A DNA stretch of 38,961 bases from Desulfobulbales bacterium. Its GTDB lineage: Bacteria > Desulfobacterota > Desulfobulbia > Desulfobulbales > JAGXFP01. The stretch covers positions 1-38,961 of the forward strand of contig JARGFN010000002.1 in NCBI GenBank assembly GCA_029210665.1, written 5' to 3'. Positions 1 through 38,961 of this stretch are shown in pieces. The notes below the pieces were generated by a model that did no database searches, had not been told where the DNA came from, and worked only from the letters and a program-made list of their open reading frames with translations. Every line of letters starts with the position of its first letter. Positions within the stretch are counted from its first letter, which is position 1. Made by a program: the position numbers and the translations under genes.

Positions 1-107
1 AAAGCGATTGCAATGAGTCTTCGAATAACCACGAAACGGCCGGACAGCATGCCCCAGCCCATTGATTGATCGATGGCCTAATTTGCCTTTTGCGACGCCA
101 TTATGGT

Positions 108-419
108 TCAGGCGTCAGGATTCTCCCTATCCGATTTTACCAGGGAATATGTCAGCAGGGCGAGGCCGGCCACGGTAACGACAATTGCCACCGGCCACGG
201 GGTTCGATAGCTGCCGGTTTCCATGGCGTTGATCACGAAGACCGCGGCGATGGTCAGGACAAAATAACTCGCCTTGCGTAACTCCCCGGCAGACCGGGGC
301 AGATCCTCCCCTTCCTTGCCGACTTCGGACTCAGGCCCGATCTCCCGCTCCGGGGACAAGGGCGGCTGGACCGCCTCCTCTTTTTCGGCAACCGGCTGCT
401 TTTTTTCGGACTCAGTCAT
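108..419 (-). CDS. hypothetical small membrane protein
   Basis: 103-aa ORF. It has an acidic Glu/Pro-rich N-terminal half followed by two hydrophobic stretches (YFVLTIAAVFVINAM, WPVAIVVTVAGLALLTY). No family recognised. Confidence 0.5.
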   Translation of the reverse strand: MTESEKKQPVAEKEEAVQPPLSPEREIGPESEVGKEGEDLPRSAGELRKASYFVLTIAAVFVINAMETGSYRTPWPVAIVVTVAGLALLTYSLVKSDRENPDA

Positions 420-577
420 TTTGGCGGCACCATTTAGATATTATTGTTGATCGAGACCGGACAATTCCGACTCACGCGGCAAATCATTTTTTTATCCATC
501 TTCCCGGAAATTGTCAACGAACAAGAATGCGCTGCGCCGCAGGAGAGCGGAGTTTTTGCGACGCCATCATTTTTGAC

Positions 578-700
578 AAAGTCGGAAAACCCTTCGACAG
601 GCTCGGGGTGAGCGGATTAACTTACTGATTTATAACGCTCGTGCCGAGCTTGTCGAAGTGCGCTCCGCTGATCATTGGCAACTTTTTTGCGAACTCGTCA
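578..700. repeat. R1 palindromic intergenic repeat, uninterrupted copy
   Basis: 'aaagtcggaaaacccttcgacaggctcggggtgagcggattaacttactgatttataacgctcgtgccgagcttgtcgaagtgcgctc...ttttgcgaactcgtca' aligns by eye along its length with 14992..15038 plus 15257..15331. The arms are an imperfect inverted repeat (cttcgacaGgctcgg / ccgagcTtgtcgaag). It abuts the stop codon of the DUF2892 gene. Confidence 0.75.
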
Positions 701-895
701 TTTTTCCGGCACCCCCAGTTTCTTGAGGATGATACCGAGGGGGCATACCTTGGAAAAGCCGAACTGGAAGAGATTGGCGCCCACGAAAGCGGTAAAGAAA
801 AACCAGTACGGATGGACCCAGATCCCCAGGGCCAGACTGATCAGAATAAAGGCCCCGGCGAAGACATGAATCCAGTCATTAACAATCATTTTCAT
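698..895 (-). CDS. DUF2892/YgaP-like small inner-membrane protein
   Basis: 65 aa with two hydrophobic helices and a 'GANLFQFGFSKVCPLG' motif typical of this family. A GGGAGA Shine-Dalgarno lies 7 nt upstream of the ATG. Confidence 0.7.
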   Translation of the reverse strand: MKMIVNDWIHVFAGAFILISLALGIWVHPYWFFFTAFVGANLFQFGFSKVCPLGIILKKLGVPEK

Positions 896-960
896 TTAAA
901 TATCTCCCTTGATGAAGACCCGGTCAGCCGGGCGTAAAGATTAACCGCATGAAACGCTAT

Positions 961-2262
961 TCAATAATTCCATCTAACCCCGACGTAAATATTGGTTGCC
1001 TCCTCGAACTGGCCGAAAAAGGTGTGATCATCCGCGCCGAAGAACCAGTTTATCCCGCCGTCGACCGCGAGCTGGTCGGTAACCTTGTAGTGGAACTTGG
1101 GCCGCAGATAACCGTCCTCGTCCGACGGCGAATAATAGGCGAACAGCGACAAGGTCAGAGTCTGGTTCATCAGCAGCCTGGTCAGCCGGACCGTGGTGAC
1201 ATGGCGGTACTCGTCCTTGGCGGTGGCTGGATCGGCGGTACTTTCGTACTCGTCGTAATCCTGCATGTACTCCAGATAGTACTGAAAGCCGCCGGTGAAA
1301 TTTCTGGCCAGTTCGCGGACGAAACCTGCCAGAAAGCGGATCTCGCTGTTTCTGATCAGGGGGTCGGCGCCCTTGCGGTCGTCGAAGGAATCGTAATAGC
1401 CGATCTCCAGGTTGCCGATCCCGCCCCAGATGCTGTTCCGGGCACTCGCCCCGATCACTGCCAAACCGGGATAGAACAGTTTCGGGCCGGCCAGCTTGAC
1501 CCCTTCCGGAGTCTTCCAGTATCCGTAATAACCGTAGCCATCCAGTTCCAGGCCGCCGAGATTTTTGTTCAGCCGGGCATGAACTTCGTCTTCCTCGAAA
1601 GCCTTGTTCCGCTCGTCATCGACAAAGATGAAATCCCGGCCGGAGGTCCGGCCCAGAACACCGTTCCAATAGGAAATCCGTGAACCATCGATATATTCCG
1701 AGCCGTTGAAGCGCGGCACATAGATCAGGTCAAAGTTAAAAAGATCCGTAAAAACACTGCTCTTCAGAGCGTCGGAAGGCGCCTTCAGGTACTCGACATC
1801 GCGGCCGATGAAAAAGGACTCCCAGTCCTTGGGAAACAGGTCGTTGATGAACAGCAGATCGCCGGTGCCCCAGGTCAGGACCTGGCGGCCCGCTTTGACG
1901 TCAATCATATCGTGGGGGAAAAAGAGAAGATTCAGCTCGCGAAGCTCGACGATCGCTTCCTCGGTAACCAGGTCGCCGAGCAGATCGGTTTTTAATTTCA
2001 GGATCCCGAAATCGAGGTCGCTGTTCAGATCCATCTGCAGCCGCACCTCGCCCAGGGAAGCATCTTTCTGGGATGGATCGTCCCGGAGCCTGACCCCGGC
2101 CCGGGTCTCGATAAAACCGATCAAATCGGTCCGGTATTCGTCGCTGAGCCTGGCCTGCAAATCATCCAGCCCTCCGCTAAACGCCATAAGCGGGGTCAGC
2201 AGAATCAGGCCGGAGAAGAGCGCCGGCCTGAACCATTTGTTAACGGTCTTTTTCGAACCCAT
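961..2262 (-). CDS. putative outer-membrane beta-barrel protein (DUF1302-like/porin-like)
   Basis: 433 aa with a signal-like N-terminus (LILLTPLMAFSGG), an 'AGRQVLTWGTGD' motif, an alternating beta-strand pattern and a C-terminal aromatic residue (VGVRWNY). It sits 2 nt downstream of the LolA-like gene. Confidence 0.6.
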   Translation of the reverse strand: MGSKKTVNKWFRPALFSGLILLTPLMAFSGGLDDLQARLSDEYRTDLIGFIETRAGVRLRDDPSQKDASLGEVRLQMDLNSDLDFGILKLKTDLLGDLVTEEAIVELRELNLLFFPHDMIDVKAGRQVLTWGTGDLLFINDLFPKDWESFFIGRDVEYLKAPSDALKSSVFTDLFNFDLIYVPRFNGSEYIDGSRISYWNGVLGRTSGRDFIFVDDERNKAFEEDEVHARLNKNLGGLELDGYGYYGYWKTPEGVKLAGPKLFYPGLAVIGASARNSIWGGIGNLEIGYYDSFDDRKGADPLIRNSEIRFLAGFVRELARNFTGGFQYYLEYMQDYDEYESTADPATAKDEYRHVTTVRLTRLLMNQTLTLSLFAYYSPSDEDGYLRPKFHYKVTDQLAVDGGINWFFGADDHTFFGQFEEATNIYVGVRWNY

Positions 2263-2264
2263 CC

Positions 2265-3065
2265 CTACCTCCGGACAACCCTGGGCGGTCGACGCAGATA
2301 GCGCTCGGTAAAGATGTCTTCCTCCAGACCGATATCATACTTGATGTTCTTGAACTCGCTGACCGTATCGCCGCCCGACCGGAGATCCCGGACCTGCGAC
2401 TTCGTTACGGTGGGCAAGCCCTGAATCGTTTCGGTTTCGAGGGCCTCCACCTCGCGGTACGGGCGCGCCTCCTTGTCCAGGTATTCGGCCTTGGTCGGCA
2501 GAAATGTCTCCTTGTCGATCCAGACCGTGTATGAGGAAAACTCGACCTCCCCTGGCAGCTTCGGGGTGTTTTTCACGACATAGTGGCTATCGGTCTCCTC
2601 GATCAGCTCGTGGCGGTCCTCGTCGACCCCGCGGCCGGAAACGTCCTCATAAAAAAAGTGCGAGCCGACGAAACTGGTCCGCTTGTCGGAGGCGGCGATC
2701 CGCTTGACCAGGTCGAGCTTGGCCAGATACATCCAGCGGTCGTCATCCCGGCCGATAAATTTATGGACCATGAAGACCATCTTGCGGACATCGCCGGGCT
2801 TCTCAAAATAGACGTAAAACCTCTGCTCGCCGCCATCCTTGATATCCTTGCGGAGGATGACGAATTCCCGGTTCCGGGTCCTCCCCTGGCCGTCGGTGAT
2901 CGTCATCCGGACATCGGAGCGGCCGTCGTCACCGGCATAATAGGCGGCCAGGTTGGCCTTGTCGACTATCTCCTCGACCGAAGGGGCCGCCTCGACCTTA
3001 CCGGCGGACAATGCACCCGCTAAAAACAGCAAGCCAATCGCAACAAAAAGTAAAGATTTCTTCAT
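2265..3065 (-). CDS. outer-membrane lipoprotein-sorting (LolA-like/DUF1329-related) periplasmic protein
   Basis: The ORF track starts at a GTG at 3074. The ATG at 3065 (MKKSLLFVAIGLLFLAGALSA) has an AGGTGA SD 5 nt upstream and gives a clean signal peptide. Size and context (next to an MMPL exporter and an OM barrel) fit the LolA-like sorting family. Confidence 0.7.
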   Translation of the reverse strand: MKKSLLFVAIGLLFLAGALSAGKVEAAPSVEEIVDKANLAAYYAGDDGRSDVRMTITDGQGRTRNREFVILRKDIKDGGEQRFYVYFEKPGDVRKMVFMVHKFIGRDDDRWMYLAKLDLVKRIAASDKRTSFVGSHFFYEDVSGRGVDEDRHELIEETDSHYVVKNTPKLPGEVEFSSYTVWIDKETFLPTKAEYLDKEARPYREVEALETETIQGLPTVTKSQVRDLRSGGDTVSEFKNIKYDIGLEEDIFTERYLRRPPRVVRR

Positions 3066-3082
3066 CAGACTCACCTTTATAA

Positions 3083-5686
3083 CTACTGTTTGAGCTTTCT
3101 GAAAACCGACGACTCGAAAACGGTCAAGAGACTGGGCAGGATCAGGATGGTGGCGAATCCGGAGATCGCCATGATGCTGGCCAGAAAGATGCCCACCGTC
3201 TGGTAAGGCACCAACGGAGCGGCCAGCAGCGGCGTAAAGCCGACCGCGATGACGATGACGTTCCGGCTGATCGCCCGGGCCGGCTCCTCGAACATCTCGC
3301 CGACCGCCGCCTTCCAGGACCCGGTTTTCCGATAGGTCGCCCGGCTCCGTTCGAGGAAATGAATGGCGAAATCGACCGCCAGCCCCAGGGTCAGGGAGGA
3401 GAGGATCGCCACCGGCATATCGTAGTCCTTGCCGATAAAACCGATCAGCCCGTAGATAAAGGCGATGGTCACCGACAGGGGAACCATGGCCAGAAGGCCC
3501 CAGACCGGCGAGCGGAAAAGCACGGTCATCATCAGGAAGACAATCACGAAGCTGCCCAGGAAGGCGTCGCGCATCCCGAAAACCATCTTGTCCTGCCAGG
3601 CCACGTTAAGATAGGTCAGGCCGGCCCACTGGTGGTTGAGCGTCACCGGCGGCGGATTCGCGGCAAAATAGCGGTCGACCGTATCGATCACCTCCTGCAT
3701 CACCTGATTATCGCCCTCGCGAAGCTGGATCCAGAGGTTGGCCTTGCGGTAATCCGGGGTTACGAAATGCCAGAGGTCCTCGGGCTTATGGCTGTTCTGG
3801 AAGGTGATCAGGGTTTCGGCCACCCCGCCGATACTGTCGGGAATCCGGTAATACTCCTCGTTACCCTCATAAAGTTCCTGATAAACTTTGCGGACTACAT
3901 CGACCACCGAATTGGATTTGCCGACCTCGCTGTTTTCGACCAGATGTTCTTCGAGGCCGCGCAGGTATTCGAGCACCTCCGGCCTTTTGAAGACTTGGGC
4001 GCGGTTGCTGAAGCGGTCGAGGAGGTTAACCACATCGCCCCAACTTTCATAACCGGCGTCGTCCGCCGCAAACATCTCATCTTCCCAGACCGTCCGCAGA
4101 TTTTCAAGGAGCGTTGCGGTCGAACCGGCCCCGCTCTCCCCGGCGAGGACATCCCGGGCCCGGTCAACAACCTGCTGGTCGACACCTTCGTCGGTGAGAC
4201 GGTCCAGCCCTTGTCCGAACCAATCAACGGCGCCCGCTCCATCAAGCTCTTCAATCTCGCTGTCCAGAACCAGATAAGCCTCATAGGTGCCGCCGAAATG
4301 GCTGTTCAGGACCCGGTCGGCGACCCGGATCGAATGGTCCTTGCTGAACCACTTGACCGGATTGTCGTTCACCCGGATCATCCCGATTCCGTAGCCCGCC
4401 GCGACCAGCACCGCCAAGGTCATGATCAGGATAAACTTGGCCCGCCGGTAGGTAAAGGCGCCGATCCATTTCAGAAAGGCGCTCAAGCCGCGATGGATGG
4501 TGCCGGATGTTGTCTTGCTCACCCCGAAACCGGCCAGGCTTTCCTCCTTGAGCAGCATGATATAGGCCGGCACGAAAACGATGGTAAAGAGCCAGGCCAG
4601 CATGATGCCGATGGCCACGAAAATACCGAAGGCCTGGACCGGCGGAATCGGGGTCAGGGCCAGGGAGGCGAAACCAGCCGCCGAGGTCAGCGAGGTGTAG
4701 AGCATCGGCATGAACAGGTGACCCATGACATGCTCCAGGGTCTTGCGCCGGTCGCCGATGGTCCGGTAATTATCAAAAAATTCACTGAGGATATGGATGC
4801 TGTCGACCACCGCGATCGGCATCAGAAAGATAGGGATCATCGAACTCATGATATGCAGGGTGTTGCCGGTGCCGATCAACAGTCCCATGGTGCAGAGCAC
4901 CGACATCATGGCGACGATCATCGGCGAGATGATCATTTTCACCTGGCGGAAGAAAACCAGCATCAGCAGGAAAATCGCCAGCATCGCCAGGGGAGCGGAG
5001 ACCGCCATCTGGACGAACATCTCCTTGCCGAAGGTGTCCTCGGCCACCGGTAGACCGGTGATATAGAACTGATCGCCGTTCGATTTATCGTAGGTTTCAA
5101 TCTTGCCGAGGAGCCGGAGACGAACCTCGGCGGCGAAGTCTTTCTCGGAAACGGGAATGTAAATCCCCATGGCCCGCTCGTCTTCGGAGACCAGGGTTCC
5201 CTTGAGCAGGGGGTTGTTCATGGCCAGCTGCCGGATCCGCTCGACCTCTTCCGCATCGGTCGGCGGACTCTTCATCAGCCAGTCGAAACTGACCTGGCCC
5301 AGCCCGGCCTGCTCGATGGCGTCGACCGTTCCGGGCGCAATCATGTTCCGGCTGACCACCCGCTTGTCGGGATCATCCTCGGCGTGCATATTGCGGACGA
5401 ACTCGGTCAGCTCATGGACCCGGGTCAGGGACTCGACATTGAAGATTCCGGCCGGATCTTGCTCGTTCACCACCCCGAGAACGACGAAATCGTGGAGGTC
5501 GAACTCCTCCTTCACCTGATTATGAAATACCCGGACCGGTTCGTCCTCCCGCAACATATTCTCGGGATCGGTGTCGACCCGGACTTTCACCATCAGGGAG
5601 GCGAGCAGCAGGGTGCAGACCACCAGCGCCGCGGTTACAGTTTTCGGATTTCTTATGGAAAAACCAATTATGGAATTAATTTTCAT
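3083..5686 (-). CDS. MMPL/RND-superfamily exporter (COG1033-type, two 6-TM bundles with large periplasmic loops)
   Basis: An 867-874 aa ORF with two hydrophobic multi-helix blocks separated by soluble domains, as in the HpnN/MMPL family. The ATG at 5686 (MKINSIIGF) has an AGGAG SD 7 nt upstream; the ORF-track start at 5707 lacks an SD. Confidence 0.85.
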   Translation of the reverse strand: MKINSIIGFSIRNPKTVTAALVVCTLLLASLMVKVRVDTDPENMLREDEPVRVFHNQVKEEFDLHDFVVLGVVNEQDPAGIFNVESLTRVHELTEFVRNMHAEDDPDKRVVSRNMIAPGTVDAIEQAGLGQVSFDWLMKSPPTDAEEVERIRQLAMNNPLLKGTLVSEDERAMGIYIPVSEKDFAAEVRLRLLGKIETYDKSNGDQFYITGLPVAEDTFGKEMFVQMAVSAPLAMLAIFLLMLVFFRQVKMIISPMIVAMMSVLCTMGLLIGTGNTLHIMSSMIPIFLMPIAVVDSIHILSEFFDNYRTIGDRRKTLEHVMGHLFMPMLYTSLTSAAGFASLALTPIPPVQAFGIFVAIGIMLAWLFTIVFVPAYIMLLKEESLAGFGVSKTTSGTIHRGLSAFLKWIGAFTYRRAKFILIMTLAVLVAAGYGIGMIRVNDNPVKWFSKDHSIRVADRVLNSHFGGTYEAYLVLDSEIEELDGAGAVDWFGQGLDRLTDEGVDQQVVDRARDVLAGESGAGSTATLLENLRTVWEDEMFAADDAGYESWGDVVNLLDRFSNRAQVFKRPEVLEYLRGLEEHLVENSEVGKSNSVVDVVRKVYQELYEGNEEYYRIPDSIGGVAETLITFQNSHKPEDLWHFVTPDYRKANLWIQLREGDNQVMQEVIDTVDRYFAANPPPVTLNHQWAGLTYLNVAWQDKMVFGMRDAFLGSFVIVFLMMTVLFRSPVWGLLAMVPLSVTIAFIYGLIGFIGKDYDMPVAILSSLTLGLAVDFAIHFLERSRATYRKTGSWKAAVGEMFEEPARAISRNVIVIAVGFTPLLAAPLVPYQTVGIFLASIMAISGFATILILPSLLTVFESSVFRKLKQ

Positions 5687-5820
5687 CGTCCTGCTCCTGG
5701 AACCCATTGTCTAAATTGAAAGCCCCGATTGTCAAGAAATAGCAGGGACCGGCAGCACGAAAAGTCGGATTTATTGGCTACTATGTGGAAAAGCCCGGAG
5801 GGCGGGGCAAGTAAGGCTTC

Positions 5821-6114
5821 TCAGCCATCCCCCTCTTCGCAAAAAAGATCCCGCAACTTGGCGATCAATTCCAGAACCCTTTGATCATCGATCCTGTTGT
5901 AGATGAAATTGGCGTCTTTTCTGGAACTGACAATACCCTGATTGCGCAGAATGGAGAGATGCTGGGAGACATTGGCATTGGTGGTCTTCACCTCTTCCCG
6001 GATGTCGCCGACCGCCATCTCTTTTTCCTGCAACAGACAAAGAATCTTCAACCGGATCGGATGAGACATGGTCTTTAAAAGAGCCGCAACATCCCTTACG
6101 TCTTCGTCCTTCAT
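5821..6114 (-). CDS. ArsR/SmtB-family transcriptional regulator
   Basis: The winged-HTH signature 'HPIRLKILCLLQEKEMAVGDIREEVKTTNANVSQHLSILRNQGIV' is present. The ATG at 6114 (MKDEDV) has a GAGG SD 6 nt upstream; the alternative start is 6126. Confidence 0.85.
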   Translation of the reverse strand: MKDEDVRDVAALLKTMSHPIRLKILCLLQEKEMAVGDIREEVKTTNANVSQHLSILRNQGIVSSRKDANFIYNRIDDQRVLELIAKLRDLFCEEGDG

Positions 6115-6140
6115 GTTCAACCTCATCTATTTCAGTTTTT

Positions 6141-6169
6141 AATTTAATACTAATGGTCTCGGTTGTCAA
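6141..6169 (-). promoter_or_regulatory. candidate sigma70 promoter for the ArsR-MMPL operon
   Basis: The minus strand reads TTGACA-N17-TAAATT, about 30-55 nt upstream of the arsR-like start. Pattern match only. Confidence 0.3.
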
Positions 6170-6291
6170 TTATGCTCCCGCAAAAAACCACCGCCCCGGC
6201 CCCGATCGCCCGAGATTTGCGTATTATTATATATATGAAATTATTTCCAACTTAAAACGCTTGGCTCAACAAACAATAGCCTATATCCGGT

Positions 6292-7251
6292 TTAACGGAC
6301 CAGCTCCCCGACCCCGACCAGGTTGGCGCGCCGCGGAATCTCCCTTCGCATCATCTTCAAGGCCTCCAGGGTCTCGGGATATGGATGGCCGATGGCGACG
6401 GCGCGCCCTTCCCGTCCGGCGAGATCAAGGAGTTTACGTAACTGAATAATGATCGCTTGCGGCTCCCTGACGTTATCCAGGAAAATATCGCGCCGGGCGG
6501 TTTTTACTCCCATTTCGGCGGCCAGGGACTCTGCCACGCTGTTGCGGGAAGTCCGGCTGTCCAGGAAAAAAAGTTCGCGCTCCCGCACCAGAGCTATAAA
6601 ATCACCCATGGCCCCGCTGTTTTGGGTGAATCGGGAGCCCATATGATTATTGATCCCGACCGCGCCGGACACCTCGTTTAGATTTGCGGCAAAGATTCTG
6701 CCCATCTCGGGCCGGGCCATATCGATGGTAACGGTATGGCCGTCCGGGCGCCACTTCGGATCGGTCGCCTCCATCGGGAAATGCAGGAGAACGTCACGAT
6801 TCCGCCGCCTGGCCAGGTCGACCTGGTCCTCCGTATAAGGCCCGAAGGGCAGAAAGGCAAACGAAAGGCGTAAATCAAGGTCGAGCAGGGCCTCGCAGAC
6901 TTTCCGGTTATAGCCCATATCATCAATAACAATGGCGATCACCGGCAGTTCCTTTACCGCCGCGAATTTCTTTTTGGCCGGGGAAGGCCGCCTCTCGCCG
7001 GCATCTTTGCCGACAGTCGCCGGCGCGGCCGGGGCAAGCGGCTCCTCATACTGAAGAGGCGGAGGGCCGGTGCCGCCATCGTCGGCCTCGGGCGGGGCGA
7101 TCGCCTTGTCGGACCTCAGCGCCAGAAAAACCACCAGGCCGCCCAATATGAAAAAAAAGAGGCCCATGGCGGCAAAGGATTTCCACGATCTCCGCATTTC
7201 GAAAGTCTTCCGGACCGGTTTTTTCCTTTTTTTCTTTTTCGGTGGGACCAT
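6292..7251 (-). CDS. divergent polysaccharide deacetylase family protein (YibQ-like), membrane anchored
   Basis: Family-typical blocks are present: 'IAIVIDDMGYN', 'FLPFGPY', 'HFPME' and 'INNHMGSRFT'. The N-terminus is Lys-rich and followed by one TM helix (AAMGLFFFILGGLVVFLAL). Confidence 0.8.
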   Translation of the reverse strand: MVPPKKKKRKKPVRKTFEMRRSWKSFAAMGLFFFILGGLVVFLALRSDKAIAPPEADDGGTGPPPLQYEEPLAPAAPATVGKDAGERRPSPAKKKFAAVKELPVIAIVIDDMGYNRKVCEALLDLDLRLSFAFLPFGPYTEDQVDLARRRNRDVLLHFPMEATDPKWRPDGHTVTIDMARPEMGRIFAANLNEVSGAVGINNHMGSRFTQNSGAMGDFIALVRERELFFLDSRTSRNSVAESLAAEMGVKTARRDIFLDNVREPQAIIIQLRKLLDLAGREGRAVAIGHPYPETLEALKMMRREIPRRANLVGVGELVR

Positions 7252-7475
7252 GGTTGAAAAATTCTCCGCCCCATCCGGGACTTATTTTGATAAATCGATC
7301 ACAAAGACGAAAAATACTTCCCGAGGACCGCGCCGACCATCTACCTGGCCTGGTACTTCCGCGGGGACGGCTCCCTGAACTTTTTCAAGATTAATTTCGG
7401 AGCGGAACCGGCCGGGCGGCAACAGAGCTTCAGCGTCAGGGCGGTGCGCGGCACGTTGAAAGAATTTTTCAGACT

Positions 7476-8468
7476 TTATTTATCACGGCGCAAGACATAA
7501 CCGGCCAGTCCTTTCAGGATCTGCAACTCGCGGCCCGCCCGGAAGCAACTCAGACCGGCGAGTCCCGCCGCGATCAGTTCGTTCGCCCTGCCCCGCGCGT
7601 AAACGAAACCATCGTACTTTCCAATCAGATCCATAACTTCCGCGAAGCGAGCGGTCTTCCCATCGCCGTCGGCCGCGAGCACCTCTTCCAGAGTCGCCCG
7701 ATCTTCAAGCCCGGCGCGCCGCATGGCATGAAGCAGCGGCAGGGTCATCTTCCCCTCGCCCAGATCGTTGCCGACCGCCTTGCCGGTCCGGGCGGGATCG
7801 CCCTGGTAATCCAGAAGATCGTCGATAATCTGGAAGGCCAGGCCGATATTCTCTCCGTAAAGTCTGATCGCGGCCCGCTGTTCCGGACTGCCGCCACCGA
7901 GGTACACCCCGGCCTCGCAGGCCGCGGCGATCAAGGCGCCGGTCTTGCCTGCCGCCACCTTGAAATAGTTTTCCTCGGAAGTGTTGTTTTCGGCGGCCGT
8001 CCGGGCCTGCAGGAATTCCGCTTCGACCATCGCCTCGGTGGCCCGCCCGACCAGGGCCATGGCCTCGGCGCCGCCGACCGCCCCGGCCTTGGTCATTGCC
8101 CGGCTGAGCAGATAGTCGCCGGCCAGAATCACCGGGGAAACGCCCCAGATCGCATTGGCCGTAGGTTTACCGCGCCGCTGATCGGCGTGATCGATTACAT
8201 CGTCGTGAAAGAGACTGGCCGCATGCAGATATTCGAAGACAATCGCCAGATCGAGTATCCGTTGCCGGTCCGGACGCCGGGCGCCATCGGTCAGCTCGGC
8301 GCAGATCAGGGTCAGCTGCGGCCTGATCCTCTTGCCGCCGTTAAAGATTCCGTGAAAGAGAACCTCGCCCAACAGACCGCTCTCGATTGAAGCCAGATCC
8401 GCCTGCATGGCCAGATCAACTTCAAGCGCCGCCTGCCGGAAAAAGTTGATCAATTCCTGATTGTCCAC
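7476..8468 (-). CDS. trans-polyprenyl diphosphate synthase (IspB/HepS-like)
   Basis: Both Asp-rich motifs are present ('LFHDDVIDHADQRRGKPT' and 'FQIIDDLLDY'). The start is GTG. Product chain length cannot be read from the sequence. Confidence 0.9.
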   Translation of the reverse strand: MDNQELINFFRQAALEVDLAMQADLASIESGLLGEVLFHGIFNGGKRIRPQLTLICAELTDGARRPDRQRILDLAIVFEYLHAASLFHDDVIDHADQRRGKPTANAIWGVSPVILAGDYLLSRAMTKAGAVGGAEAMALVGRATEAMVEAEFLQARTAAENNTSEENYFKVAAGKTGALIAAACEAGVYLGGGSPEQRAAIRLYGENIGLAFQIIDDLLDYQGDPARTGKAVGNDLGEGKMTLPLLHAMRRAGLEDRATLEEVLAADGDGKTARFAEVMDLIGKYDGFVYARGRANELIAAGLAGLSCFRAGRELQILKGLAGYVLRRDK

Positions 8469-8499
8469 CGTATCCCGACCTCGCCCCTCACCTGCCCCC

Positions 8500-10605
8500 T
8501 CACTCTCCGCTGATTTTATCCAGCAGCCGCCAGCTCTTCGTTTTCCGATCGAACAGATAGGTCACCTGATAACGGGTGTATTGCCCCCCGGCGCTTTCCT
8601 GGTCGTAGGCCATGGCCGACAGGCTGAACTCCAGCCGCTCCGGAGTACTGTCCATCAATACAACCTGCGGATCCAACAAGGTTGCATCCTTTTCGAGACC
8701 GAAATCCCTGCTCAGGATCGCGGCAAATTGCCCGAGCAGGGCGGCCCTTTTGTCCTCGACAAAGATATTCTCCTCGACCACGGCAAGACCCTCTTGGAGT
8801 TCGCCGAGAAGCGCGGCCACCTCCTTGCTGTCCCGCCACTTATTTTTCTCGGCCTGCTCAATCGCCTGCTCATAAATCCTGCGGGCCTTGTTGTTTTTAC
8901 CGGCCTTGACGCTTTCCGCCGCCTGCTTATTTAGATGCTGGAGTACCGCGACCGTTACCATTTTCCGCGCCTGGGCCAGATTTTCCCGGGCCCGGTCCAG
9001 GGAAGGCAAATCCGCCAAAGCGACCTGCCGGGCCAGGGCGATCCCCTCTTCATAGATTCGAACGGACTCCTGCCATTTATCGGCGGCGAAGGCGCGATCG
9101 CCGTCGGCCAGGACGCTCTCCACCCTGTTCTTATCGAGCAATTCCGGAATCCTTCTGCTTAGCTGATAATCCGTCAGTTCGTGGGATCCGGCAAAGGCGG
9201 CCGCCGCCCGGTACTCGGCGTCCGCCTTATCAAAACTGCCTTGTCCGGCAAGTTTGTCTCCAAGCGCCACCATTTCTATTAATCTGGCCCGATTGATCCG
9301 TTCTTTTAAAGCAAGGGCCTCGGCAACCGGATCTTCACCGGCGCCGCCCACGGCGGCCGGGTATTCGGCAGCCCTCGCCAGGGCTTCCGCGATTGCGGCA
9401 TGGGCGGCCGCATAGGCGCCGCTTGCCCTTAACGCCTCGGCCTTATTAACCAGCTCTTTAATGTTCTTCAAGCGGCAGTTATCAATCGCCCCCTTGACGC
9501 CATCGATAAGCGTGGGCGCCGCTTGAATTTTCTTGTCCGTGGCAACCGCCACAGCGGCCTCGACTCTAGCCATTGCCTCATCGCATTTGCCTGCCGCGGC
9601 AAGAGCCTCGCCCTGCTCCAGGTTCTCGTGAAAGACTTTCCGGCCGTCCAGTTGAGCGGCCGGGATATACCTGCCTTCAAAAAAAACCTTGCCTTCGGCG
9701 CCCATCATCAAGGATTCGGATTGGAGAATCTCGTCGATCTTCGCCAACAGCTGCTGTTTGTCGTTAAGGAAAAAAGCACGGATCTTGCCCAGATCCTGCT
9801 TGATCTCCCGGCCCAAGGCCTGGCTTTCGGCAAATTTTTCCGCAGCCAGTAAACGGTCCAACTCCCGCCCTTTCCGGTCAGCCTGTTGCATCATGAACAT
9901 CTCGAAAGCGAGATATCCGCCTATTACGGCCAACACCAACCCCACCGTGATCCCTATCTTGAGAAAATTGACCTTCCGGTCTTTTTTCTTGACGAGTTCC
10001 TTGCTGAGGTTGACGAGATCCACCTTGAACCTGCCGACCTTGTCGTCATCGGGATAGCTCTGCCGGAAACTGTCGAACAGATCGGCCGCCCGCCCGACTT
10101 CCTTGTTCCGCATGGCCTCCTCGATGGCCGCCACGGATGAATCGTACTGCGATGCCCCCTGTTTAAGAGCGCTAATCTCCTCGACCAGGCCAGGGTAGTC
10201 GGAGACCAGATTGACCGCCTCCTCAAAAATCGGAATCGCCTTGACCGGATCCCTATTGGCCTGTTCCCTGGCCTGTTCGATCAACGTTTTCGCCCTTTCG
10301 ATCTTCTCCACCAGACCGGCGACCAAACCGCTTTTATCCTGGATAATGTAGTTTTCGGGAAGACCCTCCAACATTTCACAGGCCTGATAGTCCTTGCCCT
10401 CCCGCAACAGGACGACGATAAATTCCAGAACTCCGTCCAGCTTGGCGATGGCGTCTTCCCGGATAAATATCTCGTCCTCGAGATTCGGGTAATCGGGCTC
10501 CAGGGCCAGGGCCTCGCGCATCTTCGCCAGTGCCCCGCGCAAATCGGTCTTGCTCAGGGCCTCAGCCTCTTCGACAATTTTCACCGCCCGTTCATCTATA
10601 TCCAT
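8500..10605 (-). CDS. hypothetical helical-repeat (TPR-like) single-pass membrane protein
   Basis: 701 aa with one central TM helix (FLKIGITVGLVLAVIGGYLAF). Ala/Glu/Leu/Lys-rich helical repeats lie on both sides. No catalytic motif recognised. Confidence 0.6.
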   Translation of the reverse strand: MDIDERAVKIVEEAEALSKTDLRGALAKMREALALEPDYPNLEDEIFIREDAIAKLDGVLEFIVVLLREGKDYQACEMLEGLPENYIIQDKSGLVAGLVEKIERAKTLIEQAREQANRDPVKAIPIFEEAVNLVSDYPGLVEEISALKQGASQYDSSVAAIEEAMRNKEVGRAADLFDSFRQSYPDDDKVGRFKVDLVNLSKELVKKKDRKVNFLKIGITVGLVLAVIGGYLAFEMFMMQQADRKGRELDRLLAAEKFAESQALGREIKQDLGKIRAFFLNDKQQLLAKIDEILQSESLMMGAEGKVFFEGRYIPAAQLDGRKVFHENLEQGEALAAAGKCDEAMARVEAAVAVATDKKIQAAPTLIDGVKGAIDNCRLKNIKELVNKAEALRASGAYAAAHAAIAEALARAAEYPAAVGGAGEDPVAEALALKERINRARLIEMVALGDKLAGQGSFDKADAEYRAAAAFAGSHELTDYQLSRRIPELLDKNRVESVLADGDRAFAADKWQESVRIYEEGIALARQVALADLPSLDRARENLAQARKMVTVAVLQHLNKQAAESVKAGKNNKARRIYEQAIEQAEKNKWRDSKEVAALLGELQEGLAVVEENIFVEDKRAALLGQFAAILSRDFGLEKDATLLDPQVVLMDSTPERLEFSLSAMAYDQESAGGQYTRYQVTYLFDRKTKSWRLLDKISGE

Positions 10606-10672
10606 AACCGCTCTGCCCGCTCAAAATATTGATCCCCCTGGATGAAGCCGAGGATAATAGTCCTGTTTCGCC

Positions 10673-10705
10673 TATCGGTTAAAACCTGTCAAATTTTAAC
10701 CGATA
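10673..10705. repeat. perfect 12-bp inverted repeat (tatcggttaaaa N9 ttttaaccgata)
   Basis: Read directly from the sequence. It lies between the U32 gene stop (10818) and the start of the 701-aa gene (10605). No T-run follows on either strand. Confidence 0.6.
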
Positions 10706-10738
10706 AATAACGACCCCGATACCGTCAGGAGCAAAAAT

Positions 10739-10772
10739 TCGTAACCAATCACGGGATCGGGTCCCGGATTCG
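10739..10772 (+). repeat. R2 short repeat, copy 1
   Basis: 'tcgtaaccaatcacgggatcgggtcccggatt' matches 13047.. 'tcgtaaccagtcacgggataagccacccaggatt' at most positions. Confidence 0.55.
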
Positions 10773-10817
10773 GTACGCCGGAAACACCTGGCAAGATACT
10801 ATACCTCGCCGCAACGC

Positions 10818-12953
10818 TCAACTGAGGGTGCGATGAAAGTTAAAGCCGACCGCTTTTTCTCCCTTGGCCAAACCGGTAATCCCCCGGGCAATGTCTTCCA
10901 TGACCTTGCCGGTCAGGGGGTGGCCGGAAAGGTCCACCATCCCGTAATCAAGCCCCAGCTTGGCCAGCCCGGCCAGCTCGGCCAGCAGTGAAAAAGGCTG
11001 GGTCGGCAGGGCACGGGTGTATCCCCAGGCCTGCCGCAACAGGAAACTTTCTCCCCTGGGACTTTTGAAAATCCGGTCGTACTGCATGGGCGGGCCGCTG
11101 TATCGCGAGGTGAACAGGGCCGGGAAACCGTAAACCGTCATTCCTTTTCGGAAATCACCGGTCGAGCGGCAGATGCCGGCCAGATTGGCCCGGTCGTTCT
11201 CAATCGAGACAAGCCCGCCCGCCAGACCGTTTTCCTTGAGGACCCTCGCCCCGAGGGAGTTAAGAACATTCAGGGTATAGTCACCGTAAAGCCGGCAGCC
11301 TAGCCCCTTGAAAAATTCGCTCTGGCTGACATGGCCGATCTGCCACTCCCGGGAACCAAGCTCAACCAGTCCGGCAATCCTCTCCCGGAAAAAAGAGAGC
11401 TTGTCCTCATCGATCACGAACGGCAGGGCCCAGACGATCCGCCGGAACAGGGGGCCGGATTTTTTCATGCGCAGAAAGCGGTTAAAGGCCTCGCCGCTTA
11501 AATTGATCACCAGCCGTTCCGGCATGATCGGAAAGCGCTGCTTGACAAGGAAAGGATCATCGGACCTGAACCAGAGAGGCAACGGCACATTGCCCCCGCC
11601 CCGCCCCGGCCGGGCCGTTTTCGATCCGCCAGGCAACGGAGCGGATAGATTGGCGGCGCCCGCCTGTCGCGACGCCCCGGAAATTTCCGCGATAATCTTG
11701 GTTACCCGGCCCTCGACATCGAGCTCTTCCAGCCTGCCGGCAAAACGCTCGGGACTGATCCCGCGGCCCAAGGGCCTGCCGCGTCCCGCGGCCGAATCGA
11801 CCTTATAGATCGAATCGCCCGGCCCAGCCGGTACCGGCAGCTCAAGAGAAACCACCGCCCCCTTCGCGGCCTGCTCGACAAATGCGCCGCCGACCTTGAT
11901 TTTCCTCAGGGAAAAGCCCTGCCGCTCGCCGCTTTTCTCCCGGTGCAGCCGCAAACGGTCGCCGACAATAAGCGGTCCATTGATTTTTATGGTCGCCAGC
12001 CGGCCCCGGCCCGGCTTGAGTTTACCGAGGAAGATGCCGATATTGCCGGAATGCTGGGGCGCCAGCACGTCGCTGGGCCTGCTGGTGGGAAAATAGCCCC
12101 GGGTCGATTTGCGGCCCATGGCATTATTCAACAAGTGGCGGGCCGCGGCCAGGACACCCTTGTCGCCCGGGGCGCCGTCGAGGACCATCCGATAGGCCCT
12201 GACCACGTTGCCGACATAGCTCGAACTCCGCATCCTCCCCTCGATCTTCAGCGAGGACACTCCGGCCGCGGCCAGTTCCGGCAGCAAATCGATCCCCTCC
12301 AGATCGTTCATCGAGAAGAGATAGCCGGAACCGCCTTTAGCCTTGCCGCGTCCCTGCCAGGTATAGCGACGGCGGCACGGCTGCACGCATCGGCCCCTGA
12401 GACTGCTGCGGCCGCCCTGAAAGCTGCTGAACAGACAGAGCCCGGAGTAGCTGAAACACATGGCGCCGTGGACGAAGACCTCGATTTCGACATCGGTCGA
12501 GGCGGTAATTTGCTTGATTTCCGCGATGGTGTTCTCCCGGGGCAGCACCACCCGGCTGTAGCCCATGGCGGCGAGTTTTTCTACCGCCATCGTGTTGTGG
12601 GTTGCCATCAGGGTGCTGGCATGAATTCTGATTTTCGGGAAAAATTTCTTGAGCAGATAATAGAGACCGAGGTCCTGAATAATCAAGGCGTCCGGTTCAA
12701 GTTTTTCGAGCACGGCCAGGCTCTCGACCGCCTTGGCCACCTCGTCTTCCTTGATCAGGCTGTTCATGGCCAGATAGACCCTGGTCCCATGTTTGTGGCC
12801 GTGATCGATCATCGCCGCCACCTCGGCCAGGGTAAAATGGCGGGCCAATTCCCGGGCATTGAAAAAAGGAGCGCCGATGTAAACGGCATCGGCCCCGGCT
12901 TCAACAGCCACTTCGAATACTTCCAGAGTGCCGGCTGGAGCCAGAAGCTCCAT
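10818..12953 (-). CDS. U32-family Fe-S protein (peptidase U32 / UbiU-RlhA-TrhP-type hydroxylase family), long form
   Basis: It has the canonical N-terminus 'MELLAPAG', the U32 signature 'EVFVHGAMCFSYSGLCLFS' and the Cys motif C-x6-C-x15-C-x3-C (codons at 12375..12458). The ATG at 12953 has a GGAG SD 10 nt upstream; the ORF-track start at 12986 adds 11 aa. Confidence 0.85.
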   Translation of the reverse strand: MELLAPAGTLEVFEVAVEAGADAVYIGAPFFNARELARHFTLAEVAAMIDHGHKHGTRVYLAMNSLIKEDEVAKAVESLAVLEKLEPDALIIQDLGLYYLLKKFFPKIRIHASTLMATHNTMAVEKLAAMGYSRVVLPRENTIAEIKQITASTDVEIEVFVHGAMCFSYSGLCLFSSFQGGRSSLRGRCVQPCRRRYTWQGRGKAKGGSGYLFSMNDLEGIDLLPELAAAGVSSLKIEGRMRSSSYVGNVVRAYRMVLDGAPGDKGVLAAARHLLNNAMGRKSTRGYFPTSRPSDVLAPQHSGNIGIFLGKLKPGRGRLATIKINGPLIVGDRLRLHREKSGERQGFSLRKIKVGGAFVEQAAKGAVVSLELPVPAGPGDSIYKVDSAAGRGRPLGRGISPERFAGRLEELDVEGRVTKIIAEISGASRQAGAANLSAPLPGGSKTARPGRGGGNVPLPLWFRSDDPFLVKQRFPIMPERLVINLSGEAFNRFLRMKKSGPLFRRIVWALPFVIDEDKLSFFRERIAGLVELGSREWQIGHVSQSEFFKGLGCRLYGDYTLNVLNSLGARVLKENGLAGGLVSIENDRANLAGICRSTGDFRKGMTVYGFPALFTSRYSGPPMQYDRIFKSPRGESFLLRQAWGYTRALPTQPFSLLAELAGLAKLGLDYGMVDLSGHPLTGKVMEDIARGITGLAKGEKAVGFNFHRTLS

Positions 12954-13001
12954 TTTAGAGCGCTCCGCTATGTTATGTGTCAACATTCACCGCCCTTTTA
13001 G

Positions 13002-13028
13002 CTTTTTGCGAACTCTTCGTTTCTCCGG
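13002..13028. repeat. partial R1 right-end repeat
   Basis: 'ctttttgcgaactcttcgtttctccgg' versus 682..709 'cttttttgcgaactcgtcatttttccgg' and 15316..15331 'ctttttgcgaactcat'. Confidence 0.5.
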
Positions 13029-13046
13029 ATAACTTTTTCCGCGCAA

Positions 13047-13093
13047 TCGTAACCAGTCACGGGATAAGCCACCCAGGATTAGCCAATCTCCCA
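13047..13093 (+). repeat. R2 short repeat, copy 2
   Basis: 'tcgtaaccagtcacgggataagccacccaggattagccaatctccca'. The reverse complement of 25517..25570 is 'gtaaccagtcacgggataagccacccaagattgttggcctagcctaatctccca'. Confidence 0.65.
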
Positions 13094-13107
13094 CCCGCCA
13101 TTTTCGC

Positions 13108-14013
13108 CTACAACTCTTCCGGGACGAAACAAACCACCTCGTCGATAGTCGCGGCGCCGGTCATGAGCATGACCAACCGGTCAAGACCCAGGGCAATCCC
13201 GGCGGCTTCCGGCATATCATGGAGGGCGGCCAGAAATCTTTCCGGGATCGGCCCCGGCTCGCGTCCGGTCGACAGAATCAAGCGGCGTTCCTCCTCGAAT
13301 CGACACCGTTGCTCAACCGGGTCGGTCAGCTCGGAGAAACCGTTGGCCAATTCAATGCCGTCGGCATACAACTCGAAACGTTCGGCCAGGGCCGGCTCCT
13401 CGCTTTTCCGGCGGGCAAGGGAGGCCAGTCCGGCCGGGTAATCATAGAGAAAAGTCGGCCTGCCGCCCTTGCCCAGATGCGGCTCAACCTCTTCGACCAT
13501 CACCTCTTCGTAGCAACCGGCGGCCAGGGCCGCGTTCTCGTCGCAACGGGCATATTTACCAAAGGCCTCGGCCACGGTCAGCCGCTCGAAGGGAATATCC
13601 AGGCGGAAACATCCGGCTGGCTTTGCAAAAAGCTTGCGGGCGCTGCACTCCAGAGCCACGCTCTTGACCAGTTCCTCGCATTCATCCATCAGCGCCAGGT
13701 AATCGATCCCGGCGCGGTACCATTCCAGCATCGAAAATTCGGGCAGATGTCGCCCGCCGCGTTCACCTTTGCGAAAACAGGGACAGATCTGATAGAGCCT
13801 GGCATGACCCGCGGCCAGAAGCCTTTTCATGCACAGTTCAGGAGAGGTCTGCAGAAAAAGATCGCCCGCGGTAAACGGTTCGATCCAGCGTTCCGGGGCC
13901 AGAACGGGAAGGAGAAGCGGCGTATCCGCTTCCAGATAGTCGCGCTCCTCAAAGAAAAGGCGGACCGCCCGGAACACCGCGGCCCGCTGCCTGAGACGCA
14001 GTCCGGAGATCAT
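13108..14013 (-). CDS. epmA: EF-P--(R)-beta-lysine ligase (truncated class II LysRS paralog)
   Basis: Class II aaRS-like core blocks are present ('FFEERDYLEADTPLL', 'SPELCMKRLLAAG', 'RLYQICPCFRKGERGGRHLPEFSMLEWY'). It has no anticodon domain and lies directly downstream of efp. Confidence 0.8.
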   Translation of the reverse strand: MISGLRLRQRAAVFRAVRLFFEERDYLEADTPLLLPVLAPERWIEPFTAGDLFLQTSPELCMKRLLAAGHARLYQICPCFRKGERGGRHLPEFSMLEWYRAGIDYLALMDECEELVKSVALECSARKLFAKPAGCFRLDIPFERLTVAEAFGKYARCDENAALAAGCYEEVMVEEVEPHLGKGGRPTFLYDYPAGLASLARRKSEEPALAERFELYADGIELANGFSELTDPVEQRCRFEEERRLILSTGREPGPIPERFLAALHDMPEAAGIALGLDRLVMLMTGAATIDEVVCFVPEEL

Positions 14014-14113
14014 CGGTCAGTCACAAAATATCCAACAGCGGAAAATTCCGGGCGTCACGATCCCCCGATTCCAGGGGGGCGAAAGACATTAAATCCATAA
14101 CATCGCTTTGAAT

Positions 14114-14677
14114 TTAATCCTTGACCCGGGTGATATATTCCCCGGTCCGGGTATCAACCTGGATCCGGTCGCCTTCCTCGATAAAGGGGGGGGCCTGCAG
14201 GACATAACCGGTTTCCACGGTCACCGGCTTGGTATCGGTGCCGCTGGTATCACCCTTGACCCATGGATCGGCCTGGGTCACCGCGAGGTTGACGAAAATC
14301 GGCAGAGTGATATCGATGGGAGAGCCATTGAAGAACAGGACCGTCACCTCCATGTTGTCGATCAGATAGTTGACGTTTTCGGCGATCTGCTCGCGGGTCA
14401 GGGAGAGCTGCTCGTAGGTATTGACGTCCATGAAATGGAACTCGTCACCCTGGGAATAGAGGTACTGCATGCTCCGCTCTTCCAGCGACGCTTTTTCGAA
14501 CTTTTCGTTGGAACGGAAGGTGCGGTCGGTGGAATTGCCGTTGATCATATTCCGCAGCCGGCATTTGTAGAGGGACTGCCCCTTGCCCGGCTTGGAGAAT
14601 TCGAATCTGGTGATGATATATGGATCGCCATCCAGAAGGATCTTCAGCCCTTTCCGCAGATCGGATGCATTTAGCAT
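14114..14677 (-). CDS. efp: translation elongation factor P
   Basis: 'MLNASDLRKGLKILLDGDPYII...FSKPGKGQSLYKCRLRNM' includes the conserved modified-Lys loop KPGKGQ. The ATG at 14677 has a GGAG SD; the extra 15 aa in the ORF track are unlikely to be translated. Confidence 0.95.
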   Translation of the reverse strand: MLNASDLRKGLKILLDGDPYIITRFEFSKPGKGQSLYKCRLRNMINGNSTDRTFRSNEKFEKASLEERSMQYLYSQGDEFHFMDVNTYEQLSLTREQIAENVNYLIDNMEVTVLFFNGSPIDITLPIFVNLAVTQADPWVKGDTSGTDTKPVTVETGYVLQAPPFIEEGDRIQVDTRTGEYITRVKD

Positions 14678-14721
14678 TGCTGGTACTCCAATGAGAGTAT
14701 TCTTGACGGCCAACTCGGCCA

Positions 14722-14749
14722 ATTATTGATAATGCCCTGAATCCGTTAA
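14722..14749 (-). promoter_or_regulatory. candidate sigma70 promoter for efp
   Basis: The minus strand reads TTAACG-N16-AATAAT, about 45-70 nt upstream of the efp ATG. Pattern match only. Confidence 0.3.
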
Positions 14750-15038
14750 CCGACACAGTCCGGCCGTCTCGCTAAATTCTGCATGCCGACATTCTGTAGG
14801 CAAAAGGGAAAACAAACGCATGTTTTTTTACCCGAAACCGATCCCGATGGCAAGAAATTCCACCTTGCCGATGAAGCCCGGCGGTTTTTCAAGGACAATG
14901 ATTGATTATCGTCAAATATTATCGTACATATGTTTTCACGGTGATTTGTCGTGGTCGAGCGAGATTTGCTTCAACTCTACCAAACTCGTAAAAAGTCGGA
15001 AAACTTCGACAGGCTCAGGGTGAGCGAGTTAACTTACT

Positions 15039-15256
15039 CCTGAATCCGTGAGCGTTCGAGAACGGCGTAGATGCAAGGCGGCAACGATGTTGATAATACT
15101 AATGGTATATCAACGAGTTGCCAACGCGGCAGATGCGCCGTTATCGGGCGCCCCGCAGGGCGGCGGGGTGAACCTGGCAATCCAGGGAAAAACGATTATC
15201 TAATGAAATTACAAACTGATAAGTGAAATTCACCACGAAGCCGTCACGGATTCAGG
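15039..15256 (+). mobile_element. 218-bp non-autonomous element (MITE) with 13-bp perfect TIRs and a 5-bp target-site duplication
   Basis: The left TIR is 'cctgaatccgtga' (15039..15051) and the right TIR is 'tcacggattcagg' (15244..15256). It is flanked by TTACT at 15034..15038 and 15257..15261. The uninterrupted target 'aacttactgattt' is present at 619..631. The element has no coding capacity. Confidence 0.75.
15061..15142 (+). repeat. long imperfect hairpin H1 (inside the MITE) with conserved internal module
   Basis: The stems are aacggcg/cgccgtt, tagatgc/gcagatg (with tandem G.A/A.G), ggcaac/gttgcc and gttgata/tatcaac. It shares 'agatgcaaggc' and 'aac-nnn-gcagat' with the minus strand of 25405..25512. 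Confidence 0.65.
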
Positions 15257-15336
15257 TTACTGATTTAACGCTCTTGCTGAGCTTGTCGAAGTGCGCTCAG
15301 GTAATCATTGGCGACTTTTTGCGAACTCATCAACTT

Positions 15337-15366
15337 TTGAATTCAGCATGGATGCCATGTTATCAT
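15337..15366 (+). promoter_or_regulatory. candidate sigma70 promoter for the plus-strand biosynthetic operon
   Basis: TTGAAT-N18-TATCAT lies 41-70 nt upstream of the KS start at 15407, just outside the R1 repeat. Pattern match only. Confidence 0.3.
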
Positions 15367-15406
15367 CTACCCGCAACACAGCTCCCCGAACCGGGGGGCC
15401 GTCCTG

Positions 15407-16654
15407 ATGCTTGCCGGCGCCAACCGGGTCGCGATAACCGGCATGGGCATTGTCTCCTGCCTGGGCCTGAACCGGGACGAAGTCAAGCAAGCCCTGCTCG
15501 AAGGGCGTTGCGGCCTGGAATTTCTTCCGGAACGCAAAAAACTCGGCTTTCAAAGCGGCCTGAGCGGGGTGATCAAAAATTTCGACTCCAAAAAAATCCT
15601 CGACCGCAAAAAGCGTAAAACCTTGCCGGAATTTGGCCTCTGGGCCTGGACCGCCATCGAAGAGGCCCTGGATCAGGCCGGCCTCGAACCGGACATCCTC
15701 CATGGCGATGTTGAGACCGGCATGGTCTTCGGTAACGATTCGTCGGCGGTTACCGCCGTCGAGCAAGTCGATATTCTGCGAAAAACCGGGGAGACCAGGA
15801 GCATCGGCAGCGGTCATATCTTCCGGCTCCTGAACAGCACCGTCACCCTGAACATCGGCACCATTCTCGGTTTGCACGGCCAGGTCTGGACGGTCAGCGG
15901 CGCCTGCGCCAGCGGCGCCATGGCGATCGGCCAGGGGGCCGAACTGATTGCAGCCGGCAGACAGAAAAGGGTGATCTGCGGCGGCGCCCAGGAGATCTCC
16001 TGGCAGTCGATGTGCAGCTTCGACACCCTGGCCGCCTTTTCCCGCCGCGAAAACGATCCGCCTTCCGCCTCCAGGCCCTTTGACCGGGACCGGGACGGAT
16101 TGGTGCCGAGCGGCGGGGCGGCGACGGTGATCCTCGAATCTTATGAGGAGGCCGAAAACCGGGGGGCGGTCATTCTGGGTGAGGTTATGGGCTACGGCAA
16201 CACCAGCGACGGCCACCATATCGTGATTCCCAGCGGCGAAGGTCTGGAAAGGGCCATGCGCCAGGCCATTGCCGATGCGGGCCTGAATCATGCCGACATC
16301 GATCTGGTCTTGGCCCACGCCACTTCGACCCCGGCCGGCGACGAAGCCGAGGGCCGGGCCCTCGCCAATATCTTCAAACCGAGTTCCACCGGTCCCGGTC
16401 CGCTCATCACCGCCACCAAGGCCTTAACGGGGCATGAGTTCTGGATGGCGGGCGCTTCCCAGGTCATCTACGGAATGCTGATGGCCGAAGACAAATTCGT
16501 GGTCGGCAACCGCAACCTCGAAAACCCCGACAACTCGATAAAGAACTTGCGTTTACCCACCCGGAATGTTTATACTAATTCCCTTTTTTTGCTCTGTAAC
16601 GCGGCAGGTTTCGGCGGCACCAACGCGTCCCTGGTAATAAAAAATCACCGGTGA
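15407..16654 (+). CDS. beta-ketoacyl-ACP synthase (KAS I/II-type), KS-1
   Basis: 415 aa. The N-terminus is 'VAITGMGIVSCLG'. The Cys-His-His triad motifs are 'VSGACASGAMAIG', 'LAHATSTPAGD' and 'ALTGHEFWMAGA', and the C-terminus carries 'GFGGTNASLVI'. Confidence 0.9.
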   Translation: MLAGANRVAITGMGIVSCLGLNRDEVKQALLEGRCGLEFLPERKKLGFQSGLSGVIKNFDSKKILDRKKRKTLPEFGLWAWTAIEEALDQAGLEPDILHGDVETGMVFGNDSSAVTAVEQVDILRKTGETRSIGSGHIFRLLNSTVTLNIGTILGLHGQVWTVSGACASGAMAIGQGAELIAAGRQKRVICGGAQEISWQSMCSFDTLAAFSRRENDPPSASRPFDRDRDGLVPSGGAATVILESYEEAENRGAVILGEVMGYGNTSDGHHIVIPSGEGLERAMRQAIADAGLNHADIDLVLAHATSTPAGDEAEGRALANIFKPSSTGPGPLITATKALTGHEFWMAGASQVIYGMLMAEDKFVVGNRNLENPDNSIKNLRLPTRNVYTNSLFLLCNAAGFGGTNASLVIKNHR

Positions 16655-16705
16655 TTTTCTCGGCGGCCCATTTCACCTGATCGGCAGTTTCATGAGGTTC
16701 ACCTT

Positions 16706-18226
16706 TTGTCTTCACGGAAGATCGACACCATTGTCATCGGCAGCGGCATAAGCGGCCTGACCGTTGCCGGATTGCTGGCCAAAAACGGCCGGCGAGTCGT
16801 TATCGTAGAGCGGAACCGGAAACCCGGCGGCGCCCTGAGACGTTTCACCAGGGACGGCATTCCGTTCGACATCGGCTTTCACTACACGGGCGGCCTCGGC
16901 CGGGGACAGATTCTCGATGTCCTCTGGAGATATCTGGGGGTGAGGCCCGAAATCACCCCGGTGCCGATGCATCCAGACGGCTACGATTATTTCAGATTCC
17001 GCGCATCGGGAACCGAGGTCAGGGCTTATTATTCGTACGAAAGGGCCGGGGAGCAGATGTGCGCGGTTTTCCCTGATGAAGCGGCCGGAATCGCCCGCTA
17101 TCTGGGGACGATCAAAAATATCTGCGGGAAAATTCCTTTTTACGACCTGGACCTGCCCTTGTCCCCTTTTCTGCGAGATTTTTTCAGTTCCCAGGACCGC
17201 CCCTTGCCCGAGGCGATCGCCTCAATGGTTAAAAACCCGGAACTGCAAGCGGTTCTGGCCGCTCCCGCCTTCCTTTACGGGGTGCCGCCGGCAAAGGCCG
17301 GTCTGACCATGCATGCGGCCGTGGCCCATAGTTATTATCAGGGCGCCTGGGGCATCCGGGGCGGCGGCCAGGCGGTAGTGGACGGTTTTCTGAAAACATT
17401 GACCGGGCATGGGGTAGAAATTCTCACCGGCCAAGGAGTGGAGAAAATCGAGGTCGGTAACGGTTGCATAAACGGCGTCACCCTCGCCGACCGTCGGCGG
17501 ATTCCGGCCGGGCAGGTGATATATACCGGCCACCCCGCCCATCTGCCCGATCTGGTTACGCCGGGAAGCTTCCGGCCGGCCTTTACTCATCGAATCAAGG
17601 GACTGGAAGATACGATTTCAATGTTTACGGTTTTCGGCAGGATGAACCGCCCTGCCGCTCTGCCGGCATTGGACCGGGCCAACCTGTACTGTATCAACCG
17701 GGGTTTCGACCTGATGGCTGATCCGGCGGCGGTCGGAAACGGCTCCGTGTTATTGACCGCACCGGGCCGTCGTGACCTGAATGCATTTGATGACGATAGA
17801 CGGAGCGGCGATGGAGTCATTCTGATGCGCCCGGCGAACTGGAGCGAAACGGCGAGGTTCTCCAGGGAAAACTCAAGGACACGGGGCGCCGGTTACCGGG
17901 AATGGAAAACCGCCGCCACAAAAAATTTAATCGAACGAGCCGCCGCCGGTTTCGGCGAGGGATGTCTTGGAATTGAGCCCCTGGCCGCGGGCTCGCCCTT
18001 GACCTTCAGAGATGAACTGGGCTCTCCGGCGGGGGGGATATACGGCGTGCAGCACAACCTGCAGCAATTCGTGGCCCGGGCCAGGACCAAGGTGCAAGGC
18101 CTGTACCTGAGCGGCCAGGGTTCCTTGATGACGGGGCTCCTCGGCGCCTCGATGGCAGGGCTGGTTACGGCCGGCGAAATCATGGGCCTCGAAGAGACCT
18201 GGGACAAGGTCAGAAAATGGCAGTGA
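16706..18226 (+). CDS. FAD/NAD(P)-dependent oxidoreductase, phytoene-desaturase (CrtI)-like family
   Basis: 506 aa with the dinucleotide fold 'DTIVIGSGISGLTVAGLLAKNGRRVVIVERNRKPGG'. Length and C-terminal block (GLYLSGQGSLMTGLLGA) fit COG1233-type enzymes. The start is TTG with a GAGG SD 8 nt upstream. Confidence 0.8.
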   Translation: MSSRKIDTIVIGSGISGLTVAGLLAKNGRRVVIVERNRKPGGALRRFTRDGIPFDIGFHYTGGLGRGQILDVLWRYLGVRPEITPVPMHPDGYDYFRFRASGTEVRAYYSYERAGEQMCAVFPDEAAGIARYLGTIKNICGKIPFYDLDLPLSPFLRDFFSSQDRPLPEAIASMVKNPELQAVLAAPAFLYGVPPAKAGLTMHAAVAHSYYQGAWGIRGGGQAVVDGFLKTLTGHGVEILTGQGVEKIEVGNGCINGVTLADRRRIPAGQVIYTGHPAHLPDLVTPGSFRPAFTHRIKGLEDTISMFTVFGRMNRPAALPALDRANLYCINRGFDLMADPAAVGNGSVLLTAPGRRDLNAFDDDRRSGDGVILMRPANWSETARFSRENSRTRGAGYREWKTAATKNLIERAAAGFGEGCLGIEPLAAGSPLTFRDELGSPAGGIYGVQHNLQQFVARARTKVQGLYLSGQGSLMTGLLGASMAGLVTAGEIMGLEETWDKVRKWQ

Positions 18227-19446
18227 ACAGGGTGGTCATAACCGGTCGCGGGGCGGTCTCACCCCTTGGGATCGGAGTTGCCGAGCTTATCGAAGCGGTC
18301 TGGCAGGGTCGTTCCGGCGTCAAGCTCATGGATGAGTGGCGGCAAATCAAGGGGATGCGGGCTCTCACTGCGGCCCCCGTCCCCAAGACCGATGCGAAAT
18401 CCCTATTACCCAGGTCAATGCGGAGAACCATGGGAGACATGGCCATCCATGCCACCCTCGCCGCCCGCGAAGCCGTGGAAGACGCCGGGCTTTCCGCCGA
18501 CCTTCTCGGCTCGGGACGGGTCGGCGTCGCCATCGGTTCGACCACCGGCAGCCCGGCGGCCTACGAAACCTTTTATGAAAAATTCCTTGCCGAACGTTCC
18601 ATCGAAGAGCTAAAATCCGGCTTCTTTTTCAAGATTATGAGCCACAGCTGCGCCGCCAATGTCTGCCTTGCCCTCGGTATTACCGGTGAGCAATGGTCGC
18701 CGGCCAGCGCCTGCAGTTCCTCGGCCCAGGCTATGGGTCTGGGCTACATGCTGATCAAGAGCGGTCGCCAGGATGTCGTGCTCTGCGGCGGAGCCGACGA
18801 AGTCCACCATTCGGTGACCATGGTTTTCGATGTCCTGAAAGCGGCTTCCCGCAACCATGCTCAACCCTTGGTCACCCCAAGGCCATTCGATATTGATCGG
18901 GACGGCGTGGTTTGCGGCGGCGGCGGCGGCATCCTGGTTCTGGAAAGTCTGGAAGGCGCGGAAGCGCGGGGCGCGAAAATCCATGGCGAAATTCTGGGAT
19001 TCGGTCATATTAACGATTGCAGCCATATCGCCAACCCTCATTCGAACAGCATGTCGGCCGCCATGCGGGCCGCCTTGCAGGAAGCGGGGGTTGCCGGAAG
19101 CGAAATAGACTATGTCAACGCCCATGCCACCGGCACCCCGCAAGGCGATATCGCCGAAGCCGGCGCCATACTTAAAACGGTCGGCAGTAAGGTGCCGGTC
19201 AGTTCTTTCAAGGGTCATATCGGCCATACCCTGGGGGCCGCCGGAGCGCTTGAAACGATCATAATGCTGGAAATTATGCACAGGCAGGAGATCATCCCCA
19301 CCCTGAACCTTGAAAATCCCGATCCGCAATGCGGCGCCATCGCCCTGCCTCGGGAAATTGTCCCGCGAAAGATTGACCTGATGATAAAAAACAACTTTGC
19401 CCTGGGCGGTGTCAACACCTCCCTGGTATTCCAGAGGTGGCATTAA
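18217..19446 (+). CDS. beta-ketoacyl-ACP synthase II-type, KS-2
   Basis: 409 aa carrying 'VVITGRGAVSPLG', 'PASACSSSAQAMG', 'NAHATGTPQGD', 'KGHIGHTLGAAGALE' and 'LGGVNTSLVF'. Its ATG overlaps the upstream stop (ATGGCAGTGA). Confidence 0.9.
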   Translation: MAVNRVVITGRGAVSPLGIGVAELIEAVWQGRSGVKLMDEWRQIKGMRALTAAPVPKTDAKSLLPRSMRRTMGDMAIHATLAAREAVEDAGLSADLLGSGRVGVAIGSTTGSPAAYETFYEKFLAERSIEELKSGFFFKIMSHSCAANVCLALGITGEQWSPASACSSSAQAMGLGYMLIKSGRQDVVLCGGADEVHHSVTMVFDVLKAASRNHAQPLVTPRPFDIDRDGVVCGGGGGILVLESLEGAEARGAKIHGEILGFGHINDCSHIANPHSNSMSAAMRAALQEAGVAGSEIDYVNAHATGTPQGDIAEAGAILKTVGSKVPVSSFKGHIGHTLGAAGALETIIMLEIMHRQEIIPTLNLENPDPQCGAIALPREIVPRKIDLMIKNNFALGGVNTSLVFQRWH

Positions 19447-19701
19447 ATGCTGACAGACAAGGAAATTCAGCAGCGGATAACCGAGGTTATCTCCGAGGAA
19501 TTCGAGCTTGAACCCTCCCGACTCGTTCCCGGCGCCACCCTCTACGATGATCTGGGCCTTGACAGTCTCGACGCCGTCGACATGGTAGTGGCACTGGAAA
19601 AATCGTTTGGCATCAAACTCGCCAATGAAGAAGCCATCAAAGCGGTCCGGACCATGGACGACCTTTGCCGGCTGATCATCAATCTCAAAAAAGAAAACTG
19701 A
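19447..19701 (+). CDS. acyl carrier protein, ACP-1
   Basis: 84 aa with the phosphopantetheine site 'LGLDSLDAVDMVVALE'. Its ATG directly follows the KS-2 TAA. Confidence 0.9.
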   Translation: MLTDKEIQQRITEVISEEFELEPSRLVPGATLYDDLGLDSLDAVDMVVALEKSFGIKLANEEAIKAVRTMDDLCRLIINLKKEN

Positions 19702-19711
19702 CTATTCAGCC

Positions 19712-20530
19712 GTGAACCTGAACAAGTTTTTACTGAACATATACTACTGGCCGATGTTTCTTCTGGTAACCATTTTGGCTTTCCTGAGCGCGCCGCTCCT
19801 GCTGATCGGCAACCTGATGTTGCCCGGACATCCCATTGCCCGGACAATCCGGCAGGGTATCAGGATTTACGGCTGGGTGCTGATCCGGCTGGTGCCCTTC
19901 ATGGCGCCGGTCGTCCTCGAAGATCGCTCGGGCGGTTTCGAGGAACCGGTCATCTTCACTCCCAACCACAGCTCTTCCGCCGATCCCTATCTTTTCGGGC
20001 TGGTGCCGGTGGAAAACGCCTTTGTCACCTCCTGGCCTTTTCATATCCCCTTTTATAATTTTTTCATGCACCTGGCCGGCTATGTCAATTCGACCAGGGG
20101 GTGGCAACATGTCCAGAAAAAAGGCAGGGAATTGCTCGACTCAGGATGCTCGCTGATTATCTGGCCGGAGGGTCACCGCACCCGGACCGGCCGCCTGGGC
20201 AGATTCAAGAACGGCGCCTTTCGACTGGCCCTGGCCACCGGCAGACCGATTGTACCGGTCTGCATTATCGGCTCCCGCCGGGTGCTTCCCCCGGGCCGTT
20301 TTTTTCTGAGCCCGGCCCGGGTCAGGATCATCCTCCTGCCGACAATCACCCCGGCCGGCAAGGCCGACAACCCCGAGGACATAAAAAACCTGAAAGATAA
20401 ATCAAAAAAGTGCATAGACGAGGAACTGCAAAAACATCGGTCCAGCACGGCCGCTTCCGCGGCAAACCGGACCAGCCCATTATCATTTGCCGTCGGCCCC
20501 GGGAAAGAACCGGGCCGCAGCTGCTCCTGA
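19712..20530 (+). CDS. lysophospholipid/1-acylglycerol-3-phosphate acyltransferase (PlsC-like)
   Basis: It has an N-terminal TM segment, the HX4D motif 'NHSSSADP' and 'IIWPEGHRTRTG'. The start is GTG (alternative ATG at 19751). The C-terminal tail is low-complexity. Confidence 0.8.
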   Translation: MNLNKFLLNIYYWPMFLLVTILAFLSAPLLLIGNLMLPGHPIARTIRQGIRIYGWVLIRLVPFMAPVVLEDRSGGFEEPVIFTPNHSSSADPYLFGLVPVENAFVTSWPFHIPFYNFFMHLAGYVNSTRGWQHVQKKGRELLDSGCSLIIWPEGHRTRTGRLGRFKNGAFRLALATGRPIVPVCIIGSRRVLPPGRFFLSPARVRIILLPTITPAGKADNPEDIKNLKDKSKKCIDEELQKHRSSTAASAANRTSPLSFAVGPGKEPGRSCS

Positions 20531-20534
20531 ACCG

Positions 20535-21845
20535 ATGTCTGCTCGTTTCGACCTGAATAAAGCCCTTGCCTTCCGAACGGCGGACCCGGCTGAACTTGCC
20601 GATCGACAGAATCCCCTGCTGCAAGCCCATCTTCGCCAGGCCCTCAAAACCTCTTTTTACCAGGAGTTATTCGCCCGCATCGGCTGCCTTCCCGAGGAGA
20701 TCAACCTGGGGAACCTAACCTCGTTGCCGCTCACCTCCAGGCACGATGTCGAGGCGAACCCCGAAGCGTTTTTCGCCGTTCCCCCTGAAATGCAGGCTGA
20801 CCTGGCGCTGACTTCGGGATCGACCGGCGCTCCGGTTCTGGTTCCCTATACCGCCCTTGATCTGGAACGATTGGCCTTTAATGAGCGGATGAATTTTCAC
20901 GGGGCCGGGGTTAATAAAAATGATCGCTTCCTGCTGTGCGTGACCCTCGATCGCTGCTTTGTCGCCGGGCTCGCCTACTATACCGGTCTGGTCGGCCTCG
21001 GCGCTTCCTGTATCCGTAGCGGGCCGGGCCAGCCGGCCCGGCAATGGGAATTGATCGACCGCCTGCGCCCTTCGGGACTGGTCGGGGTTCCCTCTTTTCT
21101 TTTGAAAATGGCGCAATGGGGGAAAAGGCACGGGTATAACCCGGGGAAAAATGGTATAAGCTCCCTGGTTACGATCGGAGAACCGGTCCGGCGGGCCGAC
21201 AACTCCCTGACCCCCCTTGGTCGTGAACTCGAAGAAGCCTGGCATGGCCGGGTTTTTTCCTCTTACGGGGCCACCGAACTGGAAACGGCCTTCTGCGAAT
21301 GCACGGCCGCCGCCGGCGGCCATGTTCATCCGGAACTGATGATCGCCGAGATCGTCGACGAGGCAGGCAATTCCGTTAAACCCGGCGAACCGGGCGAAGT
21401 GGTGGTTACCCCACTGGGTGTCGAAGGTTTTCCGCTGGTCCGTTTCCGGACCGGGGATATCGCCCGCCTCCACACCTCTCCATGCCGATGCGGCTGGCGA
21501 ACCGCGCGACTCGGTGCGATCGAGGGACGCCTGGCCCAACGCCTCAAGGTCAAGGGCACCACCATTTACCCGGAAATGATCTTTCAGGCCCTGCAGGAAC
21601 TGCCGGAAATATCATGTTGTTATCTTGAAGTAAGGTCGGCCTATGATCTCTCCGACCAGATCCATATCGTTATCGGAATGGATGACCCGGCAACGGTTGA
21701 GCTCGGCCGAATCAGCGATCATCTCCAGGCCCGGCTGCGGGTCAAACCGGAAATAACCGTCCAGGCCAGGGATGTGGTCCAGGAGACCATGGAACAATCC
21801 GGCGGACGCAAATTAAAACGCTTTTTCGATTTTCGTGGTAAGTGA
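20535..21845 (+). CDS. adenylate-forming enzyme, phenylacetate-CoA ligase (PaaK)/F390 synthetase-like
   Basis: The AMP-binding P-loop 'LTSGSTGAPVLVPYT' and 'YGATELE' are present, and the ~437 aa size is typical of the PaaK-like family. The ATG at 20535 lies 4 nt after the upstream stop; the ORF-track start at 20487 overlaps the acyltransferase. Confidence 0.8.
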   Translation: MSARFDLNKALAFRTADPAELADRQNPLLQAHLRQALKTSFYQELFARIGCLPEEINLGNLTSLPLTSRHDVEANPEAFFAVPPEMQADLALTSGSTGAPVLVPYTALDLERLAFNERMNFHGAGVNKNDRFLLCVTLDRCFVAGLAYYTGLVGLGASCIRSGPGQPARQWELIDRLRPSGLVGVPSFLLKMAQWGKRHGYNPGKNGISSLVTIGEPVRRADNSLTPLGRELEEAWHGRVFSSYGATELETAFCECTAAAGGHVHPELMIAEIVDEAGNSVKPGEPGEVVVTPLGVEGFPLVRFRTGDIARLHTSPCRCGWRTARLGAIEGRLAQRLKVKGTTIYPEMIFQALQELPEISCCYLEVRSAYDLSDQIHIVIGMDDPATVELGRISDHLQARLRVKPEITVQARDVVQETMEQSGGRKLKRFFDFRGK

Positions 21846-21850
21846 CAGGT

Positions 21851-22891
21851 ATGAAATGTTTTGGTGAACACTGGGGACTTGAGTTTTCCCAAGAAGAAAT
21901 TGCCGCGGCCCTGGCCAGAGACGGGTTGCTTTCCATGGAACTGGAACTCTCCAGGGCCTGCAACCTGCGTTGTATCTATTGCTATGCCGAGTCGGGCGTG
22001 CCGATGGCCAACGAGCTCAGCCTCGATGAAATTTTCAGGGCCGTCGACCAGGCCGTGGAGCTGGGCGCCCGGAAAATCATCATCCTCGGCGGCGGCGAAC
22101 CGACCCTTTACAAGGACCTTTTCAAGGTAATCGATTACATCCAGGCCAAAAAGGTCGAGGTCGATGTCTTCACCAACGGCATGCTGATCGACCGGGACAA
22201 GGCCGAGGCGCTCTACGCGCGCAAGGTCTCGGTGGTGGTCAAGATGAACAGCCGCGACCCGGAGATCCAGGATATGCTGGCCGGCCACCCCGGCGCTGCC
22301 GCCGCCATCAACAAAGGCTTAAAGGCCCTGATGGACGCCGGTTATCCCGACGAGGACCATACCCTGGGCATCGAAACCATCATCTGCCGGCAGAACTACG
22401 CCGAGCTGGCCGACCTGTGGATCTGGGCGCGAAAGCAGAACATCATCCCCTATATCGAGATGATGACCCTCCAGGGCCGGGCCACGGAACATCCCGATCT
22501 TGAAGTGCCGATCAATGAAGTAAAGACCCTCTTTGAGAAGCTGGCCGAGATCGACCGGGAGATGTTCGACAGCCACTGGACCCCCCACCCGCCCCTGGCC
22601 GCCTCCCAATGCGCCCGGCATGAATATTCCTGCACGGTAACCGCCAACGGCGACGTCCAGCCCTGTCCGGGGGTCAGCGTCCCCGCCGGCAATATCCGGG
22701 AGCAGCCCCTGGCCGAGATCCTCAAGAAAAGCACCCCGATCCAGGAGCTTCGCAATATCAGGAAGATAATCAAGGGACGCTGCGGAGAATGCCGGTTCGG
22801 CGATTACTGCTACGGCTGCCGCGGCCACGCCTATCAGGTTACCGGCGATTACCTGGCCGAGGATCCCCTTTGCTGGCTGGACCATAAATAG
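21851..22891 (+). CDS. radical SAM enzyme with C-terminal SPASM-type auxiliary-cluster domain
   Basis: The CX3CX2C motif is 'CNLRCIYCYA'. The C-terminus is Cys-rich ('CARHEYSCTVTANGDVQPCPG' and 'GRCGECRFGDYCYGCRGHAY'). An alternative GTG at 21842 overlaps the upstream stop (GTGA). Confidence 0.85.
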   Translation: MKCFGEHWGLEFSQEEIAAALARDGLLSMELELSRACNLRCIYCYAESGVPMANELSLDEIFRAVDQAVELGARKIIILGGGEPTLYKDLFKVIDYIQAKKVEVDVFTNGMLIDRDKAEALYARKVSVVVKMNSRDPEIQDMLAGHPGAAAAINKGLKALMDAGYPDEDHTLGIETIICRQNYAELADLWIWARKQNIIPYIEMMTLQGRATEHPDLEVPINEVKTLFEKLAEIDREMFDSHWTPHPPLAASQCARHEYSCTVTANGDVQPCPGVSVPAGNIREQPLAEILKKSTPIQELRNIRKIIKGRCGECRFGDYCYGCRGHAYQVTGDYLAEDPLCWLDHK

Positions 22892-22919
22892 GCGCTCATT
22901 TACCCGGCATGGTTAACGA

Positions 22920-24215
22920 ATGAAAATCCTTCTGGTCAACCCCCCCAACAGCGGCAAAAGCATCCCCGAGGAAAGATACGGGATCAACTCGATCAAGCAG
23001 ATCTTCCGCGGCGAGCCCCTGGCCCTGGAGGTACTGGCCGGAAACTTGCGCGATTTCGAGGTCAGAATCGTCGACCTCAAGGCCGCCCCCGACTCCCTGC
23101 CCGAAGTCCTGGCAGAGTTTCGCCCCGATCTGGCCGGCATCACCGGGGTGACCTGCGAGGCCAATTCGGTCCTGAAACTGGCCGCCGAAATCAAGGAGAG
23201 CTGCGGGGCCGTGATCGTGGTCGGCGGAATCCACGCCTCCAACGATCCCGAGTTTTTTAACCGTGCCGGGATCGACTATGTGGTAATCGGCCTCGGCAAG
23301 GCGAGCTTCCGGGAACTGGCCCTGGCCTTGCGGGACTCCAAAAAAGGATGCGCTATTCCCGGGGTGGCCCCGGTCGGCCCGGGCCGCCCCCTGCAATACA
23401 CTTTGAGACAATTCTCGGCGGCGGACCTCGGCGACGACTTGCCGCCCGCCTATGAGCTGGTCGAGCAGTACCGTTCGAGCTATTATCTTGCCGGCTTGAA
23501 GCTCGACATGGGTTTCGTGGTCACCGCCTTCGGCTGCCCGTTCAACTGCTCCTTCTGCTGCATCGGCGGCCTGACCGGCGGCCGTTACCTTACCCACGAC
23601 ACCGAGGCGGTGATTCGCGATATCAAGATGCTCGGCGATATTCCGGTGGTCCGGCTCCTCGATGCCAACACCTTCGGCGATCCGCAACATGCCGAACGGC
23701 TTTGCGAGGCGATCCGGGAGGCCGGTATCGACAAGCAGTTCCTCGCCGACGTCCGTTCCGACACGGTGGTCAACCACCCTGAACTGATGCAGAAATGGAA
23801 GGATGCCGGCCTGCGGGCCGTGATCATCGGTTTCGAGGAGATCAGCGACGAAGGATTGCAGAAGATGAACAAGGCCAATCTGGCCGCGGTCAATACCGAA
23901 TCGATCGCCATTCTCCACGAGATCGGCATTACGATCATCGGCGACTTCATCGTCTCCCCGGACTACGGGCAGGATGATTTCGACCGGTTGGGCGAATACA
24001 TCGGCGCGAACAAGGTTGATTTGCCGATGATTACGGTAATGACCCCCCTGCCCGGCACCAAACTGCACCGGGAGATACGGGACCGAATCACCATCGACGA
24101 TCTCGATTACTATACCCTGACCAACGCCGTCGTCCCGACCCGGCTGGCCGAGGAGAGCTTTTACCGCAATTACGCCGCCCTGCTCCGGGAAGGCCATGCC
24201 GGGGCAAAACTTTAG
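22920..24215 (+). CDS. B12-binding-domain radical SAM enzyme (class B type), rSAM-B1
   Basis: The N-terminus is Rossmann-like ('MKILLVNPP...VVGGIHAS') and is followed by the CX3CX2C motif 'FGCPFNCSFCCIG'. Confidence 0.85.
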   Translation: MKILLVNPPNSGKSIPEERYGINSIKQIFRGEPLALEVLAGNLRDFEVRIVDLKAAPDSLPEVLAEFRPDLAGITGVTCEANSVLKLAAEIKESCGAVIVVGGIHASNDPEFFNRAGIDYVVIGLGKASFRELALALRDSKKGCAIPGVAPVGPGRPLQYTLRQFSAADLGDDLPPAYELVEQYRSSYYLAGLKLDMGFVVTAFGCPFNCSFCCIGGLTGGRYLTHDTEAVIRDIKMLGDIPVVRLLDANTFGDPQHAERLCEAIREAGIDKQFLADVRSDTVVNHPELMQKWKDAGLRAVIIGFEEISDEGLQKMNKANLAAVNTESIAILHEIGITIIGDFIVSPDYGQDDFDRLGEYIGANKVDLPMITVMTPLPGTKLHREIRDRITIDDLDYYTLTNAVVPTRLAEESFYRNYAALLREGHAGAKL

Positions 24216-24230
24216 GAACCGAATTATTCA

Positions 24231-25379
24231 ATGGAAGCCTACATTACCGACATCGCCGCTTATCTGCCCAACCAACCGGTTTCAAACGAGGAGATGGAAA
24301 GGGTTCTCGGTTTGGTCAACGATCTGCCCTCCAGAACCAAGAAGATCATTCTGCGCAATAACGGGATCAAGCAGCGCTACTACGCGATCGATCCGGCCAC
24401 CGGCCGGACCACCCACACCAATGCCCGGCTCGCCGCCGAGGCGGTCAAAAGGCTGAACCCCTATGAGGGCTTCAAGGTTTCCGATATCGAACTGTTAAGC
24501 TGCGGTACCTCGGCCCCGGATCAGTTCATGCCGGGCCACGCCTCCATGGTCCACGGCGAGGTCGGCGGCGCCGCATGCGAAGCGGTCAGCACCGCCGGGA
24601 TCTGCCTTGCCGGAATCAGCTGCCTGAAATACGCCTGCATGAGCGTCGCCCTGGGCCTGACCGCAAACGGCGTGGCCACCGGCTCCGAGCAATCCTCGTC
24701 CTTTATGAGATCGAGGATGTGCGGCACGATCGACCCGCGACGCGTCGAACAGCTCGAAAAGCAGCCCGCCCTGGCCTTCGAGGCGGATTTTTTGCGCTGG
24801 ATGCTCTCCGACGGGGCCGGGGCCGTGTTCATCGCCCCGAAACCCGCCGCCGGCCGGCTCAATCTGAAAGTGGACTGGATTGAGATCATCTCCCATGCCG
24901 ACGAGATGGAAACCTGCATGTACGCCGGGGCGGTCAAGAACAACGACGGGACGATCACGGGCTGGCGGGAGTTCGCTTCGCTGCGGGAATCGGTCGAGGC
25001 CAATTCCCTGCTGGTCAAACAGGACGCCAAACTGCTGAACAGCGAAATAATTCCGGTGGTGGTAAGCCGCTCGCTGCCCAGATACATCGAGAAATACGGC
25101 CTCAAAGCCGAAGGGATCGACTGGTTCCTGCCCCATTACTCGTCCGACTACTTCCGCCACATCATCTACGACCACCTCAAAGAGATCGATTTCGAAATCC
25201 CCGAAGAACGCTGGTTCTCGAATCTGGCCGAAAAGGGCAACACCGGCTCCGCCTCGATCTATATCATTCTGGAAGAAATTTACCGGTCCGGAAAACTAAG
25301 GAAAGGCGATCGCCTGCTCTGCTTCATCCCCGAAAGCGGCCGCTTTTCGGTCGGCTACATGATGCTGACCGTGGTCTGA
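24231..25379 (+). CDS. 3-oxoacyl-ACP synthase III (FabH-like) family condensing enzyme
   Basis: 382 aa. The Cys region is 'STAGICLAGISC', the His region is 'FLPHYSS' and the Asn region is 'KGNTGSASIYI'. An AGGAA SD lies upstream. Confidence 0.8.
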   Translation: MEAYITDIAAYLPNQPVSNEEMERVLGLVNDLPSRTKKIILRNNGIKQRYYAIDPATGRTTHTNARLAAEAVKRLNPYEGFKVSDIELLSCGTSAPDQFMPGHASMVHGEVGGAACEAVSTAGICLAGISCLKYACMSVALGLTANGVATGSEQSSSFMRSRMCGTIDPRRVEQLEKQPALAFEADFLRWMLSDGAGAVFIAPKPAAGRLNLKVDWIEIISHADEMETCMYAGAVKNNDGTITGWREFASLRESVEANSLLVKQDAKLLNSEIIPVVVSRSLPRYIEKYGLKAEGIDWFLPHYSSDYFRHIIYDHLKEIDFEIPEERWFSNLAEKGNTGSASIYIILEEIYRSGKLRKGDRLLCFIPESGRFSVGYMMLTVV

Positions 25380-25404
25380 GCCGTTCCCGCGATCGCCCGG
25401 CGGC

Positions 25405-25512
25405 GTAAGCGATCACAGGGCGCCGAATCTGCTGTGTTATCGGCCTGCTCATGTACACCAGTACACATCGCAGGCCGATGCCTTGCATCTCCGGCACCCT
25501 GTAATCGCTTAC
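25405..25512 (-). repeat. long imperfect hairpin H2 with the same internal module as H1
   Basis: Plus-strand stems are gtaagcgat/atcgcttac, acaggg/ccctgt, gccg/cggc and atcggcctgc/gcaggccgat. Read on the minus strand, it carries 'gagatgcaaggc' and 'aacacagcagatt' at the same positions as H1. Confidence 0.65.
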
Positions 25513-25517
25513 CACAT

Positions 25518-25604
25518 GGGAGATTAGGCTAGGCCAACAATCTTGGGTGGCTTATCCCGTGACTGGTTACCTGGCGGCTTCCTCCACCACCCCGCTAATC
25601 TCCC
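25518..25604. repeat. hairpin H-B enclosing R2 repeat copy 3 (inverted relative to copies 1 and 2)
   Basis: A perfect 10-bp outer stem (gggagattag at 25518..25527 with ctaatctccc at 25595..25604) and an inner gggtgg/ccaccc pairing enclose the R2 sequence at 25517..25570. Confidence 0.6.
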
Positions 25605-25717
25605 CGGAATAGGCTCAAGCGCGAGGGGGGCTGCCGCCCTCTGAACGGAGAAATCCCACCGGGGTCTTCATCAGAACGGTACAGGGGCCGGCGGTAAGGA
25701 GACAACGCCCGGGCCCC

Positions 25718-25757
25718 AAAAAAAAGCCGGTCAACAATCTGTTAATTGTTGACCGGC
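25718..25757 (-). terminator. Rho-independent terminator of the minus-strand operon
   Basis: The minus strand reads GCCGGTCAACAAT-taacag-ATTGTTGACCGGC followed by TTTTTTTT. That is a 13-bp perfect stem, a 6-nt loop and a U8 tail, 110 nt downstream of the ACP-2 stop. Confidence 0.8.
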
Positions 25758-25866
25758 GCCTGCAGGGTCCAGAGCTTTAAAGGGGGGGGGAAGACATCCG
25801 GGTTCCCTACACGAAATAGAGTTTATCATAAAACCCCGAAAAGATGTCAATATTTTTTTTATGACT

Positions 25867-26148
25867 TTATTTATTTTTTTCCGCGTTTGCCCTGACAAAA
25901 TCGGCCAGGCTTTCAAGACTGGCCAGAACCTTGCGGCTGGTCTCCTCCGAATCTATCCTGACCCGATAGCGATTCTGGACGGTGAAGACGATTTCCACCG
26001 CGTCGAGGGAATCGATATCGAGGGGCGACTCGGGGCCGATCAAGGGCGCCGCCGGGGAGATATTCTCCGGAACGACATCTTTGATCTTGCAGACCTCGCA
26101 GATCATCTTCAGCAATTCTTTCTCCAGTTCATCCATCGGAAACTCCAT
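25867..26148 (-). CDS. acyl carrier protein, ACP-2
   Basis: 89-93 aa with 'PLDIDSLDAVEIVFTVQ' (DSL phosphopantetheine site). The alternative ATG at 26136 has a GGAG SD 7 nt upstream. Confidence 0.85.
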   Translation of the reverse strand: MEFPMDELEKELLKMICEVCKIKDVVPENISPAAPLIGPESPLDIDSLDAVEIVFTVQNRYRVRIDSEETSRKVLASLESLADFVRANAEKNK

Positions 26149-26162
26149 TCAATTATAAATAC

Positions 26163-27482
26163 TCAAGGTGCGCGCCTGGTAAAAACCAGCCAGGCCCCCA
26201 GGACGGTCAGCAAGGCAAAGGAGAGGAGCAGAACCACTTCTCCGGTTGCGGCGGCCAGGCCGCCCCCCCTGACAAAGATATCCAGAAACGCCTCCAGCCC
26301 CCAGCCCAGGGGGGAAATAACACTTATTTTCTGCATGATTTCCGGCATGGCGTAAACCGGTACCATGACTCCACCGATGGCCGAAGCGGCCACCACCGAA
26401 ATCGAACCGAACATGGAAGCCTGTTCGTAGGTGCGGCAGATGGTTCCCAGCAATATTCCGTAGCCGGCGGCCGCCAGGGAGGCCGCGGCCACCACCGGCA
26501 AGGCCCCGCCCCATTGCGGCCCCAGCCGAAAGGGCTCGATCCCCAGAGCCGGCAACAGGAACCGGCCGAGCAGATAAATCAGGCCAAACTGGGCGAAACA
26601 GACCAGGACAAAAGACATCACCTTGCCGGCCAGCACTGCCGAATAGGCCACCGGCATGCTGCGCAGGCGGGTCAGGGTTTCTTCCTGCCGTTCCCTGATC
26701 AGGGAACCGGCCATCGGCACCACAATAAAAAACATCCCGAAAAGGGCCCAGGCCGGCACGTTATGCTGGGTCGGAGTCGGCACCGCCGCCAGTGCGCCGC
26801 CGATCGAAGCCGAGCCTGAGCGAACCGTCAGCAGCGGCTCGGCAGGTATCTCGATCGCGAAAGCCGGAACCTCGACATATTCGGCAAAATCACCGGCCGA
26901 TTTCTTCAGTTCTTCTTCAATATACTCCGGCAACAACCTCGAAAGCGCCGCCATTTTGGCTTCGATCTCGAACTCCATCAGCACCAGGGCCAGTCCATTT
27001 CGCAGCGATGACCTGAAGCCCCCCATCACGGTGGGATCAAAAAGGATCTCCAGCTCCGGCACCGGCGCAGCCCCGGCGCCGTCACCGTCACCGTCCCCCA
27101 GCAGGGAATTCCTGACTTCGGCCAGAACCCCGGCCCGGAGCCGCCGGGTGGTCTCCTCCCGGATGACGATAGCTGCCTGGTAATCTCCGGACGCCGCCAA
27201 TTCCCGCCCCCGCTCCTCGGTAACCTCGGCACCGTCGATAGCGGTAACCAGTTCCATCCCGGACAGGCGCTTGCTGAGCAAGCTCCCCAGCTCATCCCGG
27301 TCCAGGTCGACCAGGATAATCCGGGCCGAGGTCTCGCCCATCAACTTGTAGACATTATCCTGGACCAGGGTAATGATCACCACCAGCACGGCGGGCATCA
27401 CGAAGAGCAGCAACAGTCCGGCCCGGTCCCGCCAGAGCAGGAGAATATCCTTGATCAGGGTTGCGATAAGTTTGCGGATCAT
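26163..27482 (-). CDS. ABC-2-type transporter permease with large N-terminal extracytoplasmic loop
   Basis: 439 aa. One N-terminal TM helix is followed by a ~190-aa soluble loop (including a GDGDGDGAGA linker) and then about 5 C-terminal TM helices. It lies 6 nt downstream of the ATPase gene. Confidence 0.8.
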   Translation of the reverse strand: MIRKLIATLIKDILLLWRDRAGLLLLFVMPAVLVVIITLVQDNVYKLMGETSARIILVDLDRDELGSLLSKRLSGMELVTAIDGAEVTEERGRELAASGDYQAAIVIREETTRRLRAGVLAEVRNSLLGDGDGDGAGAAPVPELEILFDPTVMGGFRSSLRNGLALVLMEFEIEAKMAALSRLLPEYIEEELKKSAGDFAEYVEVPAFAIEIPAEPLLTVRSGSASIGGALAAVPTPTQHNVPAWALFGMFFIVVPMAGSLIRERQEETLTRLRSMPVAYSAVLAGKVMSFVLVCFAQFGLIYLLGRFLLPALGIEPFRLGPQWGGALPVVAAASLAAAGYGILLGTICRTYEQASMFGSISVVAASAIGGVMVPVYAMPEIMQKISVISPLGWGLEAFLDIFVRGGGLAAATGEVVLLLSFALLTVLGAWLVFTRRAP

Positions 27483-27488
27483 GTCGCG

Positions 27489-28253
27489 CTAGTCCCGCAG
27501 CTTGCGGCCGGTCAGGGAAAAAAACAGGTCCCGCAGGGTGGCATGGCCGCCGCTTTTGATAAGTTCCGCCGGATTGCCCTGGACCAGGACCCGGCCGCCG
27601 TCCATGACCGCCACCTCCGAGCAGAGCCGTTCCGCCTCTTCCATGTAATGGGTGGTGTAGACCATGGTCGTCCCCTGTTTATTGAGGGCGAGCAGCCGGG
27701 CAAGGATCATGTCGCGGGACTGGGCGTCGATCCCGACCGTCGGCTCGTCGAGGAAGAGCAGCTTCGGCCGGTGCAGGATGCCGACCGCCAGATTGACCCG
27801 CCGCTTCATGCCGCCCGAATAGCTGTCCACCCGTTGCGCGGCCTTCGGCAGCAGGCCGACAAAATCGAGACACTCCTCGACCCGCTCGGTCAAGGCCCGG
27901 CCGTGCAAGCCATAAAGCCTGCCGAAATAATTAAGGTTCTCGCGGCCGGTAAGCTGCCGATACAGGGCGATTTCCTGGGGAACCAGGCCGATCAGCTCTT
28001 TGACTTCTCCGGCCCGATGCCCGGTATCGCGGTTGAAGATCGTCACCGTCCCTTGACTGGGCCTGAGCAGGGTGCTCATAATCGAGATCGCCGTGGTCTT
28101 CCCCGCCCCGTTCGGTCCCAGCAGACCGAAAATATCGCCCTCGCCGATTTCGACACTGAATCCGTCCAGGGCCGGCCTCTCGCCGCCCCGGTAGATTTTG
28201 ATCAGTCCCGAAGCCTGGATGGCCAGGGGGCGGGCGTGATTATTCCCCGTCAC
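27489..28253 (-). CDS. ABC transporter ATP-binding protein (ABC-2/DrrA-like)
   Basis: Walker A is 'GLLGPNGAGKTT', the signature is 'YSGGMKRR' and Walker B is 'LLFLDEPTVGID'. The start is uncertain. I place it at the in-frame GTG at 28253, overlapping the rSAM stop by 14 nt, because the ATG at 28352 lies deep inside the upstream gene. Confidence 0.8.
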   Translation of the reverse strand: MTGNNHARPLAIQASGLIKIYRGGERPALDGFSVEIGEGDIFGLLGPNGAGKTTAISIMSTLLRPSQGTVTIFNRDTGHRAGEVKELIGLVPQEIALYRQLTGRENLNYFGRLYGLHGRALTERVEECLDFVGLLPKAAQRVDSYSGGMKRRVNLAVGILHRPKLLFLDEPTVGIDAQSRDMILARLLALNKQGTTMVYTTHYMEEAERLCSEVAVMDGGRVLVQGNPAELIKSGGHATLRDLFFSLTGRKLRD

Positions 28254-29709
28254 TTCCAAGCCTCTTGTTGCTCCTGGCGAATTTGATGAAATCGAAAAAG
28301 TTGTCAATAAAGCGCCGCCAGCTGTCCGGCGACTTCCACAGCATGGCAACATAACCGAGGATAACCTTGGGCCGCTGGTAGTGGCTCTTGTAGTAAAGGA
28401 TGAAAAGCTCCTCCAAACGCTCCCGGCTCATGCCGTGGGGGATAAAACGAAAGCTCATGCAGTCCATCTTTTCCCAGTCCTCCTCGAACTCGCCGAGTTC
28501 ATGGATATTCCGGTAGATCGGCGAGCCGGGAAAGGGGGTGAACTTGGCCAGGTTGAAATCGTCGATCGGCAGGGAGAACACATAATCCATGCTCTTCCGG
28601 ATACTGCTCTCGGTTTCGCCGGGCAACCCCATCATCAACAGCCCCTTGACCCTGACCCCGGCCTTCTTGATCAGGCGGATCTTCTCGGCCAGCATGTTAA
28701 GATCGGCATTCTGGCGGTGCCGGGCGAGAAGATCGGGATCGCCGGTCTCGATGCCGAGACTGATCATCCAGCAGCCCGCCTTTTTCATCAACTTCAAGAG
28801 CTCGAAATCGATATGCTCGGCCCGGACCGCGCAGTTAAAAGTCATGCCCAGGGGCTGTTCGATCATCATCGTGGTGAAGTCGACCACCCTTTCGCGGTTA
28901 AAGGTGAACTGGTCGTCGTAGAAATTTATATGACGGATGCCGAACTTCTCTTTCAGATAACGCAGATGGCCGTAGAGGTACTCGGCGGAATTGTAGCGGA
29001 AATTGCGCCGGAACACCGAGCGGTCGCAATAGCTACACGCATAGGGGCAGCCCCGGCTGGAGATGCAGGAGGTGTTGGGCGCCTTCGGATAATTGAAGAT
29101 CGGCAGCATATAGGCGTCCGGGTAGCCCGCCAGTTTCTCGTAGGCCGGGAAAGGCAGGGAATCAAGTTCGAGGCGGGTCCGGCGATAGCCGTTATAGACC
29201 ACCGCGCCGCCGTGGTCCCTAAAGATCACTCCCTCGATCCCCGCCGGTTCAGAGTTGCCGGCCCGGAGCAGTTCGGTCAGGGTCTCCTCCCCCTCGCCGA
29301 CCACGACGAAATCGACCACGGGGAAGTCTTCCAGGACCTTCTCCTGCATGGCGGAAACATGGACCCCGCCGAAAACGACCCTCACCCCGGCCAGTTCAGC
29401 CTTGACCAGCTCGGCGATCCTGACCCCGTCGTGAAAACTCGAGGTGGTGCAGCTGAAGCCGGTGAAGGCGGGGCGCTTCTCCCTTATATAGTCGAGAATC
29501 AGCGCGTCGGAATCGGGATGGGCGTAGCAGTCGATAATATCGGCGAAAAAGCCCTCCCGCTCCAGATAGGCGGCGATCCCGGCCAGCCCCAGGGGCGGCA
29601 TGATGTTCGCCATCCGGGAGATATCATGGCCGGCCGCCTCTTTCCGGTAGCCCAAGGGATGGATCAGGAGAATCCTTTTTTGGTCCAGCGCCCTAATCTT
29701 TTCAATCAT
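28240..29709 (-). CDS. B12-binding-domain radical SAM enzyme, rSAM-B2
   Basis: 489 aa. The N-terminal B12-type fold is 'KRILLIHPLG...VVFGGVHVS' and the CX3CX2C motif is 'SRGCPYACSYCD'. Its ATG abuts the KS-3 TAG stop. Confidence 0.85.
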   Translation of the reverse strand: MIEKIRALDQKRILLIHPLGYRKEAAGHDISRMANIMPPLGLAGIAAYLEREGFFADIIDCYAHPDSDALILDYIREKRPAFTGFSCTTSSFHDGVRIAELVKAELAGVRVVFGGVHVSAMQEKVLEDFPVVDFVVVGEGEETLTELLRAGNSEPAGIEGVIFRDHGGAVVYNGYRRTRLELDSLPFPAYEKLAGYPDAYMLPIFNYPKAPNTSCISSRGCPYACSYCDRSVFRRNFRYNSAEYLYGHLRYLKEKFGIRHINFYDDQFTFNRERVVDFTTMMIEQPLGMTFNCAVRAEHIDFELLKLMKKAGCWMISLGIETGDPDLLARHRQNADLNMLAEKIRLIKKAGVRVKGLLMMGLPGETESSIRKSMDYVFSLPIDDFNLAKFTPFPGSPIYRNIHELGEFEEDWEKMDCMSFRFIPHGMSRERLEELFILYYKSHYQRPKVILGYVAMLWKSPDSWRRFIDNFFDFIKFARSNKRLGSDGE

Positions 29710-30816
29710 CTATTTATTCTCCGGACTTTGTAAAAGTATCGCCGCGTTGATGCCGCCAAAGCCGGAATTACAGCTGATAATCGAGGGATGAATCAGCTCG
29801 AAAGGCCGATCCCCGGCGGGATTAACCAGTTCCGGATCCGGCTCGGCCAGTCCCACCGTCGGCGGAATCCGTCCCTCGCCAAGGCTCTTGACCGCGAGGG
29901 CCGCCTCGATGACCCCGGCCGCCCCAAGACAATGGCCGATCGCCCCCTTGACCGAATGGATCGGGACTTCGGCGGCCAAGCGTTGCCGGAAGGCCTCGAT
30001 CTCCATGGCATCGTTAAACCTGGTGCCGGTGCCGTGGGCGTTGACCGCCCCGACCGGATGACGGCCATTGCCGGTGCAAATATCCAGGGCCCGAAGCAGA
30101 CCGCTCGCCTCCCGGCACGGCGCGGTAATATGACCGGCATCCCCGGACACGCCCCAGCCCTTGAGCACGGCAAGCACCAGCCGATTCCAGTGCTCGGCCT
30201 CTGCTCTGGTGGTAACCAACAAGGCGCAGGCCCCTTCGCCAAGCGCCAGCCCTTCACGGTTGGAATCAAAGGGCCGGCAACGCTCCTTGGCCAGGGCGTG
30301 GAGCCTGGCAAAACCGCTCACCACGAAAGTACTGAGCAAATCTATTCCCAGAACCAGAAACGAGCCCGGCGCATTCCGGGTCCGAAGGCGCTGGGCCGCG
30401 TCGATTATGGCCAGGGTTCCGGAAGCGCAGGCCGCGCTGACCGTCGAGACCGGCCCGCGCAAACCGAGTTCGGCGGCAACGGTCCGCCCTAAATCCCAAG
30501 GCTGGCCGGGCCAGGGACCGGAACCGTCGCATAGCAGCTCATCGGGGGCACCCTTGGTGGTCGAGACCACCAGCCCGGCGTCGTCCGGGATTTCCGGCAA
30601 CATTTCAAGAAGTTTGGCAATCAGCTCTCGCAGGCGGCGGTCGGAGCCGATCGGCGCCTCAAGACCGGCAACTCCGGCAACCGGCCATTTCGCGAGGGGG
30701 CCGCTTAATCCTCCCGGGGAAACAGCGGAACGGCCAGCCATGAGGCCCTGCCAGGTCTGCTCGATGTCGCCAAGTCCGGTCAGACCGGCCGCGGCAGTAA
30801 TCACCACCTCATTCAT
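29710..30816 (-). CDS. beta-ketoacyl synthase, short form, KS-3
   Basis: 368 aa carrying 'VSAACASGTLAI', 'NAHGTGTRFND', 'KGAIGHCLGAAG' and 'GFGGINAAILL'. It has an ATGA overlap with the thioesterase gene. Confidence 0.85.
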   Translation of the reverse strand: MNEVVITAAAGLTGLGDIEQTWQGLMAGRSAVSPGGLSGPLAKWPVAGVAGLEAPIGSDRRLRELIAKLLEMLPEIPDDAGLVVSTTKGAPDELLCDGSGPWPGQPWDLGRTVAAELGLRGPVSTVSAACASGTLAIIDAAQRLRTRNAPGSFLVLGIDLLSTFVVSGFARLHALAKERCRPFDSNREGLALGEGACALLVTTRAEAEHWNRLVLAVLKGWGVSGDAGHITAPCREASGLLRALDICTGNGRHPVGAVNAHGTGTRFNDAMEIEAFRQRLAAEVPIHSVKGAIGHCLGAAGVIEAALAVKSLGEGRIPPTVGLAEPDPELVNPAGDRPFELIHPSIISCNSGFGGINAAILLQSPENK

Positions 30817-31283
30817 GCCAACTTTCCATCTTGCCAGTGCCGCCGGAATTCCCCGATCCAGGCCGGCGGAATCAACAGCAACGAACCCTTCAAATCGGTA
30901 AAAAGCTGGACCGTATATGCCTTTAGCGCCGTAGTACCGTCAGCCCGGGCGATCATGTAGGAATAATTCAACCGCAGGGCATTGGTCCAGTGCAGGGTGG
31001 TTTCGATTCGCATCACCTCATCGAAAAAAAGCGGCGCCTGATAATCAATATGCAGCTGGACAACCGGGGCCGCCACCCCCTCCTCCCGCAGCCGGCCATA
31101 ACTTACCGCCGGATATCGATCGCCGAACGCCACCCGGCCGTCATCGAGGAAACTCACATAATGGCCGTGCCAGACAATCCCCAGCATATCGACCTCCTCG
31201 AAGCGCACCCGGCGCTCGGTTTGGACGGAGAGCCCCGGGGGATCTTCCGGATCGGCGGCAAAATAGGTTTTGGCAAAAGCCAT
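30813..31283 (-). CDS. 4HBT/YbgC-like hot-dog acyl thioesterase
   Basis: 156 aa with 'RVRFEEVDMLGIVWHGHYVSFL', typical of YbgC/FadM-type thioesterases. A GGAG SD is present. Confidence 0.75.
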   Translation of the reverse strand: MAFAKTYFAADPEDPPGLSVQTERRVRFEEVDMLGIVWHGHYVSFLDDGRVAFGDRYPAVSYGRLREEGVAAPVVQLHIDYQAPLFFDEVMRIETTLHWTNALRLNYSYMIARADGTTALKAYTVQLFTDLKGSLLLIPPAWIGEFRRHWQDGKLA

Positions 31284-31290
31284 GCTCCGT

Positions 31291-31677
31291 TCAGCCCCTT
31301 ACTCTGAAAATAATTGTGCCGGCGGCAACCACCGCTTTCTGTTTTTTCAGCTTGAAAACCGCCTGCCACTCCTCAGCGACCTTTTCAAGCTCGACCCGGA
31401 TATTGATTCTTTCGTCGGGCATGATCATCCCCTTGAACTTCAGTCTGCCGGTTCGGACAATTTCCAGATCGGTTTCGAGAAGATCGGCGGCGATCAACCT
31501 CACGAAAACCAACTGGATCACGGCGGGCAGCACCGGCTGACCGGGGAAATGGCCGGAGAAGGGGGGGAAATCGGCCGGGCAGCAAAATTCGGCGGAAGCG
31601 GTCCGGCGATCCCGATCAAACCGCCGGGTTTCGACAACCTTTCTGAATAGGTCTAAGGAATTATCGCTGCATTTCAT
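31291..31677 (-). CDS. FabA/FabZ-like hot-dog dehydratase, DH-1 (His present)
   Basis: 128 aa with 'FSGHFPGQPVLPAV', matching the FabZ 'GHFPxxPxxPG' catalytic-His motif. Confidence 0.75.
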   Translation of the reverse strand: MKCSDNSLDLFRKVVETRRFDRDRRTASAEFCCPADFPPFSGHFPGQPVLPAVIQLVFVRLIAADLLETDLEIVRTGRLKFKGMIMPDERINIRVELEKVAEEWQAVFKLKKQKAVVAAGTIIFRVRG

Positions 31678-31708
31678 ATCATATACTTGTTGAATATCTT
31701 TTCATCTA

Positions 31709-32293
31709 TCAGTCTCGGTTTAGCGGCCCGGCTCCGCTTCTTTTAAGATTCAAGGAGGGCGACCACCAGCCTGAAGCAAGCCGGGCCCGGTCGACGACGT
31801 CAACCGAATCGTAATTATTAATGAAATAGTCGACACTCCACAACACAAAAGGGCCCAACCGTTTCAATTTAACCAGATGTCCCCGGCTCTCCTCCCCGAA
31901 GCATAACTTGAATAACCCGTCATGGCGACACACTTCGCCACCTTCTCCGCCGGCAAGAAACACCCGATGCAGCCCCTCAGCCAGGAAAGGGGCCAAGCGC
32001 TTATTCCTGACGGCCGGTAAAACCGCAACATTTTCCACTCCCTCCGAGGCCGAAACCCTCTCCTCCAGAAGCTTGATCCCGGTTCCGTCAAGCAAAACCG
32101 CCTCCAGGGCGTCGCCCTTAAGGTCCAGGGCAAGAAGGCCGGCGAAGAGCTGGGACCCGCCGCGATCAATCCGGATCTCCCAGAGATTCTGCCCGTCCGA
32201 AAAAAGTCCGCCCGCTGCCGGATATGGCTGCAACCCGGCAGCGCAACCGCAAAGCGAACCGATTATCACTAAATAAACCACCAGGTTCTTCAT
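31709..32293 (-). CDS. DUF3261-like lipoprotein
   Basis: 194 aa with a lipobox 'IIGSLCGCAAG'. Its position directly downstream of, and overlapping (ATGA), the MMPL exporter matches aryl-polyene-type clusters. Confidence 0.65.
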   Translation of the reverse strand: MKNLVVYLVIIGSLCGCAAGLQPYPAAGGLFSDGQNLWEIRIDRGGSQLFAGLLALDLKGDALEAVLLDGTGIKLLEERVSASEGVENVAVLPAVRNKRLAPFLAEGLHRVFLAGGEGGEVCRHDGLFKLCFGEESRGHLVKLKRLGPFVLWSVDYFINNYDSVDVVDRARLASGWWSPSLNLKRSGAGPLNRD

Positions 32294-34698
32294 GGTTTTT
32301 CCTCCCGGTTCCCGGATGAAGCGAGCAGGGCCGGGGTTACAAGAAGCGCCGTCGGCCAGGCCGCGCCGATGCCGACCAGTACCGTTACGCCCAGGGCATG
32401 GAGGGCCGGGTGTTCGGCAAAGCCCAGGACGCCGAAACCGGACAGGGTGCTGACCGCGCAGATCGATACCGCCGAAAGGGTCCGGTGGTCGATTCCGCCC
32501 AGGCAGGCCCGGACCATAAAAATCCCGTAGTCGACACTGAGGCCGATGACCATTATTCCCATCAGGGCATGCATGATATTAAGCTCGCCCCCGGTAAAAG
32601 CGGCAAAAAGGGCCATCGCCGCCAGCGCCGAAGTAACCGGGGCCAGCACACCTAGAACCGGCCGCGGACTCCTGAAAAACAGGGCGCAGATCATGATCAC
32701 CAGCAAGGCGGCAACCGTTGAGAGCTTGACGATATCGCGCTTCAGATCTTCCTCCACCTGCCGCCGCCAGCGGCTGTTCGACAATACCGTTACCCCGGCG
32801 ATCTCACTGCTCAAACGCTCGAGAACCGCCTTGTTATCCGGGTTGTCTGGAACAATGGTCGCCGCCAGAAAGGTTTCGACGCTCTCGCCCTTGCCGATGG
32901 CGCCCTTCTCGGAAAACTCCCTGAACAGGGAATAGATAAAGGGACGCAAGGGCCCGTCGAGAAAATCACCGGGCGCCAAACTTTCCGGCTCACTTTCCAG
33001 CCAATCGAGAAAGGGCTGGAAGGCGGCGGGGGTGAAACCGGTTGCAATCGCGGCCTGTCGCAGCTCCCTTTCGAAGCCGGCCAGCCCGGTCTTCTGGAAC
33101 TCACGCCACCGGGCCAGATTTTCAACCTGACGGTCGGGACCGGGCAGCAGCACCGCCAAGGATTGGACCCCGCTGGATTTCTCCTGCCGGGCCAGGGTTT
33201 GGTAAACCCGGTCGTTAAGGTTCAAAACCGTGTCCTGTTCCCGACCGACGGCAACGACAAAGGCCTGCTCCCCCTCCCCTCCCCAAATCCCCTTAAAAGC
33301 CCGCTCATCGTCGCTGACCGCCTGGACGGGAACATCGAGGGCGCGGAGATCTCCGTTGTAACGCAAGGAGGGCCAGACCGAGAGACCGGCGGCCAGAAGA
33401 AGCAGCCAGATCGTAAGTTTCAGCCACCGCTGATGGCTCCCCTGCCCAAACAATCGCATCTCCTTTACAAACAGCGGCCCATTCGGGGTAAAGACGCCGC
33501 TTTGGGCGCCGAGGGGCGGCGCCAGCAGCCAGGCAAGGACGAAGGCCCACGTCAGGCCGATAATGCCAAGCAGGGCCATTTGGCGGTGGGCCGCCACACT
33601 GGACAGCAGCAGCACGGCAAATACCGCAATGGTGGTAAAAAAGGCCATAAACAGCGAGCCGCGCAAATCACCGGAGATTTTCCCGGTGGAATGAATGCCC
33701 CTGGCACCCAGATAGATATGAACGGCAAAATCAACTCCGATCCCCAGAAGAACGATCCCGAAACCAAGGGCCATGGCACTGACCTTGCCGTAAAAACCGG
33801 CGAGCAGCGCAACTGCCGGAGGAGCGGCCAGAAAGGGGATCGCCACCAGAAGCAGCGCCCGCCGATCCCGCAAAAACAGAAGCAGAAAAGTGACCAGGGC
33901 CACGATCGCGACCGGCAACAGCCGGGCCAGATCGCTCCTGATCGTCCCGGCATTGGCCAGGGTGTGGGGCAGCGGCCCGACAATTCTGGCCGTGACGCGC
34001 TCCTTCAAGGAACGGGCCAGGGCCTCTTCAAGCCGCTGATTAACCAGAACGGCATTGCCGGAAACGGTCAGCGGGATGGCGCTCTCGGCCCAGATCAGAC
34101 AGTGACGGCCATCGTTGCTGATGAAAAAGCCATCATGAATATTCAGGCGCAGCGCACCGCGCAGGGTTGAGAGTTTTTCGAGAATTACAGAAGTAAAGCC
34201 CAGGGGGTCCCCTTGGATCTGCCGCTTCATGGCCAGGCCGGCCGGGCTGTTCAAGGCCTGGAAGGCCTCCGCGAGCTTTTCCCGTAACACTTCCGGCGCC
34301 ATAAGCGCTTCGAAACGACGCAGATCGCCGTCGTCGGCAAGGACCGGCAGATATTGCCTTAATTCGGCGGCCAGGCGGAATTGATAACCCTCCGGCAGTT
34401 GGTAGAAAACCTCGGCAAAAAGCGGGCTCAAGGAGAGGTCTTCGCCCAGGGCCCGGGCACTGGCCAAAAGCCCCGAATCGGGGACGGGATCGGGATCGGG
34501 GGCGGATGGAAGTTCGAGGGAGATAAAAATCCGGTTGACCATGCCCAATTGCTGCAACAACTTGAAATCACCCTGCAACGATGTACCGGGCAACATATCC
34601 AGGGCATCTTCGCCAAGCTCAATCCGCATGGAAAAATAGATCCCGGCCAGGGTAACAAGCAACACGACGATTTTTATTATCAGGGAGCGGGAAATCAT
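32290..34698 (-). CDS. MMPL-family (COG4258-type) exporter
   Basis: 802 aa with two multi-TM blocks separated by soluble domains. It is flanked by the LolA and DUF3261-like genes. Confidence 0.85.
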   Translation of the reverse strand: MISRSLIIKIVVLLVTLAGIYFSMRIELGEDALDMLPGTSLQGDFKLLQQLGMVNRIFISLELPSAPDPDPVPDSGLLASARALGEDLSLSPLFAEVFYQLPEGYQFRLAAELRQYLPVLADDGDLRRFEALMAPEVLREKLAEAFQALNSPAGLAMKRQIQGDPLGFTSVILEKLSTLRGALRLNIHDGFFISNDGRHCLIWAESAIPLTVSGNAVLVNQRLEEALARSLKERVTARIVGPLPHTLANAGTIRSDLARLLPVAIVALVTFLLLFLRDRRALLLVAIPFLAAPPAVALLAGFYGKVSAMALGFGIVLLGIGVDFAVHIYLGARGIHSTGKISGDLRGSLFMAFFTTIAVFAVLLLSSVAAHRQMALLGIIGLTWAFVLAWLLAPPLGAQSGVFTPNGPLFVKEMRLFGQGSHQRWLKLTIWLLLLAAGLSVWPSLRYNGDLRALDVPVQAVSDDERAFKGIWGGEGEQAFVVAVGREQDTVLNLNDRVYQTLARQEKSSGVQSLAVLLPGPDRQVENLARWREFQKTGLAGFERELRQAAIATGFTPAAFQPFLDWLESEPESLAPGDFLDGPLRPFIYSLFREFSEKGAIGKGESVETFLAATIVPDNPDNKAVLERLSSEIAGVTVLSNSRWRRQVEEDLKRDIVKLSTVAALLVIMICALFFRSPRPVLGVLAPVTSALAAMALFAAFTGGELNIMHALMGIMVIGLSVDYGIFMVRACLGGIDHRTLSAVSICAVSTLSGFGVLGFAEHPALHALGVTVLVGIGAAWPTALLVTPALLASSGNREEKP

Positions 34699-34704
34699 AT
34701 CCGG

Positions 34705-35364
34705 CTAGCGAAGTCGGCATTCAGAGAAGAGAACGTCCTTGAGGGCAAGATTGCGGCGGTAATTCGAGAAATAGAGCAGGGTGCGATCCCCCCCGGGTTC
34801 ATTGATTTCAACTTCAAGGGGCTGCAGGTGATCGGGATCGAAAACCACCTTTATCCTGCCGATATACGATGCCGTCTCCTTGCTCCGCGGCGAAAAAACC
34901 AGGGCCGGGCCGGGCAGAAGCTTAAAATCGAAGTCATCGCGCAGTTCCCGGTATGAACCGCTGCTCCAGGCCCAGAGCTGGGACGCCACCATCCGCATGA
35001 CGGGATCTCCATCAAGGTTGAATTTTGTGACCGGTCCCCGGTCTGTGCATTTCAGCCCCCTATTGCCGTTTAAGACGATCACCGAGGGCAGCGGATCAAC
35101 AAACTCCCAGCGCAGCTTATCGGGCCGGCGCAGACTTAATTGCCCGGAAAACTCAACCGGTCCGGCAAAGATGGCCAGTTGTTTTATCTGGGTGAAATCG
35201 CATGAAAAAGAATCGATCGCGGCGGAGCTCTCCTCCACCTTTTGCAGAAAATTCTCCAGAGCGCCGCCGCTCTCAACGCCAAAAGCCAACCCCGGCGGAA
35301 ATACCCCCGCCAGACTGAAAAAAATGAACAGCACCCCCATACGCAACAGCGGGAGATACTTCAC
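34705..35364 (-). CDS. LolA-family periplasmic lipoprotein/lipid carrier
   Basis: It has a signal peptide and 'FSCDFTQIKQLAIFAGPVEFSGQLSLRRPDKLRWEF', typical of LolA. The GTG start overlaps the DH-2 stop (GTGA). Confidence 0.8.
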   Translation of the reverse strand: MKYLPLLRMGVLFIFFSLAGVFPPGLAFGVESGGALENFLQKVEESSAAIDSFSCDFTQIKQLAIFAGPVEFSGQLSLRRPDKLRWEFVDPLPSVIVLNGNRGLKCTDRGPVTKFNLDGDPVMRMVASQLWAWSSGSYRELRDDFDFKLLPGPALVFSPRSKETASYIGRIKVVFDPDHLQPLEVEINEPGGDRTLLYFSNYRRNLALKDVLFSECRLR

Positions 35365-35816
35365 TTCTCCTCCCAGGCCTTAATCTCGCCGCCGGCCAAA
35401 AGCTCTCCCCTCTTATTAAAAACCGTACCCGCCATTACGCTCACCGGCCCGAAGTCGAAATTTTTTACAATTTCCACCCGCAGTTTTTGTCCCGCCTCAC
35501 CCCGGCCCGGCCAACTGAAATTTTCGATACCGACCAGCAAGCCGCGACCGGGTTTTTCACCGTCAACCAGACCATCAAAGCTGTTAACAGCCGCCATGGC
35601 CTGGGCGACCAGTTCAATAAAATATTCAGGCAGCACCGCGCCGTCCTGCCCCACAAAAAAACCCTCGGTGGGCGCAGTGGCCTCGACCAGGGAAAAATTC
35701 GCCAACCGATCCCTTTTGACCAGGCGTTCGATAACCAGCATGGGCGGCCGCTGGGGGACCAGGCCAACGGCTGCGCAAGGCAAAGCGGGAACCGGAATGT
35801 TTTCGTTAATCTTCAC
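35361..35816 (-). CDS. FabZ-like hot-dog protein, DH-2 (catalytic His replaced)
   Basis: 151 aa. 'LVPQRPPMLVIERLV' aligns with FabZ 'LPHRYPFLLVDRV'. 'FFVGQDGAVLPEYFIELVAQAMA' aligns with FabZ '[23 protein letters not shown]'. Gln sits where the catalytic His would be, and the Glu is retained. Confidence 0.7.
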   Translation of the reverse strand: MKINENIPVPALPCAAVGLVPQRPPMLVIERLVKRDRLANFSLVEATAPTEGFFVGQDGAVLPEYFIELVAQAMAAVNSFDGLVDGEKPGRGLLVGIENFSWPGRGEAGQKLRVEIVKNFDFGPVSVMAGTVFNKRGELLAGGEIKAWEEK

Positions 35817-35834
35817 GACATGATCTCCGCCTAA

Positions 35835-36563
35835 TCAAATATAAAGCCCGCCATTAACGCTCAGCACCTGGCCGGTTATGTAACCGGCCCCGTCGCTCAT
35901 CAGGAAGTCGACCGCCGCGGCCACCTCCTCCGGTTTACCGACCCGCCCGAGCGGCACCCCTGCAAGCATTTTATCGAGGGGCAAGCCCTCGATCATTTCG
36001 GTGTCGATCAGTCCCGGCGAAACCACGTTGACCAGGATATTGCGTTTCGCCACCTCCCTCGCCAGGGCCTTGGCCGCGGCGATCATCCCGCCCTTGGCCG
36101 CCGCGTAATTGAATTGCCCGGCCTGGCCGGTTTCTCCGGTAGTGGAGGCAATGGCGACGATCCGGCCCCGGCGGGCGGCGATCATCGACTTGACGATCAA
36201 CCTGCCGACCAGAAAGAAACCGGTCAGATGGACGTTCAGGACCAGATCCCAATCCTCCCGCCGCATCATGGCCAACAGGGAATCCCTGGTGATCCCGGCA
36301 TTATGGACCAGTCCGTAAGGAGTTTCTTCATTTAAAAGCGGCTCAAGCGCCCTGTTCATCGCCTCTTCATCGGCCACATCGAAGGGAACGACCACGCATT
36401 TACGCCCCAGGGCTTCAATCCGGCCGGCAACCGCCGCGGCCCCATCGTGATCGGACCGGTAGTTCAGCCAGATATCATAACCGCTTTCGGCAAGACGCAC
36501 GGCGACGGCGGCGCCGATCCCCTTGCTGGCGCCGGTTACTAATATAGGGGCGGATTCGGACAT
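35835..36563 (-). CDS. 3-oxoacyl-ACP reductase (FabG-like SDR)
   Basis: The motifs 'ILVTGASKGIG', 'NAGI', the catalytic 'NYAAAKGG' (YxxxK) and 'GQVLSVNGG' are present. Confidence 0.9.
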   Translation of the reverse strand: MSESAPILVTGASKGIGAAVAVRLAESGYDIWLNYRSDHDGAAAVAGRIEALGRKCVVVPFDVADEEAMNRALEPLLNEETPYGLVHNAGITRDSLLAMMRREDWDLVLNVHLTGFFLVGRLIVKSMIAARRGRIVAIASTTGETGQAGQFNYAAAKGGMIAAAKALAREVAKRNILVNVVSPGLIDTEMIEGLPLDKMLAGVPLGRVGKPEEVAAAVDFLMSDGAGYITGQVLSVNGGLYI

Positions 36564-36590
36564 AACAACCTCTTTAAAAGTTCCCGAAGA

Positions 36591-37766
36591 TCAGTAGGTA
36601 CGCAGGGTCTTTATCGCATAACCGCGAACTTTCCTGTTTTTAGCGTCCTTGGCGATTTTCTGGATAGTATCCTTGTATTGCGGCAAGACAGACGCCCCAA
36701 GCGCCTTGACCATCCAGGCCACGGCATCGGAATGATTGCGGTCGCGGGGTTTTTCGTTATAAATTTCCAGGAGAAGTTTTTCAAGGACATCGAGAACCGC
36801 GGGATCCTTCACGCCATCCTTGATAATCTTTTTCGCCCCCCACACCTTATCCTTCAGATTACTCGACTGCAACTTCGCTATATAGTCAGCCGACTTAAGC
36901 GGGGCATTCCGAGGCGGGGGCCTGTATCCCGCGGATGGCGGCACATAGACCTCTTCCTTTATCGGGGTCAGAGGGCCGGAGATGCTCTTGACCATCTGCC
37001 CGACCGCGATGGCAACGTCCTCCTCCTCCTCGATAATGGTGGCCCTGGCGATCTTCTGGGAGACTCCGATGATCTTCAACTTGCCGGACTGGATCAATTC
37101 GACGTCGAGAACCTCGCCGGTCTTGGGATGTTTGACCACCGACCCCTCCTTGAAAACCATGAATTCCATATCGGGTTTTATGCCGGTCCTCTTACCTAAA
37201 TCGATGGAGACGGAATCGTCATTCCGCGCGACGATATAGCCTTCCAGGGGGAAGTTCTTGATGATCTTGTCGGACATCCTGACAATGAGGCTCTGCAAAC
37301 TGGTGGAGGCGGTACTTTTAACGTTCTCGGCCGCGATTATCGAGGCGGTCTCGACATCGATGATCCGGGCATTCACCTCGAGAACATCCTGCAGCTTCAT
37401 GACCGAGCCGGAAATAATGATCTTCACCCCGAGGATCTTGCCGAGCTGGGTGGCGCTGCTCTCGTCGACAATCCCGCTGATCCCCATCTTCTGCTCATTC
37501 ATGATCTTGCTGAGCATCGCCCGCTCCACCACATCAAACCGGCCTTCCTTGACCAGAGCGGTAATAAACCATTCGGCAACGATCGTGCCCATATCCTCGG
37601 TTTCGTATCCCTCACCCTGCAACTCGAAATCGAGAACCGCTATCTTGGTCTTCTTGAAATCGGCCTCGGCCGAAAACGGTGCCGCCACTATCAACATTAG
37701 CCCCATTACCAGGGCAAGAATCCTTTTCACCGCAAATCTCCTGTTATTCATTGTTTTCACTGCCAT
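36591..37766 (-). CDS. secreted CsgG/LpoB/FlgO-like domain protein with beta-rich middle domain and HEAT-like C-terminus
   Basis: It has a signal peptide (LMLIVAAPFSAEA). The block 'KIAVLDFELQG...FITALVKEGRFDVVERAMLSKIMNEQ...LGKILGVKIIISGSV...VNARIIDVETASII' is typical of the CsgG/TolB-N-like fold family. The C-terminus is made of helical repeats. It lies 27 nt upstream of fabG, with an AAGAGG SD between them. Confidence 0.55.
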   Translation of the reverse strand: MAVKTMNNRRFAVKRILALVMGLMLIVAAPFSAEADFKKTKIAVLDFELQGEGYETEDMGTIVAEWFITALVKEGRFDVVERAMLSKIMNEQKMGISGIVDESSATQLGKILGVKIIISGSVMKLQDVLEVNARIIDVETASIIAAENVKSTASTSLQSLIVRMSDKIIKNFPLEGYIVARNDDSVSIDLGKRTGIKPDMEFMVFKEGSVVKHPKTGEVLDVELIQSGKLKIIGVSQKIARATIIEEEEDVAIAVGQMVKSISGPLTPIKEEVYVPPSAGYRPPPRNAPLKSADYIAKLQSSNLKDKVWGAKKIIKDGVKDPAVLDVLEKLLLEIYNEKPRDRNHSDAVAWMVKALGASVLPQYKDTIQKIAKDAKNRKVRGYAIKTLRTY

Positions 37767-37772
37767 ATCCGG

Positions 37773-38882
37773 TTATTGGAGCTTCGCCTTTATCTGACTG
37801 CCGCCGATATCGATAACCGACAGCTTTTTGCCCATGACCGCCTGACCGTCAATCATGTCGGCAAAGGCATCGCCATTGCCGCGAAAAACCACGGACAGTT
37901 TCAGTTGCCCGTTACCGAATCCCCGTTTGCTGACCGAGGAAACCTCAAGCCCCTTGATCAGGTTCTGAACTGCCTTCTGGGTCTTGTAGTCGGGGACATT
38001 GGCCACCGTCAATTCAAAGGTCATGCCGTTATTGACCATGTCCTGGAACGAGGCGACAATCTTCTCGAAAAGCTTATCGTCCATGAGCTTGCGGGCCGCT
38101 TTTTCGGCGGCCTGCGCCTTGGCCGCTTCGAGGTCGATATGGGCGGCCGCGCCGGTGGCCGATTTGGAGGCGATTATCCGGGCATTCGAGCAATTGACCA
38201 CCCTGGCGGTGATACTGGCCTGGCCCGATATCATCCCCACATCACCTAAAAGCTTATTATTCGCCGTACTCTTGACCACCTTGCCGACGATAACGTATTC
38301 AGCGCCGTTGGCGGCGCCGAGCTGGGCGGCGGCGACGGGATCGCCTTCGGTCGCCTTGCGGATCAATGCCTCGTCGCGGTCCATCAGGGCCGCCACCGCG
38401 GCCGCGTCGACCAGCTCGAATTCCTTTTCATTCAGATAATCGAGGATCGCGGTTTCGGCCGAGTTGCCGTTCTCCTCGCGGATCAAGACCATCATCCGCG
38501 GTTTGTCCATCGATTCCAGGAGGATTTTCAGGGCAACCAGATCCTCTTTGATCGCGGCCATAGAAACCACGGCGCTGATCTTGACCTGGAAGGTATCGCC
38601 GTCCCGGGATTCGCTCAGAACCTTGTAGCTTTTCACCGCCCCGACCGTCCTGGTCAGGATCATGTCTTTCCGGAGCATGAAATTTTCCACTTCGGTTTCG
38701 GAAATCAGGAAGGTGCCGATGCCGCTGCTGACCGCCTCGCGCTTGGCCTTGAGCAGGGCGTCATCTTTCGAGATCCCGTAGCCCTCGGCCTCGACGGTGA
38801 TATCGCCTTCAATGGCAAGAGCAAGGACCGGTAGTGCCAGAAAATAGATCATGGCCGCAATTGCAAAAATTCTTCTCTTCAC
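37773..38882 (-). CDS. secreted LPP20/FlgT-like domain protein
   Basis: The GTG start has a GGGAGGA SD, and a signal peptide (FLALPVLALA) follows. The N-terminal 'GYGISKDDALLKAKREAVSSGIG' resembles LPP20/FlgT_N. The central part resembles the same TolB-N-like fold (EYVIVGKV...ITARVVNCSNARII). Functional assignment is weak. Confidence 0.5.
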   Translation of the reverse strand: MKRRIFAIAAMIYFLALPVLALAIEGDITVEAEGYGISKDDALLKAKREAVSSGIGTFLISETEVENFMLRKDMILTRTVGAVKSYKVLSESRDGDTFQVKISAVVSMAAIKEDLVALKILLESMDKPRMMVLIREENGNSAETAILDYLNEKEFELVDAAAVAALMDRDEALIRKATEGDPVAAAQLGAANGAEYVIVGKVVKSTANNKLLGDVGMISGQASITARVVNCSNARIIASKSATGAAAHIDLEAAKAQAAEKAARKLMDDKLFEKIVASFQDMVNNGMTFELTVANVPDYKTQKAVQNLIKGLEVSSVSKRGFGNGQLKLSVVFRGNGDAFADMIDGQAVMGKKLSVIDIGGSQIKAKLQ

Positions 38883-38927
38883 TCTATCCTCCCACGCGTT
38901 TCCCGTGATTAAAACAAGTAGATACGG

Positions 38928-38957
38928 ATTAATGTCCCCTTACAGCGAATTTGTCAA
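38928..38957 (-). promoter_or_regulatory. candidate sigma70 promoter heading the 14-gene minus-strand operon
   Basis: The minus strand reads TTGACA-N18-ATTAAT, 46-75 nt upstream of the GTG at 38882. Pattern match only, and the window ends at 38961. Confidence 0.35.
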
Positions 38958-38961
38958 TAGA

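Follow-up and report, generated by a model that had tools for sequence, protein, structure and literature searches.

A Desulfobulbales gene cluster predicted to join aryl-polyene-type and dialkylresorcinol pathways, with a B12-binding radical SAM enzyme in the usual place of DarA

Introduction

What product would be made by a locus in which ketosynthases (KS), acyl carrier proteins (ACPs), three radical SAM enzymes and envelope export proteins are encoded side by side? This question is posed by a 38,961-nucleotide stretch from the genome of a sulfur-cycling anaerobe of the Desulfurivibrionaceae (Desulfobulbales; contig JARGFN010000002.1, hereafter the window), for which a preliminary description had proposed an aryl-polyene (APE)-like lipid cluster elaborated by radical chemistry. 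On the basis of gene content and order, we judge the locus to belong, in rearranged form, to a lipid or pigment supercluster that is conserved in Desulfobulbales and consists of three separable modules, termed A, B and C. Gene content was assigned with Pfam and NCBIfam profiles, and PDB sequence matches were used for some proteins.

Organisation of the locus

The 23 genes form two convergent operons, one of nine genes on the plus strand (15407-25379) and one of 14 genes on the minus strand (38882-25867), and ORFs of the gene types originally listed were found at these positions. Short gaps or overlaps were measured in both operons, in agreement with the tight junctions first reported. By increasing coordinate, these are 51, -10, 0, 10, -44, -4, 28 and 15 nt in the plus operon and 14, 6, -113, 0, -4, 7, 31, -4, 6, -4, 18, 27 and 6 nt in the minus operon, where negative values denote overlaps. 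Two listed starts are probably too far upstream, given that ATG 20535 for the adenylating ligase and TTG 28259 for the ABC ATPase match the lengths of the respective orthologs (434-441 amino acids for the ligase). The spacer between the operons is indeed 487 nt long and strongly structured, with a z-score of -5.2 for its first 241 nt, and it includes the following features.

25380..25866, convergent spacer of 487 nt between the darB stop and ACP2
25405-25512, 108-nt hairpin within the spacer
25726-25757, terminator hairpin for the minus operon, followed by T8 on the minus strand

In locus L088, the closest relative, the terminator part is conserved, and about 210 nt adjoining the darB stop (about 25380-25590), including the 108-nt hairpin, are missing.

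A dialkylresorcinol module with a radical SAM enzyme beside DarB

The genes near the point of convergence are the following.

22920..24215, plus strand, B12-binding radical SAM #1 (PF02310 and PF04055), filling the DarA position beside DarB
24231..25379, plus strand, DarB/StlD-family cyclase ketosynthase (NF005293, PDB StlD)
25867..26148, minus strand, ACP2, DarC-like (PP-binding, 20.9 bits)
26163..27482, minus strand, ABC-2 permease, DarI-like (profile match and dar-cluster synteny)
27489..28352, minus strand, ABC ATPase, DarF-like

The protein encoded at 24231-25379 had been taken for a KAS III enzyme. We abandoned a FabH identity for this protein, which is a StlD/DarB cyclase ketosynthase, because it scores 563 bits against NF005293 (cut-off 450) and matches the StlD crystal-structure sequence (5gk0) over its full length with 411 bits. 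Its catalytic residues C125, H302 and N337 are invariant in alignment A1. Likewise, the ABC-2 pair is not an odd addition to an APE cluster, as had been supposed, but belongs to a dar module together with ACP2, DarB and one B12 radical SAM enzyme. ACP2 reaches 53.6 bits on PRK09184, under the cut-off of 70, and travels with DarB in many loci, regardless of whether these are of the DarA type or the radical SAM type.

The arcuflavin dar cluster of Azoarcus comprises darA, darB, darC (ACP), darD, darE (BtrH-like), darF (ABC ATPase), darI (permease) and darJ (KS) (PMC3949708). Comparable sets, made up of radical SAM #1, DarB, an ACP, an ABC-2 permease, an ABC ATPase and a BtrH_N/DUF4872 protein, are present in loci L001, L003, L004 and L091. 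Judged by these likenesses, DarB, ACP2 and the ABC-2 exporter constitute a predicted dialkylresorcinol module (module B) that resembles the dar module of arcuflavin and flexirubin clusters, except that radical SAM #1 is located where DarA sits. Module B stands alone in L004, and in Desulfuromonadales it adjoins a KS/CLF/PagL block.

We compared 86 DarB loci. The gene directly upstream of DarB is DarA in 44 and a radical SAM #1 ortholog in 36 (48-90% identity, with gaps mostly of 7-60 nt), and none of the 86 carries both. Two loci lack both partners although 10 kb of sequence precede DarB, and in four the upstream sequence is too short to judge the partner. This exclusion has a Fisher p value of 3e-21, which is not corrected for phylogeny. 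Conversely, radical SAM #1 is beside DarB in 36 of the 36 loci having it, one of which (L004) has no KS genes nearby. Genomes with this pairing include those of Desulfurivibrio alkaliphilus (CP001940) and Desulfuromonas versatilis (AP024355). DarA has no match within the window. When DarB sequences were placed in a neighbour-joining tree, the radical-SAM-type clade enclosed four loci of the DarA type and one lacking both partners, and thus the partner has switched more than once.

DarA is a biochemically proven decarboxylative aromatase (PMC6836626). Of the models matched by radical SAM #1, HpnR, a hopanoid C-3 methylase, scores highest (164 bits). Methylases predominate among class B radical SAM enzymes, which counts against an aromatase role for this protein. 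The AhbD-like SPASM enzyme of module A would be a chemically more natural oxidative decarboxylase, and DarB has no other redox neighbour in L047. Given that DarA is also found in some anaerobes (Desulfatitalea, Desulfocapsa and Sulfurospirillum), oxygen independence offers no obvious reason for its replacement.

An aryl-polyene-type core and its companion genes

The remainder of the minus operon encodes the following proteins.

28240..29709, minus strand, B12-binding radical SAM #2, HpnJ/BchE-like (profile matches)
29710..30816, minus strand, KS3, short FabF-like ketosynthase, catalytic triad intact
30813..31283, minus strand, 4HBT thioesterase in ApeK-like position
31291..31677, minus strand, FabA/ApeI-like hot-dog dehydratase (FabA, 30.8 bits)
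31709..32293, minus strand, predicted lipoprotein of 194 amino acids with lipobox, in ApeN position
32290..34698, minus strand, MMPL/RND-like exporter (weak MMPL match, HAE3/HpnN-like)
34705..35364, minus strand, LolA-like carrier (PF03548, 62 bits)
35361..35816, minus strand, ApeP-like dehydratase, by orthology
35835..36563, minus strand, FabG/FlxB-like ketoreductase (profile matches)
36591..37766, minus strand, secreted CsgG/FlgO-like protein (CsgG, 62 bits)
37773..38882, minus strand, CsgG1, secreted protein (sub-threshold CsgG/DUF6175 match)

FabG, the ApeP-like and ApeI-like dehydratases, the thioesterase, KS3, LolA, MMPL and the lipoprotein are the members of module C, whose gene content points to a type II synthase of the aryl-polyene type that works without an enoyl reductase and is coupled to export to the outer membrane. 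Among the Pfam and NCBIfam assignments in the window there is no classical enoyl reductase, as the preliminary description had stated. The core order FabG-ApeP-LolA-MMPL-lipoprotein-ApeI-thioesterase-KS is kept across Desulfobulbales, in line with the proposed APE-like set of synthase, adenylating enzyme, acyltransferase and LolA/MMPL/lipoprotein genes; KS3 is the closing gene of this core in relatives, and the named orthologs of the exporter are from Desulfobulbales.

Several assignments could be only partly upheld. Of the two hot-dog dehydratases, the first is FabA/ApeI-like (27.4 bits on the ApeI-like model, under its 28.5 cut-off; E = 1e-3 to PDB ApeI 6qsr), and the second is ApeP-like through the PF22817 domain of its orthologs, although its own match is weak (14.6 bits). 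The 194-residue protein said to be DUF3261-like has its lipobox and a position kept in relatives, but no Pfam or NCBIfam match, DUF3261 included. One of the two CsgG-like proteins is clear and is restricted to L085 and L088, the closest relatives, whereas CsgG1 (16 bits; 85% identical ortholog in L088) is under threshold. A glycosyltransferase is absent as noted before, but this absence is lineage-specific, since relatives carry GT2/DUF2062.

L088 contains the entire minus operon and, immediately upstream of CsgG1, a pair of KS and CLF-like genes. We therefore predict that the cluster continues past the window end, with the KS/CLF pair of module C just beyond it.

The plus operon begins with the genes of module A, as defined by these assignments.

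15407..16654, plus strand, KS1, FabB-like ketosynthase (PF00109/PF02801)
16706..18226, plus strand, CrtI/RetSat-family FAD enzyme (Amino_oxidase, 71 bits)
18217..19446, plus strand, KS2, FabF-like ketosynthase of PRK09116 type, catalytic triad intact
19447..19701, plus strand, ACP1 (PP-binding)
19712..20530, plus strand, PlsC-type acyltransferase (PF01553, 70 bits)
20487..21845, plus strand, FlxY/PaaK-like adenylating ligase (NF053551 FlxY)
21842..22891, plus strand, SPASM radical SAM, AhbD/NirJ-like (PF04055 and PF13186)

KS1 has its best PDB match in FabB (276 bits) and a 63% identical ortholog in Desulfurivibrio alkaliphilus. The CrtI-like enzyme (102 bits on crtI_fam, under the 238 cut-off) may act as a desaturase, a saturase or an isomerase. 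Among its best 120 matches, orthologs are 42-83% identical, and those with names are all from Desulfobulbales or other Desulfobacterota; JGI labels orthologs as retinol 13,14-reductase. Both ACPs carry the DSL serine motif, the acyltransferase has NHSSSAD as its HX4D motif, and CxxxCxxC is present in all three radical SAM proteins. The SPASM enzyme scores 161 bits on the AhbD model, under cut-off. Its orthologs (45-84%) are near DarB or within module A, and those of radical SAM #2 (52-95%) are beside radical SAM #1/DarB or module A.

Among cultured species, modules B and A adjoin each other in D. alkaliphilus AHT2 and lead on into C, and in Desulforhopalus singaporensis A is contiguous with C. 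Synteny of the radical SAM, CrtI-like and ABC genes with the APE core in related genomes, on which the original proposal depended, is thus borne out. A search for known clusters turned up no characterised cluster with the identical gene set.

Predicted product and alternative explanations

We consider it reasonably probable that the product is a flexirubin/arcuflavin-like polyene-resorcinol lipid of the outer membrane of anaerobes. The ligase would load a starter, either aromatic or another acid, and KS/CLF, ketoreductase and dehydratases would assemble an ACP-bound conjugated polyene acyl chain. DarB would condense a beta-ketoacyl thioester and a 2-enoyl thioester into a carboxy-cyclohexanedione, which radical SAM #1, acting in DarA's role, might convert to a resorcinol by decarboxylative aromatisation; alternatively, it may steer the intermediate to another ring product. 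Polyene acid and resorcinol could then be joined, as in flexirubin and arcuflavin, or anchored by the acyltransferase, and exported to the outer membrane via the ABC-2 and LolA/MMPL/lipoprotein systems. A tailoring role is predicted for the CrtI-like enzyme, the SPASM enzyme and radical SAM #2.

Some observations count against this reading. The window itself holds no KS/CLF pair, and the best flexirubin-family matches (FlxY, 407 bits against a cut-off of 520; FlxB, 272 bits; LolA2_flexi, 96 bits against 125) are, as is every match to a flexirubin-specific NCBIfam model, under cut-off. Neither a tyrosine ammonia-lyase nor a chorismatase is encoded within the window, and an aryl starter is therefore hypothetical.

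In an alternative that we consider unlikely, the three radical SAM enzymes and the CrtI-like enzyme would modify the polyene chain of an aryl-polyene lipid by C-methylation, cross-linking or cyclisation, before its attachment to a lysolipid and its export. The PlsC-type acyltransferase would suit such a product, as would the location of the D. singaporensis orthologs of the SPASM enzyme and radical SAM #2, which accompany module A with no DarB nearby, and the further radical SAM enzyme (TIGR04072) inside the APE-type core of relatives. However, radical SAM #1 is associated with DarB rather than with polyene genes, even in L004, and the dar module accounts for DarB, ACP2 and the ABC-2 pair, whereas this explanation leaves the resorcinol part without a role.

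More doubtful still is a route by which polyunsaturated fatty acids or hydrocarbons are made without oxygen, with the FabB-like and FabF-like ketosynthases cooperating with radical SAM enzymes and with the CrtI-like protein as a desaturase. Such a route has been proposed for Desulfotalea, and polyunsaturated hydrocarbons were found in D. psychrophila, which bears a similar cluster (Rattray 2009, PMC2649909). The FabB-like nature of KS1 and the CrtI-family gene between two ketosynthases fit as well. Against it, the aryl-type ligase, thioesterase, LolA/MMPL and DarB module would be superfluous for bulk membrane fatty acids, and the retinol saturase-type naming of CrtI-like orthologs by JGI implies that this enzyme could act in either direction. 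Moreover, polyunsaturated hydrocarbons in other bacteria derive from Pfa/Ole genes.

A ladderane-type pathway to cyclobutane lipids, akin to anammox Cluster I, is highly improbable. The suggested link does have a basis in the literature, given that anammox clusters are syntenic with loci of Desulfotalea, Geobacter and Pelobacter (Rattray 2009, PMC2649909), and, going by that published description, the supercluster is probably of this kind. The gene types are also similar (B12 radical SAM, two ketosynthases, phytoene-dehydrogenase-like enzyme and ACP), and relatives carry TIGR04072. However, the window lacks this "ladderane-type" enzyme, its two B12 proteins reaching 50 and 93 bits on TIGR04072 (cut-off 360). 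The Cys-His-His triad, read by eye, is intact in KS1, KS2 and KS3, so that none of the three is mutated, unlike the KS/KS-mut pair of anammox bacteria. No named anammox protein is among the best 120 CrtI-like homologs, and no ladderanes were found in Desulfotalea (Rattray 2009, PMC2649909). We regard this pathway as largely refuted for the window.

Housekeeping fatty acid synthesis is the least probable explanation: although FabG passes one FabG equivalog cut-off (286 against 273 bits), the profiles do not reassign the KS/ACP/dehydratase set, in that KS1 (343 bits on the FabB model, cut-off 630) and KS2 are far under the FabB and FabF cut-offs, ACP1 matches NF003757 (78 bits, cut-off 65) and not AcpP, FabD, FabH, FabI and FabZ are all absent, and the genes lie among export, radical SAM and DarB genes in an arrangement kept as a cluster.

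Returning to the polyene-resorcinol prediction, the occurrence of module B alone in L004 and of modules A and C without B in D. singaporensis indicates that polyene and resorcinol might remain separate products. With this caveat in mind, the cluster appears to bring together aryl-polyene-type and dialkylresorcinol pathways, with a B12 radical SAM enzyme in the place usually occupied by DarA.

Gene content of the convergent operons

ORF mapping of the window, combined with Pfam and NCBIfam scans, delineates a pair of convergent operons (15407-25379, plus strand; 38882-25867, minus strand) that carry the gene types read from the sequence in the preliminary description. The gene junctions are as tight as reported there, being short gaps or 4-nt overlaps, and the same scans recovered an enoyl reductase (ER) domain nowhere in the cluster, again as first noted. 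Of the two secreted proteins described as CsgG-like, one is a clear match and the other is sub-threshold. The best protein matches of the contig are to Desulfurivibrionaceae, order Desulfobulbales.

Genes of the two operons, in operon order
15407-25379, + strand: KS1 (FabB-like), CrtI-family flavoenzyme, KS2, ACP1, PlsC-type acyltransferase, FlxY/PaaK-like ligase, SPASM radical SAM enzyme, B12 radical SAM #1 (22920-24215), 382-aa ketosynthase III-like protein (24231-25379)
From 38882, - strand, first half: two secreted CsgG-like proteins, FabG, 151-aa hot-dog protein, LolA, MMPL-like RND transporter, 194-aa lipoprotein
To 25867, - strand, second half: FabA/ApeI-like dehydratase, 4HBT thioesterase (TE), KS3, B12 radical SAM #2, ABC ATPase, ABC-2 permease, ACP2

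With the ligase start placed at ATG 20535 and the ATPase start at TTG 28259, both long overlaps vanish, and the resulting lengths agree with those of orthologs. On by-eye reading, Cys-His-His is retained in all three ketosynthases, the DSL serine is present in both ACPs, and CxxxCxxC is found in all three radical SAM enzymes.

The 487-nt spacer between the operons is strongly structured (z = -5.2 for its first 241 nt) and includes, for the minus operon, a terminator hairpin followed by a T8 tail. Right behind the darB stop codon lies a nearly perfect nested hairpin of 108 nt (25405-25512), whose arm sequence is found nowhere else in the window. In locus L088, which comes from the closest relative that has a long contig, the spacer is otherwise conserved but lacks about 210 nt by this stop codon (about 25380-25590), the hairpin included. 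The hairpin looks like a lineage-specific insertion. An Rfam scan of the window matched zero families, and thus neither a cobalamin riboswitch nor any other known RNA.

Several genes outside the operons are also of note. A second lipid-export-like set (961-5707, minus strand) stands upstream of the cluster, and comprises a 433-aa protein without a family match, a LolA_like protein (PF17131, 180 bits) and an 874-aa MMPL/sterol-sensing-domain RND transporter. Genes for a polyprenyl synthetase, a 701-aa protein without a family match and a 722-aa U32 peptidase-family protein follow in a row (7476-12986, minus strand). The EpmA-like and EF-P genes at 13108-14722 form a flank shared with a Desulfobulbaceae relative (locus L002), which has a HemN-like radical SAM gene (955-2322 of L002) between EF-P and KS1, where the window has ~680 nt of non-coding DNA.

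A dialkylresorcinol module centred on DarB

The 382-aa protein, taken at first for a KAS III, is instead a cyclase ketosynthase of the StlD/DarB family. It scores 563 bits against family model NF005293 (cut-off 450) and matches the StlD crystal-structure sequence 5gk0 over its full length (411 bits, E = 3.6e-122), whereas FabH structures reach only ~50 bits. When 37 diverse members of the family are aligned, the catalytic residues C125, H302 and N337 are invariant. DarB converts a beta-ketoacyl thioester and a 2-enoyl thioester to a carboxy-cyclohexanedione, from which the aromatase DarA forms a dialkylresorcinol (PMC6836626).

The dar cluster of Azoarcus BH72 consists of darA, darB, darD, darE (BtrH-like), darF (ABC ATPase), darI (ABC permease), darC (ACP) and darJ (KS) (PMC3949708). 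The same set is found in loci of Desulfuromonas versatilis, a Syntrophotaleaceae, another member of the Desulfobacterota and Desulfurivibrio alkaliphilus, and in each of these B12 radical SAM #1 precedes DarB. Because of this, we assign the ABC-2 exporter and radical SAM #1, which had been regarded as not fitting the cluster, together with ACP2 and DarB, to a single dialkylresorcinol (DAR) module. The genes for ACP2, the ABC-2 permease and the ATPase are on the other side of the spacer from darB, and they accompany DarB in loci with DarA and in loci with radical SAM #1 alike. KS3 was considered as an equivalent of DarJ and rejected, since its adjacency to the thioesterase is kept in loci lacking DarB, which makes it a member of the aryl polyene (APE)-type core.

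Some DarB homologs (P0144, P0154, P0157, P0158, P0167, P0176, P0186 and P0195) are 613-868 aa long and have an extra C-terminal region. When examined as possible gene fusions (Rosetta-stone test), P0154 (868 aa) and P0144 (633 aa) resembled neither radical SAM #1 nor DarA.

Proposed displacement of DarA by a B12 radical SAM enzyme

Loci encoding DarB were scanned in one genome per species with 10-kb flanks, and 37 representative DarB sequences drawn from an exhaustive search were aligned. All loci were searched by tblastn with the 23 window proteins and with two DarA sequences, namely the products of the genes that precede darB in Pseudomonas brassicacearum and in Dechloromonas. As NCBIfam lacks a model for DarA and the Pfam match (FMN_red) is only faint, DarA was recognized from where it lies in the Pseudomonas and Dechloromonas loci and from the homology of these proteins to each other.

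DarA is located directly upstream of DarB and on the same strand in 44 of the 86 loci, and an ortholog of radical SAM #1 (48-90% identity) occupies this position and orientation in 36. The two occur together in none of the 86. Two further loci have neither partner despite 10 kb of upstream sequence, and four have too little upstream sequence to judge. This exclusivity is significant by Fisher's test (p = 3e-21, a value uncorrected for phylogeny). In the window, radical SAM #1 sits in the DarA position, and neither DarA query gave a tblastn match at E <= 1e-3.

Radical-SAM-type loci are found in Desulfuromonadales, Geobacteraceae, Desulfobulbales, Desulfobacterales and Syntrophobacteraceae, with one locus in Nitrospirae. 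DarA-type loci are mainly from Proteobacteria, Campylobacterota and Verrucomicrobia, with single loci in Streptomyces and Leptospirales and a few in Desulfobacterota. The radical-SAM-type sequences group in a single clade of a neighbour-joining DarB tree, and nested in this clade are four loci of the DarA type and one that has neither partner. These exceptions indicate that the partner was swapped more than once while DarB changed little.

We infer from this pattern a non-orthologous displacement, wherein radical SAM #1 assumes or redirects the DarA step. Oxidative decarboxylation by a radical SAM enzyme is chemically plausible, but class B radical SAM enzymes are mostly methylases, which counts against an aromatase role. 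An alternative candidate for the DarA step is the AhbD-like SPASM enzyme, which is the sole redox neighbour of DarB in one of the two loci with neither partner (L047, 8362-11143). The SPASM gene in that locus is transcribed divergently, its product is 45% identical to that of the window, and BtrH-like, ACP, KS and ABC genes accompany it. The other such locus, from Sulfurovum (L075, 8613-11119), has an unrelated permease gene upstream of DarB. The idea that radical SAM #1 serves as an anaerobic substitute for an oxygen-requiring DarA was downgraded, as DarA is present in several anaerobes.

A literature search found no paper on the pairing of radical SAM enzymes with DarB. What is genuinely new in this cluster is, in our view, that a B12 radical SAM enzyme recurrently replaces DarA. 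More tentatively, and with rather less than even confidence, we propose that radical SAM #1 is a cobalamin-dependent radical SAM enzyme of a new kind, which carries out or redirects decarboxylative aromatization of DarB's carboxy-cyclohexanedione, and that the supercluster yields an undescribed outer-membrane polyene-resorcinol lipid of sulfur-cycling anaerobes.

The polyene portion and its known counterparts

The cluster has the ketoreductase (KR) and dehydratase (DH) pair without an ER that is typical of APE systems. The ketoreductase is FabG/FlxB-like, one dehydratase is ApeI-like (27.4 bits, just under the cut-off), and the other is ApeP-like by orthology, its matches to FabZ-type dehydratases in the PDB (E = 0.06) not being significant. 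The adenylating enzyme reaches 407 bits against the FlxY model (cut-off 520). Neither a chain-length factor (CLF) nor a starter-forming enzyme was found in the window. Within the proposed LolA/MMPL/DUF3261 trio, LolA is clear and MMPL weak, and the lipoprotein, which carries a lipobox and is encoded at the expected position, gives no match to the DUF3261 model. Pfam scans agree that a glycosyltransferase, a methyltransferase and a COG4648-type membrane protein are missing from the window; GT2/DUF2062 does occur in D. alkaliphilus, Desulfurivibrio sp. D14AmB and Desulforhopalus singaporensis. The nearest solved structures to KS1 and KS2 are FabB and generic FabF-like enzymes. Housekeeping fatty acid synthesis was rejected on model cut-offs and gene context.

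For comparison with the APE clusters of Proteobacteria, we used the gene content reportedly described by Cimermancic in 2014 and Grammbitter in 2019, beside the Pfam ApeI/ApeP families. The window shares with these clusters the reductase-less KS/KR/DH set, dehydratases of ApeI-like and ApeP-like type, a 4HBT thioesterase, a predicted adenylating enzyme, an acyltransferase and genes for LolA, an MMPL-like protein and a lipoprotein in the same order. However, a KS/CLF pair is not inside the window and equivalents of ApeA, ApeB and ApeJ are absent, whereas an extra FabB-like ketosynthase, the CrtI-like enzyme, the radical SAM enzymes and the DAR module are additional.

In flexirubin (Chitinophaga, Flavobacterium) and arcuflavin (Azoarcus BH72), an ester bond links an aryl-polyene acid with a dialkylresorcinol (PMC3992019, PMC3949708). 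Their clusters and the window have in common a DarB-type cyclase ketosynthase, a dedicated ACP, an ABC exporter pair, a FlxY-like ligase, a FlxB-like ketoreductase, hot-dog dehydratases, LolA, an exporter and an acyltransferase, with polyene and DAR genes in one neighbourhood. The window differs in that DarA is replaced in position by the B12 radical SAM enzyme and in having two additional radical SAM enzymes and the CrtI-like flavoenzyme. It also lacks their tyrosine ammonia-lyase or chorismatase, methyltransferase, glycosyltransferase and BtrH-like gene, comes from a strict anaerobe, and matches flexirubin-specific models below their cut-offs. The cluster is a combination of an APE-type and a DAR-type cluster.

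A conserved modular supercluster

The preliminary description had made its reading depend on these genes staying together in related genomes. They do, although their modules are separable; judged by synteny, the gene set is a conserved modular supercluster. In L088, the whole minus operon is present in identical order with 65-96% identity. KS3, radical SAM #2, ABC, ABC-2, ACP2, DarB, radical SAM #1, SPASM and the thioesterase are 90-96% identical to those of the window; LolA, MMPL, the lipoprotein and both dehydratases are just 65-75% identical. A KS gene and a 266-aa CLF-like gene lie directly upstream of CsgG1 in L088, at a position beyond the window end, and therefore the window ends within the cluster.

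The block FabG-ApeP-LolA-MMPL-lipoprotein-ApeI-TE-KS3 recurs in both Desulfurivibrio sp. D14AmB and D. singaporensis, where it comes after ACP-KS-CLF, an LpxL-type acyltransferase, GT2/DUF2062 and a B12 radical SAM enzyme. The module from CrtI to SPASM is contiguous with the APE-type core in D. singaporensis, where DarB is not nearby. D. alkaliphilus AHT2 begins with BtrH-ABC-ABC2-ACP, has DarB and radical SAM #1 on the opposite strand, and continues with radical SAM #2-KS1-CrtI-KS2-ACP-PlsC-ligase-SPASM-PagL-194 aa-B12 binding-B12 radical SAM-GT-LpxL. The CsgG-like pair is confined to the closest relatives of the window. An MMPL-centred scan of metagenome contigs returned just three short loci.

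Relationship to candidate ladderane clusters

Candidate clusters of anammox bacteria are syntenic with clusters of Desulfotalea (also Desulfobulbales), Geobacter and Pelobacter, with radical SAMs, phytoene-dehydrogenase-like and phenylacetyl-CoA-ligase-like proteins, a glycosyltransferase and a new membrane protein in common; ladderanes were not found in Desulfotalea (Rattray 2009, PMC2649909). Ladderane biosynthesis is still unsolved in the literature, and genome-mining papers report 'ladderane' calls in Desulfobacterota.

Compared by published description, the window resembles the clusters of Desulfotalea psychrophila, Geobacter and Pelobacter in having radical SAMs, phytoene-dehydrogenase-like, phenylacetyl-CoA-ligase-like and new membrane proteins and FAS paralogs. 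The window and Desulfotalea belong to one bacterial order, and relatives of the window also carry a glycosyltransferase and the 'ladderane-type' radical SAM enzyme of NCBIfam model TIGR04072 (rSAM_ladder_B12). The window itself differs in lacking TIGR04072, a glycosyltransferase, an LpxL-type acyltransferase and PagL, and in having the CsgG-like pair. Its B12 enzymes score 49.7 and 93.1 bits against TIGR04072 (cut-off 360), whereas radical SAM enzymes of D. alkaliphilus (448 aa) and D. singaporensis (454 aa) reach 607 and 583 bits, respectively. In loci L091 (D. alkaliphilus AHT2, 17651-18922) and L092 (15115-16374), a ~420-aa protein with a B12-binding domain and weak matches to radical SAM models is encoded before the TIGR04072 enzyme, and may be a degenerate partner subunit.

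The anammox clusters feature a FabF paired with a catalytically dead FabF; none of the three window ketosynthases has a dead triad. No anammox-named protein is among the best 120 matches of the CrtI-like enzyme. Thus, the ladderane resemblance raised in the preliminary description points to a relationship that is real for the supercluster family as a whole, with the anammox side known by description, but the window lacks the defining TIGR04072 enzyme. The cluster family is probably the one first noticed in 2009 (again by description), in which the DarB module went unrecognized (PMC2649909).

Proposed pathway and significance

The assignments by homology, the division into modules, the mutual exclusion of DarA and radical SAM #1 and the conservation of the export block are established here; beyond them, a pathway can be proposed. 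The FlxY-like ligase would activate a starter acid, which KS/CLF, FabG and the ApeI/ApeP-like dehydratases would extend without enoyl reduction to a polyene acyl-ACP. DarB would convert fatty-acyl intermediates carried by ACP2 to a carboxy-cyclohexanedione, and radical SAM #1 would turn this into a resorcinol or a variant ring. The polyene and ring parts may then be joined in the manner of flexirubin and arcuflavin, or a lipid anchor may be added by the PlsC-type enzyme, and the product would be exported by the ABC-2 pair and LolA/MMPL/lipoprotein. The CrtI-like enzyme, whose orthologs are named retinol-saturase type by JGI, could act as a desaturase, saturase or isomerase. By analogy with reports on xanthomonadins and dialkylresorcinols, our guess is that the lipid might protect against oxidants at oxic-anoxic interfaces.

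Desulfobacterota clusters that mining tools repeatedly label 'ladderane' are here resolved into three ordinary modules, which makes those labels interpretable. If the tentative proposal made above for radical SAM #1 and the supercluster product is true, the tailoring radical SAM enzymes would have a common origin with those suspected of ladderane formation, and D. alkaliphilus would be a cultivable non-anammox system for that chemistry. Cultured and sequenced relatives exist (Desulfurivibrio alkaliphilus AHT2, Desulforhopalus singaporensis and Desulfuromonas versatilis), and thus the product and the functions of the radical SAM enzymes are testable. Dialkylresorcinols and aryl-polyene pigments occur widely as membrane antioxidants and signals, and to our knowledge all known pathways for them use DarA. 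Across Desulfobacterota, a B12 radical SAM enzyme cleanly and repeatedly stands in the place of DarA, which points to a new enzyme activity and, in anoxic sediments, to a new branch of the lipid family.

What the first reader, a model, noticed from the sequence alone, without database searches (positions are those of the whole stretch)
21842..24215. SPASM-type and B12-type radical SAM genes in tandem, coupled to the adenylating enzyme, with no peptide substrate in sight
Seen in the sequence:
- The 349-aa protein has 'CNLRCIYC' plus a C-terminal Cys-rich SPASM-like region ('CGECRFGDYCYGCRGH'). Its GTG overlaps the stop of the PaaK-like gene.
- It is followed 28 nt later by a B12-binding rSAM ('FGCPFNCSFCC').

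Established knowledge:
- SPASM enzymes usually act on peptides or proteins (RiPP maturases, anSME) or on tetrapyrroles.
- Class B (B12) rSAMs methylate or rearrange unactivated carbons.

No credible small precursor ORF lies near these genes. The only small genes are the two ACPs.

Inference: the substrate is probably ACP-tethered or lipid-bound, or the ACP itself. That would be an unusual context for a SPASM enzyme.
Basis: partly seen in the sequence, partly recalled or inferred. Interest (0 to 1): 0.7.

Follow-up and report, generated by a model that had tools for sequence, protein, structure and literature searches.

The report
Two radical SAM genes in a polyene-lipid cluster
The two adjacent radical SAM genes are real, but they belong to two separate modules of one pigment-lipid (aryl-polyene plus dialkylresorcinol type) gene cluster of an anaerobic sulfur bacterium: the first always travels with the acid-activating enzyme and the fatty-acid-like chain-building genes, and the second takes the place of the usual ring-aromatising enzyme next to the resorcinol-forming synthase.

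Summary
Observation confirmed: a SPASM radical SAM gene (21851/21842-22891) and a B12-binding radical SAM gene (22920-24215) lie in a nine-gene operon (15407-25379). No precursor-peptide gene is present.

The setting is a type II PKS cluster of the aryl-polyene/flexirubin kind. It has 3 KS, 2 ACP, KR, ApeI/ApeP-like dehydratases, a thioesterase, LolA, MMPL and a FlxY-like ligase, plus a DarB ketosynthase. It is a relative of the "ladderane-like" clusters described in 2009 in Kuenenia and Desulfotalea.

The tandem is a junction of two modules.
- **SPASM enzyme.** A FlxY-like ligase lies directly upstream in 69 of 71 genome loci. In 21 of 150 family representatives it is fused to an ApeP-type dehydratase. 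This supports a carrier-protein-tethered, non-peptide substrate.
- **B12 enzyme.** It follows the SPASM gene in only 17 of 70 loci, but it always precedes DarB, also in genomes without the SPASM gene. Among 105 DarB loci, 48 have this enzyme upstream, 45 have a DarA homologue, and none has both.

The B12 enzyme therefore most likely replaces the DAR aromatase, or otherwise processes DarB's product. The chemistry of both enzymes remains untested.

Verdict: a new variant of a known kind; moderately interesting and directly testable.

The parts
15407..16654 (+). KS1, FabB/FabF-like ketosynthase; first gene of the 9-gene operon
   Evidence: NCBIfam FabB 342.8 bits and FabF 303 bits, below cut-offs. 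Conserved in the cassette. Promoter-like site at 15337-15366.
16706..18226 (+). FAD-dependent CrtI/phytoene-desaturase-like oxidoreductase
   Evidence: TIGR02734 crtI_fam 102 bits, below cut-off. Pfam Amino_oxidase 71 bits. Conserved in the cassette.
18217..19446 (+). KS2 ketosynthase
   Evidence: NF006587 403.9 bits. Conserved in the cassette.
19447..19701 (+). ACP1 (DSL motif)
   Evidence: NF003757 78.2 bits, above the cut-off of 65. Sequence.
19712..20530 (+). PlsC/LPLAT-type acyltransferase (ApeD-like position)
   Evidence: Pfam Acyltransferase 70.3 bits.
20535..21845 (+). FlxY/PaaK-like adenylating enzyme. The ORF opens at TTG 20487, but the likely start is ATG 20535.
   Evidence: NF053551 FlxY 407.5 bits (cut-off 520). 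PaaK models score 127-174 bits. Lies directly upstream of the SPASM gene in 69 of 71 loci.
21851..22891 (+). SPASM-domain radical SAM enzyme (346 aa from the ATG; 349 aa from GTG 21842)
   Evidence: Fused to ApeP-like dehydratase in relatives.
22920..24215 (+). B12-binding (class B) radical SAM enzyme 'B12a', the upstream partner of DarB
   Evidence: B12a-DarB adjacency. Either/or pattern with DarA.
24231..25379 (+). StlD/DarB-family ketosynthase (dialkylresorcinol/cyclohexanedione-forming)
   Evidence: NF005293 563.3 bits, above the cut-off of 450. NF053539 DarB 472.2 bits, below its cut-off of 550.
25726..25757 (-). Terminator-like hairpin (14-bp stem plus T8) after ACP2, between the convergent operons
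25867..26148 (-). ACP2 (DarC-like position)
   Evidence: Pfam PP-binding. NF006617 53.6 bits. Travels with B12a-DarB.
26163..28352 (-). ABC-2 permease (26163-27482) and ABC ATPase (27489-28352); DarI/DarF-like
   Evidence: Translations. Same module in L081/L082 and in the Azoarcus dar cluster (PMC3949708).
28240..29709 (-). Third radical SAM enzyme 'B12b' (B12-binding; HpnJ/BchE-like)
   Evidence: HpnJ 184 bits and BchE 175 bits, below cut-offs. Conserved in many related loci.
29710..31283 (-). KS3 (KS/CLF-like, 29710-30816) and YbgC-type thioesterase (30813-31283)
   Evidence: Collinear with L089/L092.
31291..32293 (-). ApeI-like dehydratase (31291-31677) and a 194-aa protein in the DUF3261/ApeN position (31709-32293)
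   Evidence: Pfam FabA 30.8 bits and ApeI-like 27.4 bits. Position matches L089.
32290..35364 (-). MMPL/RND exporter (32290-34698) and LolA-like carrier (34705-35364)
   Evidence: LolA2_flexi 95.6 bits, below its cut-off of 125.
35361..36563 (-). ApeP-like hot-dog dehydratase 'h151' (35361-35816) and FabG/FlxB-like ketoreductase (35835-36563)
   Evidence: h151 matches the C-terminal ApeP-like domain of the SPASM fusion proteins. FabG NF004200 286 bits, above the cut-off of 273.

Best explanation
Overall picture. The two radical SAM genes sit where two modules of one biosynthetic gene cluster meet. The cluster (about 15.4-36.6 kb) would make an outer-membrane-targeted lipid of the aryl-polyene/flexirubin type joined to a dialkylresorcinol-type unit. 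The host is a Desulfurivibrionaceae-like anaerobe.

Module 1: KS1-FAD-KS2-ACP1-AT-FlxY-SPASM.
- Inferred: the FlxY-like ligase adenylates a carboxylic-acid starter and loads it on ACP1.
- Inferred: the KS, KR and ApeI/ApeP enzymes extend it.
- Inferred: the SPASM enzyme acts on this carrier-tethered, non-peptide intermediate, alongside the ApeP dehydratase.
- Guess: the reaction is a radical two-electron oxidation (desaturation or oxidative decarboxylation), as in its nearest relatives AhbD/NirJ and anSME.

Module 2: B12a-DarB, with ACP2 and the ABC exporter on the other strand.
- Inferred: DarB condenses two acyl thioesters to a carboxy-cyclohexanedione.
- Inferred: the B12 radical SAM enzyme does what DarA does elsewhere, namely decarboxylative aromatisation to the resorcinol, or otherwise tailors that product.

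What is shown and what is not.
- Shown: gene content, synteny, gene fusions and the DarA/B12a either-or pattern.
- Inferred: every catalytic step.
For: Cluster type:
- DarB family is above its curated cut-off.
- FlxY, FlxB and LolA2 flexirubin models are the best hits.
- ApeI-like dehydratase, thioesterase, MMPL and a KS/CLF-like gene are present.
- The gene order is collinear with single-operon clusters in Nitrospirota and Omnitrophota: FabG-FAD-KS-ACP-AT-ligase-SPASM::ApeP-LolA-MMPL-DUF3261-ApeI-TE-KS.

SPASM enzyme:
- The ligase lies directly upstream in 65 of 71 loci by a strict test, and in 69 of 71 after inspection of split matches.
- The cassette is also found in Sumerlaeota.
- Ligase-SPASM pairs occur in L088 and L090.
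- 21 of 150 family representatives are fusions of SPASM with an ApeP-like dehydratase. Three of these add an ApeI-like domain and one adds LolA.
- 28 of the 120 best profile hits carry PF22817.
- No RRE domain and no conserved small ORF.

B12a enzyme:
- It follows the SPASM gene in only 17 of 70 loci. DarB follows B12a in 13 of 13 loci where the sequence extends far enough.
- The module B12a-DarB | ACP-ABC occurs without the SPASM gene in Desulfuromonas versatilis and in Syntrophotaleaceae.
- In a DarB-anchored metagenome sample, 25 loci have B12a upstream, 42 have a DarA homologue, and none has neither.
- Over all 105 DarB loci the counts are 48 B12a, 45 DarA and 12 not visible; no locus listed shows both.
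- DarA homologues are in L043 and L046 only. None is in the window.
- The Azoarcus dar cluster has darA exactly where B12a sits (PMC3949708).
- DarA aromatases act on carboxy-CHD (PMC6836626).
Against: General: there are no biochemical data for either family.

SPASM enzyme:
- Fusion to ApeP could simply reflect gene adjacency.
- L042 (SPASM-B12a-DarB with no ligase) and L078 (no ligase) are exceptions.
- A 47%-identical relative sits with an ATP-grasp enzyme, a carrier protein and three more rSAMs.
- Relatives at 33% identity are fused to TIR-GAF, ABC or ferredoxin domains. Function may therefore vary within the family.
- The nearest curated models are tetrapyrrole enzymes, and all score far below their cut-offs.

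B12a enzyme:
- Its best model is a C-methylase (HpnR, 164 bits), not an oxidase.
- DarA itself occurs in the anaerobe Desulfurivibrio, so the absence of oxygen does not explain the swap.
- B12a-linked DarBs mostly form their own clades, so their product may differ.
- The DarA reference was identified by position only. No curated model hits it.
Confidence: 0.6

Rival explanations
1. The SPASM enzyme makes or prepares the starter acid rather than acting on the growing chain. One possibility is that it turns an arylpropionyl or other precursor, free or bound to the ligase or ACP, into the unsaturated or aromatic starter that tyrosine ammonia-lyase, XanB2 or UbiC supply in aerobic aryl-polyene, xanthomonadin and flexirubin pathways.
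For: - It is always next to the ligase, even in minimal ligase-SPASM pairs.
- No TAL-, XanB2- or UbiC-like gene was found among the window's cluster proteins.
- Known pathways need such an enzyme (PMC3992019, PMC3949708).
- The nearest models, AhbD and NirJ, act on propionate side chains.
Against: - Widespread fusion to the chain-processing ApeP/ApeI dehydratases.
- The starter could come from primary metabolism encoded elsewhere in the genome, which was not visible here.
Confidence: 0.25
2. B12a is a cobalamin-dependent C-methyltransferase that decorates the cyclohexanedione/resorcinol ring or an alkyl chain. Aromatisation would then be spontaneous, absent (the product stays a cyclohexanedione), or done by another enzyme.
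For: - The best curated hit is the hopanoid C-3 methylase HpnR (163.9 bits).
- Most characterised class B rSAMs are methylases (established knowledge; PMC8950095 covers the class).
- DarB enzymes without an aromatase are known (PMC6836626).
Against: - There is a strict either/or with DarA at the same position (48 against 45 of 105 loci; no locus listed shows both). A pure decorating enzyme would be expected to co-occur with DarA at least sometimes.
- The score is far below the HpnR cut-off of 650.
Confidence: 0.3
3. The SPASM enzyme is a RiPP or protein maturase whose peptide substrate is encoded elsewhere, or it modifies the ACP itself. Its place in the lipid cluster would then be incidental.
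For: - Most characterised SPASM enzymes act on peptides.
- The best solved-structure matches are SkfB, SuiB, PqqE and anSME.
Against: - No RRE domain (about 36 aa N-terminal to the cluster motif).
- No conserved small ORF.
- Synteny with PKS genes is conserved across at least five phyla, and fusions to ApeP, ApeI and LolA occur.
- The structural matches are generic (TM about 0.6, 13-21% identity).
Confidence: 0.05
4. The SPASM enzyme is a spare copy of the heme enzyme AhbD or NirJ (housekeeping tetrapyrrole maturation) that merely happens to lie here.
For: The top NCBIfam hits are AhbD (160.8 bits), NirJ2, NirJ1 and NirJ.
Against: - All scores are far below the curated cut-offs (500-650).
- No heme genes are nearby.
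- The neighbourhood is PKS-type in 69 of 71 loci.
Confidence: 0.02

Closest known systems
'Ladderane-like' extended FASII clusters of Kuenenia stuttgartiensis (kuste3335-3352) and Desulfotalea psychrophila (Rattray et al. 2009, PMC2649909; Javidpour et al. 2016, PMC4790861)
   Same: - A PaaK-like ligase is followed by radical SAM genes (kuste3344-3343-3342).
- Both have a phytoene-desaturase-like enzyme, several FabF paralogues, ACPs, a membrane transporter and a glycosyltransferase.
- Sister loci of the window (for example Desulfotalea L060) carry the curated TIGR04072 'lipid biosynthesis B12 rSAM' (593.6 bits) a few genes after the SPASM gene.
- The enzymes are still uncharacterised (PMC13459092).
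   Different: - The window has no TIGR04072 member, glycosyltransferase or LpxL-type acyltransferase.
- Those genes are replaced by the B12a-DarB module, and the rest of the cluster is inverted.
- Orthology of the window's SPASM gene to kuste3343/3342 could not be tested, because no Kuenenia sequence was retrieved.
Aryl-polyene, flexirubin and xanthomonadin-DAR (arcuflavin) clusters (PMC3992019, PMC3949708)
   Same: - Type II PKS-like KS/CLF, KR and ApeI/ApeP dehydratases; thioesterase, acyltransferase, AMP-ligase, LolA and MMPL.
- A DAR module with DarB, ACP and ABC transporter.
   Different: - No TAL, XanB2 or SAM-methyltransferase in the cluster proteins scanned, and no DarA homologue in the window.
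- Instead there are three radical SAM enzymes and a CrtI-like flavoenzyme.
- The FlxY, FlxB and LolA2 models are best hits but score below their curated cut-offs.
AhbD / NirJ / AhbC (SPASM radical SAM enzymes of heme and heme d1 synthesis)
   Same: They are the best-scoring curated relatives. They have small-molecule rather than peptide substrates, a short N-terminus and a full SPASM cysteine set.
   Different: Scores are 101-161 bits against cut-offs of 500-650. The genomic context is different, and no tetrapyrrole genes are present.
DarA (StlC/BrtC) aromatase of dialkylresorcinol and stilbene pathways (PMC6836626)
   Same: B12a occupies DarA's position directly upstream of darB. It is mutually exclusive with DarA homologues.
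   Different: There is no sequence relationship. B12a is a cobalamin-domain radical SAM protein, whereas the DarA homologues show only a weak flavodoxin-like signal.
Lipid-modifying radical SAM enzymes Tes/Gms (SPASM), Jaw5 (HemN-like), HpnR, HpnJ and BchE (class B)
   Same: They are precedents for rSAM chemistry on lipid or polyketide chains and for anaerobic replacement of oxidative steps (PMC13459092).
   Different: None is a family match. All relevant models score far below their cut-offs.

Membership tests
SPASM-domain radical SAM subfamily | CX3CX2C radical SAM motif in a Radical_SAM domain | tested here: met
   C40, C44 and C47. Pfam PF04055 82.5 bits.
SPASM-domain radical SAM subfamily | C-terminal 7-8 Cys SPASM motif (CX9-15GX4C ... 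CX2CX5CX3C ... C) for two auxiliary [4Fe-4S] clusters | tested here: met
   C257-X12-G-X4-C275, C314-X2-C317-X5-C323-X2-C326 and C344, plus C264. All are invariant in 21 homologues. The last spacing is X2, not X3. PF13186 scores 39 bits against 21.5. Cluster binding itself cannot be tested here.
AhbD heme b synthase (TIGR04545) | Score at or above the curated cut-off (500 bits) | tested here: not met
   160.8 bits.
RiPP-maturase SPASM enzymes | RRE/PqqD-like recognition domain, or a partner protein, plus a precursor-peptide gene nearby | tested here: not met
   Only about 36 aa precede the rSAM motif. The only ORFs under 100 aa with family support are ACPs. Intergenic small ORFs are not conserved as peptides.
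Class B (cobalamin-binding) radical SAM | N-terminal B12-binding domain plus a radical SAM domain with CX3CX2C | tested here: met
   PF02310 62.9 bits, PF04055 54.1 bits, and C206, C210, C213. Cobalamin binding itself is not testable here.
HpnR hopanoid C-3 methylase (TIGR04367) | Score at or above 650 bits | tested here: not met
   163.9 bits. Some JGI records nevertheless name homologues 'hopanoid C-3 methylase'.
TIGR04072 lipid-biosynthesis (ladderane-type) B12 radical SAM | Score at or above 360 bits | tested here: not met
   B12a scores 49.7 bits and B12b 93.1 bits. The family is met by L060:12948-14300 in sister loci, at 593.6 bits.
StlD/DarB ketosynthase (NF005293) | Score at or above 450 bits, full length | tested here: met
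   563.3 bits over residues 3-382. The narrower DarB model NF053539 scores 472.2 bits against a cut-off of 550, so it is not met.
Canonical DarAB dialkylresorcinol system | darA aromatase gene adjacent to darB | tested here: not met
   No DarA homologue in the window at tblastn E<=10. B12a occupies the site.
Aryl-polyene-type type II PKS cluster | KS plus CLF-like KS, ACPs, KR, ApeI- and ApeP-like dehydratases, thioesterase, AMP-ligase, acyltransferase and a LolA/MMPL export set | tested here: met
   ApeP-like is assigned by similarity to the PF22817 domains of fusion proteins. The ApeI-like Pfam score is 27.4 bits, just under the cut-off of 28.5. There is no glycosyltransferase in the window.
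Flexirubin FlxY ligase (NF053551) | Score at or above 520 bits | tested here: not met
   407.5 bits, full-length alignment. Related, but not an equivalog.

The most novel reading that the evidence does not exclude
Two new enzyme activities may be hidden here.

(1) A cobalamin-domain radical SAM enzyme that replaces DarA and carries out the decarboxylative aromatisation of carboxy-cyclohexanediones. This reaction type is not known for class B rSAMs.

(2) A SPASM radical SAM family that works directly on ACP-tethered polyketide or polyene intermediates, in complex with the ApeP/ApeI dehydratase. If so, it would be the first SPASM enzyme of a type II PKS. It would also be a tractable model, in a cultivable host, for the never-expressed kuste3343/3342 enzymes invoked for ladderane-type chemistry.
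Probability: 0.3. Interest if true: 0.8.

Novelty: new variant of a known kind. Interest (0 to 1): 0.58.

Why it matters
**An open question.** Radical SAM genes inside FAS/PKS-like clusters of anaerobes have been an unsolved puzzle since 2006-2009. They are the candidate ladderane genes, and none has been expressed or assayed (PMC4790861, PMC10139942, PMC13459092).

**What this analysis adds.**
- It splits the tandem into two separately testable units.
- It gives the SPASM family a concrete set of partners: ligase, ACP1 and the ApeP dehydratase.
- It gives the B12 enzyme a concrete predicted substrate, DarB's carboxy-cyclohexanedione. The support is a clean either/or with DarA across 105 loci.

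**Why it is tractable.** Homologues exist in cultured strains (Desulfurivibrio alkaliphilus, Desulfopila, Desulfuromonas versatilis), so experiments are feasible.

**Annotation point.** Some automatic annotations name B12a homologues 'hopanoid C-3 methylase'. That name is probably wrong.

Tried and rejected
- **Rfam scan of the whole window:** no hits.
- **PDB sequence search, AlphaFold2 model (mean pLDDT 68.8) and Foldseek search:** only generic SPASM/twitch folds (SkfB, SuiB, MoaA, PqqE, anSME; TM about 0.6). These do not discriminate function.
- **Cluster-member look-up of ten family representatives:** no organism or product names of use.
- **Kuenenia/Desulfotalea orthology (kuste3343/3342, DP1853/1855):** The profile search listed a Planctomycetota member, but only on 2-3 kb contigs.
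- **Curated DarA model:** none found. DarA was therefore defined by position in a Burkholderia darABC-like locus. Pseudoalteromonas and Prevotella plasmid DarB loci did not help.
- **Conserved peptide upstream of KS1:** what looked like one turned out to be a repeated DNA element.
- **Lipoprotein genes next to DarB or ACP2 in other loci:** not conserved in the window.
- **Idea that the SPASM and B12a enzymes are an obligate pair:** rejected on synteny counts. The SPASM::B12-rSAM fusions involve other B12 rSAM types: P0248 is TIGR04072-type, and the B12 half of P0323 is only distantly (24%) B12b-like.

Full report
**1. Observation**

The ORFs 21842-22891 (349 aa) and 22920-24215 (431 aa) exist as described.

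The first protein has:
- the radical SAM motif C40-X3-C44-X2-C47;
- a full SPASM cysteine set (C257, C264, C275, C326 / C314, C317, C323, C344);
- Pfam Radical_SAM at 82.5 bits and SPASM at 39 bits.

All of these cysteines are invariant in 21 homologues.

The second protein has a B12-binding domain (62.9 bits) and a radical SAM domain with C206-X3-C210-X2-C213.

The gap between the two genes is 28 nt. The GTG at 21842 overlaps the ligase stop codon (GTGA). However, every homologue starts at the MKC/MSC that corresponds to the ATG at 21851. The real start is therefore probably 5 nt after the stop.

The nine genes from 15407 to 25379 are separated by -10 to +51 nt, so they form one operon. A promoter-like site lies at 15337-15366, and a strong hairpin at 25726-25757 separates the operon from the convergent one.

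**2. What the neighbourhood is**

Family scans give the following gene content.

On the + strand:
- KS1;
- a CrtI-like flavoenzyme;
- KS2;
- ACP1;
- a PlsC-type acyltransferase;
- a FlxY/PaaK-like ligase (flexirubin FlxY model 407.5 bits, PaaK models 127-174 bits);
- the SPASM enzyme;
- the B12 enzyme ("B12a");
- a StlD/DarB-family ketosynthase (563.3 bits, above the cut-off of 450).

On the - strand:
- ACP2;
- an ABC-2 permease and an ABC ATPase;
- a third radical SAM enzyme (B12b; HpnJ/BchE-like);
- a KS/CLF-like gene;
- a YbgC-type thioesterase;
- an ApeI-like dehydratase;
- a 194-aa protein;
- an MMPL exporter;
- a LolA-like protein (flexirubin LolA2 is the best hit);
- a 151-aa protein;
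- FabG (FlxB-like).

This is the parts list of an aryl-polyene/flexirubin-type type II PKS cluster with a dialkylresorcinol (DAR) module (PMC3992019, PMC3949708).

The window itself is 94-97% identical at the protein level to Desulfurivibrionaceae and Desulfobacterales MAGs.

**3. The SPASM enzyme belongs to the ligase/ACP cassette**

The SPASM protein reaches no curated family. Its best hits are AhbD at 160.8 bits (cut-off 500), then NirJ paralogues, TIGR04053 and MftC.

It is nevertheless a member of a large, very conserved family:
- 616 clusters at E<=1e-20;
- 315 representatives at 50% identity with E<=1e-30;
- 2115 clusters matching a family profile.

Eighty genome loci were fetched. Their synteny shows:
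- a FlxY-like ligase gene lies directly upstream in 65 of 71 loci by a strict test, and in 69 of 71 after inspection of split matches;
- the exceptions are L042 and L078;
- the cassette FAD-KS2-ACP1-AT-ligase-SPASM (usually preceded by KS1) is conserved in Desulfobulbia and in Sumerlaeota.

Family representatives show telling fusions:
- 21 of 150 are SPASM joined to a hot-dog domain that Pfam calls ApeP-like, which is homologous to the window's 151-aa protein;
- three of these add an ApeI-like domain;
- one adds LolA;
- one (P0248) is SPASM joined to a TIGR04072-type B12 rSAM.

In Nitrospirota, Omnitrophota and an unnamed metagenome contig the whole pathway is a single operon: FabG-FAD-KS-ACP-AT-ligase-SPASM::ApeP, followed in the first two by LolA-MMPL-DUF3261-ApeI-TE-KS and two B12-type rSAM genes and a GT. 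The order after the SPASM gene is the same as on the window's - strand. In the window, therefore, the cluster has been inverted at this point.

ApeP and ApeI act on ACP-bound 3-hydroxyacyl chains. The protein has only about 36 residues before the rSAM motif, which leaves no room for an RRE domain. No small ORF in the region is conserved as a peptide.

Taken together, a carrier-tethered, non-peptide substrate is the best-supported reading. Which reaction is catalysed is not shown. Two points suggest a two-electron oxidation (desaturation or oxidative decarboxylation), but this is a guess:
- the nearest relatives are AhbD/NirJ and anSME;
- the aerobic starter-forming enzymes (TAL, XanB2) are absent from the cluster.

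**4. The B12 enzyme belongs to the DarB module**

B12a follows the SPASM gene in only 17 of 70 loci. DarB follows B12a in all 13 of those loci where the sequence extends far enough.

In most other SPASM loci (Desulfotalea, Desulfopila, Desulfurivibrio) the SPASM gene is followed by a different set:
- two small genes;
- a degenerate B12-like protein;
- a true TIGR04072 "lipid biosynthesis B12 rSAM" (593.6 bits);
- a glycosyltransferase;
- an LpxL-type acyltransferase.

Conversely, homologues of B12a (63-65% identical) in Desulfuromonas versatilis and in a Syntrophotaleaceae MAG sit in the same module: B12a-DarB, then ACP, ABC permease and ABC ATPase on the other strand. These loci have no SPASM or ligase gene.

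This module matches the published Azoarcus dar cluster (darA, darB, darD, darE/BtrH, darF, darI, darC), except that B12a sits where darA sits (PMC3949708).

To test this, a DarA reference was taken from a Burkholderia darABC-like locus. It has 47%-identical homologues directly upstream of DarB in two Desulfurivibrio loci (L043, L046). It has none in the window or in any B12a-containing locus.

A DarB-anchored scan of metagenomes gave 80 loci. In the 67 where the upstream gene is visible:
- 42 have a DarA homologue;
- 25 have a B12a homologue;
- none has anything else, and none has both.

The partner type largely follows the DarB tree.

This is a textbook pattern of non-orthologous displacement. 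DarA-type enzymes aromatise carboxy-cyclohexanediones with decarboxylation (PMC6836626). The most economical inference is that B12a takes over that step, or otherwise processes DarB's product.

Caveats:
- B12a's best model is a methylase (HpnR, 164 bits, far below the cut-off of 650).
- DarA also occurs in an anaerobe, so oxygen is not the simple driver.
- The DarA reference is defined by position only.

**5. The tandem itself**

SPASM-B12a adjacency recurs: 24 of 43 B12a loci overall, but only 3 of 17 in the DarB-anchored sample, which is unbiased with respect to the SPASM gene.

In L088 the ligase-SPASM pair is convergent with the B12a-DarB module. In L042 the order is SPASM-B12a-DarB with no ligase.

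The two modules thus often share one cluster and presumably one pathway, but they are not an obligate enzyme pair.

**6. Relation to what is known**

The association of a "phenylacetyl-CoA ligase", two radical SAM genes, a phytoene-desaturase-like gene and FabF paralogues was described for Kuenenia (kuste3344-3343-3342) and Desulfotalea psychrophila in 2009 (PMC2649909). The two Kuenenia rSAM proteins could not be detected on expression in E. coli (PMC4790861). A 2026 review still lists the ladderane-associated rSAMs as uncharacterised (PMC13459092).

SPASM enzymes acting on lipids (Tes, Gms) are known. The context is therefore not unprecedented, but the family is unassigned.

I found no paper in the held library linking DarB to a B12 radical SAM enzyme.

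**7. Verdict**

- The thing is a new variant of a known kind of cluster.
- It yields two concrete, testable enzyme hypotheses.

Noticed in passing
window 15039-15256 (empty site at window 578-665): A 218-nt MITE-like element with perfect 13-nt terminal inverted repeats (CCTGAATCCGTGA / TCACGGATTCAGG), flanked by a duplicated TTACT. It is inserted into a sequence that occurs uninterrupted at 578-665. Further copies are in L002 (three copies), L003 and L005. No Rfam match.
   Followed up: partly
window 28240-29709 (-): A third radical SAM gene in the cluster (B12-binding; HpnJ 184 bits and BchE 175 bits, both below cut-off). It is conserved at 52-97% identity in many related loci, including Sumerlaeota, and its position varies.
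   Followed up: partly
L084/L085 10001-21077: A 47%-identical SPASM homologue heads a different uncharacterised cluster. Its genes are NusG-like, SPASM, ATP-grasp, two ABC-2 permeases, a 314-aa carrier protein, a PaaK-like ligase and three more radical SAM genes (two with B12 domains).
   Followed up: no
P0348, P0360, P0350, P0380 (family representatives, 33% identity): The SPASM domain of this family is also found fused to TIR-GAF-GAF, to GAF alone, to ferredoxin plus DUF3050, and to an ABC ATPase. These architectures suggest signalling- or defence-type roles for distant members.
   Followed up: no
window 10818-12986 (-) and 7476-8468 (-): A 722-aa U32-family protein has UbiU/TrhP-like (209 and 173 bits) and UbiV-like segments. 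It lies near a polyprenyl diphosphate synthase, and next to EpmA-like and putative EF-P genes. All scores are below the curated cut-offs.
   Followed up: no
window 961-5707 (-): A second HAE3/MMPL-type RND transporter (874 aa) lies outside the main cluster, together with two proteins (433 and 269 aa) that have no family match. An ArsR-type regulator is at 5821-6126.
   Followed up: no
window 36591-38882 (-): A CsgG/FlgO-like lipoprotein (391 aa) and a 369-aa protein with no family match lie directly after FabG. They may be part of the export or anchoring end of the cluster.
   Followed up: no
one search hit list: Several JGI records name B12a homologues 'hopanoid C-3 methylase' or 'YgiQ family'. 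The HpnR model scores only 164 bits against a cut-off of 650, and the genes sit next to DarB, so these names are probably wrong.
   Followed up: partly
L043:2450-3610 and L046 (Desulfurivibrio): The DarA-type gene upstream of DarB in these anaerobes has no Pfam or NCBIfam model and only a weak flavodoxin-like signal. DarA seems to lack a curated family in these libraries.
   Followed up: partly
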